DNA of 64,000 nt from Candidatus Methylomirabilota bacterium (GTDB taxonomy: Bacteria; Verrucomicrobiota; Verrucomicrobiia; Limisphaerales; UBA11358): NCBI GenBank assembly GCA_035644195.1, contig DASQOZ010000070.1:463-64462 (forward strand). The letters run 5' to 3'. The notes beneath the pieces were generated by a model. The model worked only from the letters and a program-made list of their open reading frames with translations. It had not been told where the DNA came from and searched no databases. The position numbers were made by a program, and so were the translations under genes. Below, piece after piece: positions 1 to 64,000 of this stretch. Numbering within the stretch: the stretch's first letter is position 1; each line of letters opens with the position of its first letter.

Positions 1-2
1 TG

Positions 3-905
3 ATGACTGGCTCCGTCCTGTTTGAGATTTTTCTCGCCGTGCCGTATTACTTTGCGTTCGGGGATGAGCCGAAACTGGTGGAAAATTCCGTTTTGGCCGT
101 GATGCTTTTGTCCGGCCTCTTCGGCGCGGTGTTGAACGCGTCATCGTCGCTCGCGCGGGAAATCCGCAGTGGAACTGCATTGGCCGTTTTGTCCAAGCCG
201 GTCGGACGCGCGCAATTTCTGCTGGCAAAATTTGCCGGACTTGCCGCCGCGCTCACGGTTTTGACCTATGTAAACATGATCGGCGTGCTGCTCGCCAGCC
301 GGATGGCGTTCGATGCTTATGGCAAAACCGATTTGCCGGCGATTGGAATTTTCGCGGCGGGAATCATTTTTGCCTACGCGCTGGCGGGCTTCAGCAATTT
401 TTTCCTGCGCCGTCCGTTCGTGAGCGACGCGGTTTTGATGTTTGTCGTCATGGCAACGTTGACCGCATTCATCATTTTTCAATTTACCACACAGATGCAA
501 AGCGCCGGAACGGTGGCGCATGTGAATTGGAATTTATTGCCACCGGGAATGTTAATCTTATTCGCGCTGTGGATTCTCGCAGCGCTGGCGCTGGCGTGTT
601 CGACGCGTTTCGACACGATTCCGACGCTGGCGATTTGCTCGGCATTTTTTTTGGTTGGCCTGATGTCGGACTACATTTACTCGCAATCCGGCGGAAAAAT
701 CGAAAGCGGCGCGCCGTGGTGGGCTTCAACGCTTTACAGCATCGTCCCGAACTGGCAGCTTTTCTGGCTCGCCGACGCCATTGACACGGGCAAAAGCACG
801 TTTCAATGGGCTTACGTCGGCAAAGCATTTGGATACATGATTTGCTATGCGGGCGCGGCGCTGGCCGTCGGCACAATGTTGTTTGAAGATCGAGAATTGA
901 GTTAA
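3..905 (+). CDS. ABC-2 type transporter permease-like membrane protein
   Basis: The ORF starts in a TGATG stop/start overlap with a gene lying off-window. It has about 6 hydrophobic helices and an ABC-2/NosY-like loop, SSLAREIRSGTALAVLSKPVGR. Confidence 0.5.
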   Translation: MTGSVLFEIFLAVPYYFAFGDEPKLVENSVLAVMLLSGLFGAVLNASSSLAREIRSGTALAVLSKPVGRAQFLLAKFAGLAAALTVLTYVNMIGVLLASRMAFDAYGKTDLPAIGIFAAGIIFAYALAGFSNFFLRRPFVSDAVLMFVVMATLTAFIIFQFTTQMQSAGTVAHVNWNLLPPGMLILFALWILAALALACSTRFDTIPTLAICSAFFLVGLMSDYIYSQSGGKIESGAPWWASTLYSIVPNWQLFWLADAIDTGKSTFQWAYVGKAFGYMICYAGAALAVGTMLFEDRELS

Positions 906-906
906 A

Positions 907-2763
907 ATGGAACGCAACACACAGAAAAACGGGCTGATAAATCTGGCCGTGACGGTGATGGTTTTCATCGCCGCGTTCGCCGTCACCGTTCTGGCCAATT
1001 CGCTCGCCGGAGAAGCCGCGTCGGTTTTTCTCGGCATCGGCGCGCTCGTCGCGTTCGCAAGCTGGTTTCAGATGCGGCTCGAAGAAAATGAGCGGCTCGA
1101 AAAACTTGAGATCGAGGAAATGGCGCGCGCCAAAGGCGAATCGGCTTTGTTCGAATCGAAGGAATCCGAAGTTTTTCCCGCGCGCCGCTCGCGCGAGCAA
1201 TTTGAAAAATTTTTCGTTCCCGGATTTGCCGTTTTGCTTTTTCTGCTCGAAGCGGGCGGCGCATATCTGCTCTGGCAATGGACCGGCAAATCAACCGCTG
1301 ACATCGCTTCCGCTCACGCCATGCCCGCGCTGTCGCTCTTCGCCATTTTCGCGCTGGTGCTTTTTTTGATCGGGCGTTTTTCCGTGACGATTGCGCGGCT
1401 TGGCAACCACAGATTGTTGCGGCCAAGCGCGAGTTTTCTTTTGGCGGGTGCTTACATTTGCTTTTTCACGGCGCTTGGAATTGCTGGTGTCAAAATTGAA
1501 TTTCCAAAAGCGGATTTTTGGGTCGCCCGAGCGCTTTGCATTCTGCTCGGATTGATGGCGGCGGAAATTCTTCTGACGCTGCTGCTGGAAATTTATCGTC
1601 CACGCATCAAAGGAAAAATTACGCGCCCGCTTTACGACAGCCGCGTCATCGGCCTGCTCGGCCAGCCGGAAAGTCTGTTCACGACCGCTGCGCAAACGCT
1701 CGATTATCAATTCGGCTTCAAGGTTTCGGAAACGTGGTTTTTCCAGATGCTGAAGCAAAATTTGCCCGCGCTTCTGCTGGCACAATTGGTCATCCTGCTG
1801 CTTTCAACTTGTGTTGTTTTCGTCGAGCCGGGCGAGCAGGCAGTGCTTGAACATTTTGGCAAACCCGTCGCCATGCTCGATGCTGGCGCGCATTTCAAAT
1901 TGCCGTTGCCGCTTGATAACATTTACCGCTACAGCACCGAACAGATCCAAACGCTCTACGTCGGCTTCACGCCGGGCGTGGATGAAGCGCAAACGATTCT
2001 TTGGACGATTGCGCACAATCAGGAACAAAATTTTCTCGTCGGCAACCGGTTGACGGCGGCGGTGCAAAAAGAATTGGGCGAGTCCAGCGACGCGCTCAAG
2101 GCGCCGCCCATCAGCCTCATCACTGTCAGCATTCCGGTGCAATTCCAGATCACCAACGTCATGCAATGGGCTTATGCCAATGCCGATGCGACCAGATTGC
2201 TGGCGGACGTGGCGTCGCGCGAAGTCGTGAAATTCCTCGCCGGCGAGGATTTGAAAGACATCCTTTCGCACACGCGATTGGGCGCGGGACAGGAATTGCA
2301 GGCGCGAATCCAATCCGCCGCCAACGCGCGGAAGCTCGGCGCGAAAATTCTTTTTGTCGGCCTGCAGGACATTCATCCGCCGACGCCCATCGCCGCTGAT
2401 TATGAAAACGTGGTCGGCTCATTTCAAAAAATGATTGCGACCACGAACAATGCCGCCGCCGATGCGATCCGCACCAACACGCTGGCCGGCGCAATGGCGT
2501 TTTCGGCGGTAAATGTCGCCGAGGCGTCGCGAATCCAATTGCAAACCGTCGCGCGCGCAAACGTGGCGTTGTTCACGAACCAAATCCCCGCGTTCCAGGC
2601 CGCGCCGTCGGTCTACGAACAGCGCGCGTATTTTGAAGCGTTCGCCGATGCGACCAAAAACGCGCGCAAATATGTTTTGCTCGTGACGAACACGCAGGAC
2701 GTTTTGATTTTTGATTTGGAAGATAAAATTCGCACAGACCTTTTGAACGTGAATCCCGAATAA
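907..2763 (+). CDS. Polytopic membrane protein with C-terminal SPFH/band-7 domain
   Basis: The ATG lies 2 nt after the previous stop. The N-terminal half is multi-TM. The C-terminal half opens with the SPFH core VFVEPGEQAVLEHFGKPV. Confidence 0.55.
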   Translation: MERNTQKNGLINLAVTVMVFIAAFAVTVLANSLAGEAASVFLGIGALVAFASWFQMRLEENERLEKLEIEEMARAKGESALFESKESEVFPARRSREQFEKFFVPGFAVLLFLLEAGGAYLLWQWTGKSTADIASAHAMPALSLFAIFALVLFLIGRFSVTIARLGNHRLLRPSASFLLAGAYICFFTALGIAGVKIEFPKADFWVARALCILLGLMAAEILLTLLLEIYRPRIKGKITRPLYDSRVIGLLGQPESLFTTAAQTLDYQFGFKVSETWFFQMLKQNLPALLLAQLVILLLSTCVVFVEPGEQAVLEHFGKPVAMLDAGAHFKLPLPLDNIYRYSTEQIQTLYVGFTPGVDEAQTILWTIAHNQEQNFLVGNRLTAAVQKELGESSDALKAPPISLITVSIPVQFQITNVMQWAYANADATRLLADVASREVVKFLAGEDLKDILSHTRLGAGQELQARIQSAANARKLGAKILFVGLQDIHPPTPIAADYENVVGSFQKMIATTNNAAADAIRTNTLAGAMAFSAVNVAEASRIQLQTVARANVALFTNQIPAFQAAPSVYEQRAYFEAFADATKNARKYVLLVTNTQDVLIFDLEDKIRTDLLNVNPE

Positions 2764-2767
2764 TTTT

Positions 2768-3673
2768 ATGAAACGGAATCTTGTGACCACCATTGTTGCC
2801 GCGGCGTTGATCGTGATTTTCGCGATGCTGCTGTTTTCATTTCAAGTGCGCCAATCGGAAGTCGCCGTCGTCACGACGTTCGGCAAGCCGGTTGGCAACA
2901 TCACCGAGCCAAATCTTTATTTCAAATGGCCGTGGCCGATCCAAAAAATTTATAAATTCGACAATCGCGTCCAGAATTTTGAAGACAGGTTCAGCGAAAA
3001 TCAGACAAGAGACCAAATCACCATCTTGACGAGCGTTTATATTGGCTGGCGGATTTCTGACGGACAGCGGTTTTTGCAGGTTTTCAAAAACGGCTCCGTT
3101 CCCGCCGCGCAGCAAATGCTCGAAGTCATGTTACGCAGCGCAAAAAACGCCGTCATCGCATCAAACGAACTGTCCGGTTTTGTAAATTCCGATCCGCAGC
3201 AATTGAAATTTGAAGAAATCGAAAATAAAATCAAAATGGCGGTGCAGACGCAATTGAGCACGAACAACGTCGGCATCAACATCGAATTTCTCGGCTTCAA
3301 AAAAATCGGGCTGCCCGAAAGCGTGACGCAAACGGTTTTTGACCGCATGAAATCGGAGCGCCAGAGCATAATCGTCGCAAACCAGTCGCTCGGCGATTCC
3401 GAGGCGATGAAAATCAAGTCCACGGCCGAACGCCAGGCCGCCGAGACGATTTCAAAAGCCAGCGCCGAGGCCATCCAAATCCGCGCTGCGGGCGAGGCCG
3501 AAGCCGCGAAAACATTCGCCATCTTCCAGCAAAATCCCGAACTGGCGAATTTTCTTTTGCGGATTGATGCGTGGAAACAATCGCTCAACCAGCATTCGAC
3601 TTTGATTTTTGACGAACGCTACCCACCGTTTGATTTGTTCAAATATTTGCCGACGAATTCCATGACGAAATAA
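2768..3673 (+). CDS. SPFH/band-7 family protein (HflC-like)
   Basis: Single N-terminal TM helix, then VRQSEVAVVTTFGKPV and an Ala/Glu-rich coiled C-terminal region typical of prohibitin/HflC-type proteins. Confidence 0.6.
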   Translation: MKRNLVTTIVAAALIVIFAMLLFSFQVRQSEVAVVTTFGKPVGNITEPNLYFKWPWPIQKIYKFDNRVQNFEDRFSENQTRDQITILTSVYIGWRISDGQRFLQVFKNGSVPAAQQMLEVMLRSAKNAVIASNELSGFVNSDPQQLKFEEIENKIKMAVQTQLSTNNVGINIEFLGFKKIGLPESVTQTVFDRMKSERQSIIVANQSLGDSEAMKIKSTAERQAAETISKASAEAIQIRAAGEAEAAKTFAIFQQNPELANFLLRIDAWKQSLNQHSTLIFDERYPPFDLFKYLPTNSMTK

Positions 3674-3677
3674 TTTG

Positions 3678-4790
3678 ATGAACGAACACGACCATCACGA
3701 TCACGAGCATCCGCACTTGCCGAGCCAAAGCAATGCGACGGCTGGCGTGCCGGAAACGCAGGACGCCGGCACGCAGGCGCTGGCCGAGGCGTTGCGCAGC
3801 AGTTTTTTCATCGTCAAAATTGTGATGGCGCTGATGGTCGTCGCATTTTTCAGTTCGGGATTTTTCACCGTCGGCCCGCAGGAAAAAGCCGTCATACTCC
3901 GTTTCGGCAAACCCGTCGGCGAGGGCGAAAAGATTTTGCTCAACGCCGGGTTGCACTGGTCGTTTCCGTATCCGGTTGATGAAGTCGTGAAAATTCCGAT
4001 CACGGAACAGCAAACGCTCCAATCCACCGTCGGCTGGTATTTCACGACGCCCGAACAGGAATTGAGCGGCGAGGAAATTCCCGCCGGCCAGTCGCTCGAT
4101 CCGGCGCGCGACGGCTTTGCCATCACCGCCGACCGCAACATCATTCACACAAAAGCTACGCTGCATTATCACATCGAAGACCCGATTCGATATGTGTTCG
4201 GCTTTTTGTCCGCATCCAACACGATTCAAAATGCGTTGAATGAGTCGGTGCTTTACACCGCCGCGCATTTCAAGGTGGACGACGCGCTTTATGCCGACCA
4301 AGCCGGATTTCAGGATGCCGTGCGCATTCGCGTCGGCAATTTGACCGATGCGGAAAAGCTCGGCATCGTCATTGACAATTGCAACGTGCAAAATATTCCG
4401 CCGCGTCAATTGAAAGACGTTTTCGCGCAAGTCATTGAGTCACGCGAAAATCGCACCAAGACAATGACCGAGGCCAGAAGCGCGGCGGACAAAATTTTGC
4501 GCAATGCCGATGCGCAATCCAAAAGCATCGAGAATCTGGCAGAATCGGCGCGAACGAATTATGTCTCGCTCGTCAACGCCGACGCGAAACGATTCAGCGA
4601 ATTGCTGCCGCAATACCGGACCAACTCTGCCTTGGTCGCGCAACAAATGCTCATGCCCGCGCTCGGCAACGTGATGACCAATGTGCAGGACAAAATCTTT
4701 TTGCCGCAACGCGCCGATGGCAAACCGCGCGAACTTCGGTTAATGTTAAATCGCGAACCGCCTCAGCCGAAAAATGCGGCGAGCCAGTAA
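3678..4790 (+). CDS. SPFH/band-7 family protein (HflK-like) with His-rich N-terminus
   Basis: I prefer the ATG at 3678 over the track TTG at 3675. N-terminus is MNEHDHHDHEHPH, followed by a TM helix and the SPFH core GPQEKAVILRFGKPV. Confidence 0.6.
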   Translation: MNEHDHHDHEHPHLPSQSNATAGVPETQDAGTQALAEALRSSFFIVKIVMALMVVAFFSSGFFTVGPQEKAVILRFGKPVGEGEKILLNAGLHWSFPYPVDEVVKIPITEQQTLQSTVGWYFTTPEQELSGEEIPAGQSLDPARDGFAITADRNIIHTKATLHYHIEDPIRYVFGFLSASNTIQNALNESVLYTAAHFKVDDALYADQAGFQDAVRIRVGNLTDAEKLGIVIDNCNVQNIPPRQLKDVFAQVIESRENRTKTMTEARSAADKILRNADAQSKSIENLAESARTNYVSLVNADAKRFSELLPQYRTNSALVAQQMLMPALGNVMTNVQDKIFLPQRADGKPRELRLMLNREPPQPKNAASQ

Positions 4791-4822
4791 ATGAAAAATT
4801 TAATCTTGAACGCGATAGCGTC

Positions 4823-4897
4823 TTGGAGTGCGGCAGCCTTCTGCCGCTTTCGATCGGCAAACCGGTTTGAAAGCGCCAGAGGACTGGCGCAGTCCAA
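4823..4897. repeat. Double-hairpin REP-like element
   Basis: Two 7-bp stem / 4-nt loop hairpins: gcggcag-cctt-ctgccgc (4830-4847) and gcgccag-agga-ctggcgc (4873-4890). They are enclosed by pairing termini ttggagt...agtccaa. Intergenic, just after the SPFH operon. Confidence 0.6.
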
Positions 4898-4925
4898 AAA
4901 CCTGTCGGCAAATCTGTAATTAAAA

Positions 4926-5330
4926 ATGGACGCGATGCAAAAAAAGAAAATGTGGAAAGTGGCGGCGATACATTTGTTGCTTTCTCTACTTGCGATTTTT
5001 GGCGTTTTTTATTTCTTTTTTTTCTTGGGTGATTTTTTATATCTCCCCGTCACATTCTGGAGTAAGATGTGCATGTGGCTTCAACCTTTTTTCTGCCAAT
5101 TGTTCTTTTTCTTTCTAAAGGCTGATGCGGAAAATCTGGAAATTTCTTTGCTTATACAAATTCCACTGTATCTGTTTTGTATTTTAATTTGGAGCTTTTG
5201 TGTTGGTTGGCTTTATACAAAATTAGTTAGTTTGCTCAACCGTGATTCAATTCTCGGCAGAAAAGTTTTTTCAAATCGTAAATCGCAAATCATAAATCGT
5301 AAATTTCTATGCAAGTCACTTCACTTTTAA
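4926..5330 (+). CDS. Hypothetical small membrane protein (AT-rich)
   Basis: 134-aa ORF that is very hydrophobic and Phe/Leu-rich, with lower GC than its neighbours. Its 3' end runs through a heptamer repeat and overlaps the ATPase start. I recognise no family. Confidence 0.3.
   Translation: MDAMQKKKMWKVAAIHLLLSLLAIFGVFYFFFFLGDFLYLPVTFWSKMCMWLQPFFCQLFFFFLKADAENLEISLLIQIPLYLFCILIWSFCVGWLYTKLVSLLNRDSILGRKVFSNRKSQIINRKFLCKSLHF
5273..5304. repeat. Heptanucleotide tandem repeat (AAATCGT-like, about 4.5 units)
   Basis: aaatcgt aaatcgc aaatcat aaatcgt aaat, ending 5 nt before the ATPase ATG at 5309. Confidence 0.8.
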
Positions 5331-7351
5331 GCCAGCACGAACACGATGACAATTGCGGCTGCGGCCATGACCACGAACATTCGTCGGTGCATTTGTGGCA
5401 GGCCGTCCTCGGAATCGTGCTGGTGCTGAATGCGTTCATCGTGGACTGGATTTTTTCCGAAGGCAGCACGGTCGCCAGCTTCAGCGCATTTTTCGGCGCG
5501 ATCATTTTGATTTATCCCATCGTCGTCACGGCCATCAAGGATTTGCGGCAAGGCCGTTTGAGCATCAACGAACTTGTCGCCATCGCCGTGCTCGCGGCGT
5601 TTGCGTCCGGCGCCGTCGGCGTTTTCAACGGGCAGGAGGCAAGTGTTTTCAGCACGCAAGCCAGCACGGGCTACAAAACCGCCGGCCTCATCGCCTTCCT
5701 GATGCTCATCGGCGAACTCATCGAAACACGCACCGCCGAGGGCGCGCGCCAATCCATCGAATCGCTGATAAAATTAACTCCGACCAAAGCGCGGCGAATC
5801 ACAAAAGACGGCAGCGAAGAAGAAATTGCTGCGAGCGAATTGAGCGTCGGCGACACGATTCGCATTCGTCCCGGCGACAATGTCGCGGCGGACGGAATTA
5901 TTTTGAGCGGCCAAGGCTCGTTCAACCAGGCGACCATCACCGGCGAATCATTGCCCGCCGACAAAAAAACTGGCGATGAAGTTTTTGCCGGCACGCAAAA
6001 TCTTACCGGCGTTCTGGAAATCAAAGTCAGCCGCGCCGGTGAAGACACGACGCTTGGCCGTGTGCGCGAATTGATTCTCGCCGCCGAAAAAACCAAATTG
6101 CCCATCATGAAAATCGTGGATCAATACATGGGCTATTACACGCCGCTCGTGTTGCTCATCGGCATTTTGGTCTGGGCGTTCACGCACGATTTGAGCCGCG
6201 TCATCGCCGTGTTCGTCGTCTCATGCCCGTGCGCGTTCATTCTCGCAACACCGACGGCGATGGTCGCCGCGCTGTCCGCCGCCGCGCGTTTGGGAATTTT
6301 GATCAAGAACGTCGCCGACATCGAAGCTGCCGCAAAAATCAACGCTTTCATCTTCGACAAAACCGGCACTCTCACGACCGGCCAGCTTGCCGTCAGCCGC
6401 CTCGCGCCGATTGGCGAAACGAAACCCGCCGAACTTCTGTTGCTCGCAGCGTCCGCAGAAAAATACAGCAATCATCCAACCGCCAAAGCGCTTGCGACGC
6501 TCGCAGGCGAAGCCGGAGTTCCGCTGGCCGAACCAAAAGATTTTACCGAAACGGCCGGTCGCGGCGTGAAAGCGGAAATCAATGGCGCGAAAATTTTGGT
6601 CGGGCGCGCGCAATGGCTGAAAGACAACGGCGTGGATTCCAATTTCGAAAAATCCGTTGACCTCAACGAGACCGAAGGTTGGAGTTTGATTTTCGTCGCA
6701 CAAAACGGGAAATGCGTCGGCTGGGTCGGCTTGCAGGACAAAACTCGCGCAGAAGCAAAAGAAGCGTTGACCGAATTGAAAGAAGCCGGCGTTCGCCGCA
6801 TCGCGATGATTTCTGGCGACCGTCAGGTTGTTGCCACTCGCGTCGCCGCCGAAATTGGTTGCGAAGAAGCAAAAGGTGATTGTTTGCCGCAAAACAAAGT
6901 TGAATTCGTCCGCGCCGTGAAAGCGAAAGGTTATCGCGTCGCGGTCGTCGGCGACGGCGTGAACGACGCGCCGGCGCTCGCGGCGGGCGACATCGGCATC
7001 GCAATGGGCGCGGCGGGCAGCGAAGTGGCGATCCACAGCGCGACGATTGCGCTGATGAACAACGACCTGCGCCGGTTGCCGTTCCTCGTGAAACTTTCGC
7101 GCAGCGCGCGTGCGGTCATCAACCAGAATTTTATTTTCGGCGTTTGCTTCATCATCGTCGGATTGTCGGCGTCGGCGTTCGGCTATATCGGCCCGGTCAC
7201 CGCCGCGATTTTGCACGTCACCGGCACACTCTTCGTGATTTTCAACAGCGCGCGCCTCGTGCGCAAAGGCGAGGAACTGGAACATTTCCATCCCGAACCG
7301 GAAGAACCGCCGCAAAAAGTTTCCGGCCAACTGACGCCGAAGCTGGCGTAA
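5309..7351 (+). CDS. Heavy-metal translocating P1B-type ATPase (Zn/Cd/Pb-type CPC motif)
   Basis: Motifs SCPCAF (CPC), DKTGTLT and GDGVNDAPAL are present. The N-terminus is His/Cys-rich (HEHDDNCGCGHDHEH) in place of an HMA domain. Confidence 0.9.
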   Translation: MQVTSLLSQHEHDDNCGCGHDHEHSSVHLWQAVLGIVLVLNAFIVDWIFSEGSTVASFSAFFGAIILIYPIVVTAIKDLRQGRLSINELVAIAVLAAFASGAVGVFNGQEASVFSTQASTGYKTAGLIAFLMLIGELIETRTAEGARQSIESLIKLTPTKARRITKDGSEEEIAASELSVGDTIRIRPGDNVAADGIILSGQGSFNQATITGESLPADKKTGDEVFAGTQNLTGVLEIKVSRAGEDTTLGRVRELILAAEKTKLPIMKIVDQYMGYYTPLVLLIGILVWAFTHDLSRVIAVFVVSCPCAFILATPTAMVAALSAAARLGILIKNVADIEAAAKINAFIFDKTGTLTTGQLAVSRLAPIGETKPAELLLLAASAEKYSNHPTAKALATLAGEAGVPLAEPKDFTETAGRGVKAEINGAKILVGRAQWLKDNGVDSNFEKSVDLNETEGWSLIFVAQNGKCVGWVGLQDKTRAEAKEALTELKEAGVRRIAMISGDRQVVATRVAAEIGCEEAKGDCLPQNKVEFVRAVKAKGYRVAVVGDGVNDAPALAAGDIGIAMGAAGSEVAIHSATIALMNNDLRRLPFLVKLSRSARAVINQNFIFGVCFIIVGLSASAFGYIGPVTAAILHVTGTLFVIFNSARLVRKGEELEHFHPEPEEPPQKVSGQLTPKLA

Positions 7352-7360
7352 TTTTTCCGT

Positions 7361-7813
7361 ATGCCGAAACGCAAAGACACAAAGTTGGAATCAGAAGGCG
7401 CAGAATTTTTAGTTCTAGGCCATCTGCTAATTGAAGGTGTCCATTGCTACAAAGCTTACGTTAATTTCCCCGGCTACGATTTAACCGCAGTAAATCCGAT
7501 TACCGGAAAAACCGCTAAAATACAGGTGAAAAGCCGATGGGCAACGGATTACGATAAAAGTTTTCCGCTCAAGAATTTTAACTGTAATTTTGTAGTTCAT
7601 GTTGCACTCAATCGCGGTAATTCATTCAGAAAACGTGCAACAAAAGTTAGTCCTACGTCTCCAGAGTTTTATGTATTGCCAATCGAAGAAGCGAAGAAAG
7701 CGCTGAAAGAAAGCGGTGGATGGAGCAAAGTGCGCCTAAATAAAATTCCAAAATCTAAATTGTCTTTTTACAAAGACAATTGGCAATTGATTCGTGATTT
7801 TTTAGAAAATTGA
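7361..7813 (+). CDS. Hypothetical protein, possible PD-(D/E)XK (Hjc-like) nuclease fold
   Basis: AT-rich 150-aa ORF. The pattern E-x8-G...YDLTAV...AKIQVKSR resembles the D...(D/E/Q)xK core of archaeal Hjc-type nucleases. This is a weak, motif-only call. Confidence 0.3.
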   Translation: MPKRKDTKLESEGAEFLVLGHLLIEGVHCYKAYVNFPGYDLTAVNPITGKTAKIQVKSRWATDYDKSFPLKNFNCNFVVHVALNRGNSFRKRATKVSPTSPEFYVLPIEEAKKALKESGGWSKVRLNKIPKSKLSFYKDNWQLIRDFLEN

Positions 7814-7817
7814 TTTT

Positions 7818-9032
7818 ATGCCCGTCGCTGAATTAAATCCGCAAACGCAAACCGGAAATCAAAGATCCGCCGAAGTCGTCGTGTCCGTGCGCGGGTTGAC
7901 AAAAGTTTTCAAGGATTTCTGGAATCGCCCCAAGGCGCGAGCGGTGGACAACGTGGATTTTGAAGTCCGGCGCGGCGAAGTTTTTGGACTGCTCGGCCCG
8001 AATGGTTCCGGCAAATCCACGACGGTCAAGCTGCTGCTCGGTTTGCTGAACCCGACGAAGGGTCACATCGAGGTCTTCGGCCATTCGCCGCGCCATGTGC
8101 AGACGAAATCGCGCATCGGTTATTTGCCGGAGGAATCGTATCTGTATCGCTACCTCAACTCGCGCGAGACGCTGGATTTTTTTGGAAATCTTTTCCAACT
8201 CTCGAAAGGCGACCGCGATAATCGCGCGGAACAATTGCTTGAAATGGTCGGCCTCGGCAAAACGCAAACGCGAGCCGTCGGTGAATTTTCCAAGGGTATG
8301 CAGCGCCGCATCGGTCTGGCGCAGGCGCTCATTAACGATCCCGATTTGGTGATTCTCGACGAACCGACCGCCGGCCTTGATCCGATTGGCTGCCGTGAAG
8401 TGAAGGATTTGATCATCGCGCTCGCGCGTCGTGGCAAGACGGTGATCTTGAGCAGCCATCTGCTTTCCGATGTCGAGGACGTTTGCGACCGCGTGGTGAT
8501 TTATTACGGCGGAAAAATTCAGGCCGCAGGCACGTTGAAAGAATTGCTCGCGACGCCGGATACGCTGCAAATCACGACGCCGGTCCTACCGCGCGAAACT
8601 TTGGAGCGCGTTCTGGAAATCATCCGCAAGGATGTTTCAACCGGCGAAGTGCGCGTGGACAATCCGACGCAAAATCTCGAAAGCTATTTTCTCGACGTGG
8701 TCGCGAAGGCGCGCGCGGCGAATGAAACCAGCGGCGCGCAATCCGGCGCGCGCGTGGCCGAATATCTGCGCGGCGGAGAATCGGCGCACAGCGCCGACGC
8801 TACAGCAAAAGTTTTGGAAAAACTTTCATTGCCACAGGCAGCGCAAACCATTTCTGAAATAAAAATTTCCGCGCCCGCCGCTGAAAAGAAATTGGACGAC
8901 AAAAAACTGGCCGCGTTGACGCAGCCGACCGAGACGAAAATTCCAGAAGCCAAACCAGTGCCAGAAGCGAAGCCGGTGGATTTGTCGAAAGCGGATGAAA
9001 AATTGTCGTCGCTGCTCGGAAACAAGAAATGA
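7818..9032 (+). CDS. ABC transporter ATP-binding protein with low-complexity C-terminal extension
   Basis: Walker A GPNGSGKST, signature FSKGMQRR and Walker B LVILDEPTAGLD. The C-terminal tail contains PEAKPV PEAKPV. Confidence 0.85.
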   Translation: MPVAELNPQTQTGNQRSAEVVVSVRGLTKVFKDFWNRPKARAVDNVDFEVRRGEVFGLLGPNGSGKSTTVKLLLGLLNPTKGHIEVFGHSPRHVQTKSRIGYLPEESYLYRYLNSRETLDFFGNLFQLSKGDRDNRAEQLLEMVGLGKTQTRAVGEFSKGMQRRIGLAQALINDPDLVILDEPTAGLDPIGCREVKDLIIALARRGKTVILSSHLLSDVEDVCDRVVIYYGGKIQAAGTLKELLATPDTLQITTPVLPRETLERVLEIIRKDVSTGEVRVDNPTQNLESYFLDVVAKARAANETSGAQSGARVAEYLRGGESAHSADATAKVLEKLSLPQAAQTISEIKISAPAAEKKLDDKKLAALTQPTETKIPEAKPVPEAKPVDLSKADEKLSSLLGNKK

Positions 9033-9039
9033 TTTTCAT

Positions 9040-9102
9040 CCGCAGAGTCGCCGAGACGCAGAGAATTTCAATTTTCAACTCTGCGCCTCCGCGTCTCTGC
9101 GG
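9040..9102. repeat. Imperfect palindromic element (CCGCAGAG...CTCTGCGG)
   Basis: The arms ccgcagagtcgccgagacgcagag and ctctgcgcctccgcgtctctgcgg flank an AT loop. Located between the ABC ATPase and permease genes. Confidence 0.6.
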
Positions 9103-9118
9103 TTAGCTAAATTTTGAA

Positions 9119-10504
9119 ATGCAAAGAATTCTCGCCATCTCGTGGTTGACGTGGAAGGCCGCGCTGCGGTTCAAATTATTCCTCGTCATCGCGGCGTTGT
9201 TGATTCTGGCGGTGGTCGGCCTGCCGCTGGTCATCAAGGACGACGGCACGGCGCGCGGATTCACGCAGATCATTTTGACCTACACGTTGAGCGCGATCAC
9301 GGCGTTGCTCGGACTTTCGACTCTGTGGCTTTCGTGCGGCACGCTCGCCCGCGACATTGAGGAATGTCAGATCCAGGTCGTCGCTACAAAACCGATTGCG
9401 CGCTGGCAAATCTGGATTGGCAAATGGCTGGGAATCGTGACGCTGAACGCGGTTTTGCTGGCGATTTCCGGCGCGTGCGTTTTTGGATTGTTGCAATGGC
9501 GCGCGACGAAATTGCCGGAAGCGGAACAGAAAAATTTGCGTGAACAGGTTTTGGTCGCTCGCGGCTCGGCAAAGGAAAAAAACAACGACGCGGACATTGA
9601 CGCGACGACGGAAAAGGTTTTGCAGGAGCGTTTGAAAACCAGCCCGGTTGAAACGGCGAACATGGCGGAAGTGCGCCGTCAAATCCGCGAGCAGGTAAAG
9701 GCGGATTTTCAACTGGTGGCGCCTGGCTATCCGCACGGGTGGCAGATTGACCTGGGTTTCGCGAAAAATTATCTGCGCGACAAGCCGCTGCAATTGCGCG
9801 TGAAATTCAACGCGGCGAACAAAAGTTCTTCCGGCACGTTTGTGGCGCAATGGCAGGTCGGCGATCCGAATTCGCAAAAAATCTGGCAGAGCGATCCGAT
9901 GAGCCTCGCGCCGGACACATTCCACGAATTTGAAGTTCCGCCGAATCTTTTTGACGGCAAGGGCGTGCTGACGATTATTTTTCTGAACCGGAACGACACG
10001 GCGCTGCTGTTTCCGCTCGAAGACGGCATGGAAGTTTTGTATCCCGAAGGCGGCTTTGCGCTGAATTTCGTGCGCGGGCTAGGAATCATTTTCTGCTGGA
10101 TGGCTTTGCTCGCGGCGCTCGGACTCATGGCAGCGAGTTTCCTGTCGTTTCCCGTGGCGACGTTTTTTTCGCTGGCGATGCTCGTGGTGATTTTGGGGAG
10201 CGGCACTTTGGCCGAGACGGTTGAGAATGGCACGGTCGGCGTGGGCAATGCAGAAAAAGGAATCGCGGGGCATTCGGTGGCGGACGTGGTTTTGATCCCG
10301 ATGTTCAAGGGCATTCTGGCCGTCGTCAGCCTCACGAAAAATGTTTCGCCGATTGATTTGTTGAGCACTGGCCGCGCGATTTCATGGGGCGATTTTGGCA
10401 TGGCGTTCGGGCAGATCGTTTTGCTGCTGGGCGGAATCATTGCCGTCATCGGAATCGTTTTGTTCAACCGGCGCGAGCTGGCGACGGCGCAGGGAAACCA
10501 ATGA
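9119..10504 (+). CDS. ABC-2 type permease-like membrane protein with large extracytoplasmic loop
   Basis: N-terminal TM helices with TLARDIEECQIQVVATKPIARW (ABC-2 loop). A soluble insert of about 180 aa is followed by C-terminal TM helices. Confidence 0.55.
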   Translation: MQRILAISWLTWKAALRFKLFLVIAALLILAVVGLPLVIKDDGTARGFTQIILTYTLSAITALLGLSTLWLSCGTLARDIEECQIQVVATKPIARWQIWIGKWLGIVTLNAVLLAISGACVFGLLQWRATKLPEAEQKNLREQVLVARGSAKEKNNDADIDATTEKVLQERLKTSPVETANMAEVRRQIREQVKADFQLVAPGYPHGWQIDLGFAKNYLRDKPLQLRVKFNAANKSSSGTFVAQWQVGDPNSQKIWQSDPMSLAPDTFHEFEVPPNLFDGKGVLTIIFLNRNDTALLFPLEDGMEVLYPEGGFALNFVRGLGIIFCWMALLAALGLMAASFLSFPVATFFSLAMLVVILGSGTLAETVENGTVGVGNAEKGIAGHSVADVVLIPMFKGILAVVSLTKNVSPIDLLSTGRAISWGDFGMAFGQIVLLLGGIIAVIGIVLFNRRELATAQGNQ

Positions 10505-12063
10505 ACGCGCGTTTCAAAAAAATTATTTTGCTCCTGCTGGCCGCCGCGCTGCTTTTCAGTTCCGGCCAGGTGCAAAAGTCATTGAACCGCGACCGCAAGC
10601 AGCTTGGCCTGACCATTTCCGAGCCGCTGCAAAACGCGCCGCCGCTGCTGGCGTTCACGACGGTGGCGCTGGGCGGCTTTCGCGGGCTGATCTCCAATTT
10701 TCTCTGGATCCGTTCCAACGATTTGCAGCAGGACGACAAGTATTTCGAGGCGGCGCAGCTCGCGGACTGGATCACGGATTTGGAGCCGCACTTCGCGCAG
10801 GTCTGGGTTTTTCAGGCGTGGAACATGGCCTACAACATTTCCGTGAAGTTCAAGGATTTTCCTGACCGCTGGCGCTGGGTCGAGCGCGGCATCGAATTGT
10901 TGCGCGACAACGGGCTGCGTTACAATCCGAACGACGTTTTAATCCATTTTCAACTCGCCCAGTTTTTCCAGCACAAAATGGGCGCGAACCTCGACGACGC
11001 GAATGTTTATTACAAGCAGCAATGGGCGCGTGAAATGACGCCGTTCTTCGGCGCGAACGGAACGAATTTTGAAAATTTGATTTCTCCGCAAACTCCGGAG
11101 GAAAAAACGAACGCGCTGGTCCTCCGCGAAAAATACAAGATTGACCCCGTGTTCGCCCAAAAAACGGACGCGCAATGGGGGCCGCTCGACTGGCGCCTGC
11201 CCGAGGCGCACGCGATTTACTGGTATGCCCTGGGCCTTGAAAAGGCAGGGGAAAATCCCGGCAAGATCAAACAGGGTGATTTGATACAGTTGCGCCGGGG
11301 CATTTATCAAACCATGCAACAGGCATTTTTTCATGGCCGTCTCATCACCGATCCCTTCAGCAAAACCTACTCGCTTGCCCCAAACCTCGACCTGGCTTCC
11401 AAGGCAAACGACGCCTATGAGCGACAATATGCCGACGAGTCCGATCCCGGCCAGAAAAACGGCGTTCTGACAGGCCACCGTAATTTTTTGGGCAGCGCGG
11501 TTTATTTTCTTTACGAAAACAACCGCGTGGCCGAGGCCGCGAAATGGTATAAAATCCTTGGCGAAAAATACCCTGACAAGCCGGTTTTGGAAAACGATCC
11601 AAATTCATTTCCAAAAAACCTGACGCTTGAAGATTATGCCTTTGCCCGCGTGCAATTGGAAATCGGCGACACTTCGCAGGAGCGAACGACGGGGGTGATT
11701 GAAGGCCTGATCGCGCGGTCATATTACGAGCTGGCCATCGGGCAGGACGACCGCGCCGTCGGATTCAAACTGAAGGCCCGGCTGGTTTGCGATCATTATG
11801 CCGCAAAGATCGCCAGCCCGGGCAACAATCAAGAACGCACCAAGTTGCCACCCTTTGACGTTCTCAACCGCACCGTTCTGACCGACCTCCTCGACACGCA
11901 AAAACCGATGCTTCCCTATGCCGCGCGCGCCGTCATCCGCACACAACTCGGAATGCCCGCCGAAACCAATGCGCCGCCCGCCGTCACAATTTCGACAAAC
12001 CAAATTGTTCCTTCGGCCTTGTCCAATACAAATTCGCCCGCAACCAATTCCATCGGCAAATAA
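10501..12063 (+). CDS. Hypothetical secreted protein
   Basis: The ATG at 10501 makes an ATGA overlap with the upstream stop. It gives a signal-peptide-like start, MNARFKKIILLLLAAALLFSSG. The track start at 10384 lies inside the previous gene. I recognise no family. Confidence 0.5.
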   Translation: MNARFKKIILLLLAAALLFSSGQVQKSLNRDRKQLGLTISEPLQNAPPLLAFTTVALGGFRGLISNFLWIRSNDLQQDDKYFEAAQLADWITDLEPHFAQVWVFQAWNMAYNISVKFKDFPDRWRWVERGIELLRDNGLRYNPNDVLIHFQLAQFFQHKMGANLDDANVYYKQQWAREMTPFFGANGTNFENLISPQTPEEKTNALVLREKYKIDPVFAQKTDAQWGPLDWRLPEAHAIYWYALGLEKAGENPGKIKQGDLIQLRRGIYQTMQQAFFHGRLITDPFSKTYSLAPNLDLASKANDAYERQYADESDPGQKNGVLTGHRNFLGSAVYFLYENNRVAEAAKWYKILGEKYPDKPVLENDPNSFPKNLTLEDYAFARVQLEIGDTSQERTTGVIEGLIARSYYELAIGQDDRAVGFKLKARLVCDHYAAKIASPGNNQERTKLPPFDVLNRTVLTDLLDTQKPMLPYAARAVIRTQLGMPAETNAPPAVTISTNQIVPSALSNTNSPATNSIGK

Positions 12064-12069
12064 TTTCAT

Positions 12070-12126
12070 GGGAGGGTCGCCGTGTCGACGACCCAAATTT
12101 TGGGACGGCGACACGCCGTCCCTCCC
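12070..12126. repeat. GGGAGGG...CCCTCCC palindromic element
   Basis: gggagggtcgccgtgtcgacgaccc aaatttt gggacggcgacacgccgtccctccc. The termini pair, and each arm contains its own hairpin with a tgtc or acac loop. Confidence 0.7.
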
Positions 12127-12173
12127 ATTCACAAGATTGCTTCACGACAAATCCCTGCTAATCTTTTCGTTCC

Positions 12174-13907
12174 GTGACCAAAGGAAAAAAATCTAAAAAT
12201 CGTCCCTTGCGCGTTGGTTTGATTTCACTCGGCTGCGCGAAAAATCTCGTGGACGCCGAGGTCATGCTCGGCTCGCTGATGAAAAGTGGAGTCGAAATCA
12301 CCAACGACGCCGCGCAGGCCGACGCGCTCATCGTCAACACCTGCTCCTTCATTGACTCCGCGCAGGAAGAAAGCGTGGACACGATTCTTGAATCCGTCGA
12401 ACTGCGCGATGCGAACCGGCGCGGCCAGGCCGTCATCGTTTCCGGCTGCCTCTCGCAGCGTTTCCGCGAGGAACTTCCAAAATTATTGCCTGAAGTGGAT
12501 GCGTTCATGGGCATTGACCAGGTCGCGCGAGTCGGCGACATCGTCGGCAAAGCCATTGCCAGCCGTGCGGAAAAAAATGGGAATGAAAAATTAAAAATTA
12601 AAAATTCAAAAACGAAAATTTCCGCGCGCCTGAACGAACTGGAAAAGAACCGCGACCTTTCCGCCCGCGAAAAAGAAGAATCTTTGCGCGGCACGGACAA
12701 ATTTGGCAAAACCAAAACCGTCGTAGCGGCGTCTCGGGAGAGCGCCGCCAATTTATCTTTGGCGGAAGGAACGGCGGCGTTCTCCCGAAACGCCGCTACG
12801 ATCTTCGATGTCACTTCGCGCCCCGTCTTCATTCCCGATTTCGAGACGCCGCGCTTCCGGCTGACGCCGAAACATTTTGCCTATCTGAAGATCGCCGAGG
12901 GTTGCAACCATCCGTGCAGCTTCTGCATCATTCCACGCATGCGCGGCTCGCACCGCAGCCGCACGCAAAAAGACATTGTGGCTGAAGCGAAGGCATTGAT
13001 CGCCGACGGCGTGAAGGAGATCAATTTAATTTCGCAGGACTCGACTTATTACGGATTGGATTTGCGTCCGAACCATTCGCGAGCGATTTCTTCGCCTGAA
13101 AAATTTTCCGCCGCCGCAAAATCGCTCGCCGCCGATGCCACGACCATTTGTTCGCTACTCCGAGAACTGAATTCGATCAAAGGCGATTTCTGGATTCGCC
13201 TGCTCTACACGCATCCGGCGCACTGGACGGACGAATTGATTCAGACAATCGCCGATTGCAAAAAAGTCGCGCGCTACGTTGACATTCCGCTGCAACACAT
13301 CCACGAGAATATGCTCGAACGGATGCGCCGCGAAACATCGCAGCAATACATCGTTGATTTGATTCAGAAAATCCGCGCCGGAATTCCGGGAATTGCGTTA
13401 CGGACGACCTTCATCGTCGGTTTTCCGGGCGAAACGGAAAGCAGTTTTGAAACGCTGCTTGATTTTGTCCGTGAAACGAAATTCGAACGGCTCGGTGTGT
13501 TCACTTATTCGCAGGAAGACGGCACGCTCGCTGGAAAAATGGCCGGACAAATTCCCGACAAGGTCAAACAGAAGCGCCGCGAACTCGTTATGGCCGCGCA
13601 ACACAAGATCGCCCGGCAAGTTTCAGAGAATTTTGTTGGCCGCGAAATCAAAGTCCTCGTCGAAGGCCAGGCGAATGAAAAGCAGCTTCAACAGGCGAAC
13701 GTCAGTTCGTGGGAACACGGCTTGATTCGCGAAGCAGAAACTTCAAAACTTCAAATTCAAAATTATCTCATTGCTCGCGGCGAAGCCGACGCGCCGGACA
13801 TTGACGGTCGCATTTACATTCGCGGCAGATTGCCAATCGGCGAATTTGCCAAAGTCAAAATTATCGGCCACACGGATTACGATTTGATTGCCGAGCCGGT
13901 GGCGTGA
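12174..13907 (+). CDS. rimO: Ribosomal protein S12 methylthiotransferase RimO (with about 100-aa repeat-derived linker insertion)
   Basis: GTG start. MTTase N-domain LRVGLISLGCAKNLVDAEVM, radical-SAM motif EGCNHPCSFCIIP and a C-terminal TRAM-like region. The linker between the domains is far longer than in canonical RimO. Confidence 0.85.
   Translation: MTKGKKSKNRPLRVGLISLGCAKNLVDAEVMLGSLMKSGVEITNDAAQADALIVNTCSFIDSAQEESVDTILESVELRDANRRGQAVIVSGCLSQRFREELPKLLPEVDAFMGIDQVARVGDIVGKAIASRAEKNGNEKLKIKNSKTKISARLNELEKNRDLSAREKEESLRGTDKFGKTKTVVAASRESAANLSLAEGTAAFSRNAATIFDVTSRPVFIPDFETPRFRLTPKHFAYLKIAEGCNHPCSFCIIPRMRGSHRSRTQKDIVAEAKALIADGVKEINLISQDSTYYGLDLRPNHSRAISSPEKFSAAAKSLAADATTICSLLRELNSIKGDFWIRLLYTHPAHWTDELIQTIADCKKVARYVDIPLQHIHENMLERMRRETSQQYIVDLIQKIRAGIPGIALRTTFIVGFPGETESSFETLLDFVRETKFERLGVFTYSQEDGTLAGKMAGQIPDKVKQKRRELVMAAQHKIARQVSENFVGREIKVLVEGQANEKQLQQANVSSWEHGLIREAETSKLQIQNYLIARGEADAPDIDGRIYIRGRLPIGEFAKVKIIGHTDYDLIAEPVA
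12586..12620. repeat. Heptanucleotide tandem repeat (AAAAATT-like, 5 units) inside rimO
   Basis: aaaaatt aaaaatt aaaaatt caaaaac gaaaatt, read in-frame as KLKIKNSKTKI. Confidence 0.8.
12723..12799. repeat. GTAG...CTAC palindromic element (copy E), in-frame inside rimO
   Basis: The left arm gtagcggcgtctcgggagagcgccgcc pairs with the right arm ggcggcgttctcccgaaacgccgctac. Translated as VVAASRESAANLSLAEGTAAFSRNAATI. Confidence 0.75.
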
Positions 13908-13908
13908 T

Positions 13909-13972
13909 GGGAGGGACGGCGTGTCGCCGTCCTTGACTAAATAAAATGGGACGCCGACACGGCGTCCCTCCC
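13909..13972. repeat. GGGAGGG...CCCTCCC palindromic element (likely also rimO terminator)
   Basis: gggagggacggcgtgtcgccgtcc ...loop... gggacgccgacacggcgtccctccc, beginning 2 nt after the rimO stop. Same family as 12070-12126. Confidence 0.7.
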
Positions 13973-14021
13973 AAAGTTTTCTCTTGGTGTTCTTGGTGCC
14001 TTGGTGGTTCAATTCTTGGAA

Positions 14022-14741
14022 ATGGCCACGCTCGTTTTCGACATTGAAACCTCCGCGCAACCGCTCGAAAATTTCGACGCGGCGCAGCAGGAATATCTTT
14101 TCCGCGAAACTGAAAAGATTGCCGATGAAGTTGATAAATCTGCCAAGCGCGAAGAAATCACGCGCTTCATGTCGCTCTGGCCGTTCACGTCGCAAGTCGT
14201 CTGCATCGCCATGCTCAATCCCGAAACGCTGCGCGGACAATCACTTTTCGTCGCGGAAGATTTCGAGGAAACCGCCGAGGAAAATGCCGAAGTAAAATTC
14301 ATTCCCTGCGCGGACGAGACGGAACTGCTTACGCAATTTTGGGACGCGGCGAAAAAATTCGATTCCATCGTCACCTTCAACGGACGCGGCTTCGACGTGC
14401 CGTTCATTTATCTGCGCTCGGCGATTTTGAACGTGCCCATCTCGAAAAAAAACTGGCTCGGCTACCGTTACGCCACCGACCCGCACTGCGACCTCGCGGA
14501 GCAATTCACCTTTTACAGCGTGAGCGGGCGCGACGGCGCGGCGCGGCGGTTTAATCTGGATTTTTACTGCAAAGCCTTCGGCATCGAATCGCCCAAGAGC
14601 GCGGGCGTGACCGGCATGGACGTGACCACGCTGATGGCCGAAAAAAAATTCCGCGAGATTGCCGAATACTGCCTGCGCGACGTCCGCGCCACCGTGGAAC
14701 TTTACAAAATCTGGAAGGAAAGGCTGGCGGGGATAAAATGA
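14022..14741 (+). CDS. RNase H-fold 3'-5' exonuclease (PolB-exonuclease-like)
   Basis: I prefer the ATG at 14022 (MATLVFDIETS), which carries the Exo I DIET motif. Downstream are TFNGRGFDVPF and a YCLRDV-type Exo III motif. Confidence 0.65.
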   Translation: MATLVFDIETSAQPLENFDAAQQEYLFRETEKIADEVDKSAKREEITRFMSLWPFTSQVVCIAMLNPETLRGQSLFVAEDFEETAEENAEVKFIPCADETELLTQFWDAAKKFDSIVTFNGRGFDVPFIYLRSAILNVPISKKNWLGYRYATDPHCDLAEQFTFYSVSGRDGAARRFNLDFYCKAFGIESPKSAGVTGMDVTTLMAEKKFREIAEYCLRDVRATVELYKIWKERLAGIK

Positions 14742-15727
14742 AAATACCTGAACTTCGTCTGCACAATCGAAATATAGAAAGTATATTTAGCCTTCTTGGT
14801 GAAAAGGAAAATGACATTACTTATAGTTTAGGTTGGGCTTTTTCGAGAAGCCCACACTTTTTGCAATTGTTTTTGAAAAAGATTTTGCCTCCGAATTTGT
14901 ATTTTAATATCGAAGAATTGGAAATTGTTTTGCAAGAGCATAAAGGCGAAGCTGGTATAACAGATATTGAAATTCGTGAGATAAGCGGAACAAATGTCCA
15001 CGTAATTATTGAAGCAAAACGCGGATGGTCATTTCCATCACTTGATCAACTAGAAAAATATGTGCCGCGCTTCCGAAATACGAATAGGGATTTATATTTG
15101 ATTGTAACAATGTCCGAGTGTTCCGAAGAATACGCTAGGGCGAGCGGTTTGCCGACAAAAGTCAACGGAATAGCAGTAAAGCATATTAGTTGGAGCGAAA
15201 TCAGTTCTCTTTGTAATAGTGGCGTCGGAAGTCACGCTGAAAAGCGTCTGATGCGAGAATTAAAAAATTATTTGGCCACGATTGTAAATATGCAAAAGCA
15301 AGATTCAAATTGGGTTTATGTTGTATCTCTTGGAAATCAAGAGTGCGCGCCGGGGTTGACCTTTAAGCAGGTCGTCAATGAAAGAAAGCGTTATTTTCAC
15401 CCATATGGTAGCGGCGAAAGATGGCCCAAAGAACCGCCCAATTATATTGGATTTCGTTACGATGGAATCCTTCAAAGCATCCACCACATCGAGAGTGCGG
15501 AACTTTTTAAGAACTTTCATTTACATTTTCCAGAATATCCAGACGAAATCGAAGATGGAGCGCGTTATCTTTATAAACTCGGACCGGCAATTCGTCCCTT
15601 GCACGAAGTTAAAGCCGGGGCGATAGTTCGTAGCTTGCGGGTTTGGGCGATGCTTGACCTTCTTTTGACTTGCCAAACAATTTCAGAAGCACGAGATAAA
15701 AGTTATAAACGATTGGAGCAAATTTAA
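14738..15727 (+). CDS. Hypothetical protein with PD-(D/E)XK nuclease-like N-terminal domain
   Basis: Its start makes an ATGA overlap with the exonuclease stop. The GC drop is strong: a sampled line is about 32% against about 62% just upstream. The core GITDIEIRE...VHVIIEAKRG fits D-x(n)-ExK. The C-terminal roughly 130 aa are unrecognised. Confidence 0.4.
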   Translation: MKIPELRLHNRNIESIFSLLGEKENDITYSLGWAFSRSPHFLQLFLKKILPPNLYFNIEELEIVLQEHKGEAGITDIEIREISGTNVHVIIEAKRGWSFPSLDQLEKYVPRFRNTNRDLYLIVTMSECSEEYARASGLPTKVNGIAVKHISWSEISSLCNSGVGSHAEKRLMRELKNYLATIVNMQKQDSNWVYVVSLGNQECAPGLTFKQVVNERKRYFHPYGSGERWPKEPPNYIGFRYDGILQSIHHIESAELFKNFHLHFPEYPDEIEDGARYLYKLGPAIRPLHEVKAGAIVRSLRVWAMLDLLLTCQTISEARDKSYKRLEQI

Positions 15728-15735
15728 TTTGATTC

Positions 15736-16500
15736 ATGTCCACCCTCATTTGCTTCGCCCTGAAAGAAGAAGCCGCGCCGTTTCGGAAAATCGCGGCGGG
15801 TATCAGCTTGCGCCGCGACCACCATGTTTCAATTTTGCTCACCGGCATCGGCCGCCAGAACGCCGAAAAATCCCTGCGCGAATTTCTGAATTCTTGTAGG
15901 AGTCGAGGTAACCAGACTCAAATTAAAGAAGAGTTAGAGACTCCTCACGTCGTCTCCTACAAACCGGATTTGGTGCTGACCTGCGGTTTCGCCGGCGGAC
16001 TGAATCCAGAATTGAAACTCGGCGACGTGATTTTTGAAATTTTCCCCAGTAGCAGCCGACGTGAGTCGGCTCAAACTGAAACCGGAAATCAATCAGAGCC
16101 GATTGACATCGGCTGCTACGATAAATTGATTGCCGCCGGCGCAAAGCCCGCAAAAATTTTCTGCGCCGACCGCATCGCCACGACCGTCGCCGAAAAGAAA
16201 AAATTGCGCGACGAAACCGGCGCTGATGCCGTCGAAATGGAATCGGCGGCGATCCACGTCGTCTGCCGCGAACGCGGCATTCCCTGCGCCACCGTCCGCG
16301 TGATCTCCGACACGGCCAATGAAGATTTGCCGCTGGATTTCAACACGCTTTCCAAGCCGGACAAGAATCTGGATTTTGGAAAATTATTCCTGGCCATCGC
16401 CAAATCGCCCGGAAAAATTCCCGCGTTGATGCAGTTGCAGAAGAAAACCAAATTCGCGGCGGAGCAACTGGCGGCGGTTTTGGAGAAAATAATCCGGTAG
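15736..16500 (+). CDS. PNP/UDP-1 family nucleosidase (MTA/SAH nucleosidase or HpnG-like) carrying two in-frame repeat insertions
   Basis: LLTGIGRQNA, CGFAGGLNP and DAVEMESAAI are typical of MtnN/HpnG-type phosphorylases. It lies convergent to the hopanoid-type genes. Confidence 0.6.
   Translation: MSTLICFALKEEAAPFRKIAAGISLRRDHHVSILLTGIGRQNAEKSLREFLNSCRSRGNQTQIKEELETPHVVSYKPDLVLTCGFAGGLNPELKLGDVIFEIFPSSSRRESAQTETGNQSEPIDIGCYDKLIAAGAKPAKIFCADRIATTVAEKKKLRDETGADAVEMESAAIHVVCRERGIPCATVRVISDTANEDLPLDFNTLSKPDKNLDFGKLFLAIAKSPGKIPALMQLQKKTKFAAEQLAAVLEKIIR
15895..15961. repeat. GTAG...CTAC palindromic element (copy A), in-frame in nucleosidase CDS
   Basis: tgtaggagtcgaggtaaccagactc ...aaattaaagaagagtta... 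gagactcctcacgtcgtctcctaca, translated CRSRGNQTQIKEELETPHVVSY. Confidence 0.8.
16049..16119. repeat. GTAG...CTAC palindromic element (copy B), in-frame in nucleosidase CDS
   Basis: gtagcagccgacgtgagtcggctc ...loop... gagccgattgacatcggctgctac, translated SSSRRESAQTETGNQSEPIDIGCY. Confidence 0.8.
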
Positions 16501-16552
16501 GGCCGCGTTGCCGCGCGGTCCAAATTTGGGCGGTGCAGCAGCACCGCCCTAC
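16497..16552. repeat. GTAG...CTAC element (copy F) between convergent genes; probable bidirectional terminator
   Basis: gtagggccgcgttgccgcgcggtcc aaatttg ggcggtgcagcagcaccgccctac. The termini pair and each arm has its own hairpin. The terminal TAG and CTA triplets are the stop codons of both flanking genes. Confidence 0.7.
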
Positions 16553-16974
16553 CGTTGAATCGAATTGGTTTCTGCTGGCGGCGCGGGTTTTTCTTTCGTG
16601 TGTTCGCTGTAGCTGATGAATCCCGCGCCGATGACGATGAGAATCACGCCAACCCAGCGCCACAGCGAAACTTGTTCGTTCAAAAACCACATCGCGGCAA
16701 ACGTGGCGAAGACAAAACTCAATGCGGTCAGCGGCCAGAGAAAACTGATTTCGCTCTCGGACATCAAAATCAGCAGGCAGCCGAAAAACAACGCCTGAAA
16801 AAACATTCCCAGCCAGATGAAATAATTTGTGCCAGCGGCTTTAATGAAACGCGCGACGGCGGCGACACTGTTGGTTTTGGCTTCGCCGATTTGGTTCATG
16901 CCTTTTTTCAAAAACACGATGCCGGTGGATTCGAAAAAAAGTCCGATCAACAAGATGACAATTAATTTGGTCAT
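16549..16974 (-). CDS. Small DMT/EamA-like (ArnE/SMR-like) membrane transporter
   Basis: 141 aa with four hydrophobic helices. The size and pattern match small EamA-domain proteins. Its start overlaps the upstream gene by 4 nt. Confidence 0.5.
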   Translation of the reverse strand: MTKLIVILLIGLFFESTGIVFLKKGMNQIGEAKTNSVAAVARFIKAAGTNYFIWLGMFFQALFFGCLLILMSESEISFLWPLTALSFVFATFAAMWFLNEQVSLWRWVGVILIVIGAGFISYSEHTKEKPAPPAETNSIQR

Positions 16975-17816
16975 AAATCCTGATAGCGAATCAATTCAAC
17001 CCCGAGTTTTTGCACAAGCTCTTTCACGCGCGGGCTGACCAGAGCATCCAACTCATGCTTAAATTCTCCCAGCGACGGATGCGAGTAAAGCTCCGAATCG
17101 CCGTCGGGCAAGTCCGGCAACAATTTCAAAATGTAATCTTCATCCACGCGCGCATTTTGCAAAAGGCCAAAAGTGATTTGCGCGTGGCGGATGTTTTTTC
17201 GCCCAAGCGATTTGCGCGCGCGGTTGGAAAGCCATTCGTAAATCGTCGCGTGGGAAATTTTGTAGAAGAGATGGCCATTGGAAATTTTGCGGCTGCGCGA
17301 AAGGCAATCGCGAGTGAGTCGTAAATAGCGGATGCCAAGCTTGTTCGCGTCTTCCATCAGGATTTTGAAAATGGTTGGATGCAAATGCAAATGCAAATGG
17401 CCGTTGACGTGGTCAAGCGGCAAGCCAGTTGCGTGAAATTTTTCAAATTGCGCATGGATTTCGGCGCGAAGCTGTTCGCGTAGGCTGCGTTTGAAAAAAT
17501 AATCCATTCCGACGCCGACCGGCGAATTGGAAAATTCGCCGCGCGAATTGACGAGGCCGGGAATTTTTCCCGGTAGCAGCGCGGAATGGCCTTGCAGTAA
17601 AGTCAGGTGCAAACCGACGCCGAGTTTTGGATTCTCTTTTGCCAGTTTTGCGGCTTCGTCGAAACCAGATTCATTCACCATCAAACTGGCACTGGTCAAA
17701 ATGCCGTCGCGATGCGCGCAGATGACGGCTTCGTTGACAGAATACGAGAGGCCGAAGTCATCGGCATTGACGATGAGGCGACAAGCAGGTTTCGGATTTG
17801 AAAGGATGGCAGGCAT
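16971..17816 (-). CDS. YdjC/ChbG-family deacetylase (HpnK-like)
   Basis: The internal ATG at 17816 avoids overlap with the upstream gene. LIVNADDFGLSYSVNEAVICAHRDGILTSASLMVN is the YdjC signature. Confidence 0.7.
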   Translation of the reverse strand: MPAILSNPKPACRLIVNADDFGLSYSVNEAVICAHRDGILTSASLMVNESGFDEAAKLAKENPKLGVGLHLTLLQGHSALLPGKIPGLVNSRGEFSNSPVGVGMDYFFKRSLREQLRAEIHAQFEKFHATGLPLDHVNGHLHLHLHPTIFKILMEDANKLGIRYLRLTRDCLSRSRKISNGHLFYKISHATIYEWLSNRARKSLGRKNIRHAQITFGLLQNARVDEDYILKLLPDLPDGDSELYSHPSLGEFKHELDALVSPRVKELVQKLGVELIRYQDL

Positions 17817-17827
17817 CTGAATAAAAA

Positions 17828-18700
17828 TTACGGCGTTCCGTAATTTGAAGTTTTTGCGCATAACACAAATCGCAGCCACGATTGAAAAATCAGCGCGAGC
17901 TTGTGCGGCTTGGACAATTTCAGCGGCTGCGCGCCGAAGACATCGAAGCGATTGCGCTCAAGCTTTTGCAGCAATTGCCAATAGACCGAACCCATCAATT
18001 CGGCGGCGACCATTGATTTGCGATCTTCGTCGGGCAGGGTAAGCCGCGCCAATCCGTAAAATGCGCGGGCGCGGTCGGCGATGTGCGAGGCAAGTTGATG
18101 AAACTGTTCCGAATATTCGTGCCGCAAAATGTTTTCTTCGCTGACGCCAAATTTTTTCAATTCACTTTGCGGCAGATAAATCCGTCCGCGTTCGGCGTCG
18201 GTTTTCACGTCGCGCAAAATGTTCGTCAGTTGCAACGCCTTGCCGAGATAAATGGCGTAATCACGGGTCGCAGGATTTGTGTGGCCAAAAATTTCGATGC
18301 TTAACAAGCCGACGACGGACGCGACGCGATGGCAATAGAGTTCCAACTGCTCGAAATTTTCGTAGCGTTTCGTGTCCAAATCCATTTCACAACCTTTGAT
18401 GAGTTCGTCGAACAATTCAAATCGAAGGCCGAACTTTTGAATGACCGGCTGGAATTCCTGATTCACAGGAAATTGCGGCAAACCGCTTTCGCAGGCGAGT
18501 TTCACATCAGCACGCCATTCGGCGAGTTGGGCGCGGCGCTTTTCTGCCGGAATCGTTTCGTCGTCGGCGACATCGTCCACTTCGCGGCAAAAGGCATAGA
18601 GCGCGGACATGGCGTCGCGTTTGGATTTTGGCAAAAGGACAAAAGCGAGCGCGAGATTGGACGCGCTTTTTTTTGTGATGGCGCGGCTGTGTTGCATCAC
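17828..18700 (-). CDS. Squalene/phytoene synthase family protein (HpnD/HpnC-like)
   Basis: First Asp-rich motif YAFCREVDDVADD and second region NILRDVKTDAERGRIYLP. Confidence 0.8.
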   Translation of the reverse strand: MMQHSRAITKKSASNLALAFVLLPKSKRDAMSALYAFCREVDDVADDETIPAEKRRAQLAEWRADVKLACESGLPQFPVNQEFQPVIQKFGLRFELFDELIKGCEMDLDTKRYENFEQLELYCHRVASVVGLLSIEIFGHTNPATRDYAIYLGKALQLTNILRDVKTDAERGRIYLPQSELKKFGVSEENILRHEYSEQFHQLASHIADRARAFYGLARLTLPDEDRKSMVAAELMGSVYWQLLQKLERNRFDVFGAQPLKLSKPHKLALIFQSWLRFVLCAKTSNYGTP

Positions 18701-18945
18701 GGTTGCGGCGTTGATCCGTCGGATTTTTCCCCTTCACGGATGGGCGGCAGTCCACCGGTTTCCGCCAAAGTCGGGTTGAGGGAGCGGCGCTTGTCCCGAT
18801 GAATCCGCTTTCGCTTCCGACGGTTTTTGTGGAAAAACATAAACCAAACCAATGCCAGCACCGATGCAAGCACCACGGCTCCAAGCATGATAAAAAAACT
18901 TATCCATGCAGGCGAAAAACTTGTGGCTGCGGGAATCTCGTCCAT
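18697..18945 (-). CDS. Hypothetical small single-pass membrane protein
   Basis: 82 aa with one TM helix followed by a KNRRKRKRIHRDKRR basic patch. It fills the gap between the regulator and the synthase exactly, with a 4-nt overlap downstream. Confidence 0.3.
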   Translation of the reverse strand: MDEIPAATSFSPAWISFFIMLGAVVLASVLALVWFMFFHKNRRKRKRIHRDKRRSLNPTLAETGGLPPIREGEKSDGSTPQP

Positions 18946-18950
18946 ATCAA

Positions 18951-20354
18951 TTAATTTTCATTTGGGTTTTCGGCGACGTTCATGCCGAGCCGCTGCATTC
19001 GATAGCGAAGCGAATGACGCGTGAGTTGGAGCCGTTCGGCGGCGCGCGTGAGATTGAAATCGCTTTGTTGAAGCGCGCCGTTGATCAAATCCCGCTCGAT
19101 TCGCGCCAACGCATCGTCCAACGGCTCGTTTGACGGGGGCGGAACAGCCGCTGTTTTTTGCAAACGCGATTCGATCTGAAAATCGGGCAGGCTGGCCGCT
19201 TGAATTTCCCGGGTAGTCTCCAAAATCAACGCGCGTTCGATGACGTTGCGAAGTTCGCGGACATTGCCCGGCCAATGATGCGAAAGCAATTTTTGCCGCG
19301 CGCCGGAAGCGATGCCGCCGACATTTTTGTTCATGGCGGCGCAAAATGTTTTCAAAAAATGTTCCGCCAAAAGCAAAACGTCGTCGCCACGCTCGCGCAA
19401 TGGCGGCAACCGGAATTGCACGACGTTGAGGCGATGAAACAAATCTTCCCGAAAATCACCGGAGGCGATGGCCTGCGTAATATCACGATTTGTCGCGGCG
19501 ATGAACCGGACATTGACGCGCAACTCTTGCGTGCCACCGACGCGGGTGAACGAGCCGTCCTCCAAAAACCGCAGCAGTTTTGCCTGAAGCGGTTTGCTCA
19601 TGTCGGCGATTTCATCGAGAAAAATCGTGCCGCCATCGGCTTCCTCGACGCGACCGGACTTTTGTTTCAATGCGCCGGTGAACGCGCCTTTTTCATGGCC
19701 GAACAATTCGCTTTCCAGAAGTGTTTCGGGAATCGCGGCGCAATTGATGCGGACATAATTGGCATCGCGGCGGCGGCTCAAGCCATGAAGCGCGCCGGCG
19801 ACCAATTCTTTTCCCGTGCCGCTTTCGCCGAGAATCAAAACGCGCGCGTCGGTCGGCGCGACGGTTTGAATCAGTTTCCGCAAGTCTCGAATTTTTTCGG
19901 ATTCGCCGACGATTGGATCGAGGCTGAAAATTTCGCCGGCACGCGAGCGGAGCGCGGCATTTTCGCGCAACAGCCGATAACGTTCGGCGCAACGAGCGAC
20001 AGCATGAAGTAATTCTTCGGGTGCAAACGGCTTGGCGAGATAATCCATCGCACCGGCTTGAATCGCTTCGACGGCAAGTTTTGGCGTCGCGTAAGCCGTG
20101 AGCATGAGCGCGGGCAACTCCGGCCATTGCGCGCGGATTTTCCGCAAAAAATCATAGCCGTTCATGCCGCCGAGTCGCGCGTCGGTGATGACCATTAAAA
20201 ATTCCTCGCTTTCCAAAAGAGCGAGCGCTTCCTCGGCGGATTCGACGATGCGCACGGCATGGTCTTCGTCCTTGAGCATTGTTTGCAAGGACGCGCGCAT
20301 ATTTTTTTCGTCATCCACGACGAGGACGGGCGGCAGCGGAGAGTTCGATTTCAT
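18951..20354 (-). CDS. Sigma-54-dependent response regulator (NtrC family)
   Basis: Receiver domain VLVVDDE...D, AAA+ domain with GESGTGKE and GAFTGA, and a C-terminal HTH. Confidence 0.9.
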   Translation of the reverse strand: MKSNSPLPPVLVVDDEKNMRASLQTMLKDEDHAVRIVESAEEALALLESEEFLMVITDARLGGMNGYDFLRKIRAQWPELPALMLTAYATPKLAVEAIQAGAMDYLAKPFAPEELLHAVARCAERYRLLRENAALRSRAGEIFSLDPIVGESEKIRDLRKLIQTVAPTDARVLILGESGTGKELVAGALHGLSRRRDANYVRINCAAIPETLLESELFGHEKGAFTGALKQKSGRVEEADGGTIFLDEIADMSKPLQAKLLRFLEDGSFTRVGGTQELRVNVRFIAATNRDITQAIASGDFREDLFHRLNVVQFRLPPLRERGDDVLLLAEHFLKTFCAAMNKNVGGIASGARQKLLSHHWPGNVRELRNVIERALILETTREIQAASLPDFQIESRLQKTAAVPPPSNEPLDDALARIERDLINGALQQSDFNLTRAAERLQLTRHSLRYRMQRLGMNVAENPNEN

Positions 20355-20355
20355 T

Positions 20356-21744
20356 CTATCGCGCCAGCCTGACGGCTGCTTTTGCAGGAAATGTTAGAAC
20401 AAATCGTGCGCCTTTTCCAAGCTCTGATTCCACGCGCACGGTGCCGCCATAAAGTTCCATGTTGTGTTTGACGATGGCGAGGCCAAGGCCGGTGCCTTTT
20501 TCTTTGGTGGTGTAATACGCCTCAAAAATCCGTTCGATTTTGTTCGGCGCGATTCCCGCCCCGTCGTCACGAACGGAAATTTCGACGGAATAGTCGCGAC
20601 GACATTCCGCAGCAATAAAAATATTCCCATTGTCGCCGAGCGTTTCCCGCGCGTTTTGAAGGAGGTTGACAAAAATTTCCGACAAATGGCGGCGCTGCAT
20701 GAGCAACGGCGGAAAACTGCGGCCATATTCGCGATGAATTTTTATTTGTGTCGGCACTGCCGGGGGGAAAACCTGCGCAACAGCGCGATTCAATTCCTCG
20801 ACGACGTTAAGTTTTTCGACGCGGCCTTCGCTCAATTGGGCGTAACCCATGATTTGCGTGATGGCGCGGTCGGCCCGCTCGACCTCTTCCTGGATGATTT
20901 CAATTTGTTGCGCGGAATTATTTTTTCCATCTTGCAACGAACGTTTCAGCGAAAACGCCGCGTTGTTGATCACGGCCAGTGGATTTTTGATTTGATGCGC
21001 GAATTCGGCGGCGAGGCGGCCTGCGGAGCGCAACTGGCTTTCGCGCGCGGCAAATTCGTTTGCTTCCGTTATGGCCAACTCCTGGCGTTCCAGCAACAAT
21101 TGCATACCGTAGCAACTGGCCGTCGTGAGCAGCAAAACCACCAGCCGCAACACAAAGGGTTCGCCCAAATTGTCGCGCGGATTTATATCCAGCGCGAGCA
21201 GCGTCGTGTCATCAAGGCTGCTGGCGGCGGAAATATCCAGCACGCCCACCAGCACATAACATAAACTCACGGCTACGTTCAGGGACACTTGCGAAAAACT
21301 CGGCGGCACGCTGACCGAATTGCGGACGATCAATGCAACGAACAGCCAGAACAAAATACTGTCCAATCCGCCGCTCAACAGCGCCAGCGCGGCGATCAAC
21401 AACGCATCCACCAAACCGCTTGTCACCACCGTCCATTGCACCAATGCCAGCGGCATCCGCTCCGCCGCCAGCAAAACGGCGGCAAAAAAAACATTCGCGA
21501 GGATATAAAACCAAAAAATGAACTGCACCGTTTCTGCCATCACGTCCCGCATGCTCAACGTCAGGCCGAACCAACGGGTGGACTCGAAAGAATATAAGAT
21601 CATCCCGATGAACACCATTTTGACCGGCAGCATGATGTTCCGCTCCATGATTTCAATGCGGCGGAGCAGGCGCGCCGGATTGGGCGCCGGAATTTCGAAC
21701 AGCGCAGGCAACCGTTTCAGCCACTGTGCATGGCTTGGTTTCAT
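20356..21744 (-). CDS. Sensor histidine kinase with polytopic membrane N-terminal domain
   Basis: About 6 TM helices, then H-box EFAHQIKNPLAV, followed by N/G boxes (GTGLGLAIV). Confidence 0.85.
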   Translation of the reverse strand: MKPSHAQWLKRLPALFEIPAPNPARLLRRIEIMERNIMLPVKMVFIGMILYSFESTRWFGLTLSMRDVMAETVQFIFWFYILANVFFAAVLLAAERMPLALVQWTVVTSGLVDALLIAALALLSGGLDSILFWLFVALIVRNSVSVPPSFSQVSLNVAVSLCYVLVGVLDISAASSLDDTTLLALDINPRDNLGEPFVLRLVVLLLTTASCYGMQLLLERQELAITEANEFAARESQLRSAGRLAAEFAHQIKNPLAVINNAAFSLKRSLQDGKNNSAQQIEIIQEEVERADRAITQIMGYAQLSEGRVEKLNVVEELNRAVAQVFPPAVPTQIKIHREYGRSFPPLLMQRRHLSEIFVNLLQNARETLGDNGNIFIAAECRRDYSVEISVRDDGAGIAPNKIERIFEAYYTTKEKGTGLGLAIVKHNMELYGGTVRVESELGKGARFVLTFPAKAAVRLAR

Positions 21745-21769
21745 AACATTTTCACCGCGAAGAAAAATT

Positions 21770-22318
21770 TTAACGCGCCAGTTTCAATGTGCGTTCGGCA
21801 ATTTTTTCCACCGGCCACAAACGGCCAATACCTTCGTAGCCGCACGACAGCATTCCTTCATCCGGACCAATAAATTTCGCGCCGCGTTTCTTGAGCGTCG
21901 CGACATTTGCCCGCGTCGCCGGATGCAGCCACATTTTGCCGTTCATCGCTGGTGCGATCAAAAATTTTGCCTTTGGATTCAACGCCAGCGCGATGCAAGT
22001 CAGCGCGTCATCGGCAAAACCATTCGCCATTTTTGCGATCACATTCGCCGTCGCTGGCGCGACCAAAAACAAATCAGCTTCGTCCGCCAAACGAATGTGC
22101 GCTGGTTGCCAGCCTTGTTCCTCGTCATAAAGATTGGTGACAACGGGATTGCGCGTGAGCGTCTTGAATGGCAGCGGCGTGATGAAATGCTGCGCATCGG
22201 TAGTCATCACCACGCGCACGTCGCATTTCGCCTTCGTGAGCAACGACGCCAAATCCGCTGCTTTGTGTGCGGCGATCGAGCCGGTCACGCCGAGAACGAT
22301 TTTTTTTGAAACACTCAT
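21770..22318 (-). CDS. coaC: Phosphopantothenoylcysteine decarboxylase-type flavoprotein (CoaC domain only)
   Basis: KIVLGVTGSIAAHKA and PAMNGKMW motifs. At 182 aa there is no CoaB domain. Confidence 0.75.
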   Translation of the reverse strand: MSVSKKIVLGVTGSIAAHKAADLASLLTKAKCDVRVVMTTDAQHFITPLPFKTLTRNPVVTNLYDEEQGWQPAHIRLADEADLFLVAPATANVIAKMANGFADDALTCIALALNPKAKFLIAPAMNGKMWLHPATRANVATLKKRGAKFIGPDEGMLSCGYEGIGRLWPVEKIAERTLKLAR

Positions 22319-22332
22319 GTTGCAATTCTAAT

Positions 22333-22992
22333 TCAAAACTCCGGCGGTTGCGAACGCGCCGAGCGCATTTTTTCCGCCTCGATGATCGCCATCGTCCGCC
22401 GCAAATCTTCCTGCTTCGTCGTGCTCAACAAAAGATAATCGAAATTTTTCCACTGCGCGATTTCCTGCCGCGCAACGGCGAGACGTTTTTGAATCTCCTT
22501 CTCGCCGTCCGAATTGCGCTTTTTCAACCGCTCTTCCAATACCGTCAGCGGCGTCGGCGTCAGAAAAACCGTGACCAGCGCGCGTTTCAATTCCGGCTCG
22601 CTTTCCGCCTGTTCGCGGATCGTCGCCGCGCCCTGCACGTCCACGTTCAGCAACACATCCTTGCCCATACGTAATTTGCCGAGCAGTTCCGATTTCAAAA
22701 TGCCGTAGCTATTGCCGTAAACCGTCGCGTGTTCGAGGAAATTTCCCGCGTGCAACCGCTTCAAAAATTCCGACGCGTCAAAAAAATGATAATCCACGCC
22801 GTCCTTTTCGCCGGGACGCGGCGCGCGCGTCGTGCAGGTGATCGCGCGCGTCATGTCCGGTCGCGCGCGAAGCAATTGCTGGCAAAGCGTCGTCTTGCCG
22901 CCGCCCGACGGCGCGGAAATCAAAATCAACAGCGGCGCAGAATTTTTTTTATTCTGGCTTCTGGTTTCTGGCTTCTGGTTCCCGTTTTTCAT
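22333..22992 (-). CDS. gmk: Guanylate kinase with repeat-derived N-terminal extension
   Basis: The ATG at 22992 makes an ATGA overlap with the yicC stop. P-loop SAPSGGGKTT. The first roughly 15 aa, MKNGNQKPETRSQNKK, are encoded by a heptamer repeat. Confidence 0.85.
   Translation of the reverse strand: MKNGNQKPETRSQNKKNSAPLLILISAPSGGGKTTLCQQLLRARPDMTRAITCTTRAPRPGEKDGVDYHFFDASEFLKRLHAGNFLEHATVYGNSYGILKSELLGKLRMGKDVLLNVDVQGAATIREQAESEPELKRALVTVFLTPTPLTVLEERLKKRNSDGEKEIQKRLAVARQEIAQWKNFDYLLLSTTKQEDLRRTMAIIEAEKMRSARSQPPEF
22952..22979. repeat. Heptanucleotide tandem repeat (TTCTGGY x4) in gmk 5' end
   Basis: ttctggc ttctggt ttctggc ttctggt on the + strand, which is CCAGAAR on the coding strand. 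Confidence 0.8.
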
Positions 22993-23870
22993 TCCACGTT
23001 TTGCACTTGCTCCCGAAATCTTTCCAATTCTGTTTTCAGCGTCACGACCTCGCGCGAAATCACCGCGTCGTTCGCCTTCGAGCCGATTGTATTGATTTCG
23101 CGGTTCATTTCCTGCGCCAGAAAATCCAACGTGCGCCCGACCGGCTCGCGCGATTTCCGGCAATCTTCAAATTGTTTGAAATGACTTTGCAGCCGCGTCA
23201 ATTCCTCCGAAATGTCCGAACGATCCGCGAATAAGACAATTTCCTTCAACAACCGCTCGTCATCCGGCGCAATGTTTTCAATTCCCGCGCTCTTGATGCG
23301 TTCGAGCAATTGCTTGCGATAATTTTCCGCCGTCTGCGGCGCTTGCTTCTGAACTTTTTCGACGCTTTGCCGCATGACTTCGATTCTCGTCGCTAAATCT
23401 TCTGCCAAATGCGCGCCTTCGCGTTCGCGCATTTTCACGAGCGACGCCAGAGCTGGTTTCAATGCCTTTTCCACGGCGGGCCAGATGCTTTCTGCCTCGA
23501 CCAATTCTTCATCCGTTTGAAAAACTCCCGGCGCGCGCAAAATCTGATCCAGCGAAACGCCGCCGGATAATTTCAATTGTTTCGCCAGCTTTGCTAATTC
23601 CTTCGCATAAGCCTCGGCGAGCGGTTTATTGATGTGCATCTGCGCGGACGATTTGCCTTCGGCGGCGTGGATGGCGATGCGCGCCGTTACGCGCCCGCGC
23701 GCGACCTGCGCATTGATGGCGTCGCGCACCTGCGATTCGAGCATCTCCAACTCGCGCGGCAGGTTCACGGAAATTTCGGATTGGCGGCGGTTGACCGCGC
23801 CCAGTTCGACGGTGATTTTGAAACCGTCCCGCGCGCATTCGCCGCGACCGTAACCCGTCATGGATTTCAT
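22989..23870 (-). CDS. yicC: YicC-family stress-induced protein
   Basis: The MKSMTGYGRGE start is typical of YicC, and the long helical middle region and C-terminal domain fit the family. The upstream part of the track ORF is ignored. Confidence 0.8.
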   Translation of the reverse strand: MKSMTGYGRGECARDGFKITVELGAVNRRQSEISVNLPRELEMLESQVRDAINAQVARGRVTARIAIHAAEGKSSAQMHINKPLAEAYAKELAKLAKQLKLSGGVSLDQILRAPGVFQTDEELVEAESIWPAVEKALKPALASLVKMREREGAHLAEDLATRIEVMRQSVEKVQKQAPQTAENYRKQLLERIKSAGIENIAPDDERLLKEIVLFADRSDISEELTRLQSHFKQFEDCRKSREPVGRTLDFLAQEMNREINTIGSKANDAVISREVVTLKTELERFREQVQNVE

Positions 23871-23985
23871 CCCGCGCAGTGTGCGAAAATTCCCCGCCGC
23901 AAGCGAATAAATTTTCAAAACGCGCTCGGCGATGTGAATTCAAATCAATCTGGACGCAATGAAAATGAAAGTTTAGCGTTCAAAC

Positions 23986-24789
23986 ATGAGCTTGGTATCC
24001 GACTACTACGTTTACGTTTATATCGATCCTCGTAACTACGAAGAATTCTATTACGGCAAAGGCTGTGGTAGCAGAAAAGATATTCATCTGGTGGACGCTG
24101 GCAAATCTCGGAAGGCATTGCGAATCGCCGACATTCGCAGTGCCGGTTGCGAGCCGATTGTTCGTGTCATCGCGCGCGGTTTGACGGAGGATCAAGCTTT
24201 ATTGGTTGAGGCAACACTTCTTTGGAAGCTCCGCAAGTTCACAACCAATGAAGTTGCTGGACATTTTTCCGACAGCTTCAGACCACACGACACATTTCAT
24301 CGCGACCTGCCAGGCTTTGATTTCCAGAATCGTCTTTACTATTTCAATGTTGGCGAATGTCACCGCAGAAATTGGGATGAGTGTCGTCGCTATAATTTTA
24401 TCTCGGCTGGCGGCGGCATTCGTTGGCGAGATGCTATTTCTGGCTTTCATCCCGGTGATGTCTTTGCAGCGTATCTCAAAGGACACGGATACGTTGGCAT
24501 TGGCCGCATACGAACCAAACCGCAACCAGCAAATCAGATTCTTATTCAGGGCAAGCCTCTTCTCACGTTATGCCCACAGATGGCGCTTGATTCTGATTCC
24601 GCCGAGAAGTCGGAGTATGTTGCGATTGTAGATTGGATTAAATCACTTCCCCGTGAAAAGGCACAGATGAAACGCAAATCAGGCATTTACACGACTACTC
24701 ATGTTCGTGCGTCTCTTGATGGGCAACCCGACACCGTCGCTTTTTTGGGCGAGGCATTTGATGTAAACTTCAACGATATTTTGGCTTAA
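23986..24789 (+). CDS. GIY-YIG nuclease domain protein with C-terminal PUA-like (EVE/ASCH-like) candidate domain
   Basis: N-terminus YYVYVYIDPRNYEEFYYGKGCGSR ... EATLLW gives the GIY, YIG, Arg and Glu positions. The C-terminus NWDECRRYNFISAGGG...FHPGDVFAAYLKGHGYVGIGRI resembles EVE-type folds, by motif only. The gene is AT-rich. Confidence 0.55.
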   Translation: MSLVSDYYVYVYIDPRNYEEFYYGKGCGSRKDIHLVDAGKSRKALRIADIRSAGCEPIVRVIARGLTEDQALLVEATLLWKLRKFTTNEVAGHFSDSFRPHDTFHRDLPGFDFQNRLYYFNVGECHRRNWDECRRYNFISAGGGIRWRDAISGFHPGDVFAAYLKGHGYVGIGRIRTKPQPANQILIQGKPLLTLCPQMALDSDSAEKSEYVAIVDWIKSLPREKAQMKRKSGIYTTTHVRASLDGQPDTVAFLGEAFDVNFNDILA

Positions 24790-24805
24790 TTTTTATCCGC
24801 AATAA

Positions 24806-24866
24806 TTTCAACGCTGCCAGAAAATCCTTCGACAGCGGCGCTTCAAATTTCACCGGCCTTTTCGTG
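24806..24866 (-). pseudogene. Remnant of RluA/RluD-family pseudouridine synthase 3' end (direct repeat copy 1)
   Basis: The minus-strand reading is KRPVKFEAPLSKDFLAALKLL. It resembles the Rlu C-terminus (HP-TG-x-x-FEAPLP-D). It is a repeat of 25466-25526, with a 26/27 identical core. Confidence 0.45.
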
Positions 24867-24870
24867 CGTT

Positions 24871-25185
24871 TTAATTTTGTTTCAATTCTTCAATCAGTCC
24901 CGAAGCCAAAAGCTGCTCGAACAATTCATAGACCACCGGTCGGAAATTGATAAACACGCAAAAAATCACGCGCTCGCCGCGAACGGATTCCGCCTTGAAA
25001 ATCACCCGGTTGCGCCCGACCCGCAGCCGCGAATATCCAGCCAGCCGTCCTTCAAGCTGTTTCAAGTCGCCCATGTCTTTTTCCAGCCCTTTGATTCCAG
25101 CACTCAACACGCGTTTCGGTGACGGCGAAAGAGCTTTGATAAAATTTTCCGCGAATGGACCGATTTTTATTTTAGTCCTCATCAA
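24871..25185 (-). CDS. Type II toxin, RelE/ParE superfamily
   Basis: 104 aa with GYSRLRVGRNRVIFKA...VIFCVFINFRPVVYE, the typical RelE/ParE core. It overlaps the antitoxin gene by 14 nt. Confidence 0.7.
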   Translation of the reverse strand: MMRTKIKIGPFAENFIKALSPSPKRVLSAGIKGLEKDMGDLKQLEGRLAGYSRLRVGRNRVIFKAESVRGERVIFCVFINFRPVVYELFEQLLASGLIEELKQN

Positions 25186-25420
25186 AAACTTCGTCGAAAT
25201 CTTTGAATTTCATTTTGCCCGACTCGTAATCTTCCAGCGCCTTGAGGAATTTTTTATCGCCCAGCAATTCCATCGTCTCGATCATCGCTTCGATCCGGTC
25301 TTTGGAAAGATAAACGCCGACGACTTTGCCGTGCCGTGAAATGGCAAAGCTGTCCCGCTTGAGCAGCCGAGGCAGATTGGCCTGCGCTTCCGTCACATTC
25401 ACTGTAGATTCACTCTTCAT
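25172..25420 (-). CDS. Type II antitoxin, Phd/YefM family
   Basis: 82 aa with VNVTEAQANLPRLLKR...ISRHGKVVGVYLS and an acidic C-terminus. Confidence 0.75.
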   Translation of the reverse strand: MKSESTVNVTEAQANLPRLLKRDSFAISRHGKVVGVYLSKDRIEAMIETMELLGDKKFLKALEDYESGKMKFKDFDEVFDED

Positions 25421-25432
25421 TAACTGTATAAT

Positions 25433-25621
25433 TCATCGCTTTGTGGATTTGGTCAAGCGGAGAAACTTCAACGCATCGCGAAAATCCTTCGGCAGCGGCG
25501 CTTCAAACGTCATTTCCTTTTTTCGCGCGTGCAGCATCACGCGCGGCACGCCGGCGTAATCGCGTCTGCGGCCACCTTGCCGGGATTTGTTCAAAGAAAT
25601 TTTTTGCAAAAATGTGGCATC
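25433..25621 (-). pseudogene. Remnant of RluA/RluD-family pseudouridine synthase C-terminus (direct repeat copy 2)
   Basis: The open minus-strand frame reads ...GRRRDYAGVPRVMLHARKKEMTFEAPLPKDFRDALKFLRLTKSTKR*. The LHA and FEAPLPxDF motifs are present with an internal deletion. No catalytic domain lies upstream. Confidence 0.45.
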
Positions 25622-25671
25622 TCAATTGCAAATGAATCAAAAATTCGAGATGCTCTGGCTTCGATTTTGAA

Positions 25672-28600
25672 ATGAGCGTAAAATTAGAACCCATCCGCCC
25701 CGACAAATTGTCGTCGCATCTCATCGCGCACATCAACGTCAAGCTCGCGCTCATCGGCTGCGCGCCGGTGGCGATTGAAGGCAACCGGGAATTTTCGGAA
25801 ATTGTTTCTGCGATGGCTGCACAATCGCGGGAGAAAGACCGGTTGCTTGGAAATTATCTCAATCCTGCCGACCAACGCATCCAAACTTTTCTTTTCGATT
25901 ACCTGCAAGATGTTCCGGTGCCGAAATTGCCGTCGCACACGTTCACACTCGACCGCGCCGGACTCGCGCGCGTGCTGTCGCTGCCGATTGACCGCAACGA
26001 ATTTCATTCAGAAATCATCAATTCCTATCGCGTCGCCAACGGCGTGCTGCACAATCCAAAAAGCGACCGGCGCACGACGCAGGGAATTTTTCACGTGACG
26101 GAGGGCGGTTTGCCGATTCCCGACGACAAACTCGGGGTGCCGAAAATCGCGTTCGCCAAAATGCTCGCGCTGGCGCTCAACCCGCCGCGCGAAATCATGC
26201 GGCTTCCATTTACTGCCACACAGGCGCAACCGGCGGAATGTTTCGTCTCGCTGCTGCTCCGCCCGATTGTTTGCCCGGAAGTTCCCGGCTTCACGCCGGA
26301 AAAAACGATGGAAATCCGATTTTTTGTTCCGGGAAATCTCGTTAGCAACCTGGATTTTATCGAAAGCATTTTCGGAAACGGCGGCGATCCGATTTTGCCT
26401 GAAAATGATTCCGCGCTTGATGCTGAACATTGGACTGGTCACACCGGCTGCGTCATCCTCGCGCCGCATTTAACCAAAGCGACAAAAAAATCCGTCGGCC
26501 TGCCGCATTGGGACAAAGCGACGGAACGCCAGCGTCGCGACGGGATGTGCTGGAAAAATGAAAATGAACTCTACAACAACGGCAGCGCCTTTAAGCTGAC
26601 CTGCCGGGACGAATCCGGCGTCATCGTCACGCTCATCGCGGACAATTACTACGGCTATTGCAAAAAAGAAGTGAAGACGCAAATCAGTTTCGCCGCGAAT
26701 CTTTTTGGCAATTGCGAGGAGGAGCACGCAGGCGGCGCGCTGGTTTTTCCGAGCTACGACCTCGGCGAGGAATTCAGCGGCGACGTCCATGTCAAGCGCA
26801 TGGGCTATTCGTTCACGGACATGACTTCGCGCTTCGGCAGCGCGATGGACGTGAAGCAGGAAGGTTTTGCAGTGGACAAAAAATTTCCCGAAATCATTTA
26901 TGTCCCCGAAATGGCGCACTTCGACCTGCATAACCAGAAAATCTCATGGGAAAATGCCGGCGGCAAACACAGCATCAAATTGCAGCCGGAAAAAACTTAC
27001 GTCCGCCCGTCCGGCTACAAGGTGAAAATGGAAAAACCGCCGGGCGCGCACCGGATGTGGCGACTCGTCGGCACCGTCGCGGAAGGAACTCTTTGCCACA
27101 AACCCAGCACGGTTTCCGGCGGCGGCAAATCGGAAATTTCAAAACCGATCACCGATGCGATTTTGACCGGGCCTGTTTTTGTCACCGATTTCAAAGCGGA
27201 TTTTGATCGCGTCGCCGAATGGATTGACCACGATTATGCGAACCGGTTTGCCGACAAGACGAAAAAAGATTCGCGCTCGATTCTTGCGGCGGAACGTTCG
27301 CTCGGCTCGGTCATCAAATTGCTCACGCCGGACAAACGCGAATACACCCCCGATTACAACACATGGCTGAATTCGATCCCGCAATACGTCAAGGAACTTG
27401 TCTTCGTCGTGAAGCGTTATTACAAGCCGGAGTGGAACACGAATTGGCGCGACCACTTCAGCGTGGACATCATCAACGGCATTCCGGGCAACGAACTGAA
27501 ATGCGATAATCGCAAAATTGTGACGACGTATTTGCGCGTCGGTTTCGACGATGATGGCGCGTGGCGGACGTTTGGCTTGCGAAAAGATTTTCATCCGTCC
27601 GTGAAAATCCAAACGGAAGACGACATCACCGCGTCGGTGATTGTGCCGCCAGCCGCAATTGAAAATGTTCCGAACGCGGACAAAAATTCCGCGCTCAAGT
27701 TCGTCAAAAATTGCGAACAGCGTTTGTTCCAACGGCCGGACGACGCGATTCATCGCGGCTACGACAAACAGGCCGAATCCGATTTCGCGCAACCGGACAA
27801 TTTCTTTTCCAATTACGAACCGCTACCGGCGAAAGCCGCGCATGAATTGATCGAGGACGCGATCGGCTTTTATCAATTCACCGAGCCGATGCAATCGCTC
27901 ATCCGCGAAATTGCTGAAGTTGGCCAGCCGGAATTTTTTGTGTCAACCGCACATCCCCGATTGGTTGACGGCAAGCCGAGTAAAAATCCGCGTTACTTGC
28001 AAAAGCGTCCCGACCTCGTCAATCCGCGCGAAAGTTATCTGGCGGAAATGGCCGCGCGATTGCGGCGTCGCGTGCCGTTGAGCGAACCGCTGCATACGCC
28101 TGTATCCGTCGTATTGCCCGGACGCCGCAACAATCCGCCGGAACACGGCATCCGCTCGCTCGCCTGTTACAATCCGATTCATTTCATGGAGTTGCCGGAA
28201 TTGTTCATGGAATTTATTTGCAGCATGACGGGCAAATCGCCTTCGACGACGGGCGCGGGTTCGGAAGGCGCGTTGACCAAAGGCTCGTTCAACGCACTGC
28301 CGCCAATCATTGACCTGAACAACGCGCTCGTCTCGTTTATTCTCACCGGCCATAACGCGTTCGTGACGGCTGCCGGTTTTGTCGGACCAAAAGTGCGCGT
28401 GGACCACGACGTGAGTTTGATTGTGCCGGAAGTTTTTTGCCGGATGTCGCCGGAAGAGCGCGATCCGAAGTTTTTAATTGAAAATCATTTTCTGGAAAAG
28501 TGCGAAGACTTCGAGCACAACGGAAAAAAAACCCTCGCCAGCCATCTCGGTTATCGCATCAACGCGCGATTTGTTCACTCATTTTTTGGCCGTGTGTTCA

Positions 28601-29088
28601 ATCATCCGCACGCCGTGTTCACGGAAGAAATGTTGAAACCGGAATTGCAGAGCGCGGATATTTTTGCGGACGGCATGGACAACATCGTCGCCACGCAAAA
28701 GCGCGTCGCCAGAATGTATTTTGACGATGGCAGCATCGCACAGGCGTGCCCGCCGTTGAAGACGTTGCTCCACATCATGCTCAATGACGAATGTGAGGGC
28801 AAAGGGCTTGGCCATCCCGAAGTCCGGAAACTTTTTATGCGCGAACATCTTCTGGCAAGTGACTGGTATGCGGCGCGGCTCGTAGCCAAGCAAAAAATTG
28901 ACTGTTTGTTATGGAAGCGACACGTTGAATATCTCAACCAGTTTTTGCGCAAGCCAAGCCACGGAGACGTGGCCGGCAGTTTGAAAATTTCAGGGCGCTT
29001 GACATATGCGCGAAAAAAATTGGAGGAGATCGAATCAGCGGATTACCTGGACAAATTATCCGGCACGCTTGGCGCAGAACCCGTCTAA
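25672..29088 (+). CDS. Large conserved cytoplasmic protein, candidate PPi-dependent PEP carboxykinase family
   Basis: 1138 aa with no TM helix or signal peptide. The size matches the roughly 130-kDa PPi-PEPCK class, and there is a P-loop-like VSGGGKSEISK. The family assignment rests on memory of size and motif only and has not been verified. Confidence 0.35.
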   Translation: MSVKLEPIRPDKLSSHLIAHINVKLALIGCAPVAIEGNREFSEIVSAMAAQSREKDRLLGNYLNPADQRIQTFLFDYLQDVPVPKLPSHTFTLDRAGLARVLSLPIDRNEFHSEIINSYRVANGVLHNPKSDRRTTQGIFHVTEGGLPIPDDKLGVPKIAFAKMLALALNPPREIMRLPFTATQAQPAECFVSLLLRPIVCPEVPGFTPEKTMEIRFFVPGNLVSNLDFIESIFGNGGDPILPENDSALDAEHWTGHTGCVILAPHLTKATKKSVGLPHWDKATERQRRDGMCWKNENELYNNGSAFKLTCRDESGVIVTLIADNYYGYCKKEVKTQISFAANLFGNCEEEHAGGALVFPSYDLGEEFSGDVHVKRMGYSFTDMTSRFGSAMDVKQEGFAVDKKFPEIIYVPEMAHFDLHNQKISWENAGGKHSIKLQPEKTYVRPSGYKVKMEKPPGAHRMWRLVGTVAEGTLCHKPSTVSGGGKSEISKPITDAILTGPVFVTDFKADFDRVAEWIDHDYANRFADKTKKDSRSILAAERSLGSVIKLLTPDKREYTPDYNTWLNSIPQYVKELVFVVKRYYKPEWNTNWRDHFSVDIINGIPGNELKCDNRKIVTTYLRVGFDDDGAWRTFGLRKDFHPSVKIQTEDDITASVIVPPAAIENVPNADKNSALKFVKNCEQRLFQRPDDAIHRGYDKQAESDFAQPDNFFSNYEPLPAKAAHELIEDAIGFYQFTEPMQSLIREIAEVGQPEFFVSTAHPRLVDGKPSKNPRYLQKRPDLVNPRESYLAEMAARLRRRVPLSEPLHTPVSVVLPGRRNNPPEHGIRSLACYNPIHFMELPELFMEFICSMTGKSPSTTGAGSEGALTKGSFNALPPIIDLNNALVSFILTGHNAFVTAAGFVGPKVRVDHDVSLIVPEVFCRMSPEERDPKFLIENHFLEKCEDFEHNGKKTLASHLGYRINARFVHSFFGRVFNHPHAVFTEEMLKPELQSADIFADGMDNIVATQKRVARMYFDDGSIAQACPPLKTLLHIMLNDECEGKGLGHPEVRKLFMREHLLASDWYAARLVAKQKIDCLLWKRHVEYLNQFLRKPSHGDVAGSLKISGRLTYARKKLEEIESADYLDKLSGTLGAEPV

Positions 29089-29202
29089 AATGTCTGGCAG
29101 AAACGTTGAGAAAATTATTCCCATAAGCCGCGTTTACTGACAGGTGGACGATTTTTCCCCTTGTTTGAACCGAAAATTCTCGAATTGCCGAGGAAACGGA
29201 CA

Positions 29203-29292
29203 TGGCGGAAGGGGTGGGATTCGAACCCACGGCAGCCTTGCGACTACTCCTGATTTCGAGTCAGGTGCCTTTAACCACTCAGCCACCCTTCC
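29203..29292 (-). tRNA. tRNA-Ser (anticodon CGA), encoded CCA
   Basis: The reverse complement is GGAAGGGTGGCTGAGTGGTTAAAGGCACCTGACTCGAAATCAGGAGTAGTCGCAAGGCTGCCGTGGGTTCGAATCCCACCCCTTCCGCCA. It has a 7-bp acceptor stem, the anticodon loop CT-CGA-AA, a long variable arm and a GGTTCGAATCC T-arm. Confidence 0.9.
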
Positions 29293-29308
29293 ATTATCAT
29301 TGATTTAA

Positions 29309-29899
29309 TTGACTTTTTTTGCATTCCTGCAAATCGTCAATTTACATTTTCTATACTATACGCTGAAAGCGAGTTCACAGCATAAAACAGAAGCACGTTG
29401 GCAAAAAACGCCCGTGGCCAATCTCATGCGCTACGTTCAATCAGGAAACTACTATGCCCGAATTCGCGTGCGCAGCAAGTTGATTTGGAAATCGCTCAAG
29501 ACCGACCGAATCAGCGTCGCCAAATTGCGCTTGAGCGATTTTCAAAGAGAGGAACGCCCGCGCGCCGCCGCGCGCAAGGCCGTTGCGCTGCAAACTTACC
29601 GGGAACGGCTGAAGGGCGACCACTCTCTCAAAGAGCGAAGCAAAACATATCGGGAAGAACGAATCTCTGCTCTGTTGAAATCGTGGCTCGTTCTGGCCGA
29701 AAAAGATATTTCTCAAATTTCAAAATCCGACTGTTTGAATTGGGCTGCCGAATACGGATTGAAAGCCAGCCCGTCATCTTTTAATAACACGGTGGGCACG
29801 CTCAAGCAGATTTTGGACGTCGCGGTCGAGGCTGGGGCGCGTTATGACAATCCGGCTGTTCACAATCTAACGGTGATTCACCGAAATTTTCGTGAGTGA
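29309..29899 (+). pseudogene. Tyrosine recombinase (phage integrase) N-terminal fragment
   Basis: YYARIRVRSKLIWKSLKTDRISVAKLRL (arm-binding region) and SFNNTVGTLKQILDVAVEAGARYDNPA (SAM-like core-binding domain). The ORF stops before any R..HxxR..Y catalytic domain. It is followed by 280 nt of AT-rich non-coding DNA. Confidence 0.6.
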
Positions 29900-30177
29900 T
29901 TAAAATTCACAATCTATTTTTATTTTACCCGCATGATTGATTTCCCTGCGATGCTCACCAGATGGCTCCGGCCAAAAGGCACGCAGTAGGTTTTCAAATA
30001 ATTTTTATTCGCGTTGATTTTCATGTAATCACATTGGTTTTATTGGCGATTGTTGCTTTCTGCCGATTTGATTTAGCACCTCTCCTTTGGCTTTGATTTG
30101 ATGCTTTTTGCTCTAAAACACAAAATGGCATCAGATTGACTGCCTTTTATTTTAATGGCCTCGCAACAATTTTCCCA

Positions 30178-31164
30178 TCACCCGCCGATGGCGGTCATCA
30201 CGCGCTGCGGCTGGTAATTCTCGCGGAACAGATGTTCGGAAGGCTTTTGCACGAGCGTTTCACAAATCAATTTGTGCAAATACGCCGCGTCAATCTGCGG
30301 ACGCAACGCCAGCTTCAAATCCGTTTCCAAATGGTTGCCGAGGCACGGACGCAATTTGCCATCGCACGTCAGCCGCATCTTGTTGCAACGCTCGCAAAAA
30401 TGCAGGTCGCTCAACGCGCCGATCAAACCCATCGTCACGCCGCGTTTTTTGAGGCGAAAATATTTTGCCGGGCCAAAACCGAATGATTCCGTGAGCGGCT
30501 CCATCTCATCCTCGCGTCGCAGCTTCGCAAACAATTCCGTGACCGGGAAAAAATTCTTTTCGCTCAACATTTCCGTCAGGCTTACGGGCATCAATTCGAT
30601 GAAACGGATCGCGACATCGTGTTCCGCCGCGAAGTCGAGCAGCCGGAAAACTTCGCCGTCATTTTTCCCGCGCATCAGGACCGTGTTCAGCTTCACCGAC
30701 TCGAAACCGAGTTCTTTCACAAGCTTGATGCCGCGTAAAACCGGCGCGACATCGCCGTTCGTAATCGCGCGGTAAATCGCCGGGTCGAGAGCATCGAGAC
30801 TGATGTTGATGCGGCGCAAACCCGCGTCAAACAAGGGTTTTGCGAGTTCCTGCAATCGCGTGCCGTTCGTCGTGAGCAGCACCGATTCGACGCCCGGCGT
30901 GGCAATCAAATCGCGGATAAAATCCACCGCGCCTGGACGGATCAGCGGTTCACCGCCAGTCACGCGAAACCGTTTGAAGCCCAGCGCCGTCGTCGCGCGC
31001 ACGATGGCGAGCAGTTCGTCGTAGGCGAGAATTTCCCCGCGCGGCAGCCAGTCGGCGTAATTTTCCGGCAGGCAATACAGACAGCGTTCGTTGCACCGGT
31101 CGGTGATCGAGATGCGCAAATAGTCAACTGTGCGCCCGAACGAGTCTGTGCGATTCAAATTCAT
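30178..31164 (-). CDS. moaA: GTP 3',8-cyclase MoaA
   Basis: Radical-SAM motif CNERCLYCLPE and a C-terminal cluster region CERCNKMRLTCDGKLRPCL. Confidence 0.9.
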   Translation of the reverse strand: MNLNRTDSFGRTVDYLRISITDRCNERCLYCLPENYADWLPRGEILAYDELLAIVRATTALGFKRFRVTGGEPLIRPGAVDFIRDLIATPGVESVLLTTNGTRLQELAKPLFDAGLRRINISLDALDPAIYRAITNGDVAPVLRGIKLVKELGFESVKLNTVLMRGKNDGEVFRLLDFAAEHDVAIRFIELMPVSLTEMLSEKNFFPVTELFAKLRREDEMEPLTESFGFGPAKYFRLKKRGVTMGLIGALSDLHFCERCNKMRLTCDGKLRPCLGNHLETDLKLALRPQIDAAYLHKLICETLVQKPSEHLFRENYQPQRVMTAIGG

Positions 31165-31664
31165 TTCTTATTCGCTACTTTTCCATGCGGATCGTCACCG
31201 CGCAAGTGAGCCAACCCTTCGCGAATCGCCGGTGACAAAATTTCCAGACATTCGCGCACCGCCGACGGCTTGCCTGGCAAATTGACAATCAATGATTTTC
31301 CGCGCGTGCCCGCGACCGCGCGCGATAAAATTGCCGTCTTCACTTTGGCGAACGATTGCACGCGCATGATTTCGCCGAAGCCGGGCAGCTCCTTTTCCAA
31401 AATAATTTTTGTAGCTTCCGGCGTCACGTCGCGCACGGAAATTCCCGTGCCGCCTGTTGTCACAATTAAATCGCATTTCAACTCATCCGCGAACTTTTTC
31501 AATGCCGCCGAAATCAAATCAATTTCATCCGGCACAATCGCCGATTCAAATTTCGCCGCGCCACCAAGAAATTCGCGCAGCACGCTTTCAATTTCCGGCC
31601 CGCTGCGGTCTTCGTAAATCCCCGCGCTCGCGCGGTCGCTGATGGTGATGCGCCCGATTTTCAT
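31161..31664 (-). CDS. mog: Molybdopterin adenylyltransferase MogA/MoaB-type
   Basis: TISDRASAG...DLIVTTGGTGISVRDVTPEAT motif. 4-nt overlaps on both sides. Confidence 0.8.
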   Translation of the reverse strand: MKIGRITISDRASAGIYEDRSGPEIESVLREFLGGAAKFESAIVPDEIDLISAALKKFADELKCDLIVTTGGTGISVRDVTPEATKIILEKELPGFGEIMRVQSFAKVKTAILSRAVAGTRGKSLIVNLPGKPSAVRECLEILSPAIREGLAHLRGDDPHGKVANKK

Positions 31665-32110
31665 TCCTTGATTTTCTTTGCAACGCGGATGTTTTCAATC
31701 CGCATCGTCTTGTCCACAGCCTTGCACATGTCGTAAAGAGTCAGCGCCGCCACGCAAACGCCCGTGAGCGCTTCCATCTCCACGCCGGTCTGCGCGCACG
31801 TCTCCGCCGCGCAAAAAATCTCAATCGCCGCCGCGCGCACTTTGAAAGTCACTTCGACATGGTTCAACGCCAGCGGATGACACAGCGGGATCAATTCGCC
31901 CGTCCGCTTCGCCGCCTGGATTCCGGCAATCTGCGCCACCGTCAGAACATCGCCTTTTGGCAGCGCATTTTTTTTCAACGCGCGAATCGTTGCCGGCGCA
32001 CAAACCAATTTTCCTTCGGCCACCGCGCGCCGCTGTTGGATTGGTTTTGCGCCCACGTTCACCATGCGCGCCGCGCCCGCCGCGTTGAGATGGGAAAATT
32101 TCTTTTTCAT
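31661..32110 (-). CDS. moaC: Cyclic pyranopterin monophosphate synthase MoaC
   Basis: MVNVGAKP...KGDVLTVAQIAGIQAAKRTGELIPLCHPL is the typical MoaC core. Confidence 0.9.
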   Translation of the reverse strand: MKKKFSHLNAAGAARMVNVGAKPIQQRRAVAEGKLVCAPATIRALKKNALPKGDVLTVAQIAGIQAAKRTGELIPLCHPLALNHVEVTFKVRAAAIEIFCAAETCAQTGVEMEALTGVCVAALTLYDMCKAVDKTMRIENIRVAKKIKE

Positions 32111-32114
32111 CGAA

Positions 32115-33794
32115 TCACGAACCCATCATACTTCTCAACGGTAAAAATTCCAACTCCGCTCCCGCTTCCAACTCCGCACAATTCACCGGCACGCGAATCA
32201 GCGCGTTCGCCGCTGCGAAGCAAGTCACGTCGCCGGAACTCGACCATTTCAGCGGATGCAAATTTATTTCGCCGTTCAAAAACTCCAACCGTGCCGGCCA
32301 GAGCGTTTCGCGCGGACACGGCTTGTCGTCCAATTTTGTGGCGAGCCTGCCACGCATAAATTTTGGCGCAATTTCGCCGGTCAGTTTCGCGAGCGCCGTG
32401 GCGACGGCGAAATGAAAACAGACAAAATGCGAGAGCGGGTTGCCCGGCAAACCAAACGCCACGCGCGAACCGTTCACGCCGAAGATGAGCGGCTTGCCAG
32501 GACGCACGTTGACTTGTGAAAAAGCGGTTTCAAAACCGAGCCGTTCCAGCAGCGGACGCGTGAAATCTTTGTCGCCGACACTCGCTCCTCCGGAAATCAA
32601 AATCAAATCCGCCGCCGCGATGCGGTTCAAATCAAGTTGCGCCCACGCCGCCTCAAAATTTTCCGGCAGATGTTTCTGGTCCAAGTCACACGAAAAGTTT
32701 TGCAACAGGCCGCGAATCAAAATCGAATTGCTGTCGCGGATTTGCCCCGGCTCCGGCGTTTGATCAGGCGGAATAATCTCATCGCCCGTCGTGAAGTGTG
32801 CCACGCGCAATCGTGGACTCACCAGCGGCTGCGTGCAGCCCGCCGTCGCCAGCAACGCGAGTTTGCCCGCGTCCAGCCGCACGCCGGATTTCATGAGCGG
32901 CTGTCCAGCCTTCACATCTTCGCCGCGCTTGCGGAGGCTTGATCCACTTTCGAGTTTTGTGATTTTAATTTTGTCGCCGTTGCGCTCGACGTGTTCCTGC
33001 ATTACTACGCGCACACCGTCGCACGGCAACGCCGCGCCCGTCGCCACGCGCACCGCTTCACCGCGCCGGAGCAGGCGCGGTTTCCAATCCGCCGCGTGGA
33101 TCGTGTCCACGATTTGAAAATTGTCGGACGCATCATCGGCCAGAATTGCGTAACCATCGCGCGTGGAGCGGTCATTCGGCGGCAAATCTTCCGGCGCGCA
33201 AACCGTTTCGCGCAGCACGCGGCCAAAAGATTCTTCCAGCGGAACGCGAACCGGCGGCAACGGCTGGCAGCTCGAACTGATTTCCGAAATAGCTTCGTCC
33301 AACGATTTGTAGGAGACGACGTGAGGGGTCTCTGATTTTTTTGAAGTGAGACTCGTCACCTCGTCTCCTACAAAATCAATTGGCAACGCGCGTCGTTTCC
33401 AGATCGGCACGTCGCGTTTGAGGCCATCCATGAATTCGCCGGTCAACGCGATGGCTTCCGCGCGATGCCTGGCGGCGACGCCAAGATAAATTGCCGTTTC
33501 GCCGACGGGAATGATTCCGACGCGATGAATCACTTTGGCGGCGAGACACGGATGCCGCGTGGAAATGTCCTGAATCAGCCGCCGGATTTCGCGCGCGGCC
33601 ATTTCAGGATAGGCTTCATATTCAAGCGCGGAAATTGTTCCGCCATTTTCTTCATCACGGACCAAGCCGCGAAATTCAATCCACGCACCAAGCGCGGTCT
33701 TTGCAGACGGCCACCATTGCGGCGGAGAAATTTTTTCCGCAATCGGTCCTTTCGTGAGTTGAATTTCAATTTCCATGCGACAAAATAATTTCAT
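32115..33794 (-). CDS. MoaE-MoeA fusion protein (molybdopterin synthase catalytic subunit + molybdopterin molybdenumtransferase)
   Basis: The N-terminal roughly 145 aa are MoaE-like (EYEAYPEMA...DVPIWKR). The rest is MoeA-like (SLDEAI...RSTRDGYAI...SGGASVGDKD). The joint is the repeat-encoded DFVGDEVTSLTSKKSETPHVVSYK. Confidence 0.85.
   Translation of the reverse strand: MKLFCRMEIEIQLTKGPIAEKISPPQWWPSAKTALGAWIEFRGLVRDEENGGTISALEYEAYPEMAAREIRRLIQDISTRHPCLAAKVIHRVGIIPVGETAIYLGVAARHRAEAIALTGEFMDGLKRDVPIWKRRALPIDFVGDEVTSLTSKKSETPHVVSYKSLDEAISEISSSCQPLPPVRVPLEESFGRVLRETVCAPEDLPPNDRSTRDGYAILADDASDNFQIVDTIHAADWKPRLLRRGEAVRVATGAALPCDGVRVVMQEHVERNGDKIKITKLESGSSLRKRGEDVKAGQPLMKSGVRLDAGKLALLATAGCTQPLVSPRLRVAHFTTGDEIIPPDQTPEPGQIRDSNSILIRGLLQNFSCDLDQKHLPENFEAAWAQLDLNRIAAADLILISGGASVGDKDFTRPLLERLGFETAFSQVNVRPGKPLIFGVNGSRVAFGLPGNPLSHFVCFHFAVATALAKLTGEIAPKFMRGRLATKLDDKPCPRETLWPARLEFLNGEINLHPLKWSSSGDVTCFAAANALIRVPVNCAELEAGAELEFLPLRSMMGS
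33308..33372. repeat. GTAG...CTAC palindromic element (copy C) at the moaE/moeA joint
   Basis: tgtaggagacgacgtgaggggtctc tgatttttttgaagt gagactcgtcacctcgtctcctaca. The arm sequences are closest to copy A. Confidence 0.8.
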
Positions 33795-34030
33795 CCGCCC
33801 GACACCGGAGGAATCAACGCCACTTCATCCGAACCTGAAAAAACCGTTTGTTCATCGGCGTATTCCCAATTGCACGCGAGCCGGGTGTTTTTTTTATGAT
33901 CTGCCAGCGCGGGAATTTTTTCGGTCAAAATTTTCCAAAGCTGTTCGCCGTTCAGCGGCGATGCCGGCGCAAGTTCCATTTCGGCGCAGCCGGCCACGTC
34001 CTTGAGCTGGGCAAAAAATAAAACGCGCAT
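33791..34030 (-). CDS. moaD: Molybdopterin synthase sulfur carrier MoaD
   Basis: I prefer the internal start MRVLFFAQLKD. The C-terminus ends ...PPVSGG. An ATGA overlap joins it to the moaE start. Confidence 0.7.
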   Translation of the reverse strand: MRVLFFAQLKDVAGCAEMELAPASPLNGEQLWKILTEKIPALADHKKNTRLACNWEYADEQTVFSGSDEVALIPPVSGG

Positions 34031-34043
34031 GACGAATGAGAAT

Positions 34044-34805
34044 TCAACCCGCCGCTTCCAGCAACAATTTTCCGCCGGCAAAAATCAGCACGCCCGCCAG
34101 CACGCGGCTGAAGGTGACGCTGCTCCAGCGCCGCGCGCCGAGATGCGTGCCGAGCAGCGCGCCGATGACGGCGGGCAGCGTGAGCCAGAGCAGCGGCCCG
34201 GCGTGCGTGATTTTTTCCCAGCCCGCGCCGACGAGTCCGGCGATGGAGTTCACCACGATGAATCCCGCCGCGATGCCGCCGGTGGTTTTTGGTTTCACCC
34301 AGCGGAACAGATAAAGCAGCGGACTCAAAAAAACTCCGCCGCCGATTCCTGTCAATCCCGCCAGAAATCCCAGCACCGCGCCGACAAGCAATGCGACCGG
34401 CAAAAAACATTTTCGCACGGCGACATCATCCGTCTGCCAGCGAGAACGGAACAGCAGAATAATTCCGGCAACCGACAGAACCGCGCCCAAAATAATTTTG
34501 TAAGTTTGCGCGCTGACGTGGATTTTGCTGCCGAGAAAAGCCAATGGAATTGAGGCGATGGCGAACGAAAGAAAAATTTTCCACTCGAAATGCCCGGCCT
34601 TGTAAAATCGCCAGAACGCGATGCTGGCGACGAAAATGTTGACTATCAACACCGCCACCTTGGCGGACGCGGGCGCGACGCCGAGCAGCGCAAGCGCGGC
34701 GAGATAACCCGTCGCGCCGCCATGGCCGACGGAGGAATAAAAAAATGCGACGCCGAAAACGGCGGCGATCAGGACTGTCCAATTCAATGTCGTCAGGTCG
34801 TGCAT
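34044..34805 (-). CDS. TauE/SafE family sulfite-exporter-like membrane protein
   Basis: 253 aa with about 8 TM helices and a Gly-rich repeat pattern (GGGVFLSPLL) typical of TauE/SafE. Confidence 0.7.
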   Translation of the reverse strand: MHDLTTLNWTVLIAAVFGVAFFYSSVGHGGATGYLAALALLGVAPASAKVAVLIVNIFVASIAFWRFYKAGHFEWKIFLSFAIASIPLAFLGSKIHVSAQTYKIILGAVLSVAGIILLFRSRWQTDDVAVRKCFLPVALLVGAVLGFLAGLTGIGGGVFLSPLLYLFRWVKPKTTGGIAAGFIVVNSIAGLVGAGWEKITHAGPLLWLTLPAVIGALLGTHLGARRWSSVTFSRVLAGVLIFAGGKLLLEAAG

Positions 34806-35365
34806 GGCAAATCGGCGGGCAAGTTCCAGTTGGCAAAATATATTGCTTCGCTCGCAGGTGGTTCAACGAACCGGGCGAGGCCGGATCGGACGCATTGTCC
34901 GGCAAAATCTTTTACGGCGAAACATCCGTTTTCAAGCTGCGCCATTGCCAGCGCATGAGTTGATTTCGGATAAATCGCAACGAGCGGTTCGATGTGGCCG
35001 GACAACTTTGGAATGACCCCGCAAGTTTCCGAACAACCGCCGGCCAGCCGCTGCAAAAATTCCGCAGTCATTTCGGGCAAATCTATCGCCAGCACGAGCA
35101 GCGATGAAGTCGTTGCGGCATCGAGCGCGCTTTCGATTCCGGTGAGCGGCCCGGCATCGGGAAATTTATCCAGCAACACACGGCGCTCGAATGCGGAGTA
35201 ATTTGTCCCTGGGCAACCGGAAATAAAAATTTCTGCCGCGCCTGCTTCCCGCGCGAGTTGAATCTGCCGCGCCAGCAAAGTTTGTCCGCCAATTTTCAAA
35301 AACGCCTTGTCGCAACCCATGCGCGAGGATTTTCCACCGGCGAGAATGACGGCGCTGAAGTTCAT
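34793..35365 (-). CDS. mobA: Molybdenum cofactor guanylyltransferase MobA
   Basis: The N-terminal signature is AVILAGGKSSRMGCDKAFL. Confidence 0.8.
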   Translation of the reverse strand: MNFSAVILAGGKSSRMGCDKAFLKIGGQTLLARQIQLAREAGAAEIFISGCPGTNYSAFERRVLLDKFPDAGPLTGIESALDAATTSSLLVLAIDLPEMTAEFLQRLAGGCSETCGVIPKLSGHIEPLVAIYPKSTHALAMAQLENGCFAVKDFAGQCVRSGLARFVEPPASEAIYFANWNLPADLPCTT

Positions 35366-35820
35366 TTTTCAACGCGAAGCATTCCGCCGGTGAGAATTCG
35401 CGCACGCAGGCCGCCGCGCGCGTGCAGCAATTTTTCCGCGCCCGGCGCGATGGCGTCGTCCATCCAATGACACGGGCTGCATTCGGCCGTGCCCGCAAAG
35501 CGCACGCTCTGGATTTCAAATTCCTTGCCGATGAGCAAATTCAAATCCACGCCCGCCGTGACGACGTTTCGCCGCGTGACGCCGGGTGATTTGCCGTTCA
35601 CGCCGAGCTTGCGGCAAATGTCTTCAAAAACTTCCGATGCAAAAAAAGTGATCTGGCCTTTGTAGTCGTGCTTGAAGTCAAAAAAACGGTCATCTTCAAT
35701 TCCCCGTCCGGCCACGCAACGGATTTCCGCGCGTTCAATTAAAGGATATTCGCCCGGCGGCTGCTCGTGATGGCCGAAAAAATTGTGGCCGGGTGAAATA
35801 TAGAGATGGCGAATCTTCAC
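35362..35820 (-). CDS. MOSC domain-containing protein
   Basis: 152 aa with the conserved C-terminal Cys context ECSPCHWM and RRNVVTAGVDLN. Confidence 0.7.
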   Translation of the reverse strand: MKIRHLYISPGHNFFGHHEQPPGEYPLIERAEIRCVAGRGIEDDRFFDFKHDYKGQITFFASEVFEDICRKLGVNGKSPGVTRRNVVTAGVDLNLLIGKEFEIQSVRFAGTAECSPCHWMDDAIAPGAEKLLHARGGLRARILTGGMLRVEK

Positions 35821-35855
35821 GGTTCAAAGATGACATTTTTGACGGCGAAGAAAAA

Positions 35856-38054
35856 TTATTTCTTCATGGCTTCGACTCGCACCGCGCAATGCTTGTAGCT
35901 TGGCTGGCGCGAATGCGGGTCAAAATCCGAGCGCGTCAGCTTGTTCGTGATGCCGTAGTGCATCGGAATAAAAATTTGCCCCGCACGCACGCCGGCCGTC
36001 ACGAACGCCGTGCATTCCACCTTCGCGCGACGCGAAATCACGCTGGCTTTTGAGTTCGGCGCGATGCCCAGCCGCGCGGCGTCGGCGGGATTGATCTCAA
36101 CGTAGGCGTTCGCCGGATAAAGCTTCCGCAGCACGTCGGATTTTTCCGTGCGCGTGTTCGTGTGCCACTGCGCGCTCGTGCCGCGACCAGTCAGCAACAC
36201 GAAGGGAAATTCCGCGTCCGTTGGTTCGGCGACCGGGCGCGGCGCATCGAATAGAAATTTCGCCTTGCCGTCTTCGTGGAAAAATTTCCCATCGGCGAAT
36301 AGGCGTCTTTCCTTTTGTAGAGACGAGTCTTTCTGAAACGGCCACTGGATTCCGCCTTCGTCGTCCAGATGTTTGTAATCCGCAATGCCGGTGATGTCGC
36401 AAGGCTGGCTGCGCGAGATTTCCTTCATCAATTGGAACGCCGCTTCCGGCGAACTCCATTTACGGAACATTTCACCACAGCCCCAATACCCGGCGACGAG
36501 CTTGCAAATGTTGAAATCGCTCAACGCCTGGCCCGGCGCGCGGCGGACTTTTTTCACAAGGCCGATGCGCCGTTCTGAATTGATGAGCGTGCCTTCCTTT
36601 TCGCCCCAGCCGGCGGCGGGCAAAAAAAGATGCGCGCGCTGCGCCGTCTCCGTCGTCGGATACAAATCCTGCACGACAAGAAATTCCAGCTTGTCCGCCA
36701 GCCGGTTGAAATTGTCCCGGTCAATCCACGAATGCGAACTGTTCGTCGCCATCACCCACAGTCCTTTGATTTTTCCGTCAGCGATGCCCTGAACGATTTG
36801 ATCATAAGCCCAACTCGGCGCAGTCGGAATTTTTTGTTCAGGAATTTCCAAAATCGAACTGATTTTTTTCCGATGCTCCGAGTTTTGAAAATCGTGTCCG
36901 CCGAGCAGACTCGTGATGTTCGCGTAAAGCCGTGAACCCATCGCATTGCACTGGCCGGTGATGGAATTGGCGCCGGTGCCGGGCCGCCCGATGTTCCCGG
37001 TCATCAGCGCGAGATTGATGATGGCCTGCGCCGTGCGTGTGGCTTCGTGACCTTGATTCACACCCATTGTCCACCAGAATGAAACCGCTTTGCCGCGATG
37101 AATCGTTTCGGCGAATTGTAAAATTTCTTCCGGCGATAAATTTGTTTCCGCCGCAACTTTTTCCAAAGTGAATTGTCGCGCGAAGGACGCGAAGTCCGCG
37201 AAGTCATTTGTATTTCGCTCAATGAATTCGAGGTCAATCCAATCATTTTGAATCAGCAGATTTGCGATGCCGTAAAGCAAAACCAAATCCGATTTTGGTT
37301 TGAGCGCGACGTGCTGCGTCGCGTTCATCGCCGTTTCCGTGCGGCGCGGGTCAACGACAATGATCTGCGGACTGTTTTTATTTTGCAGCACGCGCTGCCA
37401 CATGATCGGGTGCGCGATGCACGGATTTGCGCCGACGAAAACCAAAACGTCGCTGGCTTCAAAATCCGCGTAGGTGAACGGTGGCGCGTCGAAACCGAAA
37501 CTTTGCTTGTATGCCGTGTGCGCCGTGGCCATGCACTGCCGCGTGTTCGAGTCGCAATGCAACGCGCCCATGCCGAATTTCCACAACGCGCCGAGCAGCG
37601 CCATTTCCTCGGTGCAAATTTGTCCCGTGCCGAGAAACGCCACGTTCTCGTTGCCGTGCCGCGCCATGATGTCCTTGAATTTCGACGCGAACAATTTCAT
37701 CGCGTCGTCCCAGGTCGTCGGCTGAAATTTTCCGTTCGCGTCGCGCAGCAACGGCGTCGTGCCGCGATCCGGCGCGGACAACGGCGCGAGCGCTTCCCAG
37801 CCTTTCGGACAGGCCATGCCGAGATTGACCGGATAATTTTCGTCCGCAGTCAAGTTCACCGCCTCGCCATCCTTCAAATGGATTTTCAAGCCGCAACCGG
37901 TCGAGCAAAAACCGCAGACCATCGTGGTCGTCGCATCCGGCGCAAATTTGGCCGGAACTTTGCCGAGGCCGAACTTGCCCGGATGCAAAACCAAATCTTC
38001 CGTGAGCGGCCCGGTCCACTCGCGCAAAACCGGTTTGGAAAATTTTAATTTCAC
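35856..38054 (-). CDS. nasA: Assimilatory-type nitrate reductase catalytic subunit (molybdopterin oxidoreductase, no Tat signal)
   Basis: N-terminal 4Fe-4S motif CGFCSTGCG...ACPKG, MGD-binding regions throughout, and no RRxF signal peptide. Confidence 0.8.
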
Positions 38055-39700
38055 GCGGCGATCCCTCCCGGCATTTTTTTGCCCGCACCCGCCCGGAAAA
38101 AAACGTAGCGCGCAATGATTTCAGAAAGCAAAGTGGCCAGCGTAGCCGCGCCAGCCCAAATCAAAACCGCACCGCCAACATTGGTGATTGTGAGCAGTCC
38201 AAAAATTGTTGAAGCCACAAACAAGGCCGTCCTTATTGGCGTTGTGCGTGGAAGCAGTTCGCGGATGGCGCGGGCATTCAGATGAATCGGGCTGGCGGAA
38301 TTTTTCAATGCGGCGCGCAATTCCATTCGTCGCCAGATGAACAGGGCCGTGCGAACCACCAGCGCGGCGATTGCAAACGGCTGTGCGAAATTTATTTTTC
38401 CGAGTGCCGCAAACGTGGCGGCGGCGAACGTCGCGCCGAGCAGCAGCGTCGTGCCAAAGAAATTTCCAAACGAATATCGCGGCGACCAGATGGCGCGCTT
38501 TGTGTCCACATAAACCATGCCTGAAACAAAAATGCAGCCGAGGCCGACGACCGCCGCGCCGAGCGTGAGCGGCAGTTGCAATTTTTCCAGCGGCGGCAGC
38601 CACGCGGAAATTTTCTGGAGTAGTTCGCCGAGCTTCGGAAATTTTTGCGTGAGAAACGGCAGCCATGCGAGCGTAGTTGCAGCGGCGGCGAGCGGCGCGA
38701 ATTGATTAAACGCGATAATCTCGCGGCTCAACCAGCTCGTGCGCCAGCCCAGAAATGCGCGCCACGCTTTCAACGGCTGGCCGAGGTGCAGCGGCGCAGC
38801 AAGCAGGCCGATGTTCAGCAGCATGAACGCAGCGAGGAGCAAAACTGGCGTTGTCGGAACAATTGTCGCCGCGAGAAACATTCCGGCGGCAGCTTGCGTG
38901 AAAACCAGCATGACGACGAGCGGCCAGTGCGGATTGTCAAGGCGCGGCGCGTTGTGGTCGGCGGCGAAAACCATTCCCTTCAACGCGCGCTTTGAGAGGT
39001 AGCGCGTGGTTGGCTGGGTGATTTTCGGATTCGGCGAGTCGGCGAGGAAATTTTTCTGCGCTTCGCCGTTTTGAAACTGCGTCCTGATTTCCGCCTGATT
39101 TACCAGGGTGATTGCAATCGCGCCGTTCGGACATGACTGCACGCACGCGGGCGCTTCGCCGACGGCGAGGCGGCTCACACACATGTCGCACTTGCGGACG
39201 ATGCCGAGTTTCTCGGAATACTTCGGCACTTCATACGGACATTTCATCACGCAATACTGGCAGCCGATGCACTGGTCATCGAGATGCCGCACGATGCCGG
39301 TGACAGGGTCTTTGTCATAGGCTTTCACCGGGCAGCCGTTCAAACAGCCGGGATCAACGCAGTGATGGCACGCGGTCGTAACCGTTTGCTGAAACGGTTT
39401 TTCTTCCGCGACGCCGTGAAGCAATCCGACTTCGCGCCACGTTTCGTTTTCCTCCAGGCCGTTGAGTGAATGGCAGCCGGCGACGCACGCTTTGCAGCCG
39501 GAGCAGGCGTCGAGGTCAACTTGAAAGGCGTATTGCTCGCCGAGATTGGGCGAACGCGCGGGCATCAGCGCGCTATAAATTTTTTCTGAATGGCCGTTGC
39601 GGTCGTGGTGCTGCGAGAAGCGTTCCACCGCCGTCAACGTCCGCTGCTCGGTGAGCAATTCGTCAATCAGCGTTAAATTGTTTTCGGCGATGGATTTCAT
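38051..39700 (-). CDS. Fusion of DmsB-like 4x[4Fe-4S] ferredoxin and DmsC-like polytopic membrane anchor
   Basis: The N-terminal half carries four Cys clusters ([35 protein letters not shown]...CVQSCP). The C-terminal roughly 300 aa contain about 8 TM helices. 4-nt overlaps join it to nasA and nirA. Confidence 0.7.
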
Positions 39701-41415
39701 TCTTCGTTGGTGAAGATCGCCTGCAACGTGTTCAGGTCATTGCGCGTGGTGAATTTTTGGAACGTCTCGCCTGCTTCGCGACGGCGCAGATAACCTTTCA
39801 ATATTTTTTCCAGCGTCGGTTTCAAATCGTTCGCCGTGACACCGGAAAAAATCTGCCGACCGACCGCCTGATTTGCGCCGAAGCCGCCGCCGACAAAAAC
39901 ATGGTAGCCATCCTCGCCGCGCACTTTCACGCCAAGCAAACCGATGTCGCCCATGTAATGCTGCGCGCAGGAATTCGGGCAGCCGGTGAGATGGATGTTG
40001 ATTGGCGCGTCGAGCGTGATGCGCTTGTCGAGATAATCGGCGAGTTCCAACGCGTGGCCTTTCGTGTTCGACTGCGCGAATTTGCAAAATGAATTTCCCG
40101 TGCAGGCGATCAATCCGCCGCGCAACAAACTTTGCTGTGTATCGAAACCGATTTTGCGCAACGCCTTCTTTACGGTCTCGACGTAAGCGTCCGGAACATT
40201 TGGGATGATGAAATTCTGCCAGACGGTCAGCCGGATTTCGCCCGAACCATAAAGGTCGGCAATCTCCGCGACGCGCAGCATCTGCTTCGGCGTGATCTGG
40301 CCGACGGGCATGGCGACGCCAACGTAGTTCAAACCTTTTTGCTTTTGCGGAAAAATTCCGATGTGCGAGTGTGGTAATTTTGCATCGCCGTATTCCACCT
40401 TCAAATCCGCCGGCGTGCGTTGCAATTTGTAGCCGAGAATTTTTTCCGCTTCGCCAAGATATTTTTCCAGCGGCCACGTTTCGAGCAGATGTTTCAGCCG
40501 CGCTTTCTTGCGGTCGCCGCGATTTCCGTTGGCAATATAAATGCGGACGAGCGCGACGATGACTTTGTTCAATTCCGCCGCTTTCACCAAAACGCCGAGG
40601 TCGCGTGCAAATGTCTTGTGGCCGGTTGCGCCGCCGAGCGCAATTCGGAAGAAAACTTCATCGCCAACCTTCACGGCTTTCGCGCCGATGTCGTTCGTGT
40701 CCTCGACCGTGCCAATAAGTCCGCCGCCGTCGAAGGCGATGTTGAACTTGCGGGGCAAATCGTAAAACGAACGGTCGTTGATAATGATTTGCGCAAGTTC
40801 CTGAACGAGCGGTTGCACGTCAATCAATTCGTGCGGGTCAATTCCAGCGGTGGGATTCGCGGTGAGATTGCGGATGTTGTCCGCGCCTGCGCCGCGCGTG
40901 TGCAGGCCAACGCTCTGGATTCGCCGTAAAACTTCCGGTGCGTCTTTCGGCTGAATCAAACGCATCTGAAAATTTGCGCGCGTGGTGATTTGCACATATC
41001 CACTGGTCAAATCCTTCGCGACGGCGGCGAGTTCGCGCAGTTGAAACGTTTTCAGCACGCCGCCGGGAATACGCAGCCGCGCCATGAACGCCTCCTTGTT
41101 CGGCGTCAGAAAAAAAAGTCCGTTCCATTTGAAGCGGAAAATCTCCTCCTTGTCCGGCGATTTATTCGTGACGGCGTTTTCAAGAATCTGGTCATAGGCG
41201 TCGAGCGGGTGCAATTCGTGTTTGACACGCTCCTCGAAAATCAAATCGTCGAGCGAAATTTTTTTCTCTGCTGCGGGAACCGGCGCGACATCGCCAAACG
41301 AAACGCCGTGCGCGGCAAGACCGGCGAAAAATCCCTCAAGATATTTCCGCTGCTCGTCGTTGAGCGGCTCGCCGTTGATGTGCTGGACGGGAATTTCCAT
41401 TTTACTGCTTTTCAA
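39697..41415 (-). CDS. nirA: Sirohaem-type nitrite/sulfite reductase hemoprotein (NirA-like)
   Basis: RFKWNGLF, the RIPGG repeat modules and the Cys cluster CTGNSFC...CPNSC. I infer nitrite as the substrate from gene context. Confidence 0.75.
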   Translation of the reverse strand: MKSSKMEIPVQHINGEPLNDEQRKYLEGFFAGLAAHGVSFGDVAPVPAAEKKISLDDLIFEERVKHELHPLDAYDQILENAVTNKSPDKEEIFRFKWNGLFFLTPNKEAFMARLRIPGGVLKTFQLRELAAVAKDLTSGYVQITTRANFQMRLIQPKDAPEVLRRIQSVGLHTRGAGADNIRNLTANPTAGIDPHELIDVQPLVQELAQIIINDRSFYDLPRKFNIAFDGGGLIGTVEDTNDIGAKAVKVGDEVFFRIALGGATGHKTFARDLGVLVKAAELNKVIVALVRIYIANGNRGDRKKARLKHLLETWPLEKYLGEAEKILGYKLQRTPADLKVEYGDAKLPHSHIGIFPQKQKGLNYVGVAMPVGQITPKQMLRVAEIADLYGSGEIRLTVWQNFIIPNVPDAYVETVKKALRKIGFDTQQSLLRGGLIACTGNSFCKFAQSNTKGHALELADYLDKRITLDAPINIHLTGCPNSCAQHYMGDIGLLGVKVRGEDGYHVFVGGGFGANQAVGRQIFSGVTANDLKPTLEKILKGYLRRREAGETFQKFTTRNDLNTLQAIFTNEE

Positions 41416-43166
41416 TACACGTCGCGTTGATAGCGCTTGTCGGTTTTCAACTTCGCGACATAAGCCTTCGCGTCGTCAGCGCTTTTGCCGCCGGCGGTCT
41501 CGATGATCTTGTGCAGAGCATCGTCCACGTCCTTCGCCATGCGGCTCGCATCGCCGCAGACGTAGAAATGCGCGCCAGCTTCGAGCCACGACCACAGCTC
41601 GACGGCGTTTTCGAGCATCCGGTTCTGGACGTAAATTTTTTCTTTCTGATCGCGGGAAAATGCCGTGGACAATTTCGTGAGATGACCGTCGGAAAACATT
41701 TTTTCCAATTCGTCGCGATAATAAAAATCCGTGGCGACGCGCTGCTCGCCGAAGAACAGCCAATTTTTTCCGGTTGCGCCAACAGCGCGGCGCTCGTGCA
41801 AAAATGCGCGGAACGGCGCGACGCCGGTTCCCGGCCCGACCATGATGATTGGCGTCTCCGAATTCGTTGGCAGACGAAAACCGTGCGATGTCTGCACAAA
41901 AACGGGAACGGGATTTTCGCTGGCGTGGTCGGCAAGAAAAGTCGAAGCCAAACCTTTGCGCGCCCGCCCGTGAGATTCGTAGCGAACGATACTGACGGTC
42001 AAATGAACTTGTCCGGCGTGCGATTTGGGGCTGGATGAAATGGAGTAAAGTCGCGGCGCGAGCTTTTTGAGCAGCGAAACAAATTCTTTCGGCGACAATT
42101 TTGCATCCGGCGTTTCGAGCAGCAAATCAATGACTTCGCGTCCCCAAAGAAAATTTTTCAAATCGTCCTTGTGTCCAGGCGCAAGCAAATCTCGCAAAAC
42201 AGAATTGCGTTCACCGATGAATTTCAAAAGTTCCGGCGATGGTTTGGTGATGTCGTAAAATTCGGCGAGCGCCTTGCGAATCGGGATTTCACCGCCGTTG
42301 TTTGGCAAAACCATTTCGTCGCCGGAAAAATTCAGCGAATGCAAAATATCCGCGACGAGTTCAGGGCAATTTTTCGGAAAAATTCCGAGCGCATCACCAA
42401 CTTCGTAATTCAAACCCGAATCTTCGAGCGAGATTTCAAAATGGCGCGTTTCTTTTTCCGAACCGTCGGCGGTCAATTTGCGGTTCGTCAGCAGGCGTGC
42501 GGGAAATGGATTGTTTCTGTTATAGGCGAGCGCAGGCGTCACATTGGAAGAGACATCCAATGCAACAACAGGCGGGACGCCTGCGCTCCCAAAAAATTTC
42601 AGAACGCCATTCTGCCAATTTTTTGCCTTCGCTTCGTAATCCAAATCGCAGTCGTCGAGCGGATGAATTCGTTTCGCGCCGAGTTGTTCGAGGCGCGCGT
42701 CAATTTTTTTGCCGGCGGCGCAAAAATTTTCGTAATTGGTGTCGCCAAGCGCGAGGACGGAATAATTCAGGTGTGACAGCGATTTTGCGACGTCGGTTTG
42801 CAGCCAGTCCCAAAACGCCTGCGCGTTGTCGGGCATATCGCCGTCGCCATAAGTGCTGGTGACGACGAGCAGATTGGTTTCCTTGCTCCAATCAATCTTG
42901 GCGTGTTCGGCGGCGTCCACGACGCGCGAGTTGCAGCCACGCGATTTTGATTCTTTCGCGATTTGTTTCGCGAGTTTTTCCGCCGTGCCGGTCTGGCTGC
43001 CGAATAAAATCAAAAGTGGAATTGTTGCGGAGTTTTTTTCAGAACCGTTTTGATTTGCGGGAACGAAATTTTTCCCCGCGAGCAGTCCGGCCATGTAGCC
43101 GTTGAGCCACAGGCGTTGATCCGTGCCGAATGGCGCGGTTTCCGGGATGAAAGTCGTCGTTTGCAT
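41412..43166 (-). CDS. CysJ-like NADPH-flavoprotein reductase (flavodoxin + FAD/NADPH domains)
   Basis: Start MQTTTF at 43166. Flavodoxin region ILFGSQTGTAEKLA, FAD-binding RLYSISSS and NADPH-binding GPGTGVAPFR. Confidence 0.8.
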   Translation of the reverse strand: MQTTTFIPETAPFGTDQRLWLNGYMAGLLAGKNFVPANQNGSEKNSATIPLLILFGSQTGTAEKLAKQIAKESKSRGCNSRVVDAAEHAKIDWSKETNLLVVTSTYGDGDMPDNAQAFWDWLQTDVAKSLSHLNYSVLALGDTNYENFCAAGKKIDARLEQLGAKRIHPLDDCDLDYEAKAKNWQNGVLKFFGSAGVPPVVALDVSSNVTPALAYNRNNPFPARLLTNRKLTADGSEKETRHFEISLEDSGLNYEVGDALGIFPKNCPELVADILHSLNFSGDEMVLPNNGGEIPIRKALAEFYDITKPSPELLKFIGERNSVLRDLLAPGHKDDLKNFLWGREVIDLLLETPDAKLSPKEFVSLLKKLAPRLYSISSSPKSHAGQVHLTVSIVRYESHGRARKGLASTFLADHASENPVPVFVQTSHGFRLPTNSETPIIMVGPGTGVAPFRAFLHERRAVGATGKNWLFFGEQRVATDFYYRDELEKMFSDGHLTKLSTAFSRDQKEKIYVQNRMLENAVELWSWLEAGAHFYVCGDASRMAKDVDDALHKIIETAGGKSADDAKAYVAKLKTDKRYQRDVY

Positions 43167-43173
43167 CACGTCA

Positions 43174-43212
43174 TGAGAAAAGCGAGACGCGCCCCACCTT
43201 GCGATGGGGCGC
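43174..43212 (-). terminator. Rho-independent terminator-like hairpin after the porin gene
   Basis: On the minus strand, GCGCCCCA-tcgcaagg-TGGGGCGC is followed by gtctcgcTTTTCTC. It lies in the 68-nt gap before the cysJ-like start. Confidence 0.45.
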
Positions 43213-43234
43213 GGCGACGGGAGGAACATCGTCG

Positions 43235-44728
43235 CTAAAAATTGAGTGTAAATTGAACATAGACGTAATCCGCGTCGCGGTCGCCGCCGACGCCTGCGAG
43301 TGATTGCTGAATGTATTTGCCCGTGAAGAAATGGCCGTAACCGGCTTCGATTTGCGCGTAGCGCGTGAGCGCGTAGCCGGCAATCAAATCCAATTCGGTG
43401 CCGACAAATGGGCTGTTGCCGGAATTAATGCCGTAGCCGCCGGTCGTGCGAGGCGCACCACCGACATTGTAAAAAAAGTCGTGCGTATTCGCGAGCCAGA
43501 AGCCGTGACCTTCTAGCGCGACGCTCAAACGCGACGTCGGTTTGAGCGTCAGTTCGCCGCGAACGTCCTGGATGTTTTGCAGCGAGACGAAATCCATGTA
43601 GCCGTAAAATTTGTGGTTCGTCGGAAACAAATTGTCGAACGTGCCGTGCGTGCCATCGGCTTTATTGTCATCTCCGGAGCTATAGGTGTATTCAATTCCT
43701 AGCCGTGGCGTCGCCCACCAATCGGAAAATGTGTAACCGCCTTGCGCGATAAACATGAAAGCATCCTGTCGCAGGCGCGGAGCGGTCAACGCCGGTTTGG
43801 TTGGATCGGCGAAATCGCCGAATTGATACGCGCCTTCGAGCGAATAATCGTAGTTGCCCAATTCGCCCGGCTTGGATTTCAAGCGTCCGCCGATTGTGTA
43901 AATGTCGCGCGCGGTCGGCTGCGGAAATTGCGGGCTTGGCTCCGTGTTGATAGCTTTGCGGTCGGCGTTGCGCGACAGAAAATAAACGTCGAGAATCGTT
44001 TTGGGAATTTTTGTGCTCGTCGCATAGACGCCGGAAAACCAATCGTGCGTGTTGTCCACGTCGAAGCCGCCGTTTTCAGGAATGACCGGATAGCCGGTGA
44101 AAAAGTCCGCGCCGAAAAATTCATTTTGCCAGCGGACTTTCGCCGTGTCGAACGCCCGGCCGATGTTGTTCCAGCCATATGCACCGATGAGCCGTTCTTC
44201 ACCGTAGGACAATTCCTGCCGTCCGGCTTTGAGCGAAAGCGGAAATTCCTTGTGATTGCCGATGGTGAAATACGCCTGATGCAAATCAATTGCGTCGGCT
44301 TCCGGTCCATTTTCCTTTCGCTTCACCGTGCCGGGAATGGCGGGCGCATTTGCGTAGGCGAAACGTTCGTCGCTCAAAGCCACGCTGCTTTGCGCTTCGG
44401 TGTAGATGCTCCACCACTTTTCTGTGTAGCCGATGTGAAGGCGCAAACGATTCAAAAAATAATCGTTGACCATGTCCGCGCCGTGATCACGAAAATCCAC
44501 GGAATCGGCGTGACCTTGAATTGCAAAACCGGATTTGGATTCGTAACGGAAACGGTCGTTGCCGCCGAAATCCCATTGGTTCATGTAGGGATTCTGTGCG
44601 CGCAGGTATTCGTTGAGGAATCCCTGGAACGGCGTGGGCGGCGGCGGCGGCGTGTATTGAGCGTGGACTTGGTTGAGGGCGGCGAGCACGAGCGCTCCTG
44701 CCGACAATGTTTTCAGGGTTGGCTTCAT
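43235..44728 (-). CDS. Outer-membrane porin (alginate-export/nitrate-cluster porin-like)
   Basis: The start at 44728 gives the signal peptide MKPTLKTLSAGALVLAALNQVHA. The sequence is beta-rich with alternating aromatic residues and ends in a terminal F. Confidence 0.6.
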   Translation of the reverse strand: MKPTLKTLSAGALVLAALNQVHAQYTPPPPPTPFQGFLNEYLRAQNPYMNQWDFGGNDRFRYESKSGFAIQGHADSVDFRDHGADMVNDYFLNRLRLHIGYTEKWWSIYTEAQSSVALSDERFAYANAPAIPGTVKRKENGPEADAIDLHQAYFTIGNHKEFPLSLKAGRQELSYGEERLIGAYGWNNIGRAFDTAKVRWQNEFFGADFFTGYPVIPENGGFDVDNTHDWFSGVYATSTKIPKTILDVYFLSRNADRKAINTEPSPQFPQPTARDIYTIGGRLKSKPGELGNYDYSLEGAYQFGDFADPTKPALTAPRLRQDAFMFIAQGGYTFSDWWATPRLGIEYTYSSGDDNKADGTHGTFDNLFPTNHKFYGYMDFVSLQNIQDVRGELTLKPTSRLSVALEGHGFWLANTHDFFYNVGGAPRTTGGYGINSGNSPFVGTELDLIAGYALTRYAQIEAGYGHFFTGKYIQQSLAGVGGDRDADYVYVQFTLNF

Positions 44729-44762
44729 GATTTTTGTTTTTGGGGTTGGCATTTTGTTTGGT

Positions 44763-45632
44763 TCAAGCATGGTTGAATGCGGTTAAATTATTTTTGACGG
44801 CTGGCGGCAAAACGTTTTCCACGGGCGACTGTTCGATTTTTGGCATGACGGTTTTCCGATGCGCGCGGACTTCGAGAAATTCAATCAACTGCTCGCGCAG
44901 TTTGTAATAATCGGGATGCTCCATGACGGCCTTGCGCTCGCGCGGGCGCGGAAACTTCACGTCCATGATTTCGCCGACTGCCGCCGCCGGGCCGTCGGTC
45001 ATGCAAACGATGCGGTCGCTCAAGAACAACGCCTCGTCCACGTCATGCGTGACCATGAGCGCGGTGATTTTATTTTTGCGCCAGAGTTCGATGAGGACTT
45101 GCTGCAATTCGTAACGCGTGAGCGAGTCGAGCATCCCAAACGGCTCGTCGAGCAAAAGCATTTTCGGCTTGAGCGCAAACGCGCGCGCGATGCCGACGCG
45201 CTGCTTCATGCCCTGCGAAAGTTCGGCGGGCTTTTTATGCATCGCATCGCCGAGGCCGACGACGGTGAGATAGTATTCGACGATTTCGCGCCGCTCCTGT
45301 TTGCTTGCCGTGAAAAAGACTTGCTCGACGCCGAGCAGCACGTTTTCGTAGGCCGTCATCCACGGCAGCAGCGAAGGCGATTGGAAAACCACGCCGCGAT
45401 CCGGTCCCGCGCCGGAAAGCTCACGCCCGGCCAGAATGATTCCGCCGTCGGAAATTTCATTCAATCCGGCCAGCATCGAAAGCACCGTGGATTTTCCGCA
45501 GCCGGAATGCCCGATGAGCGTGACAAATTCCCCTTTCTGGATGTTCAGGTTGAAATCCTTGACGATCACCGCGTCGCCCTTTGGCGTCGGATAAACCTTC
45601 GCAAGGTTCGAGAGTTCGACGTAATTGCTCAC
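44763..45632 (-). CDS. nrtD: Nitrate/sulfonate/bicarbonate-type ABC ATP-binding protein (NrtD-like)
   Basis: Walker [10 protein letters not shown], signature LSQGMKQR and Walker B LLLDEPFG. Confidence 0.8.
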
Positions 45633-46534
45633 GAGTTGACCTCCACGGATTCTTCCTTCATTTCATTTTTGCGAATTGGCGTCTTGCGCCAGCCCGTCAT
45701 GTTGCGCGGGATGTTCAAATCTTCCGGCTCGATGTCCGGCAAAATCAATTTGCGCGTGATGGCCGTGTGCCGCTCCTGCTTCGAGCCGAGCATGAATTCC
45801 ACGATTTCGCGGCGCAGTTGCTTGAAATGCGGGTCGTGGTTGATGGATTTGCGGTCGCGCGGACGCGGAATCTCAACGGTGAAGCTCGACCCCAGCGTTG
45901 CGCCCGGCCCGGCGGTCAGCGGAATGATCCGGTCTGCAAGATAAATTCCCTCGTCAGGATCGTTCGTGATCATCACGACGGTTTTTTTGTCGTCGGACCA
46001 AATGCGGGAAACTTCGTCCTGCAACGTCGCGCGCGTGAGCGCATCGAGCGCGGAAAGCGGCTCGTCGAGCAATAAAATTTGCGGATCCATCGCCAGCGCG
46101 CGCGCGACGGAAACGCGCTGCCTCATGCCGCCGGAAAGTTCGCCCGGCTTTTTATCGCGCGCGGGCGTGAGATTCACCATCGCGATGTATTTCTCGACGT
46201 GCGCTTTTCGTTTGTCGTCCGACCAATTGGGATTCACAGCTTCGACGGCGAGCAAAATATTTTCAAATACTGTCAGCCACGGTAGCAGCGAATAATTTTG
46301 AAAAACAATGCCGCGATCCGGTCCCGGCTGCGTGATCTCCAAATCGTTCAACATCAGCGAACCGTTGCTGGGCTTGAGCAAACCCGCGATGAGCGAGATG
46401 AGCGTCGTCTTGCCCGCGCCGGAAAAACCGACGATGGCGACGAACTCACCTTTTTCGACGGACAGGTTGATGTCTTTCAACACCGGCGAGCCGCCGAAAT
46501 TTTTCGAGATGTTTTTGAGTTCGAGATAAGCCAC
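45629..46534 (-). CDS. nrtC: Nitrate/sulfonate/bicarbonate-type ABC ATP-binding protein (NrtC-like, no NrtA-like C-domain)
   Basis: A GTG start at 46534, 6 nt after the nrtB stop, gives (M)[14 protein letters not shown]. Walker [10 protein letters not shown] and signature LSGGMRQR. Confidence 0.75.
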
Positions 46535-46539
46535 AAAAT

Positions 46540-47325
46540 TTACGCCGTTTTGAATTTTTGTTCCACCACGCTCATCAGGCGGTCGAGGATGAAGCCCACG
46601 ACGCCAATCGTGACGATGCACAAAATGATGTGTTCGTAGATGAGCGAGTTGTATTCCTGCCACAGAAAACCGCCGACGCCGGGACGACCGGTCAACATTT
46701 CAGCCGCGACGATGACGAGCCACGCAATGCCGAGGCTCAACCGGAATCCCGTGAACATATATGGCAGCGACGCGGGAATCAGAACCTTGAACAAGGTTTT
46801 CGTGCGCGAGAGCTTCAAAACTTTCGCGACGTTCAGATAATCCTGCGGAATCGCGCGCACGCCGACTGCGGTGTTCAAAACCGTCGGCCACATCGAGCAA
46901 ATGGCGATGGTGAACAGCGCGCCGAGTTCGGAAGCATCCTTGCCCGCGCCCATGAACAACACGAGTCCGAGCGGCAACCACGCGAGCGGCGAAACCGGAC
47001 GAAGCACTTGAATGATGGGATCAAAAATTTTCGTGAACGTTTTGGACAACCCCAGAAAAAATCCAATCGGCGTTCCGATGAGCAGCGCGAGCAAATAACC
47101 CTTTGCGACGAGTTGCAATGAATACCAGGTGAAACGCAAAATACCCTGGTCCATTTCACCGCGCTTGGCGAACGGCTCGACGATGTAAGGCTTGCTGGTT
47201 TCCCACGTTTTCGCCGGCGTCGGCAAGTCTTTCGCCCATGTCGCGCACGAGATTTGCCACAGGATTAAAACTGCGGCGACGCCGACGAGCGGCAAAACGA
47301 ACCAGTCAAATTTGAATGATTTCAT
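46540..47325 (-). CDS. nrtB: Nitrate ABC transporter permease NrtB
   Basis: 261 aa with 6 TM helices and a binding-protein-dependent transport EAA-type loop ([22 protein letters not shown]). Confidence 0.8.
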
Positions 47326-47326
47326 T

Positions 47327-48622
47327 TCAGCCTTTCACATTGTTGACCGCGAAACTTTTTGCATAAGCCTCCAAATCGCCGGTCGGGTCAAATGTCGCGC
47401 CGTCGAACAGCGTTTCTTTGTCATTGTTCATGCCGCCGTGCGCGTAGCCGATTTCCTTCATCGCCTCTTCGTAAATGTCCGTGCGCATGACTTGCTTGGC
47501 GATGCCGTCATAATCCGGCGTGCCTTTGAGCAAACCCCAGCGGCGATATTGCGAGAGAAACCATTTCGCAAATTTCGGCTGCGGGTAATTGCAGTTGCGG
47601 CTGCTGAAGATCATGTAGTTCGGGTCTTCCTTCGTGCGACCGTCGCCGTAATCGTAATGACCTTGCAACCGGCCAAGAATCGTCTTGGCATCACAGTTGA
47701 TGTAAGTCGGTTTGCTGACAATTTCGCATTGCTCCGGGCGGTTGCTCAAATCGTCGAGCCAGATGCTCGCCTCGTTCAACGCTTTCAAAACCGCTTTCAC
47801 CGTCTTCGGATTTTTGTCGGCGAATTCGGCGAGGAACGCGCAAACTTTTTCTGGATGATCTTTCCAGATGTCCTGCGTGGAAACGGAGGTGTAACCGATC
47901 TTGTCCGCGATGGCGCGCGCGCCCCACGGTTCACCGACGCAGAAGCCGTCCATCTTGCCGATTTTCATGTTCGCCACCATTTGCGCGGGCGGAACAGTGA
48001 TGAGCGAAACGTCCTTGTCGGGATTGATGCCGCCTGCGCCGAGATAATAACGCATCCACATCGCGTGCGTGCCCGGCGGAAAAGTCATCGCAAACGTCAG
48101 CGGTTCACCGAGTAAATTTGCTTTTTCGACGAACGGCTTGATGGCTTTCGGATCCGCGCCGACTTTTCCTTTCCACTCCGTCTTGAGTGAAATCGCCTGT
48201 CCGTTGCGGTTCATCAGCCACGGAATGATCATCGGTTTTTTCGGTGAACCGGCCAGTCCCATCGTCGAGGCAATCGGCATTCCGATGAGCATATGCGTCG
48301 CTTGAATCGTGCCAGTCGAAAGATTGTCGCGGATGGCCGCCCAGTTCGCGCCTTTCGTCACGGTGGAATTGATGCCGTATTTTTTGAAGAAACCTTTTTC
48401 GTGCGCGATGACGATGGGCGAGCAATCCGTCAGCGCAATCATGCCGAAGTTCATCGTCGCCGCTTCCGGCGCGTCGCTGGCATAGACGCTGCCGATCCAG
48501 CTTTTGGGCAGTCCGGCGAACAACGCGGTGAGCGTGACGCCTTTGACGGCTTTGCCGAGAAATTCGCGGCGATTCAAATTATGCTGGGACGAGTTCGTTT
48601 TCTGATTGGGTGTGTTTTTCAT
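47327..48622 (-). CDS. nrtA: Nitrate ABC transporter substrate-binding protein NrtA (Tat signal)
   Basis: The start at 48622 gives MKNTPNQKTNSSQHNLNRREFLGKAV (twin-arginine motif), followed by the NrtA/CmpA-type fold. The upstream 91 codons of the track ORF are rejected. Confidence 0.8.
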   Translation of the reverse strand: MKNTPNQKTNSSQHNLNRREFLGKAVKGVTLTALFAGLPKSWIGSVYASDAPEAATMNFGMIALTDCSPIVIAHEKGFFKKYGINSTVTKGANWAAIRDNLSTGTIQATHMLIGMPIASTMGLAGSPKKPMIIPWLMNRNGQAISLKTEWKGKVGADPKAIKPFVEKANLLGEPLTFAMTFPPGTHAMWMRYYLGAGGINPDKDVSLITVPPAQMVANMKIGKMDGFCVGEPWGARAIADKIGYTSVSTQDIWKDHPEKVCAFLAEFADKNPKTVKAVLKALNEASIWLDDLSNRPEQCEIVSKPTYINCDAKTILGRLQGHYDYGDGRTKEDPNYMIFSSRNCNYPQPKFAKWFLSQYRRWGLLKGTPDYDGIAKQVMRTDIYEEAMKEIGYAHGGMNNDKETLFDGATFDPTGDLEAYAKSFAVNNVKG

Positions 48623-49676
48623 AGTCAATGTTGGTGGTGGAATTACGAAGGCAGAGTGCCCGGTCAAAAATGTCCGTGCGGAAAATGCGGCAACCCAGTT
48701 CGTCGGTGAGCGGCGCAGGATTCGGACACAATCCGCTGGCGCGCAGCCGTTGAAGAATCCACTCGGCTTTGTCGCTCGAAGGTTCGTTCGCGTTGTGCCG
48801 GTGAAACACGCTGAAGTTCGGGATGTGCCGCACGCCGCCGTGGCCGAAATCAAAATCCGCGCTGAACCCGCGCCGCAACGCCGCCGCCGGAACATTCACA
48901 TAAGCCGGCTGCGCGAGCGTGGTGATGATTTCCTCGCGATTGTCCGGCGCGTCGCAAAATTCGCAGGCTTCCAGCAGCGCGGCGACGAGCGCGACGTGTT
49001 CCGCATCGCGTCTCTCGGCAAAATCGCGGCGCACCATGAGGACTTTTTCGGGATGGCCGGGCGCAAGCTCCGCGCTCGCGGCCACGCACCAGCCGACGCG
49101 CGATTGCACGGCGACCGAGTTCCACGGTTCGCCCACACAAAAGCCGTCGAGATTTCCGGCCTTCAGGTTCGCCACCATCTGCGGCGGCGGCACGACGACG
49201 ATGCGCACGTCGCGGTCGGGATGAATTCCTGCCGCCGCCAGCCAGTCGCGCAGCAGAAAATTGTGCGATGAAAACGGATAAACAACACCGAAGACAAAAG
49301 TTTTCTCGCGGCGCGAACGATTGATTTCTTCGCGCAATGTTTTTCCATCACGCACGCCGCGTTTCCAAAGTTCATTTGAGAGAGTGATTGCGTTGCCGTG
49401 CAAATTGAGAACGAGCGCGGTCAGGCAGTCGCAGGAAATCGAGCCGAGTCCGAGCGTCGCGGCGACGGGCATTCCGGCGACGGCGTGCGCGGCCTCCAGT
49501 TCGCCGTGGATGATTTTGTCGCGGATCGTCGCCCAGCCGAGTTCGCGGCTCAACGTGACGTTTAATCCAAATTTACGGAATAATCCGAGTTCGTGCGCCA
49601 TCACGAGCGGCGCGCAATCGGTCAACGGCACAAAGCCGACGCGCAATTTTCTTTGCGTCACGGGCATTTTGGTCAT
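48579..49676 (-). CDS. Cytoplasmic NrtA-like protein (NasS-like nitrate/nitrite sensor candidate)
   Basis: The start MTKMPVTQRKLRVGFVPLTDCAPLV has no signal peptide. It is homologous in pattern to the adjacent NrtA (GFCVGEPWN). Confidence 0.55.
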   Translation of the reverse strand: MTKMPVTQRKLRVGFVPLTDCAPLVMAHELGLFRKFGLNVTLSRELGWATIRDKIIHGELEAAHAVAGMPVAATLGLGSISCDCLTALVLNLHGNAITLSNELWKRGVRDGKTLREEINRSRREKTFVFGVVYPFSSHNFLLRDWLAAAGIHPDRDVRIVVVPPPQMVANLKAGNLDGFCVGEPWNSVAVQSRVGWCVAASAELAPGHPEKVLMVRRDFAERRDAEHVALVAALLEACEFCDAPDNREEIITTLAQPAYVNVPAAALRRGFSADFDFGHGGVRHIPNFSVFHRHNANEPSSDKAEWILQRLRASGLCPNPAPLTDELGCRIFRTDIFDRALCLRNSTTNIDYEKHTQSENELVPA

Positions 49677-49726
49677 GTGCGTTTTTTTGTTCACTCGTCG
49701 CGGTTTTTCAGCCGCCGCCTGATGAT

Positions 49727-49744
49727 TAAGCGCGCCATGTGCCA
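49727..49744 (-). promoter_or_regulatory. Candidate sigma-54 (-24/-12) promoter for the nitrate operon
   Basis: The minus strand reads TGGCAC-atggc-GCGCt, with GG-N10-GC spacing conserved and a degenerate -12 element. It lies about 50 nt upstream of the NasS-like ATG. Confidence 0.3.
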
Positions 49745-49810
49745 AAGGTTGATTTCGGCGCGATGATTGCTACTCTTAATTTCAATGGAAACAATGAGCC
49801 GGATTCATAC

Positions 49811-50719
49811 ATGAGCGCGCCGCTCGACAGTCGGCAGGTTCGCGCGTTCTGCGCGCTCGCGCGCACGGGCAGCTTCACGCAGGCCGCGCGCGAGCTGCAC
49901 CTCACCCAATCAGGCATCAGCCACTCGATGAAGGCGCTGGAAGCCGATATTGGCTGTCGCCTTTTGGACAGGCTGGGTAAAAAGGTCGTGCTTACGCAGG
50001 CGGGTGAACAATTGCTGCATCACTCGAAAAAAATTTTGCAGGAAATGAAAACCGCGCGCGAAACGCTCGGACATCTCGGCAAATGGGGCAAAGGAAGACT
50101 GCGGATTGGCGCGAGTACGACGGCGTGCCAGCACATCATTCCGCCAGTATTGCGGGAGTTCAAAGAAAGTTTTCCCGAACACGCCATCACCATCGAACCG
50201 GGCGACACGCCTGAGATGGTTGATGCGCTGCTGCACCATCGGATTGACCTTGCGCTCTCGCTCGAGGCCAGCAATGAACCGCAGCTTGAATTTCATCCGC
50301 TTTTCACGGACGAACTGCATTTCATCGTCGCCGCGCTGCACCCGTGGGCGAAGGCCGGGCGTGTAGAGCGTGCGGAAATTCCGCGCCAGAATTACATCCT
50401 CTACAACAAGCGCAGCATCACGTTCCGGCTCATCGAGGAATATTTTCGCCGCGAGCAAATGGTGCTGAACACCGTGATTGAAGCCGGCAGCATGGAGGCG
50501 ACAAAGGAACTGGTGAAACTCGGCATCGGCGTGAGCATCCTCGCGCCGTGGATTGCTCAAAAAGAAATCGGGGAAGGCTCGCTTGTCGCGCTGCCGCTCG
50601 GACGAAAAAAATTGCAGCGGCGCTGGGGGATTTTGCACTGGCGCGGCAAGCGACTGAACCTCGCGGAGGAAACTTTCATCGGCTTGTGCGAATCGGCAAC
50701 CAGTTTATTACAAGGTTGA
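49811..50719 (+). CDS. LysR-family transcriptional regulator
   Basis: The start MSAPLDSRQVRAFCALARTGSFTQAARELHLTQSGISHSMKALE contains the HTH. It is divergent from the nitrate operon. Confidence 0.85.
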   Translation: MSAPLDSRQVRAFCALARTGSFTQAARELHLTQSGISHSMKALEADIGCRLLDRLGKKVVLTQAGEQLLHHSKKILQEMKTARETLGHLGKWGKGRLRIGASTTACQHIIPPVLREFKESFPEHAITIEPGDTPEMVDALLHHRIDLALSLEASNEPQLEFHPLFTDELHFIVAALHPWAKAGRVERAEIPRQNYILYNKRSITFRLIEEYFRREQMVLNTVIEAGSMEATKELVKLGIGVSILAPWIAQKEIGEGSLVALPLGRKKLQRRWGILHWRGKRLNLAEETFIGLCESATSLLQG

Positions 50720-50826
50720 AACCATTGCTTGCGAAAAATGCAAAGATACTGGCAATTTAGTTTGCGTTGTTTCGATTAAATCTGAAATGTCTATGAGAGT
50801 AAAATAAGGGAAATTCGCGTTTTTCA

Positions 50827-50866
50827 ATTTCGAGTCAGGTGCCTTTAACCATTCAGCCACCCTTCC
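50827..50866 (-). pseudogene. tRNA-Ser 5'-half copy (nt 1-40, through the anticodon loop)
   Basis: atttcgagtcaggtgcctttaaccattcagccacccttcc matches 29253-29292 with one mismatch, in the same orientation. Confidence 0.8.
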
Positions 50867-51002
50867 AGCCGAAACCTCAAAAATTAAACCAGCAAACTTT
50901 GTCGCGGTAAATCTTAATCCGGTGAACAACCCGCGTTTGACTATTCAACCGCGATTCACTAATGTCGCACCTCGTAAAATACAACAAAGGGAATTCAAAA
51001 TT

Positions 51003-52052
51003 ATGGCAACCAAATCTGAAAAAAACGCTGTTGAAATCAAAGCCGCGCCGTCGCACGCCCGCGAACTCGAAGCCGCCATTTCCAGCATCCACAAAAGTTA
51101 CGGCGACGGCGCGATCATGCGGCTCGGCGACGCGCAATCGAAAGTCAAAATCGGAATCATTCCCACGGGCGCGCTCGCGCTCGATCTTGCGCTCGGCGTC
51201 GGCGGCATTCCGCGTGGACGTGTGATTGAAATTTACGGGCCGGAATCTTCAGGCAAAACGACGTTGATGCTCCACGTCATCGCCAACGCGCAAAAATCCG
51301 GCGGACTCGCCGCGTTCATTGACGCCGAGCACGCGCTTGATCCCGCTTACGCAAAAAAACTCGGCGTGAACCTCGACGACCTGCTCGTCTCGCAGCCGGA
51401 TTCCGGCGAAGAAGCGCTGACGATTTGCGAAACGCTCGCGCGCTCGAACGCGCTCGACGTCATCGTGATTGATTCCGTCGCCGCGCTCGTGCCCAAAGCC
51501 GAACTCGAAGGCGAGATGGGCATGGCCACGATGGGAATGCAGGCGCGGCTCATGTCGCAGGCGCTTCGCAAGCTCACCGCGATCCTCGGCAAGTCCAAGA
51601 CCACCTGCGTTTTCACGAATCAATTGCGCGAAAAAGTCGGTGTCATGTTTGGCAGCCCCGAGACGACGCCCGGCGGCAAGGCGCTGAAATTTTACGCGAG
51701 CGTGCGCCTCGACATCCGCCGCAAGGAAACGCTCAAGGACGCCGCGCAAAATCCGATTGGCAACCACGTCCGCGTCAAGGTCGTGAAAAATAAAGTCGCG
51801 CCGCCGTTCGCCGAGGCCGAGTTCGACATCATTTACAATCACGGCATCAATAAAGAAGGCAGCATCCTCGACGTGGGCATCACCGACGGCGTCGTGGACA
51901 AAAAAGGCGCGTGGTTGCAATTCGAGGGCGAACTCATCGGGCAAGGCAAAGAAGCCGCGCAAAAAGCGCTCGTCGAAAAACCTGCGCTCGCAAAGAAAAT
52001 TGTGGATGCGATTTTGGCGAAGCGAAATGGCGTGACGGCGGAAGAAAAATAA
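51003..52052 (+). CDS. recA: Recombinase RecA
   Basis: [17 protein letters not shown] (Walker A) and the L1/L2 loop regions. I prefer the start at 51003 (MATKSEKN). Confidence 0.95.
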
Positions 52053-52064
52053 ACGGCAACGACG

Positions 52065-52460
52065 ATGAAAAATCTTTTCAAGATTGTTGTAACAATAATC
52101 TTGATTCTCATCGTCGTTTTTGTGCTTTTTGTCGTGATCGTGCGTTCACTTTTTATCGTAATGCCGATGCCGACGAATTCAATGAAACCGCTACTCACAA
52201 CCAATGATGTTGTTGTAGCTAAAAAACGGTTTGACATTTCATCGCTTAGCAACGGAGATTTAGTTGTCGTAAATCTTTCGATACCGGACGGAACTAAAAT
52301 TCTCACGGTTCGGATAATTGATCAGCGAACAAATACTCCTGCTGGTCAATTCTATTTAAGCGCGGCTAGCACTAATGGCATTGATTCTAAATTTCTTGGA
52401 ACACTGCCAGCAACTGACATTCGCGGTAAAGTCATTCACATTTTTAAGGGTGCCTATTGA
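52065..52460 (+). CDS. Short S26-family signal-peptidase-like protein
   Basis: AT-rich. N-terminal TM helix, box B-like PTNSMKPLL, and box E-like NGIDSKFLGTLPATDIRGKV. No clear box D Lys. Confidence 0.4.
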   Translation: MKNLFKIVVTIILILIVVFVLFVVIVRSLFIVMPMPTNSMKPLLTTNDVVVAKKRFDISSLSNGDLVVVNLSIPDGTKILTVRIIDQRTNTPAGQFYLSAASTNGIDSKFLGTLPATDIRGKVIHIFKGAY

Positions 52461-52465
52461 CACCC

Positions 52466-52520
52466 AAGCCGTTCTTGCTTTCCGCGCCAGACCAAGCCAT
52501 TTTTTCAAGCCCGCACAGCG
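52466..52520. repeat. 55-bp direct repeat, copy 1 (flanks MazF TA cassette)
   Basis: aagccgttcttgctttccgcgccagaccaagccattttttcaagcccgcacagcg. It is 53/55 identical to 53314-53368. Confidence 0.85.
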
Positions 52521-52531
52521 TTTTATAAAAT

Positions 52532-52603
52532 TGTAGCAGCGGACGTCAGTCCGCTCTGATTTATCTTAAAAAAGAAATGAGCCGGCTCACGTCGGCTGCT
52601 ACA
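52532..52603. repeat. GTAG...CTAC palindromic element (copy D), intergenic
   Basis: tgtagcagcggacgtcagtccgctc ...tgatttatcttaaaaaagaaat... gagccggctcacgtcggctgctaca. Confidence 0.8.
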
Positions 52604-52645
52604 ATTATCCTCGACAATAGCCTGAATTCAGCCTACATTTAGTCT

Positions 52646-52945
52646 ATGAAAATTGCCGGTCGTGCCCGTTCCCGAAAAACGAAAGTCAATTTGCGCTCGC
52701 AACTGTTCACGTTGAGCAATGCCAAAACGTATTTAGGCCGCCTGATGGAAAAAGCCGGTCGCGGCGAGACGGTTTATATTGTTCGCGGCCATCGCCGGTT
52801 CGTTTTGCAGGAAGTTCCAGAAATTGAACCCATTCCTGTTCGTCCGGCGGGATATTTTGCCAACGCTTACAGCAAGGCGGAAATTCAGGAAGAAAATCGG
52901 CTCGCCAAATCTTCGGTGATTCGCGCGCCCAAAGACCTTGAATAA
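52646..52945 (+). CDS. Type II antitoxin (Phd/YefM-like or AbrB-like partner of MazF)
   Basis: 99 aa with FTLSNAKTYLGRLMEKAGRGETVYIVRGHRRFVLQEV. It lies 8 nt upstream of the toxin gene. Confidence 0.55.
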   Translation: MKIAGRARSRKTKVNLRSQLFTLSNAKTYLGRLMEKAGRGETVYIVRGHRRFVLQEVPEIEPIPVRPAGYFANAYSKAEIQEENRLAKSSVIRAPKDLE

Positions 52946-52953
52946 AGGACGCG

Positions 52954-53292
52954 ATGAAGCAATGGGATATTTTCATGTTTCCGTTCAGCAAGGAGCGGCG
53001 GCATCCGGCTGTCATCATTTCCAACGACGAAACCTGCCAGAATCCCGACGTTGAAGAAGTGAACGCCCTGCTTTGCACGTCGGCCAAAGTGAATCGCGAG
53101 CCAAAAACCACCGAAGAAGTTTTGGACGAAGCGGACGGGCTGGATTGGAAAACAATGGTGCGTTGTGATAAAATCCATTTGCTGCCGAAGGAACGATTTG
53201 ATGACCAAAAGGGAAACGTCACCGACGAACGGCGATATTTAATTGCCCGCAAAATGATAGAAACTTTAAGGCTGCCGATTCATCGCAGGTGA
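52954..53292 (+). CDS. Type II toxin, MazF/PemK family
   Basis: WDIFMFPF...RHPAVIISND...ALLCTSAKV...MVRCDKIHLLPKERF matches the PemK fold pattern. Confidence 0.7.
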   Translation: MKQWDIFMFPFSKERRHPAVIISNDETCQNPDVEEVNALLCTSAKVNREPKTTEEVLDEADGLDWKTMVRCDKIHLLPKERFDDQKGNVTDERRYLIARKMIETLRLPIHRR

Positions 53293-53313
53293 CTTTAACC
53301 GAATCGTCATCCG

Positions 53314-53368
53314 AAGCCGTTCTTGCTTTCCGCGCCAGACCAAGCCATCTTTTCAAGCCCGCAAAGCG
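53314..53368. repeat. 55-bp direct repeat, copy 2
   Basis: aagccgttcttgctttccgcgccagaccaagccatcttttcaagcccgcaaagcg, ending 12 nt before the ATG at 53381. Confidence 0.85.
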
Positions 53369-53380
53369 GGATTTTTATAC

Positions 53381-55009
53381 ATGAGTGACGTTTCCGATCT
53401 CGGTCTTGATTTGGAGAATCTGTTTCAGCCCGCGTGGACGCAGGCAAAAACGGAATCCAAGCGCTTTGAAAAATTTACCGGACTCGAAGGCGTAAAGCCC
53501 GAACGCCGTTTCAGCGATAAACCCGGCGAACGTCGCGGCCCGCGTCGTGATTCCGGCGGCGGTGAACGTCGTGGCGGCCCGCCGCGCGGTGGTTCCAAAT
53601 TTGGTGGTGGCGACCGCAAGAAATCTTTTGGCCAACGTGATGACAATCGCGGTGAACGCCGCGAGCGTCCTGAACCGCCCGCGCCATTGCCGGAAATTTC
53701 CGTCACTTTTGTTGCCGATGAGAATGGCGTTGAATCTCTGTCCCGCCAGATCAAGATGACAGGGCGTTGCTATCCGCTCTTTCAAATCGCGCAACTGGTT
53801 TTGGATAAGCCGGAGCGTTATTCCGTCCAGCTTGGCGTGAAGAAAAAATCCGACGGCGCGATTGCGCAGCAACTTTTTGTTTGCGCGCTCGACGACACGC
53901 CGTGGCTTTCGGAAGACGAAGCCGTCGAGCATGTCCTTAAAAATCATTTCGCCACGTTTTATCAGGCTGAACGCACGGCCACCGAGCCGCCGAAGGGCAC
54001 TTACACGTTTGTCGCGCAATGCGGTTTGAGCGGCGCGATTCTCGGCCCGCCGAATTATCACGATTACCAAAATCAATTGCGCAAGCTGCACACGGAAAAA
54101 TTTTCACGGATGCCGTTCGACATGTTCAAGGCGCGCGTAAAAATCGTGAAGGACGAAGTGGTCGTCAAAAAATGGATTGAGGAGCAAAGTTTCAAGACGG
54201 AATACGCCTGCCTCAACGTGCCCGAACCGCTCAAGTTGCCGACGATGGAAGAAGTTGAAAAACATTTTCGCGCGACGCACAAGGATTCAATCATCAAGCA
54301 AGCCGAGAAACATACGGTCAGCGGCGTGGTGAGCAGGAATTTGAAGAGCCGTGAATTGTATCGGCTCGTGCGGACGGAATGGGAAAATCAAAAACATTTC
54401 CCGCTACAATTGGCGACGGCGTTGAGCAAACAATTTGCGTCGCTCGGCCTACAATTTTTCAAGGTCAACAAAATGGCCGTGCATGTCAGCGTGGCGCGCC
54501 CGCAATTTTTGGATTTGGAGACGACGCCGGTTTCGGAAAACATCAAGCGCATTATTGGCTTCATCAGCACGAATCCAAGATGCACGCGACGGAAATTGAT
54601 TGAATCGCTCGCGCCCACGCCGCCAAAGCCTGCGGTTCTTGAAGTCAAACCGGATGAGCCGAAAGTTGATGCGCCCGACGGGCCGACGCCGGAACAAACG
54701 GCGTTGATTGCCGACTTGCATTGGCTGATTCATCAAGGCCACGTTTTGGAATTTGCCGACGGTCGGATGGAGACGGCGAAGAAACCGTTGCCGCGCCCGC
54801 CGAAACCGGAAAAGAAAACGGACGAAACAAAATCCGCCGAAGAAAAGCCTGCGACGGAAGGCGAAATTGTTTCAACGGATCCGGTGCCTCAAGCCGAAGC
54901 AGAAATTTCCGCGCCAACTGGATCATCGGCACCCGTGCCTAAATCGGTTCAATCTGAAGCCACTTTGGACGAAGCAAAGCCGACGGAAGAAGTTCCGTCG
55001 CCGTCTTGA
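53381..55009 (+). CDS. Hypothetical protein with N-terminal RGG/Arg-Gly-rich region
   Basis: 542 aa. The N-terminus is ERRGPRRDSGGGERRGGPPRGGSKFGGGDRKK and the C-terminus is Pro/Glu/Lys-rich. It sits directly upstream of a DEAD-box helicase. I recognise no family. Confidence 0.5.
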   Translation: MSDVSDLGLDLENLFQPAWTQAKTESKRFEKFTGLEGVKPERRFSDKPGERRGPRRDSGGGERRGGPPRGGSKFGGGDRKKSFGQRDDNRGERRERPEPPAPLPEISVTFVADENGVESLSRQIKMTGRCYPLFQIAQLVLDKPERYSVQLGVKKKSDGAIAQQLFVCALDDTPWLSEDEAVEHVLKNHFATFYQAERTATEPPKGTYTFVAQCGLSGAILGPPNYHDYQNQLRKLHTEKFSRMPFDMFKARVKIVKDEVVVKKWIEEQSFKTEYACLNVPEPLKLPTMEEVEKHFRATHKDSIIKQAEKHTVSGVVSRNLKSRELYRLVRTEWENQKHFPLQLATALSKQFASLGLQFFKVNKMAVHVSVARPQFLDLETTPVSENIKRIIGFISTNPRCTRRKLIESLAPTPPKPAVLEVKPDEPKVDAPDGPTPEQTALIADLHWLIHQGHVLEFADGRMETAKKPLPRPPKPEKKTDETKSAEEKPATEGEIVSTDPVPQAEAEISAPTGSSAPVPKSVQSEATLDEAKPTEEVPSPS

Positions 55010-55065
55010 GCCGCGCGTTTCAAATTCATTGCTTTCAATAATTTCCTGCACTGCTAGATTAGCCT

Positions 55066-56298
55066 ATGGCTTTTAGTAAATTAGGTCTTTCTCCGACAAT
55101 CGTGGATGGCGTCAAAGCGATGGGTTACATCGAACCGACGCCCATCCAGTTGCGCTCGATTCCGCTCGTGCTCGCAGGACGCGACGTCATCGGCAGCGCG
55201 CAAACCGGCACCGGCAAAACCGCCGCGTTCGCTTTGCCCATTCTCTCGAAGCTCGTGCAACACGCGCCCGGCCCGCGCGCGCTCATCCTCGAACCCACGC
55301 GCGAACTTGCCGCGCAAGTTGAGACCGCCATTCATAATTACGCGCGCTTCACGAATTTGAAAACCACCGTTGTTTACGGTGGCGTCGGTTACGGGCGGCA
55401 GACGGACGAATTGCGCGCCGGCGCGGACATCGTCGTCGCCACGCCCGGACGGCTGCTCGACCACATGGAAAAAGGCACTTTGCGATTGGATAAAACTCAA
55501 TTTCTCGTGCTCGACGAAGCCGACCGGATGCTCGACATGGGATTTTTGCCAGACGTGCGCCGCATTTTGGACAAATGCCCGCGCCAGCGTCACACCGCGC
55601 TGTTTTCCGCGACGATTCCGCCGCAAATTGAAACGCTCATCAAATGGGCGATGCACAATCCCGAAACGATAGAGATCGGCGCGCGCCGTTCGCCCGCCGA
55701 AACGGTGAAACACGTCATCTATCCCGTCGCCGATTCGCAAAAGACCGAACTGCTGCTCAAGCTGCTCGATTCCGTGAATTACAATTCCGTGCTGATTTTT
55801 TGCCGGACAAAACACGGCGCCGACCGCATCGCGCAGACGCTCAAGCGCAGCAATCACGCCGTCGCCGTGCTGCATTCCAACCGCACGCAACGCGAACGCG
55901 AGCAGGCGTTGCGCGGTTTTCGCGACGGCCGCTTTGAAGTCCTCGTCGCCACGGACATCGCCGCGCGCGGACTCGACATCGCCGACGTCAGCCACGTCAT
56001 CAACTACGACGTGCCGCAGCATCCAGAAGATTACATCCATCGCATCGGGCGCACCGGACGCGCCGAAGCCACCGGCGACGCCTTCACCATCATGACCTCC
56101 GAAGATTCCAGCCACGTCTTCGCCATCGAACGGTTCATCAGCCAGAAAATCGCGCGCGTGAAGCTGGAAAATTTCGATTACAAATACACGATGCTTTTCG
56201 AGGAAGGCAAACCCGGCCAACCGAAAGGTTTTCCCGGCAAAGCCCGCGGCTCAAGAATTCGCGGCGGTTATCATTTCGCCCCCGGACGGAGACGGTAA
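55066..56298 (+). CDS. rhlE: DEAD-box ATP-dependent RNA helicase (RhlE-like)
   Basis: Q-motif, AQTGTGKT, DEAD (LVLDEADRM), SAT and HRIGRTGR motifs. Confidence 0.9.
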   Translation: MAFSKLGLSPTIVDGVKAMGYIEPTPIQLRSIPLVLAGRDVIGSAQTGTGKTAAFALPILSKLVQHAPGPRALILEPTRELAAQVETAIHNYARFTNLKTTVVYGGVGYGRQTDELRAGADIVVATPGRLLDHMEKGTLRLDKTQFLVLDEADRMLDMGFLPDVRRILDKCPRQRHTALFSATIPPQIETLIKWAMHNPETIEIGARRSPAETVKHVIYPVADSQKTELLLKLLDSVNYNSVLIFCRTKHGADRIAQTLKRSNHAVAVLHSNRTQREREQALRGFRDGRFEVLVATDIAARGLDIADVSHVINYDVPQHPEDYIHRIGRTGRAEATGDAFTIMTSEDSSHVFAIERFISQKIARVKLENFDYKYTMLFEEGKPGQPKGFPGKARGSRIRGGYHFAPGRRR

Positions 56299-56304
56299 AA
56301 TAAT

Positions 56305-56937
56305 TTAAGCAGATGGTTGCGATTGTTCGTCAGAAGAAGATGGAAGTTTAGGCTGTTCCGGTGTTTGACTTTCAACAACTTCACGCAAGCAGGGCAAATT
56401 GGAATCATACACTTCATCTACTGCACCAAGCCAATATGCATCAATTGAACTCAACGGATTTTCATCTTCCTGCAAACCTTTCCGCTCGTGGTTTTGGAAG
56501 ATAAAAAGTCATAGATGAATTCGCCACAACGCACGACGCCTCCGTTGCTGTTAATAAAAACTGTGATTGGATTTTCTCCAGGAGAACGGAGCTTCAAAAT
56601 TTCTACAGCTAATTTCCCTACTAAATCATCAGTGAGGTCGCCGAAGATTTGAACTGAGCGATTTATGTCCGCTCTGAAATTAGGATCAATCGTTGCCACA
56701 ATCTGACGTTTCTCCGCATTTAGCGACCGCTTTGAATTTTCTTCCAATCAATTTGTCGGTCTCATAAACGTCAGAACCAAACTCATTTTTTTCGCGGCGA
56801 AGTCGCTCAAAGAAACCGCCCAAGCCGCCTTCGACGCCGTTGTAAATAAGTTTGAGACGCCGCGCAATTGTCTCGTCGGCGTCCGACTGATCCCGAACTG
56901 TCAATGGAGGAGTTTCCATATCAAAAGGGTAAGACAA
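56305..56937 (-). pseudogene. Decayed ClpP-fold (S14-like) serine protease gene
   Basis: Three minus-strand pieces lie in different frames. The middle piece has ENPITVFINSNGGVVRCGEFIYDFL (compare ClpP INSPGG..AIYD). The last piece (56305-56472) reads SIDAYWLGAVDEVYD. The catalytic Ser/His region is missing. AT-rich. Confidence 0.45.
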
Positions 56938-57030
56938 ATTTTGTCCTATTCAAATAAAATTTTAACGAAAAATGTGACGTAGCAGAAGTTGAAAAATATC
57001 CGTTGATTTAGGTCAGGATGACCCGGAATT

Positions 57031-57273
57031 TCATTTCGCCTTGCGTCCGCGACGCGCGCGATAAGTCGTCAAAGTGGAGAATTGACCGGAGGCGATTTCC
57101 GAATGTGCGTGGTCATGCAAAGCGTCGTAAGCGCGTTTGTGACGACTTTTCACTTTTCGCACCGCTTGAGCTACAATGGTTTCATCAACCGTTGTAATTT
57201 CAGGCAGCTTACTTCCTGAAAGAATCAGCGAGCGAACACGAGACGAAGTTATTGTGCGGCTTTTTCGCATCAC
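57031..57273 (-). CDS. Hypothetical small basic protein
   Basis: 80-aa ORF in the AT-rich islet. I recognise no family. It may be a remnant. Confidence 0.2.
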   Translation of the reverse strand: MMRKSRTITSSRVRSLILSGSKLPEITTVDETIVAQAVRKVKSRHKRAYDALHDHAHSEIASGQFSTLTTYRARRGRKAK

Positions 57274-57313
57274 GCAATGAGCCTAATCTTACTCTAAAGG
57301 GAATCAATGTTTT

Positions 57314-58837
57314 TCACTCCAAAATTTGCCGTAGCAAAATTTGAAAAACTTCCGTTGATTCAATTTCTTTCACGCCCAAAAATTCTGGCCTTTCACTGAT
57401 GATGACCGGCCAATCGCGTTTGTCCGCCGGACGCCGTCCGTGCGAACCTTTCACCAGCGTCGCGTCGAGCGGAATCACGTCCATCAACATCCGCAGGCCG
57501 AGTTTCTTTTGCAGCAGCCGCCACGCGATTTTTAATTTCGGCAGCGGAATCTTCGGGTCGAGAAACAATTCCACCGGGTCGTAGCCGGGTTTGCGATGGA
57601 TGTCCACCGTCCGCGCAAAATCCGGCGCGCGCGCGTCGTCGAGCCAGTAATAATAAGTGAACCACGCGTTCTCCGGCGCGACGGCGATTAAATCTCCGGC
57701 GCGCGGATGGCCAATGCCCGCTTCGGCCTTTTCCTTTGCACCGAGGACGGTCACGTCCACCTCGACCTGTTTCTCCAGCACGTCGCGCACTTTCGATTCG
57801 AGCGAGCGGTCGTTCAAATAAATGTGCGCGACTTGATGATCGGCCACGGCAAAAACTTTGCTCGCGCCCGCGTCGAGAATTTCCATGCCGAGTTCGTCTT
57901 TGATTGCAAGCCAGCCTTTTTGCCGGAACAAACGGTTCAAATGAATCGGCGCGTCCACGTTCGTGATGCCGTATTCGGAAAGCAAAACGATTTTCACGCC
58001 GCGCGCGCTGAAATATTTGATGAGGTCGCCGACGATAGAATCAATCGCCTGCAAATCGGGAATGATTTTGGGATTGGTGGAACAAGCGTCCCGCTTGTTG
58101 AATTCGGCGTCTCGCCGAATTTTATTTCCGGAAGAATTTTCCGGCGGGACGCCGGAATGAACAGGCGAGACGCCTGTGCCACCCACATAAACGCCATGCC
58201 GCTGCAAATTGTAATCCAAATGCGGCAAATAAATCAGGTTCAGCGGCGGCGCGTATTTATTTTCAATCCACTTCGCCGATTCCGCAATCCAGCGCGTCGC
58301 GCAATCAGCAGAGCCTTGCAACGTTTTGATTCCCGCCGCTGGTCCCCAAAATCCGAAGAACGGAAATTCGCCCAAATCTTTTTTGATTTCTTCGCGGATG
58401 GAATATGGCCATGAATAAATGTCGAAAACTTTTCCGCCGTCGGCCTTGTAAATCGGGCGCGGCGTGATGGAATAATCCGCGCTCGAATACATGTTGAACC
58501 ACCAAAACACATTTGCGATTGATGATTTACGATTTACGATTTCAGATTGTTTTCGGAGTGCGTCCCAGATTTTTTTGCCGTGAACGATGTGATTCGATTG
58601 TTTCCAAAATTGAACTTCAGACAATTCACGATTATGCCAGCCGTTGCCGACGATGCCATGGTCGCGCGGTAATTTGCCGGTGAGATAATTCGATTGTGCC
58701 GTGCAGGTGACGGCGGGAAACGCGGGCGCGATGTGCGCGAGCGCGCCGCGTTTACGAAATTCCGCGATGCGTGGCGTATGTTCGCCGATGAGCGCTTCGG
58801 TGAGGCCGACAACGTTGATGACCGCGACACGATTCAT
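57314..58837 (-). CDS. Alkaline-phosphatase-superfamily nucleotide pyrophosphatase/phosphodiesterase (EboF-like)
   Basis: N-terminus VINVVGLT...AFPAVTCTAQSNYLTGKLPRDHGIVGNGW (metal/Thr nucleophile region). An ATGA overlap joins it to the upstream DHQS-like gene. It carries two repeat-derived in-frame inserts. Confidence 0.7.
   Translation of the reverse strand: MNRVAVINVVGLTEALIGEHTPRIAEFRKRGALAHIAPAFPAVTCTAQSNYLTGKLPRDHGIVGNGWHNRELSEVQFWKQSNHIVHGKKIWDALRKQSEIVNRKSSIANVFWWFNMYSSADYSITPRPIYKADGGKVFDIYSWPYSIREEIKKDLGEFPFFGFWGPAAGIKTLQGSADCATRWIAESAKWIENKYAPPLNLIYLPHLDYNLQRHGVYVGGTGVSPVHSGVPPENSSGNKIRRDAEFNKRDACSTNPKIIPDLQAIDSIVGDLIKYFSARGVKIVLLSEYGITNVDAPIHLNRLFRQKGWLAIKDELGMEILDAGASKVFAVADHQVAHIYLNDRSLESKVRDVLEKQVEVDVTVLGAKEKAEAGIGHPRAGDLIAVAPENAWFTYYYWLDDARAPDFARTVDIHRKPGYDPVELFLDPKIPLPKLKIAWRLLQKKLGLRMLMDVIPLDATLVKGSHGRRPADKRDWPVIISERPEFLGVKEIESTEVFQILLRQILE
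58081..58177. repeat. Composite of four consecutive short hairpins, in-frame inside phosphodiesterase CDS
   Basis: aacaagcgtcccgcttgtt, aattcggcgtctcgccgaatt, ttccggcgggacgccggaa and acaggcgagacgcctgt. The stems are 7-8 bp and the loop cores GTCCC/GGGAC and GTCTC/GAGAC are mutual reverse complements. Confidence 0.75.
58517..58551. repeat. Heptanucleotide tandem repeat (GATTTAC-like x5 = reverse complement of the 5273 unit) inside CDS
   Basis: gattgat gatttac gatttac gatttca gattgtt, read on the minus strand as QSEIVNRKSSI. Confidence 0.75.
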
Positions 58838-59991
58838 TTTTTTTCGGCGCGTTGGCGAAGTTCACCGATCGCTTCGACAATTTTATTTGCGTTCATTTCC
58901 TGAACTTCGATTCCGCGCCCGATTTCTTTCAAAAGCGTGACGGTCAGTTCGCCGCCGAGATGTTCGCGAAATTCTTCGAGGCCGTTGAGGATTTGGAAAT
59001 GGCCGCGACCGTCAACGGCCAACAATTCGTGAGCGAACAATTTGAAACCGAGTTGCTCGAGCAATTTCAAAATCCGTTCGGCGGATGGCGCGTCGAGCAG
59101 ACCGGCGTCGCGCGAGTAAATCACATCGAGAGCAACGCCGATGGCAACGGCTTCGCCGTGAGGAAGATGGAAATTGGAAAGCTGCTCCAGTTTGTGCGCC
59201 GCCCAATGGCCGAAATCCAGCGGGCGCGCCGAACCGATTTCGAACGGGTCGCCGCCCGTGGCGATGTGTTCCAAATGCAATTCGGCACAACGACGGATCA
59301 ATTGCTTCACCGTCGCCGGTTCGAATGAAATCAATTTTTCGACTTCGCGTTCGATTTCGTCGAAAAACTTTTCATCGCGGATGCAAGCGACTTTCACGGC
59401 TTCGACGTAACCGGCGCGTTTCTCTCGCGGCTTGAGCGTGGCAAGCAGATTGAAATCGTTGATGACGGCGTGCGGCGGCGCGAATGTGCCGACAAAATTC
59501 TTTTTTCCGAAGGCATTGATGCTGTTTTTCACGCCGACGCCGGAATCGGCCTGGGACAAAGTCGTCGTCGGAATGCGGACGTGCCGCACGCCGCGATGCG
59601 CGGTTGCCGCGGCAAAACCGGCGACATCGAGCAACGCGCCGCCGCCGACGGCGAGCAAATAGGATTGGCGGTCAATGTGGTAACGATCAATCTGCGACAA
59701 AATGTCGGTGACGATGGTGATGGAATTTTTCGATTGTTCGCCTCCGGCGACAAACAGCGGCGAGCGGGCAAGTTGCAATTGCTTGCCGTGGGCGGAAAAA
59801 TAATTTTCGATCTGACGTTCGAGCGTCGGCTGCGATTGGGCGAGCGCGTCTTCGAGGACAACGAGAACTTTTTTTGGCAGGCCATCGGCAAGCGCGTTTT
59901 TCAAAACCGGATTTGCCGGAGCAAAGATGTCTTCGGTGAAGAAGACGCGCAGTTGCCAGTTGACTTGGATGGAACGCCGAATCTCGGACAT
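58834..59991 (-). CDS. 3-dehydroquinate-synthase-family sugar phosphate cyclase (EboD-like)
   Basis: GGGALLDVAGFAAATAHRGVRHVRIPTTTLSQADSGVGVKNSIN and the metal-binding HGEAVAIG region. It is paired with an AP-family enzyme rather than with aro genes. Confidence 0.65.
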   Translation of the reverse strand: MSEIRRSIQVNWQLRVFFTEDIFAPANPVLKNALADGLPKKVLVVLEDALAQSQPTLERQIENYFSAHGKQLQLARSPLFVAGGEQSKNSITIVTDILSQIDRYHIDRQSYLLAVGGGALLDVAGFAAATAHRGVRHVRIPTTTLSQADSGVGVKNSINAFGKKNFVGTFAPPHAVINDFNLLATLKPREKRAGYVEAVKVACIRDEKFFDEIEREVEKLISFEPATVKQLIRRCAELHLEHIATGGDPFEIGSARPLDFGHWAAHKLEQLSNFHLPHGEAVAIGVALDVIYSRDAGLLDAPSAERILKLLEQLGFKLFAHELLAVDGRGHFQILNGLEEFREHLGGELTVTLLKEIGRGIEVQEMNANKIVEAIGELRQRAEKK

Positions 59992-60049
59992 GATTCAATT
60001 TTGAATCACGCGCGGAGATTTTCGAGTTTTTAATTTCGGCGCGGAAATT

Positions 60050-60955
60050 TTATTCTGCCAGCAGCTTGGAAATTTTTCCTTCAAAACTGATTGTGTCACC
60101 TTTTGGGTGGACATCATCTCTTGCCCGCACATTGTCAAAACGCAAGAAACCCTTCTTGTCCACCAGAAACATATGCGGGATTCCATCAATACCAAATTCC
60201 ACGGTAAATTTGTTATCATTCTGCTGCTTGCCATCAAAATACTGTGGCCATGAAATATCATGCTGCTTAACGTATTCTTCCAATTCCTTTTTATCTGTAT
60301 CGCAACTGATGCCAATCACTTCAAAACCTTGCGCATGAAAATTTTTCAAAGCCGCCTTCACTCGTGGCAATTCTGCTACGCAAGGACCACAATGCGTTCC
60401 CCAAAAATCCACCAGCACAACTTTGCCTCGCATTTGAGCCAAATCCACTTCGCGCCCATCCACCGCCGTGAATTGCAAGGACACGGATTTGCCATGTGAA
60501 TCGAGCCGATTCAGAAAACCCTTCGTCCAGAGTTTGTATTTTTCAGGCGCGGAGCTGGCAACCAATTCATTCGCCAAAGCTCGCGCTTTGTCTAAATTGC
60601 CAAGATATTCGTAATCTTCCGTTGCTCCCATGATGAACTGATAACCGTTTGCCTCTTTTGGATAATCTTTGATGAGTGTCCATGCGCCTTCAACCAGTCG
60701 GTCGGTTGCATTGGACGCACCAGAATTCATTATTTTATCCAACTGTTCGTCCCGCCACTTGAATTGCTTGAAATAATCCGTGTTCAAAGGAGAGTTGGTT
60801 TTGACCATGATACCGCCGATGGTCACCCACTCGCCATTCGTTTTGACAAAGCCATCCTTCATGGGCAGCCAATTTATTTTTTCCTGCGCGGATAAATTGA
60901 GCGCGACAAATATTCCGACAAAAATAAACAAATGGCTCAAACGAAGATTTTTCAT
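60050..60955 (-). CDS. Secreted TlpA-like thioredoxin-fold thiol:disulfide oxidoreductase with unknown N-terminal domain
   Basis: Signal peptide MKNLRLSHLFIFVGIFVALNLSAQ and active site FWGTHCGPCVAELP. Confidence 0.7.
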   Translation of the reverse strand: MKNLRLSHLFIFVGIFVALNLSAQEKINWLPMKDGFVKTNGEWVTIGGIMVKTNSPLNTDYFKQFKWRDEQLDKIMNSGASNATDRLVEGAWTLIKDYPKEANGYQFIMGATEDYEYLGNLDKARALANELVASSAPEKYKLWTKGFLNRLDSHGKSVSLQFTAVDGREVDLAQMRGKVVLVDFWGTHCGPCVAELPRVKAALKNFHAQGFEVIGISCDTDKKELEEYVKQHDISWPQYFDGKQQNDNKFTVEFGIDGIPHMFLVDKKGFLRFDNVRARDDVHPKGDTISFEGKISKLLAE

Positions 60956-61013
60956 AGGCTGTTTAATTTAACTGTAATCAAACGGCCAATGAAGAAAAGC
61001 AGCAAGTCTGAAA

Positions 61014-63473
61014 TTATTTCACAACAGCTTTGTCTTCGGGAATTCTCATGCAATAGAACGAACGATAAACGAAGACGAGCGCGATGATAAAACAAACGCC
61101 GCCGATGGCCCACGAAACGTGCGAATCGGGATGTTCTTTTTTCATGGTCACGGCGATTTCGGTCGCGAGCAGTCCGAAAAGCGTCGTGAATTTGATGATG
61201 GGATTCATTGCGACGGAACTGGTGTCTTTGAACGGATCGCCGACGGTGTCGCCGACGACGGTTGCGGCGTGAAGTTCGGTTCCTTTTTGGCGCAAATCCA
61301 CTTCGACAATTTTTTTCGCGTTGTCCCACGCGCCGCCAGCGTTCGCCATGAAAATTGCCTGGAACAATCCGAAGAACGCGATGCCAATCAAATAGCCGAT
61401 GAAGAAGTATTGATTGAAAAATGGCAGGCCGAGCGCGAAGGCAAAGACGACGATGAAAATGTTGATGAGTCCGCGTTGAGCATAAACGGTGCAAATCTCG
61501 ACGACTTTTTTGCTGTCCTCAATCGAAGCGGTTTGCTTTTCGAGATTCATGTTTTGTTTGATGAACACGACGGCACGATACGCGCCGGTGACGACGGCTT
61601 GCGTGCTGGCGCCGGTGAACCAGTAAATCACCGAACCACCCATGAGCAGGCCGAAAACAATTTGCGGTTCGATAAGGCTCAAGCTGCTGACCGCGCTGCC
61701 AAAGCTCCGCTCAAGCAACATGATGATGCCGAAAATCATGGTGGTCGCGCCGACGACGGCAGTGCCGATCAAAACCGGTTTGGCAGTGGCCTTGAATGTG
61801 TTGCCCGCGCCGTCGCCTTTTTCCAATTCAAGTTTCGCGCTGCCGAAATCGGGTTTGAAGCCGAATTCCTTTTCGATTTCAGCGCCGATATCCGGCGCAC
61901 GTTCGATCTGGCTCAATTCATAAACGGATTGCGCGTTGTCGGTCACGGGGCCAAAACTGTCCACGGCGACAATCACCGGCGCCATCGCCAGAAAACCAAA
62001 AGCGACAAGGCCGAACGCAAAAATCGGCGCAGCGAATGAAAACGCCGGCGGCATAAGTTGTGTCAAATCGCCGTTCAACGAAAACAAATACGCGACGAAC
62101 ATCAGGAACAAAATCACGAGTCCCATCCAGAACGCGGAGAAATTTCCGGCGACGAAGCCCGACAAAATGTTCAGCGACGCGCCGCCTTGCTCGGACGAGC
62201 GCATGACTTCGCGGACGTGCCGCGATTTCGTGCTGACGAAAATTTTCGTGAATTCCATGATGAGTCCGCCAGCCAGCGCGCCGCAGGAAATGATCGCCGC
62301 GAGCGTCCACCAGAGATTCGGCAGCGGCGCTCCGGTGGAGTTGGTGAAATCGCCGAGCAAAAATTTGCTCGCGGCGAAGGCGGTGATGATGGCAAGGACG
62401 CAATTGATCCAGACCAGATCGGTCAATGGCGATTCCCAGTTGAAATCTTTTTTGCCACCGTAACGGATTTGGCTGACGAATTTGTTGACGTAAAATGAAG
62501 CCAGCGACGCGAGCACCATGAGCGTTTGAATCGCAAAGAGCCAGATGATGAGTTTGCCGCAAAGAATTGGCGAAGCGACAAGCGCAATGGCAAGAAACGC
62601 AATCAACGCGACGCTCGTGACGCCGTAAGTTTCAAAACCGTCGGCGGTCGGGCCGACGGAATCGCCCGCGTTGTCGCCGGTGCAATCGGCGATGACGCCG
62701 GGATTTTTCGGATCATCTTCCGGCAGGTTGAAAACGATTTTCATCAGGTCGCTGCCGATGTCGGCAATTTTCGTGAAAATGCCGCCGCCAATTCTCAAAG
62801 CCGATGCGCCGAGCGATTCGCCGATGGCGAAACCGATGAAACACGGCCCGGCGAGTTCGCGCGGAATGAACAGGAGAATGCAAATCATGCAAAAGAGTTC
62901 CACGCAAACGAGCAGCAGTCCGATGCTCATGCCGGATTTGAGCGGAATGAAAAGTGTTTTGAGCGAATCACCTTTGAGCGCGGCGAACGCGGCGCGGGAA
63001 TTTGCCGTCGTGTTGATGCGGATGCCGAACCACGCGACACCGTAGCTGCCGAGAATTCCCAAAATCGAAGCGGCAAGAATGATCACAACGCTGCCGATGG
63101 ACTTATGTTGAAGCGCGGCGAAATAATAAATCATGCACAGCGCGATAAGAATCCAGAGCGCGGCGAGAAATTTTCCCTGTTGCAGCAGATACGTTTTGCA
63201 CGTTTCCCAGATGACATGCGAAACGTCGGCCATCAATTTATGCACCGGCAACGCGCGCGTTTGTTTATATTGAACGATTCCGAACAGCGCGCCGATGACG
63301 CAAACGACGAGGCCGAAACATAAAATCGCGTGGCCGCCCAGGCTGCCGTTCGCGAATGAAATATTTTGCAACGCCGGCAAATTGATGTCCGCGTCGCCGG
63401 CAAAACAATTTCCCGCGCAAAACAGGATCGCCAATGCCATTGCACCTCTAAAAAATCTTTTATTCAGTCCCAT
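61014..63473 (-). CDS. hppA: Membrane-bound H+/Na+-translocating pyrophosphatase
   Basis: DCTGDNAGDSVGPTADGFETY and GDTVGDPFKDTSSVAMNPIIKF motifs, with about 16 TM helices. I prefer the start at 63473 (MGLNKRFF); the first 101 codons of the track ORF are rejected. Confidence 0.9.
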   Translation of the reverse strand: MGLNKRFFRGAMALAILFCAGNCFAGDADINLPALQNISFANGSLGGHAILCFGLVVCVIGALFGIVQYKQTRALPVHKLMADVSHVIWETCKTYLLQQGKFLAALWILIALCMIYYFAALQHKSIGSVVIILAASILGILGSYGVAWFGIRINTTANSRAAFAALKGDSLKTLFIPLKSGMSIGLLLVCVELFCMICILLFIPRELAGPCFIGFAIGESLGASALRIGGGIFTKIADIGSDLMKIVFNLPEDDPKNPGVIADCTGDNAGDSVGPTADGFETYGVTSVALIAFLAIALVASPILCGKLIIWLFAIQTLMVLASLASFYVNKFVSQIRYGGKKDFNWESPLTDLVWINCVLAIITAFAASKFLLGDFTNSTGAPLPNLWWTLAAIISCGALAGGLIMEFTKIFVSTKSRHVREVMRSSEQGGASLNILSGFVAGNFSAFWMGLVILFLMFVAYLFSLNGDLTQLMPPAFSFAAPIFAFGLVAFGFLAMAPVIVAVDSFGPVTDNAQSVYELSQIERAPDIGAEIEKEFGFKPDFGSAKLELEKGDGAGNTFKATAKPVLIGTAVVGATTMIFGIIMLLERSFGSAVSSLSLIEPQIVFGLLMGGSVIYWFTGASTQAVVTGAYRAVVFIKQNMNLEKQTASIEDSKKVVEICTVYAQRGLINIFIVVFAFALGLPFFNQYFFIGYLIGIAFFGLFQAIFMANAGGAWDNAKKIVEVDLRQKGTELHAATVVGDTVGDPFKDTSSVAMNPIIKFTTLFGLLATEIAVTMKKEHPDSHVSWAIGGVCFIIALVFVYRSFYCMRIPEDKAVVK

Positions 63474-63614
63474 AAGGGACGCGTAGTCTGCATCAGCACC
63501 GGGTGATTTTCCAGTATTTTTTGTTGAAAAATGCGAACTGTCCGGCAGGGACGCTTCCATGACCAATGCGAATCGCGCTTGCCGCTGCGCGCCGCTTCTT
63601 TCATTCTCCTGCAA

Positions 63615-64000
63615 ATGGCCGAACACACCGCTTCCACTTTGAACAAACCCGACGTGGCGCTTGAAATGACGCTGCGCCCGTCGCTCTTTTCTGATTTCAC
63701 CGGCCAGCCGCGTGTGAAGGAGCGATTGGAAATCGCCGTTTCCGCCGCCAAACAACGCGGCGAGGCGCTCGACCATATTTTATTGAGCGGCCCGCCGGGT
63801 TTGGGAAAAACCACCATCGCAAATATTTTGGCAAAGGCGATGGGCGCGAATGTCAAAGCCACGAGCGGCCCGACGATTGAAAAAGCCGCCGACCTCGCCG
63901 GACTGCTCACGAATCTCGAAGAAGGCGACGTGCTGTTCATTGACGAAATTCATCGCCTGCAAAAAACCATCGAGGAATATCTTTATCCCGCGATGGAAGA
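63615..64000 (+). CDS. ruvB: Holliday junction branch migration helicase RuvB (5' part, runs off window)
   Basis: This open frame is not in the track because it has no stop. It reads [38 protein letters not shown]...[18 protein letters not shown]...[10 protein letters not shown]. Confidence 0.9.

Follow-up and report, generated by a model that had tools for sequence, protein, structure and literature searches.

Insertions at the 3' ends of RNA-modification genes are known, for example, from staphylococci, in which SCC elements integrate at the 3' end of rlmH (orfX). These elements are 20-60 kb long and are mobilized by CcrAB or CcrC serine recombinases via a core of ~15 bp; recombinase-less pseudo-SCC elements and composite arrays exist as well. 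Another known class consists of addiction modules, namely restriction-modification (RM) systems, that are inserted with a long (>30 bp) target duplication and without mobility genes (PMC2853133). Inserts of this class are recognized by an addiction module, an insert length of <20 kb, the lack of a mobility gene, and a direct repeat of >30 bp that is single at the empty site of a relative (PMC2853133).

Here, we analyze a locus of a Verrucomicrobiota genome in which a toxin-antitoxin (TA) pair is bracketed by two partial copies of the 3' end of a pseudouridine synthase gene (rlu). Throughout, the window denotes the whole 64-kb stretch of DNA analyzed. The unit measures 660 nt from start to start, the repeat is 49-80 nt long, no recombinase was found, and 11 empty sites in relatives have the sequence in a single copy. 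We consider it probable that a recombinase-less addiction-module cassette was inserted at the 3' end of rluD with a long target duplication, and that this event left the two repeats as scars at its junctions. We infer that the recombination was driven by homology and not by a dedicated site-specific enzyme, and that the insert is maintained by TA addiction.

Repeats and cassette in the window

A repeat search found one 49-nt direct repeat (24804-24852 versus 25464-25512; 84% identity; spacing of 660 nt) around an intact Phd/RelE-like pair, in agreement with the original prediction, which was made from the sequence of the window. The near-identical shared core that had been noted, AAAATCCTTCGRCAGCGGCGCTTCAAA (27-nt), occurs exactly twice in the 64-kb window with up to three mismatches permitted, and none of 100 dinucleotide-preserving shuffles contained a match; the idea of a dispersed repeat was rejected because the core was found just twice in the window. 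The predicted repeats are thus present; their extent, however, had been given as ~60 nt, and a hidden Markov model built from 79 related rlu genes, each represented by its last 90 nt (nhmmer), covers ~80 nt in both copies (right copy, c1, 25449-25529, minus strand, E 7e-20; left copy, c2, Table 1), so that the repeat exceeds the length given originally. The copies are co-oriented on the minus strand and encode the peptides ...GVPRVMLHARKKEMTFEAPLPKDFRDALKFLR... and ...KFEAPLSKDFLAALKLLR..., the same reading as quoted before. The left copy occupies the entire gap between the toxin stop (24871) and the stop of a GIY-YIG gene (24789). The same arrangement, with both junctions included, is seen in L083, a contig of independent origin from a JGI soil metagenome, which is 99.97% identical to the window across positions 23943-27229; thus, an assembly artefact is ruled out. 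Since the two copies of the window are just 84% identical, either the event is old or the ends are of different origin.

Table 1. Coordinates of features around the rlu 3'-end copies in the window.
Feature	Coordinates	Strand	Basis or remark
yicC, synteny anchor, ancestral downstream neighbour of rluD	22989..23918	-	Pfam
GIY-YIG nuclease gene, convergent with the cassette	23986..24789	+	Pfam LEM-3 GIY-YIG, E 1e-5
c2, displaced partial rlu 3' end, last ~24 codons and tail	24789..24868	-	nhmmer E 1.1e-19
RelE-like toxin gene, 103 aa	24871..25182	-	PHROG 1213
Phd/YefM-type antitoxin gene, 82 aa	25172..25420	-	PF02604
Promoter-like site TTGACC-17-AATTAT	25428..25456	-	Consensus scan; consensus match only
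RluD-type pseudouridine synthase remnant, 3' end only, includes c1	25433..25561	-	53-aa hypothetical protein per NCBI
Rearrangement breakpoint: rlu remnant on left, native PPi-PEPCK upstream region on right	25562..25572		Homology limits

The antitoxin matches PF02604 (E 1.2e-5; 25.4 bits, under the gathering score of 29.8) and NCBIfam YafN (E 4e-4). The toxin matches the 'RelE-like toxin' family PHROG 1213 (E 5.3e-6) and has 68 relatives, many of which carry the RelE name from JGI or NCBI; searches of Pfam, NCBIfam and PDB with the 103-aa product gave no match. The antitoxin gene precedes the toxin gene with an 11-nt overlap. Based on gene order and family homology, the 82-aa and 103-aa products are predicted to form a type II TA system of the Phd/YefM-RelE/ParE class. 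The -35 box of the promoter-like site falls within the last codons of the right rlu copy. In relatives, TA-type and VapBC-type cassettes have the same TTGAC box at their start, immediately behind the rlu end.

Origin of the two rlu copies

Judged by homology, both copies are genuine rlu 3' ends. In BLASTP comparisons, the right copy is 64% identical to the intact L165 protein (315-aa, RluA-family, RluD-like; E 7e-15, with a 9-aa gap), and the left copy matches the L137 rlu over its final 24 codons (83% identity; E 4e-12). The C-terminal segment ...PRVMLHA(x)nFEAPLPxDFxxALKxLR is homologous to intact RluA-family members, and the intact relatives thus bear out the suggestion that both copies encode an RluA/RluD C-terminal peptide. 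This suggestion was to be abandoned if profile searches failed to support it. The peptides alone (35-55-aa) indeed gave no matches in Pfam, NCBIfam and PDB (phmmer), yet the homology to close relatives is real and the profile result is a false negative; fragments so short make this silence uninformative, and it does not count against homology. The intact relative L165 has S4 and PF00849 domains and scores 313 bits with TIGR00005 (cutoff of 192.7); its score with the RluD equivalog model is 241 bits, under the cutoff of 351.

The closest database matches of the rlu remnant on the right are RluD C-terminal pieces (P0003 and P0004, 62-63% identity). The remnant has a net 27-nt in-frame internal deletion at 25523/25524, and the nucleotide alignment with L081 and L082 agrees with this. 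None of the six reading frames of the window contains the HRLDxxTSG catalytic motif, and tblastn with the rlu body and lspA of a relative gave no match there. Therefore, the window holds rlu remnants and not a gene, and the intact rlu is missing, as had been predicted.

The left copy has a different history. It has one frameshifting 1-nt deletion close to the former stop, and its tail is comparable to the ends of relatives that read RVKN followed by a stop. It is nearest to the rlu ends of three relatives (L138, L137 and L147), two of which, L147 and L138, rank among the closest relatives by yicC as well. The right copy is of another allelic type than the left copy and the yicC lineage (L147/L138/L137). 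By allelic type, the left copy represents the displaced end of the rlu allele native to this lineage; the right copy, of a foreign type, arrived with the cassette. The left copy had been described as a decayed copy of the gene's 3' end; c2 was never a decayed gene, but is a displaced partial end.

The rluD site in related genomes

An intact rluD followed by one to three small cassettes was found in 17 of 79 related Verrucomicrobiota metagenome loci, and every cassette ends with a partial rlu 3' copy. The strong secondary copies, present in these 17/79 loci, invariably lie downstream of rlu and share its orientation; the total number of copies is four in L094 and three in each of L110, L121 and L137. 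Empty sites with a single rlu end were found in 11 loci, nine of which belong to the 79-locus set (L084, L101, L106, L122, L146, L148, L151, L154 and L159; L081 and L082 are additional), and the distance between the rlu stop and yicC in these sites is 7-193 nt. The window's arrangement with the gene still intact is seen in L165-L167, where lspA, the 315-aa RluD-like gene, Phd, RelE and an rlu copy are followed by yicC-gmk-coaC-HK-RR, with a bracketing repeat of 49 nt; this gene order equals the left flank of the window read from right to left. In 8 metagenome loci, rlu is followed immediately by antitoxin copies that are 77-90% identical to that of the window. Relatives thus show what the original prediction had inferred: behind an intact rluD come the same TA pair and a second partial rlu end, and tandem arrays of up to three cassettes as well as empty sites occur.

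The cassettes share a simple anatomy. Their start is fixed just past the last conserved rlu codons (...LK(F/L)LR), and they end with rlu homology that begins at a point specific to the cassette type; the length of this homology differs by type, from ~50 to >100 nt, and a segment of ~30 nt is common to all strong copies. The cassettes fall into six or more types that differ in their junctions. The cargo is almost wholly of the TA type: Phd/RelE, two RHH/PIN kinds, an AbiEii-like NTase with an Rv0078B-like antitoxin, and an HTH gene. Arrays that hold both the TA and the PIN type have TA followed by PIN in every case and never the reverse. In the relatives, direct repeats derived from the 3' end of the target are present, and the rlu reading frame is kept in every occupied locus; in the window, which lacks the gene body, the question of a restored frame does not arise. 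Copies are decayed or partly deleted in L107, L093 and L157.

We rejected a target duplication intrinsic to the TA pair, since two distant relatives of the pair, one between xseA and xseB (L164) and one between two PLP-enzyme genes (L168), are found without a duplication or an rlu copy. A circular cassette form is not supported by L169 (722 nt), the one inspected contig that spans a whole cassette: it breaks off in two successive copies, and its termini do not overlap. Likewise, neither an excision product nor a recent gain or loss among near-identical genomes was found.

Search for a recombinase

We combined a Pfam scan of 87 larger downstream ORFs with a motif screen of the 6 kb that follow rlu. 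In ~83 loci, these 6 kb had no motif of a tyrosine or serine recombinase; no recombinase was found between the copies, and no transposase was found. No mobility family is present among the 25 most frequent of the 92 Pfam families of the 87 ORFs, a scope in which a singleton mobility family could go unnoticed. Six copy sequences, folded on both strands, showed no attC-like single-strand fold (z of -0.05 to +1.54, no better than shuffles), and the copies have no inverted-repeat core. A degenerate 41-nt pattern for a phage or plasmid attP had 0 matches in IMG/VR. The integron reading was rejected, as no locus has an intI/tyrosine-recombinase motif, the listed Pfam families include no integrase, the six folded copies have no attC-type hairpin, and the array is anchored by rluD on one side and by yicC on the other. 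An integrase-borne island or SCC-type element would encode its own recombinase, and none was found in the ~83 loci, neither in the 6 kb downstream nor between the copies.

These results bear on the strongest alternative, i.e., site-specific integration by a recombinase acting in trans, with non-autonomous cassettes and the rlu 3' end as the attB/attP sequence. Pseudo-SCC elements at rlmH, CIMEs and Xer-dependent dif modules offer parallels. The single orientation of all copies, the tandem arrays, the constant left junction right after the ...LK(F/L)LR codons, the ~30-nt segment in all strong copies and the preserved rlu frame in every occupied locus all fit such an enzyme, and integration at the 3' ends of RNA-modification genes is known for SGI1 at trmE and for islands at dusA (PMC8409611). 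Conversely, the negative motif and Pfam screens, the homology length that varies with cassette type, the lack of an inverted-repeat core and of a stable single-strand fold, and the absence of the sequence from viral contigs of IMG/VR argue against it. On balance, we regard recombination by an enzyme in trans as unlikely, albeit a serious alternative to homology-driven insertion.

Exchange and vertical descent of cassettes

Cassette similarity disagrees with host-flank similarity in both directions. The PIN cassettes of L119 and L121 are 90% identical and their rlu bodies 74%, and the TA cassettes of L098 and L104 are 71% identical and their flanks 90%; L104 has a foreign toxin subtype within a native flank. 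This discordance indicates that cassettes are exchanged between lineages. In the L094/L097/L098/L165 clade, cassette divergence parallels flank divergence, and much of the inheritance is thus vertical. Many secondary copies are closer to the rlu of another lineage (92-96%) than to the primary copy of their own locus, and the own-locus bias of secondary copies, from own-locus versus other-locus similarity, is weak. Some private variants are shared by copies of the same locus, which suggests gene conversion. The constant TA-then-PIN order is explained by few founding events with differential loss as well as by repeated insertion.

Under a purely vertical history, the rlu end would have been duplicated locally, once or a few times in the distant past, with TA genes trapped between the duplicates; differential deletion and decay would have followed, with no horizontal movement. 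The invariable TA-before-PIN order, the decayed or partly deleted copies, the agreement of cassette and flank divergence inside one clade and the private variants of own-locus copies fit such a history. However, it does not account for the six or more cassette types with separate junctions, the strong discordance of cassettes and flanks, the secondary copies that match another lineage's rlu better than their own primary copy, or the different allelic types of the two window copies, and we consider it improbable.

Flanks of the cassette and the rearrangement

In Pfam, the product of the yicC gene matches both YicC-like domains (N, 1e-44; C, 4e-43). Adjacency of rlu and yicC is seen in L081, L082, L165 and many metagenome loci, and synteny indicates that the ancestral order is lspA-rluD-yicC-gmk. 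This order assigns the rlu of the window to the left (yicC) flank and not to the gene at 25672, a 1138-aa gene for a PPi-dependent PEPCK. The original prediction had suggested that an intact rluD-like gene be sought upstream of orthologues of the latter. Among the 80 relatives obtained via the 25672 gene, 0 of the 18 closest, which were inspected, have an upstream rlu, and neither the rlu catalytic motif nor yicC occurs anywhere in the 80 loci; tblastn matches in these loci are weak and antisense, and were rejected as chance. The suggested anchor accordingly lies on the wrong flank.

Homology to rlu begins at 25561, and homology to the region upstream of the 1138-aa gene (L002, L005, L007 and L009) begins at ~25573-25592; the junction between them is also present in the independent contig L083. 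From these homology limits, a rearrangement between the two regions (Table 1) cut rlu and fused the remnant to the PEPCK upstream region. The claim that the target decayed after insertion stands in part: the gene was not lost by erosion alone, being truncated by the rearrangement at 25562-25572, and the remnant also has the net 27-nt in-frame deletion.

The GIY-YIG gene adjoins the left copy; it was inserted behind the former rlu stop, ahead of the yicC leader, without flanking repeat copies, in a low-G+C patch (0.44-0.49 versus 0.535), so its earlier description as an AT-rich neighbour was correct. Its protein matches the PADLOC models PD-T4-3 (residues 6-95; 2e-9) and PDC-S11 (residues 117-260; 8.6e-28), and 0 of the other 80 rlu loci, including all other arrays, have a homologue. 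The gene does not belong to the cassette system, and its product resembles anti-phage defence nucleases. GIY-YIG domains are found in homing endonucleases, and the gene's stop overlaps the former rlu stop next to the left copy; nevertheless, homing into the rlu 3' end by this protein, with the duplications arising from double-strand-break repair, is so improbable that we rejected it, given that 0/17 other bracketed-cassette loci have a homologue, that the best matches are to defence models (PD-T4-3 for the N-terminus, PDC-S11 for the C-terminal domain), and that the gene is located outside the repeat-bracketed unit.

Proposed history of the locus

Homology-driven insertion of addiction-module cassettes would proceed as follows. 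The starting point would be the ancestral lspA-rluD-yicC-gmk locus. The cassette unit comprises a putative promoter of its own, Phd, the RelE-like toxin and an rlu-end copy of 50-90 nt. Incoming DNA, in which the TA pair lay behind an rlu 3' end of foreign type, would recombine with the resident rlu via the conserved gene-end sequence, either by one-sided homology with an illegitimate join or by a Campbell-type exchange through the copy. As a result, (i) the rluD body would read into the imported end (the right copy), leaving rluD intact, and (ii) the resident end would be displaced to a position downstream of the toxin gene (the left copy). Repetition with different TA modules may have produced the co-oriented cassette arrays of relatives, and recombination between copies may delete, swap or decay cassettes. 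The TA pair would plausibly stabilise the insert through post-segregational killing. Later, in the lineage of the window, a GIY-YIG defence-type gene would have been inserted behind the displaced end, and a rearrangement would have removed lspA and most of rlu, with the remnant fused to the PEPCK upstream region. This scheme retains the central idea of the original prediction, that mobile DNA targets a gene 3' end and brings a replacement end; the arrays of relatives, the foreign type of the body-side copy and the native type of the distal copy speak for it.

It is possible, and we put it forward tentatively, that these loci represent an undescribed cassette platform of Limisphaerales-type Verrucomicrobiota, in which the last ~25 rluD codons serve as a portable attachment or homology sequence for the capture, stacking, exchange between lineages and loss of recombinase-less, promoter-bearing TA (possibly defence) mini-cassettes. 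If so, an integron-like array would exist on the end of a housekeeping gene, operating via host homologous recombination or a recombinase in trans, and selfish TA modules would spread and accumulate at a conserved gene end without mobility genes, with the copied gene end as a passport. Insertion with long target duplication, so far a matter of isolated RM cases, would then include a recurrent hotspot that forms arrays, and this in a phylum whose mobile elements have received little study. In uncultured Verrucomicrobiota of soil and peat, the rluD-yicC spacer may be a suitable site for studying how genes are captured independently of a recombinase, and it might act as a natural landing pad for genetic tools. 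For annotation, the 53/58-aa 'hypothetical protein' of the window is a pseudogene remnant, and short rlu-like ORFs behind TA pairs in these genomes would be junction scars.

Comparison with known systems

The closest likeness is to the RM inserts with long target duplication (Nobusato/Furuta/Kobayashi; PMC2853133), which are also addiction modules without a transposase or integrase, have repeats of >30 bp that are single in empty sites, and may have repeats that overlap the 3' end of a gene, as is the case here. The rluD cassettes differ from them in that the cargo consists of type II TA pairs, one rluD-end target serves at least six cassette types and tandem arrays, and the bracketing copies are diverged (76-88%; 84% in the window) and sometimes of different allelic origin. 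With SGI1 at trmE and the dusA-specific islands (PMC8409611), they share an RNA-modification gene end as the target, a restored frame and flanking direct repeats; however, those islands measure tens of kilobases and have their own integrase and excision functions. The comparison with chromosomal integrons rests on small co-oriented cassettes of 1-2 genes, many of them TA, with a repeated site per cassette and one anchored end, whereas the rluD arrays lack intI and attC-type hairpins, their cassettes have promoter-like boxes of their own, and the repeat is the coding sequence of a housekeeping gene. Finally, like SCC elements at rlmH, the rluD cassettes are found at the 3' end of an rRNA-modification gene that is left intact, with direct repeats, tandem units and units without a recombinase; unlike SCC elements, they are 0.6-0.8 kb long, with no recombinase found and repeats of 50-100 nt.

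Results

A repeat search detected a single long direct repeat in the region, i.e., 49 nt at 84% identity, with the copies 660 nt apart and a Phd/RelE-like toxin-antitoxin (TA) pair between them. Even with 3 mismatches permitted, the 27-nt core has just two occurrences in the 64 kb, and 0 of 100 dinucleotide-preserving shuffles of the sequence contained a match. Both the repeat and the enclosed pair of the original prediction are confirmed; the minus-strand translations, KFEAPLSKDFLAALKLL and GVPRVMLHARKKEMTFEAPLPKDFRDALKFL, agree with the peptides it reported, and its claim that no intact rlu (the RluD-type pseudouridine synthase gene) is present is matched by the lack of the rlu catalytic motif in a search of the entire 64-kb window. 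The G+C content of 23850-25650 is below the window mean. An independent JGI soil-metagenome contig, L083, is 99.97% identical to positions 23943-27229, both junctions included, which excludes an assembly artefact.

Coordinates of features around the rlu-end copies
Feature	Position	Strand	Remark
yicC	22989-23918		left flank
GIY-YIG gene	23986-24789	+	beyond last rlu-end copy in window
Left rlu-end copy	24789-24868	-
Direct repeat, left unit	24804-24852
Toxin gene of the pair, 103 aa	24871-25182		between copies
Phd/YefM-type gene, 82 aa	25172-25420		between copies
rlu remnant, NCBI hypothetical protein VE344_07485	25433-25609	-	pseudogene scar
Right rlu-end copy	25449-25529	-
Direct repeat, right unit	25464-25512
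Sigma-54-type box	25615-25630
25672 gene, 1138 aa	25672-29088	+	PPi-dependent PEPCK

The short peptides of both copies had no match in Pfam, NCBIfam or PDB searches; their predicted identity as Rlu C-termini was nevertheless borne out by relatives. In a large protein-collection search, the right fragment was 62-63% identical to two protein pieces of 73-74 aa, P0003 and P0004 (VHFQFLGHPLVGDETYG...PRVMLHARELSFIHP...EMSFEAPLPKDFREALKFLR), one of which carries the JGI name 23S rRNA pseudouridine 1911/1915/1917 synthase. The same fragment is 64% identical (E 7e-15) to an intact 315-aa protein of the related locus L165, with a 9-aa gap accounted for by a net in-frame deletion of 27 nt at 25523/25524. 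The L165 protein has S4 and PF00849 domains and scores 313 bits on TIGR00005; its best equivalog is RluD, with a score under that model's cutoff. For the left fragment, the match is to the final 24 codons of rlu in another relative (83%, E 4e-12). A nucleotide HMM of 79 related rlu genes, covering their 3'-terminal 90 nt, matched both copies over ~80 nt (E 7e-20 and 1.1e-19); therefore, the left copy occupies precisely the interval between the toxin stop and the stop of the GIY-YIG gene, and this gene adjoins it as predicted. VE344_07485 is a pseudogene scar of rlu.

The intact rluD-like gene expected upstream of the 25672 gene in relatives was absent from the best 18 of 80 Verrucomicrobiota genomes fetched through that gene, and neither the rlu catalytic motif nor yicC was found anywhere in these 80 loci. 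The contexts of P0003 and P0004 identified the locus: L081 has the order lspA-rluD-yicC-gmk, and in L082 the rlu stop and the yicC leader are 28 nt apart. In the left flank of the window, yicC is followed by gmk, a flavoprotein gene, a histidine kinase and a sigma-54 regulator. Because rlu adjoins yicC in L081 and L082, and L165 has the gene order of this flank, the rlu remnant is assigned to the left flank. To the right of the remnant, homology to rlu stops at 25561, and homology to the native sequence upstream of the 25672 gene in relatives starts at ~25573; thus, a rearrangement took out lspA together with most of rlu. The product of the 25672 gene (no Pfam match) was identified as a PPi-dependent PEPCK through PDB 6K31 and 8E1U (E = 0), and the box upstream of the gene, TGGCAT-N5-TTGCA, is also conserved in L002, L005 and L007, three of the relatives. 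The homologue in relatives often adjoins what we take to be a phosphofructokinase-like gene and a cluster whose products, with conserved termini such as ...GGGSKDTWVL, are presumably circularly permuted ATP-grasp, alpha-E and transglutaminase proteins.

A scan with the RluD C-terminal piece as query gave 80 metagenome loci, in which the rlu stop and yicC are separated by 7 to 3465 nt; nine of these, as well as L081 and L082, are essentially empty sites (7-193 nt). Strong secondary rlu-end copies (E < 1e-10) are present in 17/79 loci, all co-oriented and all downstream of an intact rlu, with a total of four copies in L094 and three each in L110, L121 and L137. The window-type Phd/toxin pair lies directly 3' of rlu in eight loci (Phd 77-90% and toxin 54-88% identical to those of the window). 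Other repeat-bracketed cargo includes an RHH/PIN pair, a second PIN pair, an AbiEii-like NTase with an Rv0078B-like antitoxin, an ArsR-type HTH gene and unknown genes. Cassette boundaries are fixed by type: each cassette starts immediately past the last conserved rlu codons, with an initial TTGAC box overlapping the rlu stop in the TA and VapBC types, and terminates in rlu homology with a type-specific start, exactly at TTTGAAG in the PIN type, ~30 nt upstream of that in the Phd/RelE type and further upstream in other types. The window contains a degenerate instance, with one cassette and a truncated target gene.

Genes past the last copy are lineage-specific and unbracketed. The GIY-YIG gene had no homologue in any of the other rlu-yicC loci compared and, at this site, is unique to the window's lineage. 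Its product is a fusion of a PD-T4-3-like nuclease (residues 6-95) with a segment, residues 117-260, that resembles the C-terminal domain of PDC-S11, a PADLOC candidate system (E 8.6e-28); the protein probably acts as a single-gene defence nuclease and not as a homing endonuclease. Many relatives, among them L085, L099-L102, L131, L140 and L143, have spacers of 0.4-3.5 kb that contain no rlu copies and unrelated cargo, e.g., a beta-lactamase-fold gene or lipoprotein-like genes, in most cases encoded on the opposite strand; therefore, the rlu-yicC spacer is a general variable region, only partly repeat-bracketed. In L094 (4475-4690), an insert of ~170 nt directly after the rlu stop, translating as …PHPGLLPRGEGE…, resembles a palindromic element of the REP/MITE type and is followed by half a copy of the rlu end, which suggests that rlu-end copies are also entered or disrupted by small non-coding elements.

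Cassette identity and host-flank identity are discordant. For the PIN cassette, the identities of cassette versus rlu body are 90% versus 74% (L119/L121), 90% versus 78% (L108/L110) and 74% versus 89% (L105/L108); for the TA cassette, 71% versus 90% for the flank (L098/L104). L104 shares its flanks and yicC (~90%) with the L094/L097/L098/L165 clade, and its toxin subtype is that of the window, L145 and L157. Many secondary copies are closer to the rlu of another lineage (up to 92-96%) than to their own primary copy, the own-locus bias being weak, and copies have decayed or been partially deleted in L107, L093 and L157. The rlu C-terminus has two allelic types within the clade. The left copy and yicC of the window are both nearest to the L147/L138/L137 lineage, and the right copy has the other allelic type; therefore, the left copy is the resident, displaced end, and the cassette brought in the right copy.

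Across the TA loci compared (L094, L097, L098, L110, L121 and L165 versus the window, L104, L145 and L157), the antitoxin is 77-90% identical, whereas the two toxin subtypes are only ~54% identical to each other. The promoter and 5' region of L104 and L097 are almost identical and their toxin subtypes differ, which suggests recombination inside the Phd/toxin operon. More distant relatives of the pair interrupt the exonuclease VII genes, with xseA on one side and xseB on the other (L164, 4715-5312), or lie between two Cys/Met-metabolism PLP-enzyme genes (L168, 4763-5288), with neither flanking duplication nor rlu copy at these sites. It should be noted that close relatives of the window's flanking genes are all Verrucomicrobiota/Limisphaerales, so that, by sequence affinity, the "Methylomirabilota bacterium" label of this MAG looks wrong.

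Discussion

We infer homology-driven insertion of cassettes at the rluD end. Donor DNA, consisting of an rlu end followed by cargo, would cross over in conserved rlu, and a second join would form in the resident rlu end or by way of it, leaving rluD intact and its end duplicated; later, the copies and flanking genes could supply homology for cassette spread, swapping and loss. The earlier reading, in which mobile DNA targets the 3' end and carries a replacement end, is supported, with its locus anchor corrected and the truncation now assigned to rearrangement. Insertion by a recombinase acting in trans is less probable but a serious alternative: a motif screen and the 25 most frequent Pfam families revealed no recombinase or transposase in ~83 loci, whether between the copies or in the 6 kb downstream, fold analysis detected no attC-like fold in the repeat, and the repeat was on no viral contig searched. 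No circular form was seen among the short cassette contigs inspected. A purely vertical cassette history is unlikely because cassette and flank identities are discordant.

Among known systems, the closest to the rlu-end cassettes are long-target-duplication RM insertions, SCC elements at rlmH, integrons, and islands at trmE or dusA. Under the name "insertion with long target duplication", a class of addiction modules that lack mobility genes has been published (PMC2853133), and the rlu-end cassettes fit this class, showing its defining features. Conversely, in the loci screened, they differ from integrons in lacking intI and attC structure, and from integrase-borne islands in lacking a recombinase. 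A literature search found no published description of TA cassette arrays at an rlu gene end; what is new compared to these systems is the recurrence of several TA cassette types at one housekeeping gene end, the tandem arrays formed at the rluD end, and the host phylum, Verrucomicrobiota.

Follow-up and report, generated by a model that had tools for sequence, protein, structure and literature searches.

How a block of nitrate and Moco genes came to lie between a tRNA-Ser gene and a partial copy of that gene is the question that this locus raises. The sole tRNA in the window (the whole 64-kb stretch of DNA analyzed) is a tRNA-Ser(cga) gene on the minus strand, intact as the initial annotation had stated; ARAGORN and Rfam agree on it (Rfam tRNA score of 62 bits). 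The 40-nt 5' half of this tRNA occurs on the minus strand in two places, in the gene itself (29253-29292, 0 mismatches) and, in the same orientation, at 50827-50866 (1 mismatch; 39/40), and it had 0 matches at ≤3 mismatches in 100 shuffles. A repeat search returned the same pair as a 41-nt direct repeat with a spacing of 21,574 nt (Table 1), and no further 5' or 3' tRNA fragment was found elsewhere in the 64-kb window. The copy spans tRNA nt 1 to 40. Its described end in the anticodon loop proved nearly exact, because it takes in the whole 7-nt loop plus one further base and stops at the loop's 3' edge. At the position of its single change, every other locus compared has a G. The shared block also stops at the loop's 3' edge in L002 and in ~19 fragments elsewhere; in the tRNA-Ser fragments elsewhere, retrieved with a scan pattern that itself demanded the 40-mer ending ...CTCGAAAT, identity does not run on into the rest of the tRNA past this point. 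From this we infer that the anticodon loop (29254-29260) was probably the crossover (overlap) region, with cleavage inside it.

Table 1. Features of the tRNA-Ser/recA locus, in window coordinates.
Feature	Position	Strand	Basis or remark
Terminator-like hairpin just 3' of tRNA, chromosomal 3' flank	29179..29192	-	CTCGGCAATTCGAG then T-rich tail
Working tRNA-Ser(CGA), probable chimera	29203..29292	-	ARAGORN + Rfam
attL identity block	29253..29293	.	Repeat + alignment
Element proximal arm	29293..29362	.	Homologous to same region of L063, L122, L070, L076
Tyrosine integrase pseudogene, residues 1-176 of ~371-386	29363..29863	+	Homologue alignment
AT-rich non-coding stretch from integrase stump to moaA, presumed deletion scar	29900..30177	.	
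Moco operon: moaA, moaB/mog, moaC, moaE-moeA fusion, moaD (ThiS-like), tauE-like, mobA, MOSC	30178..35820	-	Pfam
NasA-type molybdoenzyme, Fe-S/DmsC-like protein, NirA-type sirohaem reductase, CysJ-like flavoprotein (nitrate/nitrite reduction)	35856..43229	-	Pfam
Alginate_exp-type porin, nrtD, nrtC, nrtB, nrtA, second NrtA-like (NMT1_2)	43235..49667	-	Pfam
LysR-family regulator, divergent from nrt genes	49811..50719	+	Pfam, gene calls
Element distal arm	50720..50826	.	Core-adjacent 28 nt (50799-50826) match the family's fragment-adjacent motif
attR, displaced original tRNA-Ser 5' half, nt 1-40, one G-to-A change	50827..50867	-	
Native tRNA-Ser/recA divergent intergenic region, with putative original tRNA promoter now driving the stump only	50868..51002	.	
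recA, chromosomal right flank	51003..52052	+	

The DNA outside the repeat pair is native to the chromosome. On the left, ~70 nt 3' of the tRNA are kept in L041, L046, L030, L103, and L034, whatever element lies upstream of the tRNA. On the right, the intergenic region before recA has 77-83% identity to the corresponding DNA of L013 and L014, upstream of an intact tRNA-Ser, and of L115, upstream of the fragment. L013 and L014 represent empty sites in two related Verrucomicrobiota genomes: an intact tRNA-Ser(cga) gene is divergent from recA (89-91% identical), ~130 nt apart. A tRNA-Ser gene directly next to recA is what the initial annotation had proposed to look for in related genomes. The linkage of tRNA, recA, and orf53381 is kept in L013, where the block is inverted with respect to homologues of the genes at 57-60 kb in the window. 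L030 keeps the left neighbor and L013/L014 keep recA; both flanks occur together in none of the relatives compared. The 40-nt copy is not a dispersed repeat, being unique in the window and carrying native tRNA-recA intergenic DNA.

Inside both junctions the DNA is of element type. In alignment, both the window fragment and L115 have the same upstream DNA as the empty sites L013 and L014, from which they part exactly after CTCGAAAT, while the window's working tRNA has upstream DNA as in the L122 element and a 3' half as in L013 and L014, save for a few substitutions (one versus L014). In the working gene, accordingly, 29203-29252 would be the original 3' half and 29253-29292 a 5' half derived from the element. 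That the element supplies the 5' half had been proposed from the outset, and the match of the gene's upstream region to elements L063, L070, L076, and L122 bears this out. From 29349 on, the proximal arm is 82-85% identical to these four elements, which have two AGTATAGAA repeats; the window lacks ~13 nt including one repeat, and a single arm-type repeat survives at 29349-29357. At the distal junction, the window reads TGAAAAACGCGAATTTCCCTTATTTTAC and L085 reads TGAAAAATGCGTTTTTCCCTTATTTTCA, and BLAST across the junction gave 90% identity over 30 nt. The fragment-adjacent arm is conserved among ~10 islands; the window keeps its first 28 nt, and the remainder of the distal arm there has decayed. 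A strict sigma-70 scan found no promoter upstream of either tRNA copy. A -10-like box for the tRNA, AATTAAATCAA, is present in the proximal arm at 29300-29310, and because the upstream DNA is of element type with a conserved TA-rich box, the recombinant tRNA may now be transcribed from a putative element-derived promoter.

The truncated tyrosine integrase described at the tRNA-proximal boundary is there, with its N-terminal 176 residues identifiable by alignment and its catalytic half gone. The start codon has changed from ATG to CTG, 9 aa have been deleted in frame, and the open reading frame runs to a stop at 29899; the stump aligns with residues 1-176 of an intact integrase of 371 aa at 72% identity. 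Pfam gave no significant match for the stump ORF itself and no PF00589, and no catalytic-domain remnant was found anywhere in the window. The stump has 287 homologues, some with PF00589 or PF02899, and the intact relatives have PF00589 (E = 1e-17) and HHDLRH...GH...Y motifs. Since the intact relatives bear these marks of the catalytic domain and the window copy has neither PF00589 nor a catalytic remnant, the latter is, as judged from alignment, a pseudogene of a tyrosine recombinase member. The stretch that follows had been described as AT-rich debris; it is indeed non-coding, with no ORF of at least 90 aa, and resembles none of the loci compared. Apart from the stump, the block retains no mobility gene, and with the integrase dead, no mobility is expected.

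Intact homologues of the integrase, for which a search had been suggested, exist elsewhere and are consistently found at the 5' ends of tRNA genes, head-to-head with tRNA-Ser, Pro, Arg, and Lys. All four homologues on long contigs lie ~70-80 nt from the 5' end of the tRNA gene, which is tRNA-Pro(tgg), Arg(tct), Ser(cga), or Pro(ggg). Among 89 assessable tRNA-Ser(cga) genes in species-representative genomes, 27 have a divergent integrase on their 5' side, intact in nine. The complete island L002 spans 5.1 kb, and its 5'-half repeat ends at the anticodon loop; the L050 island measures ~4.6 kb, and L026 consists of a tandem array. Other clade members have large, varied cargo, including type IV secretion system (T4SS) and restriction-modification genes. 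The same layout is found in L208 and L209 at 38% identity. In two distant integrase relatives (L206 and L207; 36% identity), the 3' part of a tRNA is upstream of int on the same strand. Two viral contigs (L210 and L211) have only the 5' half of tRNA-Arg(tct), through the anticodon loop, ~100-120 nt upstream of a divergent int, the layout expected for an attP in which the tRNA 5' half adjoins int. The window itself no longer has an attP.

The empty sites, the junction DNA, the integrase stump, and the clade architecture all support the initial reading of a fossil tRNA-Ser island, and the 21.6-kb block is very probably the scar of a dead 5'-polar tRNA-Ser integrative element. The original tRNA-Ser(CGA) gene would have stood head-to-head with recA until an element with a tyrosine integrase recombined its attP with this gene at the anticodon loop. 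Elements of this integrase clade carry the 5' half of the target tRNA next to int, with a putative promoter of their own. Integration would therefore have joined the original 3' half to the element's 5' half and promoter to give the working gene, cut off the original 5' half, together with the native promoter, beside recA at a distance of 21.6 kb, and placed the element content between the two. Since then the element has lost its mobility: the integrase start codon, 9 internal residues, and the whole catalytic half are gone, and decay has taken one arm-site repeat along with most of the distal arm. What remains is a fixed metabolic block, a Moco operon with nitrate uptake and reduction genes under a LysR regulator.

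The gene identities first assigned to this block were confirmed by Pfam, but a second NrtA-like gene (48579-49667) had been missed; L203 gene calls indicate shorter starts for the porin-nrt genes. The Moco pathway had been called complete, which is slightly overstated because no MoeB/ThiF-type gene was seen in the block. The Moco operon has the same order in relatives, where MoaA is 92-93% identical and the operon is unlinked to nas/nrt, tRNA, and integrase genes, all of which are absent from all five MoaA-orthologue loci. LysR orthologues (75-94% identity) always adjoin nrt genes, and at none of 80 LysR-orthologue loci is the gene followed by a tRNA-Ser fragment or recA. The nas/nrt cluster of relatives is often found beside rarA, a housekeeping context. 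Since relatives have the Moco operon at one chromosomal locus and the nas/nrt cluster at another, neither with a tRNA or integrase, the cargo appears to be a captured composite. Its GC content resembles that of the host, as had been noted (55.6% versus 52.4% in the flanks, a small difference between test windows that overlap), and its tetranucleotide usage is close to the host's. A search for the same island at other tRNA-Ser loci had been suggested; neither a second copy nor an intact version with this cargo turned up, and no other island had the cargo. In three other samples, island and fragment are at least 99.7% identical to those of the window (the block is alike in four), and the fragment itself is identical there.

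Whether the cargo traveled with the element is the point on which an alternative deserves most weight. A small element of an integrase and a few genes, like L002 or L050, could have inserted at tRNA-Ser, and an unrelated rearrangement or recombination could afterward have brought in the nitrate and Moco genes between attL and attR, removing the integrase C terminus and the backbone as well. The chromosomal, mutually separate state of the cargo modules in relatives, their host-like composition, the abrupt cut of the integrase followed by 280 nt of unmatched DNA, and the known small islands of the clade with unrelated cargo all agree with such a history. However, it requires a second, two-breakpoint event landing exactly within a small element, the cargo is flanked by no IS element, repeat, or further att remnant, and one internal deletion accounts just as well for what is seen now. 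A length of 21 kb is also not out of the ordinary for the clade, other members of which have large cargoes of various kinds. We consider later entry unlikely; arrival of the cargo on the element is the most economical reading and probably the correct one.

The element itself could be dispensed with if the 40-nt copy were a by-product of local duplication or tRNA-gene turnover (a pseudo-tRNA) and the integrase stump a coincidence. tRNA gene fragments are common in prokaryotic genomes (PMC9897764), and the window has only one repeat pair. The copy nevertheless stops where ~19 independent fragments and the Arg example stop, both junctions have element-type arms inside and native DNA outside, and integrases of this clade systematically occur at tRNA 5' ends, which makes this explanation very improbable. 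Scarcely credible is a classical 3'-polarity island on the other side of the tRNA (below 29203), to which the 5'-half copy would be irrelevant. The 3' polarity is the commoner one (3760/3919 Islander islands; PMC4383910) and is seen in L206 and L207, but there is no tRNA 3' fragment anywhere in the window, the int gene is on the 5' side of the tRNA, and the 3' flank is conserved chromosomal DNA, as seen from the left-neighbor homologue in L030 and from the 70 nt shared across genomes with different elements.

As a dead 5'-polar element, the locus belongs with a rare but already known class. Like the 5'-fragment islands of Islander, it has an intact tDNA and a same-orientation end fragment with the island between them, a tyrosine integrase beside the tDNA, the 5' fragment upstream of the tDNA, and an apparently anticodon-centered site. 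It differs in its integrase, reduced to a dead stump, in its host, a Verrucomicrobiota (Limisphaerales-like) MAG, and in its cargo, a nitrate-assimilation and Moco module. Islands with a displaced 5' tDNA fragment were reportedly first described by Zhao & Williams 2002, J Bacteriol 184:859. Set against the Islander definition (PMC4383910), the full tDNA and cognate fragment share a replicon and an orientation, the end fragment is correctly placed (nt 1-40 upstream of the gene in the tRNA orientation), the spacing falls within the 2-200 kb range, and the integrase ORF in the island is only a 176-residue N-terminal pseudogene without a catalytic domain, although its homology to integrases is clear. 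L013 and L014 supply the unoccupied sites looked for with tDNA-integrated islands in general. The initial annotation had called 5'-half polarity uncommon, and it is documented as such (PMC4383910, PMC8371274): 5' fragments flank 159/3919 Islander islands, of which 2083 have anticodon-centered sites (PMC4383910), and an element promoter is known to drive the recombinant tRNA with pTN3-like integrases and "seldomly" in bacteria (PMC8371274).

In Thermococcales plasmids and viruses, pTN3-like integrases (Cossu et al. 2017, via PMC8371274) use the 5' half of a tRNA gene as attB, and on integration the tRNA gene is made whole again, with its expression driven from the element side by the integrase promoter region. 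The present element would resemble them in all three respects, but the resemblance is functional only: those are archaeal and this one is bacterial, and here a ~70-nt spacer, with a promoter-like box for each, separates the divergent int and tRNA genes. With classical anticodon-loop integrases (Williams 2002 class A; Islander site A) it shares a 7-nt loop as the likely overlap and the anticodon stem as a symmetric core, and the repeated arm motifs AGTATAGAA and CAGTATCA suggest a heterobivalent layout. In contrast to those, the element here carries the opposite half of the gene and must therefore also supply the tRNA promoter. The distant relatives L206 and L207 have retained the classical polarity. 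Among large metabolic islands at tRNA genes, the symbiosis island of Mesorhizobium loti, located at phe-tRNA, is self-transmissible, 3'-polar, and still mobile. As there, a site-specific integrase would have delivered a whole metabolic capability beside a tRNA gene; that island measures 611 kb (PMC4383910), whereas the present block is 21.6 kb, 5'-polar, and immobilized.

The window contains a single tRNA gene, tRNA-Ser(cga), which was called by ARAGORN with Rfam in agreement (62 bits), and a second copy of its nucleotides 1 to 40 that lies on the same strand, with one mismatch, between the LysR-family gene and recA. Repeat finding also recovered this pair, which the initial annotation had proposed as island boundaries, as a 41-nt direct repeat with a spacing of 21,574 nt. 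The copy had been described as ending in the anticodon loop; it runs from the tRNA 5′ end and covers the loop entirely, but its end lies one base beyond it. The alternative that it is one of many dispersed tRNA-like pieces does not hold: fuzzy searches across the whole 64 kb found no further 5′ or 3′ pieces of tRNA-Ser, and the 40-nt half, with up to three mismatches allowed, had 0 matches in 100 shuffles. No additional att remnants or tandem structure were found within the island, and a strict sigma-70 promoter scan called no promoter upstream of either tRNA copy. [quoted passage not shown]

Features of the nitrate-assimilation and Moco block and its surroundings (window coordinates)
Feature	Coordinates	Content	Basis
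tRNA-Ser 3′ flank	29133-29202	~70 nt with terminator-like hairpin	Comparison of loci
tRNA-Ser(cga)	29203-29292 (-)	Only tRNA in the window	ARAGORN, Rfam
Integrase stump, ORF	29309-29899	Truncated tyrosine integrase	Large protein search
Integrase stump, aligned part	29363-29863	Residues 1-176 of an intact relative	Comparison of loci
Region 3′ of stump	29900-30177	280 nt	
Moco operon	30178-35820	moaA, moaB/mog, moaC, moaE-moeA fusion, moaD, TauE-like protein, mobA, MOSC protein	Pfam
Inverted repeat	33306-33374	Within moaE-moeA fusion ORF	
Reduction genes		NasA-type molybdoenzyme, Fe-S/DmsC-like protein, NirA, CysJ-like flavoprotein	Pfam
Fer4_11 + DmsC-like protein	38051-39700	549 aa	
CysJ-like protein	41412-43229	Flavodoxin/FAD/NAD reductase	
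Uptake genes		Porin, nrtDCBA, second NrtA-like gene	Pfam
Regulator		LysR-family gene, divergent	Pfam
tRNA-Ser 5′-half copy	50827-50866 (-)	tRNA nt 1-40, one mismatch	Repeat search
Upstream of 5′-half copy	50868-51002		Comparison of loci
H+-pyrophosphatase	61017-63779	With neighbor, 61017-63998 region	

The ORF just inside the tRNA boundary had no significant match in Pfam or PHROGs; its homology was therefore established through a large protein search, which returned 287 homologues, some of them with PF00589 or PF02899. It corresponds to the N-terminal part of an intact relative at 72% identity, with the catalytic half absent from the entire window, which bears out the truncated tyrosine integrase proposed for this position. 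The start codon of this stump reads CTG, a 9-residue in-frame deletion has occurred, and the 280 nt 3′ of it show no similarity to any fetched locus. Intact relatives are 371 to 386 aa long (two copies of ~490 to 495 aa have a C-terminal extension), with HHDLRH...GH...Y motifs and a PF00589 match (E = 1e-17); the search for such homologues elsewhere yielded nine full-length copies at tRNA-Ser loci. At four comparison loci (L001, L002, L004, and L005), gene calls cut the integrase into pieces of ~290 aa and ~100 aa, which makes length statistics for proteins of this family misleading. We rejected a systematic split at ~290 aa, as the frameshift positions differ and nine full-length copies exist elsewhere; the single frameshifts most likely reflect assembly indel errors and not biology.

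To define comparable loci, one genome per species was scanned for the 40-nt tRNA-Ser 5′ half, which gave 118 loci, almost all from Verrucomicrobiota (Limisphaerales and Pedosphaera-like). The empty site whose existence had been posited, with tRNA-Ser adjoining recA, is present at two of them (L013 and L014), where an intact tRNA-Ser(cga) is divergent from recA at a distance of ~130 nt and recA is 89 to 91% identical to that of the window. In L013, a homologue of window orf53381 directly follows recA, and the tRNA-recA block is inverted relative to homologues of the window genes at 57 to 60 kb. The DNA upstream of the window's fragment is 77 to 83% identical to that upstream of the intact tRNA-Ser at both loci. 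The working tRNA has a different upstream sequence, which shows no relationship to that DNA and matches the interval between tRNA and integrase gene (int) at other occupied sites (L063, L070, L076, and L122), with 82 to 85% identity from 29349 onward. Alignment of these sequences (alignment A2) gave the textbook relationship of attB, the empty site, to attL, the working-tRNA end, and attR, the fragment end, with the break exactly after ...CTCGAAAT. These upstream matches and the alignment indicate that the fragment beside recA is the original tRNA-Ser 5′ half with its putative native promoter, and that the 5′ half and upstream region of the working gene derive from the element. The 3′ flank of tRNA-Ser is chromosomal; its ~70 nt are conserved among genomes with different elements, and in L030 the tRNA adjoins a homologue of the gene's left neighbor (77% identity).

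In the best-supported account, the integrase would have recombined the chromosomal tRNA-Ser gene with the attP of a free element, in which the order would be distal arm, anticodon loop, tRNA 5′ half, promoter, arm repeats, and int. The anticodon loop would serve as the overlap region and the stem as the core, judging from where the identity boundary falls and from existing knowledge of this sublocation class (PMC4383910, PMC8371274). Integrase loss and arm decay would later have immobilized the element; one of two arm-type AGTATAGAA repeats has been lost in the window. Collectively, the comparisons support reading the block as a putative integrase-mediated insertion of 5′ polarity, in which the element replaces the tRNA 5′ half.

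Judged by gene layout, 5′ polarity is a property of the integrase clade to which the stump belongs. All four homologues that were inspected on long contigs lie ~70 to 80 nt from a tRNA 5′ end and are divergent from it (Pro-tgg, Arg-tct, Ser-cga, and Pro-ggg), and L002 is a complete 5.1-kb island in which the tRNA-Arg 5′ half through the anticodon loop is repeated at the far end, by a housekeeping gene. Among species-representative genomes (L005 to L122), an int homologue is found on the 5′ side of 27 of 89 assessable intact tRNA-Ser(cga) genes (~30%), nine of these copies being full length and many being stumps. Approximately 19 scan loci are tRNA-Ser 5′-half fragments, and ~10 of these are followed by the conserved arm TG[TA]AAAAC.C..TTTTT.GCTAT.TTTAGC...; the 28 nt adjacent to the window's fragment match L085 at 23/28 positions and fall in the same motif family. 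A tandem array is present at L026 and an island of ~4.6 kb at L050. Relatives from IMG/VR at 37 to 39% identity show the same layout by tRNA-Ser(cga) and tRNA-Lys(ttt), and on two viral contigs (L210 and L211) the tRNA-Arg(tct) 5′ half alone lies beside int, as would be expected for an unintegrated attP. At two loci with integrases 36% identical to the clade, a tRNA 3′ part (T arm and acceptor end; L206, ~6010-6060; L207, ~9870-9925) closely precedes int and shares its strand, which is the classical polarity; thus, both polarities occur among fairly close relatives.

Other arrangements were also seen at these tRNA genes. Element-type upstream DNA without int is present at four tRNA-Ser loci (L036, L041, L048, and L066), and a third upstream type with GGGATACAAA repeats is present at four more (L011, L033, L058, and L110). 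In L001, a 30-nt copy of the tRNA-Pro(tgg) 3′ end (9755-9784) follows the intact gene downstream at a distance of 88 nt, on the opposite side from the 5′-polar element, and could have been left by a separate event of classical polarity at this tRNA.

Pfam confirmed the gene identities in the cargo list of the initial annotation, but the description of the Moco pathway as complete is slightly generous, since no MoeB/ThiF-type gene was seen in the block. The inverted repeat in the MoaE/MoeA_N linker (27 nt, 89% complementary, 15-nt loop) could be a hairpin that once lay between genes and is now read through. For an assimilatory nitrate/nitrite system, the DmsC-like (membrane anchor) protein that follows the NasA-type reductase and the CysJ-like reductase paired with NirA are unusual as partners in electron transfer.

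Orthologues of LysR at 75 to 94% identity were found at 80 metagenomic loci, all adjoining nrt genes, and in 0/80 was LysR followed by a tRNA-Ser fragment or recA. Their downstream contexts vary, with rarA/mgsA and 5-formyl-THF cyclo-ligase recurring across a wide identity range. The same Moco operon surrounds MoaA orthologues of 92 to 93% identity, where it is unlinked to nas/nrt genes and has no tRNA or integrase nearby. These contexts show that the window block combines two modules which in relatives occupy ordinary chromosomal positions apart from each other; the same island was found at none of these loci. In the window, the block lies in a new location, bounded by att sites. Its GC content is near that of the host, as first noted, yet slightly higher (55.6% versus 52.4% in the flanks), and its tetranucleotide distance is modestly larger, which is weakly in line with amelioration or with a donor that was related. 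Three other samples contain the island, mutated fragment included, at an identity of at least 99.7%; it is therefore fixed in this population. We favor, with moderate confidence, arrival of the cargo on the element over later acquisition; nitrate assimilation and Moco synthesis would then belong to a block that was inserted horizontally and has since become fixed.

In two more distant relatives (L194, 12494-18220; L196, 14123-19988), the LysR-nrt cluster lies 1.5 to 3 kb from homologues of the window's H+-pyrophosphatase and its neighbor; thus, these regions are also close in genomes without the island signature. In three relatives, a full tRNA gene directly adjoins the cluster at its LysR end (L129, 1646-1722, Met-cat; L131, 1500-1575, Arg-cct; L188, 9942-10017, Arg-cct). 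An integrase-like match after LysR in L167 was dropped, there being no tRNA or convincing gene there. The proteins of the 68,252-bp source contig, from a MAG (TPA), are labeled "Methylomirabilota bacterium" at NCBI, yet nearly all of the nearest named-source relatives of the tRNA, recA, and MoaA loci come from Verrucomicrobiota (Limisphaerales, Pedosphaera). Either the bin or the Methylomirabilota label is probably wrong.

The sole tRNA-Ser(CGA) gene seen in the window is a chimera and would have to depend on upstream DNA from the element. The comparison also reveals a sizeable group of bacterial islands of the rare 5′ polarity, from a phylum in which mobile elements have received little study; its members range from intact integrases and complete islands of small size to attP-like forms, and they could serve to test the workings of reversed polarity and its cost to the host. 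A joint reading that we find plausible, if short of probable, is that the stump's clade is so far undescribed and spread over the Verrucomicrobiota genomes sampled. It would always swap in the 5′ half and promoter of Ser-CGA, Pro, Arg, and Lys tRNA genes, would occupy ~30% of tRNA-Ser(CGA) genes in species-representative genomes, would routinely pass tRNA expression to mobile-element promoters, for good once the integrase decays, and could transport entire metabolic modules, for example nitrate assimilation together with Moco synthesis. Were this so, the clade and its ~36% identical classical-polarity relatives would form a natural system for addressing why integrases nearly always take the 3′ part.

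We found no paper on 5′-polar tRNA elements in Verrucomicrobia, and the size and uniformity of the integrase clade may be new. Elsewhere, a 5′ tDNA fragment flanks 159 of 3,919 Islander islands (PMC4383910), in keeping with the earlier view of 5′-half duplication as the uncommon polarity, and 2,083 Islander islands have anticodon-centered sites (PMC4383910), a class with which the suggested anticodon-loop crossover is consistent. Archaeal pTN3-like integrases use the tRNA 5′ half, as the window element would have, and in their case the integrase promoter drives expression (PMC8371274); the likeness is a functional one. Given these precedents, the feature in the window is a new, decayed case of a rare but already known kind of island.

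Follow-up and report, generated by a model that had tools for sequence, protein, structure and literature searches.

The locus raises the question of how an assimilatory nitrate reductase obtains its electrons when the gene next to it encodes a membrane iron-sulfur protein. Textbooks treat assimilatory nitrate reductases as soluble proteins whose electrons come from ferredoxin, flavodoxin or NAD(P)H. The initial annotation described a NasA-like catalytic subunit without a Tat signal, preceded by a gene for a single polypeptide combining a four-cluster ferredoxin with a membrane anchor. We evaluated this pair by profile searches, structural modelling and comparison of related loci.

Operon layout and gene neighbourhood

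In the window (the whole 64-kb stretch of DNA that was analysed), the pair belongs to an operon that otherwise contains genes for nitrate uptake, nitrite reduction and Moco synthesis, all on the minus strand:

30178-35820, minus strand: cofactor genes downstream of the catalytic-subunit gene and in the same orientation (Pfam), comprising the next four entries together with MoaC, MoaB/Mog and MoaA
32115-33794, minus strand: MoaE-MoeA fusion
34044-34805, minus strand: TauE-family membrane protein
34793-35365, minus strand: MobA
35362-35820, minus strand: MOSC
35856-38054, minus strand: NasA/NapA-type Mo-bisPGD catalytic subunit, 732 aa (Pfam, NCBIfam, PDB match and motifs)
38051-38950, minus strand: C-terminal half of the fused protein (residues 251-549 plus stop), an 8-TM DmsC-type anchor
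38951-39700, minus strand: N-terminal half of the fused protein (residues 1-250), a 52-aa leader and a DmsB-like ferredoxin domain
39697-41415, minus strand: NirA-family sirohaem/[4Fe-4S] nitrite reductase (NF007126, 709.5 bits, cut-off 523)
41412-43229, minus strand: CysJ-like diflavin (flavodoxin-FAD-NADPH) reductase (Pfam and NCBIfam)
43235-44770, minus strand: outer-membrane porin of the alginate-export family, within the operon (Pfam PF13372, 209 bits)
44763-48895, minus strand: NrtD, NrtC, NrtB and NrtA of a nitrate ABC transporter (TIGR01184, TIGR01183, NMT1_2)

NrtB, NrtC and NrtD score above the curated nitrate-transporter cut-offs (TIGR01184, 336 and 303 bits for a cut-off of 291.8; TIGR01183, 224 bits for a cut-off of 209), and NirA scores above its own. 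The NrtA open reading frame as listed is too long at its 5' end, with a twin-arginine-like NRREFLGKA in its interior. The claimed overlap of 4 nt between the fusion gene and the catalytic gene is present in the sequence (...GCC GCG TGA over GTG AAA, with a GGGAGGG Shine-Dalgarno upstream); the NirA and fusion genes likewise overlap by 4 nt (ATGA), and NirA is translationally coupled to the fusion gene. The CysJ-like reductase is the probable donor to NirA. The operon lacks a NasB/NasG-type gene, and Pfam and NCBIfam analyses of its genes revealed no other candidate nitrate reductase; denitrification or Nrf genes were not found near the pair within the window.

The catalytic subunit and its fused partner

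The catalytic subunit contains the Pfam domains Molybdop_Fe4S4, Molybdopterin and Molydop_binding, and its NCBIfam matches (formate dehydrogenase alpha, 478 bits; NasA_Halo, NF041323, 450.6 bits for a cut-off of 1000; NasC, NF047855, 421.6 bits for a cut-off of 1100) are all under the equivalog cut-offs. The NasA_Halo and NasC models are lineage-specific, so these scores put the subunit outside those lineages, not outside their function. Scores were much lower with the PhsA model (135.6 bits versus 420-480 for the Nas and Fdh models) and with TIGR02166, of the DmsA/YnfE type (123.9 bits for a cut-off of 777.7), and the NarG model was absent among the NCBIfam matches. The top PDB match is NapA from D. 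desulfuricans (2NAP/2JIO, 347 bits), and identity to annotated canonical nitrate reductases is around 35%. We identified the FS0 cysteines (C47/C50/C54/C82), a Mo ligand, C174-M175, aligned with NapA C140-M141 where formate dehydrogenases have (Se)Cys-His, and R375 as the equivalent of NapA R354; these NapA-like ligand and Arg features occur in all 67 of the 67 neighbours of the fusion. The subunit also has a conserved N-terminal extension of 45 aa. There is no twin-arginine in residues 1-236, the first RR being at residue 237, and the N-terminus has no hydrophobic signal region. Both the absence of a Tat signal and the assignment to the nitrate reductase type were thus borne out, and the motifs support a cytoplasmic Nas/Nap-type nitrate reductase.

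The partner, of 549 aa, is indeed a single polypeptide with the architecture originally proposed. Pfam detects Fer4_11 at residues 107-196 and DmsC at residues 257-535 (46.8 bits, cut-off 22.3); the C-terminal half alone reaches 50.5 bits with DmsC, covering model positions 6-273 of 275, and matched no NCBIfam model. Besides one unrelated Cys, the protein has 16 Cys in four groups of the CxxCxxCxxxC type (66/69/72/76, 111/114/119/123, 144/147/150/154 and 171/174/186/190), all 16 invariant among 107 sequences from four phyla. The iron-sulfur half is collinear with E. coli DmsB, whose P80, C102 and Y104 align with P124, C147 and Y149, also invariant in the 107 sequences; its top NCBIfam match is TIGR02951, DmsB (127 bits, equivalog cut-off 214), whereas the NarH model gives the fused protein only 38-41 bits against a cut-off of 524. 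Hydropathy and an AlphaFold model agree on eight TM helices. E. coli DmsC His65, Ser82, Ser85 and Glu87, described as quinol-site residues (PMC8076601), align with H305, S322, S325 and E327; H305, S322, W323, S325, R326 and E327 are invariant in the same 107 sequences, as is the C-terminal MPG tail, and the 52-aa leader is family-specific. According to the mutational evidence cited in that review, quinol is no longer oxidised when H65 is replaced, and E87 is important for coordinating it.

An AlphaFold model from a 12-sequence alignment had an unusable iron-sulfur domain (pLDDT 59.8) and gave weak Foldseek scores; with the 107-sequence alignment, the model reached a pLDDT of 88.9 and a pTM of 0.88. 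With this model, Foldseek retrieves FdnH, ArrB and PsrB (TMt 0.74) for the iron-sulfur half and ActC and PsrC for the membrane half, and the fusion as a whole resembles chains B and C of the polysulfide reductase structure 2VPW. Similarity of the membrane half to quinol-interacting anchors, on which the proposed coupling depended, is therefore found in profile, residues and fold. Current annotations name the fusion 'formate dehydrogenase iron-sulfur subunit' (JGI) or 'DMSO reductase chain B'.

None of the 107 fusion sequences contains an export signal or Tat motif, and in all 107 the K+R content is higher on the side that bears the iron-sulfur domain (17.6 versus 2.8 on the other side). The K+R comparison is 19:5 in the fusion and 3:6 in E. 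coli DmsC. Since the bias is reversed relative to DmsC and no export signal is present, the iron-sulfur domain, the putative menaquinol-site loop (H305...E327) and the MPG tail are placed on the cytoplasmic side, where the initial annotation had put the catalytic subunit.

Conservation of the gene pair

Sequence searches scored more than 7,995 proteins of the fusion family at E<=1e-5; at E<=1e-30, clustering at 50% identity gives 713 groups, of which the best 150 are all long matches sharing 40-55% identity with the fusion. To survey co-occurrence, we inspected gene context at the 80 genome matches nearest to the fusion and at six additional family members, taken from a pool that holds over 500 more genome matches as well as weaker representative clusters. 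A NasA-like gene is directly downstream of the fusion in 70 of the 74 related loci with room for it, and adjoins the fusion in all six of the more distant contexts. The size of the family and the pairing in 70/74 loci indicate that the fusion is not a product of chance. The 4-nt overlap is frequent in related loci, although gaps derived from longest-ORF starts are noisy (over-extended) and only the recurrent value of -4 is meaningful. All sampled contexts are nitrate-assimilation clusters, and no other molybdoenzyme was seen beside the fusion among sampled members.

The pair persists while both the nitrite reductase (NirA plus CysJ, or NirBD) and the transporter (ABC or MFS) vary. For instance, it occurs with NirBD and MFS in Myxococcota (L085), in Gimesia (L086) and in L092, with NirB and NirD in Fibrobacterales, and with NirA, CysJ and MFS in L091. 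The CysJ-like gene adjoins NirA in 47 of the 49 loci that carry it; it had no match in the NirBD-type loci L049, L050, L053, L077, L085 and L086, and the genes called in L090 and L092 do not include it. In at least 14 loci, MOSC and MobA are again found next to the NasA-like gene, and the porin was found in about 28 of the 80 related loci. The fusion lineage is widespread in Verrucomicrobiota and Planctomycetota and also occurs in Myxococcota and Fibrobacterota. The plasmid collection contained no full-length fusion, only separate DmsB and DmsC gene pairs and iron-sulfur subunits.

Electron donor and relation to known systems

We favour, with somewhat better than even confidence, a reading of the two genes as a two-polypeptide, three-module complex iron-sulfur molybdoenzyme, a cytoplasm-facing menaquinol:nitrate oxidoreductase serving assimilation and constructed on the plan of DmsABC and SoeABC. 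The 8-helix DmsC-type domain would bind menaquinol at the TM2-TM3 loop (H305, S322, S325 and E327) on the cytoplasmic face, and the DmsB-like domain, covalently joined to it, would conduct the electrons along its four [4Fe-4S] clusters. From there they would enter the NasA-like subunit at its N-terminal [4Fe-4S] and end at Mo-bisPGD (ligand Cys174), the site at which nitrate taken up by NrtABCD would be reduced to nitrite; NirA, fed by the CysJ-like NADPH flavoprotein, would convert nitrite to ammonium. We infer complex formation between the fusion and the NasA-like protein, the use of quinol as donor and the electroneutrality of the anchor reaction. The host phyla are menaquinone organisms, and with MKH2 at about -74 mV and nitrate at +420 mV the electron transfer is strongly exergonic. 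The electrons for reducing the nitrate used in growth would probably come from the respiratory quinone pool. That an entire clade of NasA-type assimilatory nitrate reductases has its link to the menaquinone pool built in, by way of a DmsB-DmsC fusion that faces the cytoplasm, seems to us an evenly balanced proposition; the stronger version, in which the anchor itself moves protons outward, we regard as quite unlikely.

The fusion might instead be a membrane-tethered relay devoid of quinol chemistry, passing NAD(P)H electrons from a CysJ-like, NirB or FNR-like protein through its clusters to NasA, with the DmsC domain as a mere anchor near the nitrate transporter. The operon does contain a CysJ-like gene, a conceivable alternative donor; NasA domains are elsewhere fused to CysJ-like modules (annotated 'bifunctional nitrate reductase/sulfite reductase flavoprotein'), and in Gimesia (L086) a small FNR-like gene is directly upstream of the fusion. 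However, a pure tether would give no reason for the DmsC quinol-site residues H305, S322, S325 and E327 to be invariant in four phyla. Moreover, the CysJ-like gene co-varies with NirA (47/49) and not with the pair, which lowers its weight as donor to the nitrate reductase; in the Myxococcota locus L085 and in L092, for example, NirBD is accompanied by no separate flavoprotein gene, and the FNR-like gene appears in only 1 of 82 loci. We consider such a relay unlikely. A further question is whether the catalytic subunit reduces nitrate at all, or whether the pair is a dehydrogenase that oxidises formate, sulfite or some other compound, passes the electrons to quinone and merely accompanies nitrate genes. 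The formate dehydrogenase alpha model is the top NCBIfam match, below its cut-off, the JGI name of the partner points the same way, and the operon includes a gene of the TauE/SafE 'sulfite exporter' family. Yet the Cys-Met ligand is that of NapA and not the (Se)Cys-His of formate dehydrogenases, and this motif together with the gene context led us to drop the formate dehydrogenase reading; PhsA/Psr-type models, of the clade grouped with SoeA (PMC10100899), score far lower (135 bits), the operon shows no other gene that could supply the nitrate reductase, and the pairing recurs in all sampled nitrate-assimilation clusters. A non-nitrate enzyme is therefore highly improbable.

NarGHI serves assimilation in mycobacteria, and the pair might similarly be of dual use, mainly an electron sink or a system for nitrate respiration at low oxygen, maybe conserving energy through NrfD-like proton pathways and with assimilation as a by-product. 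The architecture is of the respiratory type, and ion-conducting pathways have been proposed for NrfD-like subunits (PMC8076601). Nevertheless, assimilatory NirA or NirBD and genes for nitrate uptake accompany the pair in every sampled locus, a quinol site facing the cytoplasm would form a redox loop only with an outward route for protons, and the window has no denitrification or Nrf genes nearby, so we judge a primarily respiratory role to be decidedly improbable. The proposed menaquinol-linked assimilatory complex would share with NarGHI its reaction and sidedness, that is, membrane quinol oxidation, a four-cluster iron-sulfur subunit and cytoplasmic Mo-bisPGD nitrate reduction. Unlike the Asp-ligated NarG, however, the catalytic subunit is Cys-ligated, of the Nas/Nap type and unrelated at the subfamily level; NarI, moreover, is a di-haem b protein whose quinol site lies at the outer face, giving a redox loop, whereas the DmsC-type anchor is haem-free, with its site predicted at the inner face.

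One close parallel is E. coli DmsABC, which has the same three modules, the order B then C, a four-cluster DmsB-like ferredoxin and a haem-free 8-TM anchor, with H65, S82, S85 and E87 having equivalents here. In our module, though, B and C form a single polypeptide, the catalytic gene follows B-C instead of preceding it, neither a Tat signal nor a DmsD chaperone gene is present, and the catalytic subunit is of the Nas/Nap type (124 bits to the DmsA model, cut-off 778). Likewise, Dms A-B is Tat-exported and periplasmic, whereas the module is predicted to face the cytoplasm with an inverted charge bias, and the context is assimilation and not anaerobic respiration. Of the NrfD/DmsC-type complexes described so far, only SoeABC of Allochromatium vinosum and Aquifex aeolicus has been proposed to face the cytoplasm, its anchor SoeC being DmsC-like but inverted and carrying His65 and Glu87 (PMC8076601). 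Its subunits also lack signal peptides; this likeness is drawn from published descriptions. In contrast to the reaction proposed here, Soe runs from substrate to quinone (sulfite oxidation), its subunits are separate, and SoeA belongs to a Sre/Psr-related clade, being grouped with bSreA (PMC10100899), and not to Nas/Nap. The plasmid matches H10 and H13, considered as Soe loci, proved on inspection not to be such.

Canonical NasA/NasC/NarB and NasN enzymes are also cytoplasmic Cys-ligated Mo-bisPGD proteins with an N-terminal [4Fe-4S], and their genes are grouped with nitrate uptake and nitrite reductase genes. Their donors, however, are ferredoxin, flavodoxin or NAD(P)H, through NasB/NirB/NasG or Flp, or a fused CysJ-like module, whereas the conserved partner here is a membrane iron-sulfur fusion. 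The initial annotation drew this contrast with the usual assimilatory donors. In a specialist phylogenetic study, Wells et al. 2020 (PMC7331816) stated explicitly that canonical four-cluster and membrane-anchor subunits do not occur with any member of the Nas/Aio/Nap clade; our module contradicts this statement for a large, environmentally abundant bacterial group. A full-text literature search found neither a published link between a DmsC/NrfD anchor and an assimilatory nitrate reductase nor relevant work on nitrate reductases of Planctomycetes, and the arrangement, common in several phyla, has apparently never been described before. Standard annotation names the subunit as part of a formate dehydrogenase or DMSO reductase, so ordinary pipelines would miss the link, and metagenome genes with those labels would need reassignment to nitrogen assimilation.

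If the proposed mechanism is true, quinol-dependent assimilatory nitrate reductases would have their first example here, and SoeABC would no longer be the only NrfD/DmsC-type complex facing the N-side, the list of such complexes gaining an inward-facing assimilatory member as its second N-side case. Cultured, genetically tractable carriers exist, e.g. Gimesia and Rhodopirellula (R. baltica), and Verrucomicrobium is another carrier in culture. Electrons would then enter via respiratory dehydrogenases, coupling nitrate assimilation to energy conservation in abundant soil, freshwater and marine bacteria; with quinol as donor, Planctomycetes and Verrucomicrobia would assimilate nitrate at a cost and with a redox coupling unlike those given in textbooks.

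Operon organization and neighbouring genes

A long minus-strand operon, whose genes were identified by Pfam and NCBIfam, encloses the genes for a Tat-less, 732-aa NasA-like molybdoenzyme and for a 549-aa protein (hereafter, the fusion) joining a DmsB-like ferredoxin to a DmsC-type membrane anchor.

Genes of the nitrate operon
48579-49745 (-), NrtA-like cytoplasmic protein (NMT1_2, 388 aa, leaderless, NasS-like)
47327-48895 (-), NrtA (NMT1_2)
46540-47325 (-), NrtB (TIGR01183, 224 bits; cut-off 209)
45629-46663 (-), NrtC (TIGR01184, 303 bits; cut-off 291.8)
44763-45632 (-), NrtD (TIGR01184, 336 bits; cut-off 291.8)
43235-44770 (-), alginate-export-type outer-membrane porin (Pfam)
41412-43229 (-), CysJ-like diflavin reductase (Pfam/NCBIfam)
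39697-41415 (-), NirA-family nitrite reductase (NF007126, 709.5 bits; cut-off 523)
38051-39700 (-), fused FeS-membrane protein
35856-38054 (-), NasA-like molybdoenzyme
35362-35820 (-), small MOSC protein
34793-35365 (-), MobA
34044-34805 (-), membrane protein of the TauE/SafE 'sulfite exporter' family, encoded between mobA and the genes for Moco biosynthesis
30178-35820 (-), in order: MOSC, MobA, TauE-family, MoaE-MoeA fusion, MoaC, MoaB, MoaA

Overlaps of 4 nt (ATGA and GTGA) join the NirA, fusion and NasA-like genes, and a GGGAGGG ribosome-binding site lies upstream of the NasA-like GTG start. The ORFs, domain searches and junction sequence thus confirm the coordinates, overlap and domain content reported in the initial annotation.

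Several other features of the operon deserve mention. NrtA holds an internal twin-arginine-like stretch, NRREFLGKA, and is probably an exported protein with an over-called start. A LysR-family regulator gene (49739-50719, +) diverges from the operon on the side of the NasS-like gene, and the domain searches showed no ANTAR/NasT partner for the NasS-like protein. The porin gene, located between nrtD and the reductase genes, recurs in approximately 28 of 80 related nitrate-assimilation loci (e.g. L003, L006, L011 and L064), which suggests a dedicated outer-membrane nitrate channel. Likewise, MOSC and MobA genes, which here directly follow the NasA-like gene, accompany it on one strand or the other in at least 14 related loci (e.g. 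L010, L011, L025 and L046); the MOSC protein could have a role in handling the cofactor or in the detoxification of N-hydroxylated compounds, and the TauE/SafE-family protein is possibly an anion (nitrite?) exporter. Near their N-termini, NirA (residues ca. 19-36) and the CysJ-like protein (residues ca. 36-52) contain similar motifs, DEQRKYLEGFFAGLAA and DQRLWLNGYMAGLLAG, respectively, perhaps a docking element common to both.

At the 3' end of the operon there is a tRNA-Ser(CGA) gene (29203-29292, -), followed by a TTG-start ORF of 196 aa (29309-29899, +) with no Pfam match that, by eye, looks like the N-terminal portion of a tyrosine integrase, possibly left over from an integration event. 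Elsewhere in the window, a 1138-aa ORF (25672-29088, +) without Pfam match aligned with 6K31 (1344 bits) and 8E1U (1298 bits), a clear similarity by which its predicted product is a PPi-dependent PEP carboxykinase. Together with a 920-aa H+-pyrophosphatase (61014-63776, -), this hints at a PPi-based energy metabolism in this organism.

The catalytic subunit and its fused partner

The NasA-like protein contains the Pfam domains Molybdop_Fe4S4, Molybdopterin and Molydop_binding, and scores nearly equally with the NCBIfam models for formate dehydrogenase alpha, haloarchaeal NasA and NasC (478, 451 and 422 bits), although below the equivalog cut-off of all three, including the curated NasA and NasC. 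Among proteins of solved structure, it matches best the monomeric Desulfovibrio desulfuricans NapA (347 bits), in a collinear alignment over residues 39-728 that places C174-M175 and R375 opposite NapA Cys140-Met141, the Mo ligand, and Arg354. Formate dehydrogenases have (Se)Cys-His at the Mo-ligand position. The motifs N/T-T/S-R-x-C-M and TGQxN(A/S)xGxR were present in all 67 NasA-like ORFs adjoining fusion homologues. The protein has no twin-arginine before residue 237 and no hydrophobic leader. Its N-terminus is extended by 45 residues (LLRxWxGPLTxxLVxxPGxFGLGxVPxRxxPDATT in consensus) that are conserved across its clade, within which identity is 59-85%, versus ca. 35% to annotated canonical nitrate reductases.

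Residues 53-250 of the fusion are collinear with E. coli DmsB, contain the full set of 16 cluster cysteines and match best the NCBIfam model TIGR02951 (DmsB). P124, C147 and Y149 align with DmsB Pro80, Cys102 and Tyr104, which, according to work from the Weiner laboratory, reportedly surround the cluster nearest DmsC. Ahead of this domain there is a leader of ca. 52 residues (residues 1-52 of the fusion, within 38954-39700, -), TLIDELLxEQxxLTAVERF...H...Y..L.P, which E. coli DmsB lacks. It is shared by members from different phyla, with F28, Y42 and P47 invariant, and is predicted by AlphaFold, at lower confidence, to be helical.

The membrane half (residues 257-535) covers nearly the whole Pfam DmsC model (50.5 bits), with no match to Pfam NrfD. 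In an alignment with the chromosomal E. coli DmsC (L082), H305, S322, S325 and E327 are opposite His65, Ser82, Ser85 and Glu87, the quinone-site residues of DmsC and SoeC (Calisto and Pereira, PMC8076601); mutational evidence reviewed there indicates that replacing His65 blocks quinol oxidation and that Glu87 is important for quinol coordination. All four residues were invariant in an alignment of 107 sequences from Verrucomicrobiota, Planctomycetota and Myxococcota, as were the flanking W323 and R326, the 16 cysteines and a C-terminal M-P-G. The proposal in the initial annotation that this half is a quinol-interacting anchor is thus supported by both the DmsC match and the aligned residues.

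A shallow alignment yielded a poor AlphaFold model, and the 107-sequence alignment was used instead, producing a model with eight long helices (pLDDT 88.9, pTM 0.88). In Foldseek, matches of the N-terminal half were FdnH, ArrB and PsrB (2vpw_B, TMt 0.74), and those of the C-terminal half were ActC and PsrC (2vpw_C, TMt 0.60), so that the predicted fusion looks like two chains, B and C, of a single solved quinol-linked enzyme placed end to end.

Membrane orientation, distribution and gene context

None of the 107 fusion sequences contains a signal or Tat motif in its N-terminal domain. The FeS-side loops (pre-TM1, TM2-3, TM4-5, TM6-7 and the C-terminus) contain on average 17.6 Lys+Arg versus 2.8 on the opposite side, a bias of the same sign in 107/107 sequences. 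The corresponding loops of E. coli DmsC, in which the side towards DmsB is periplasmic, served as a control and have 3 versus 6, a bias opposite to that of the fusion from the window (19 versus 5). Together, the lack of a signal, the charge bias and the opposite DmsC control place the NasA-like subunit, together with the FeS domain and putative quinol pocket of the fusion, on the cytoplasmic side; as judged from sequence, the anchor has the opposite orientation to DmsC, as proposed for SoeC in SoeABC (PMC8076601).

More than 7,995 fusion homologues were scored, with at least 588 species-level genome matches, the closest being Limisphaerales/Verrucomicrobiia MAGs, by which the window probably comes from a member of the Verrucomicrobiota. 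Among clusters at 50% identity, 713 matched (E<=1e-30), and the best 150 of the 713 are all long and 40-55% identical to the fusion. Databases list the homologues under generic names: 'DmsC/YnfH family molybdoenzyme membrane anchor subunit', 'Anaerobic dimethyl sulfoxide reductase chain B' or 'formate dehydrogenase iron-sulfur subunit'.

We compared gene context in the 80 closest genome loci and six further contexts; in the counts, L085 (Myxococcota) and L086 (Gimesia aquarii) were added to the 80. A NasA-like gene directly follows the fusion in 70 of the 74 loci in which 1.5 kb or more was available. In two of the four exceptions it lies further downstream, at ca. 0.8 kb (L049) and ca. 5 kb (L065), and in the other two (L056 and L074) the sequence that remained gave no match. 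No other molybdoenzyme type adjoined the fusion in the sampled loci (80 closest plus six further contexts); the association with non-nitrate molybdoenzymes that the initial annotation regarded as contrary to its interpretation was not seen there. NirBD-type reductases substitute for NirA and the CysJ-like protein in at least six loci, as in some of the following gene orders.

Gene orders in other genomes
Myxococcota (L085): NirBD-MFS-fusion-NasA-CobA
Gimesia aquarii (L086): MFS-NirBD-FNR-like-fusion-NasA
Fibrobacterales: Moco genes-NirD-fusion-NasA-NirB
Further genome (L091): MFS-NirA-CysJ-fusion-NasA
Further genome (L092): MFS-NirBD-fusion-NasA

The constant unit is the pair of fusion and NasA-like genes, with interchangeable nitrite reductase and transporter. 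The Gimesia FNR-like gene (8225-8995 of L086; 256 aa, FAD_binding_6/NAD_binding_1), found in 1 of 82 loci, could be a substitute or second site of electron entry. In M. fumariolicum SolV, nitrate-induced genes include those for the nasA transporter (Mfumv2_1294), nirD (1295), nirB (1296), nasC (1297) and tauA (1299), and Mfumv2_1298 is missing from that table (PMC5623727); its product could be a fused FeS-DmsC partner.

A putative menaquinol:nitrate oxidoreductase

From the cofactor sites, sidedness, conserved quinol-site residues and obligate pairing, the best-supported reading is that the pair would be a cytoplasm-facing menaquinol:nitrate oxidoreductase giving nitrite to the assimilatory nitrite reductase. 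The NasA-like subunit and the fusion would form a complex, with quinol as electron donor via the anchor; the carrier phyla use menaquinones, which fits a DmsC-type site. The main rival, that the fusion is a mere tethered wire from a flavoprotein, is weakened by the invariance of the quinol-site residues and because the CysJ-like protein tracks NirA rather than the pair: in the 80 closest loci plus L085 and L086, NirA occurs in 55 and the CysJ-like protein in 49, adjoining each other in 47. As a menaquinol:nitrate oxidoreductase, the anchor reaction would be electroneutral, with quinol protons released and nitrate-reduction protons consumed on the same side. Electrons reaching the quinone pool via NDH-1 or other dehydrogenases would already have added to the proton-motive force, whereas Nas enzymes fed directly by NAD(P)H or ferredoxin would conserve nothing.

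The module can be described as an inside-out DmsABC whose catalytic subunit is of the Nas type. It falls outside DmsABC in the strict sense, lacking Tat export and having another type of A subunit and fused B and C; it resembles NarGHI in its proposed function and SoeABC in orientation, being a member of neither. Assimilatory nitrate reductases are absent from the NrfD-like complexes listed in a 2021 review, which gives SoeABC as the sole inward-facing case (PMC8076601), and according to Wells et al. (2020) canonical four-cluster or membrane-anchor subunits accompany no member of the Nas/Aio/Nap clade (PMC7331816). We found no description of the pairing in the full-text collection searched, which covers a minority of subscription-journal papers. 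In all, sequence, structure prediction and comparative genomics support the initial interpretation of a Tat-less NasA-like subunit coupled to a quinol-linked fusion, which would represent a CISM architecture recruited to assimilation, widespread yet unrecognised in annotation.
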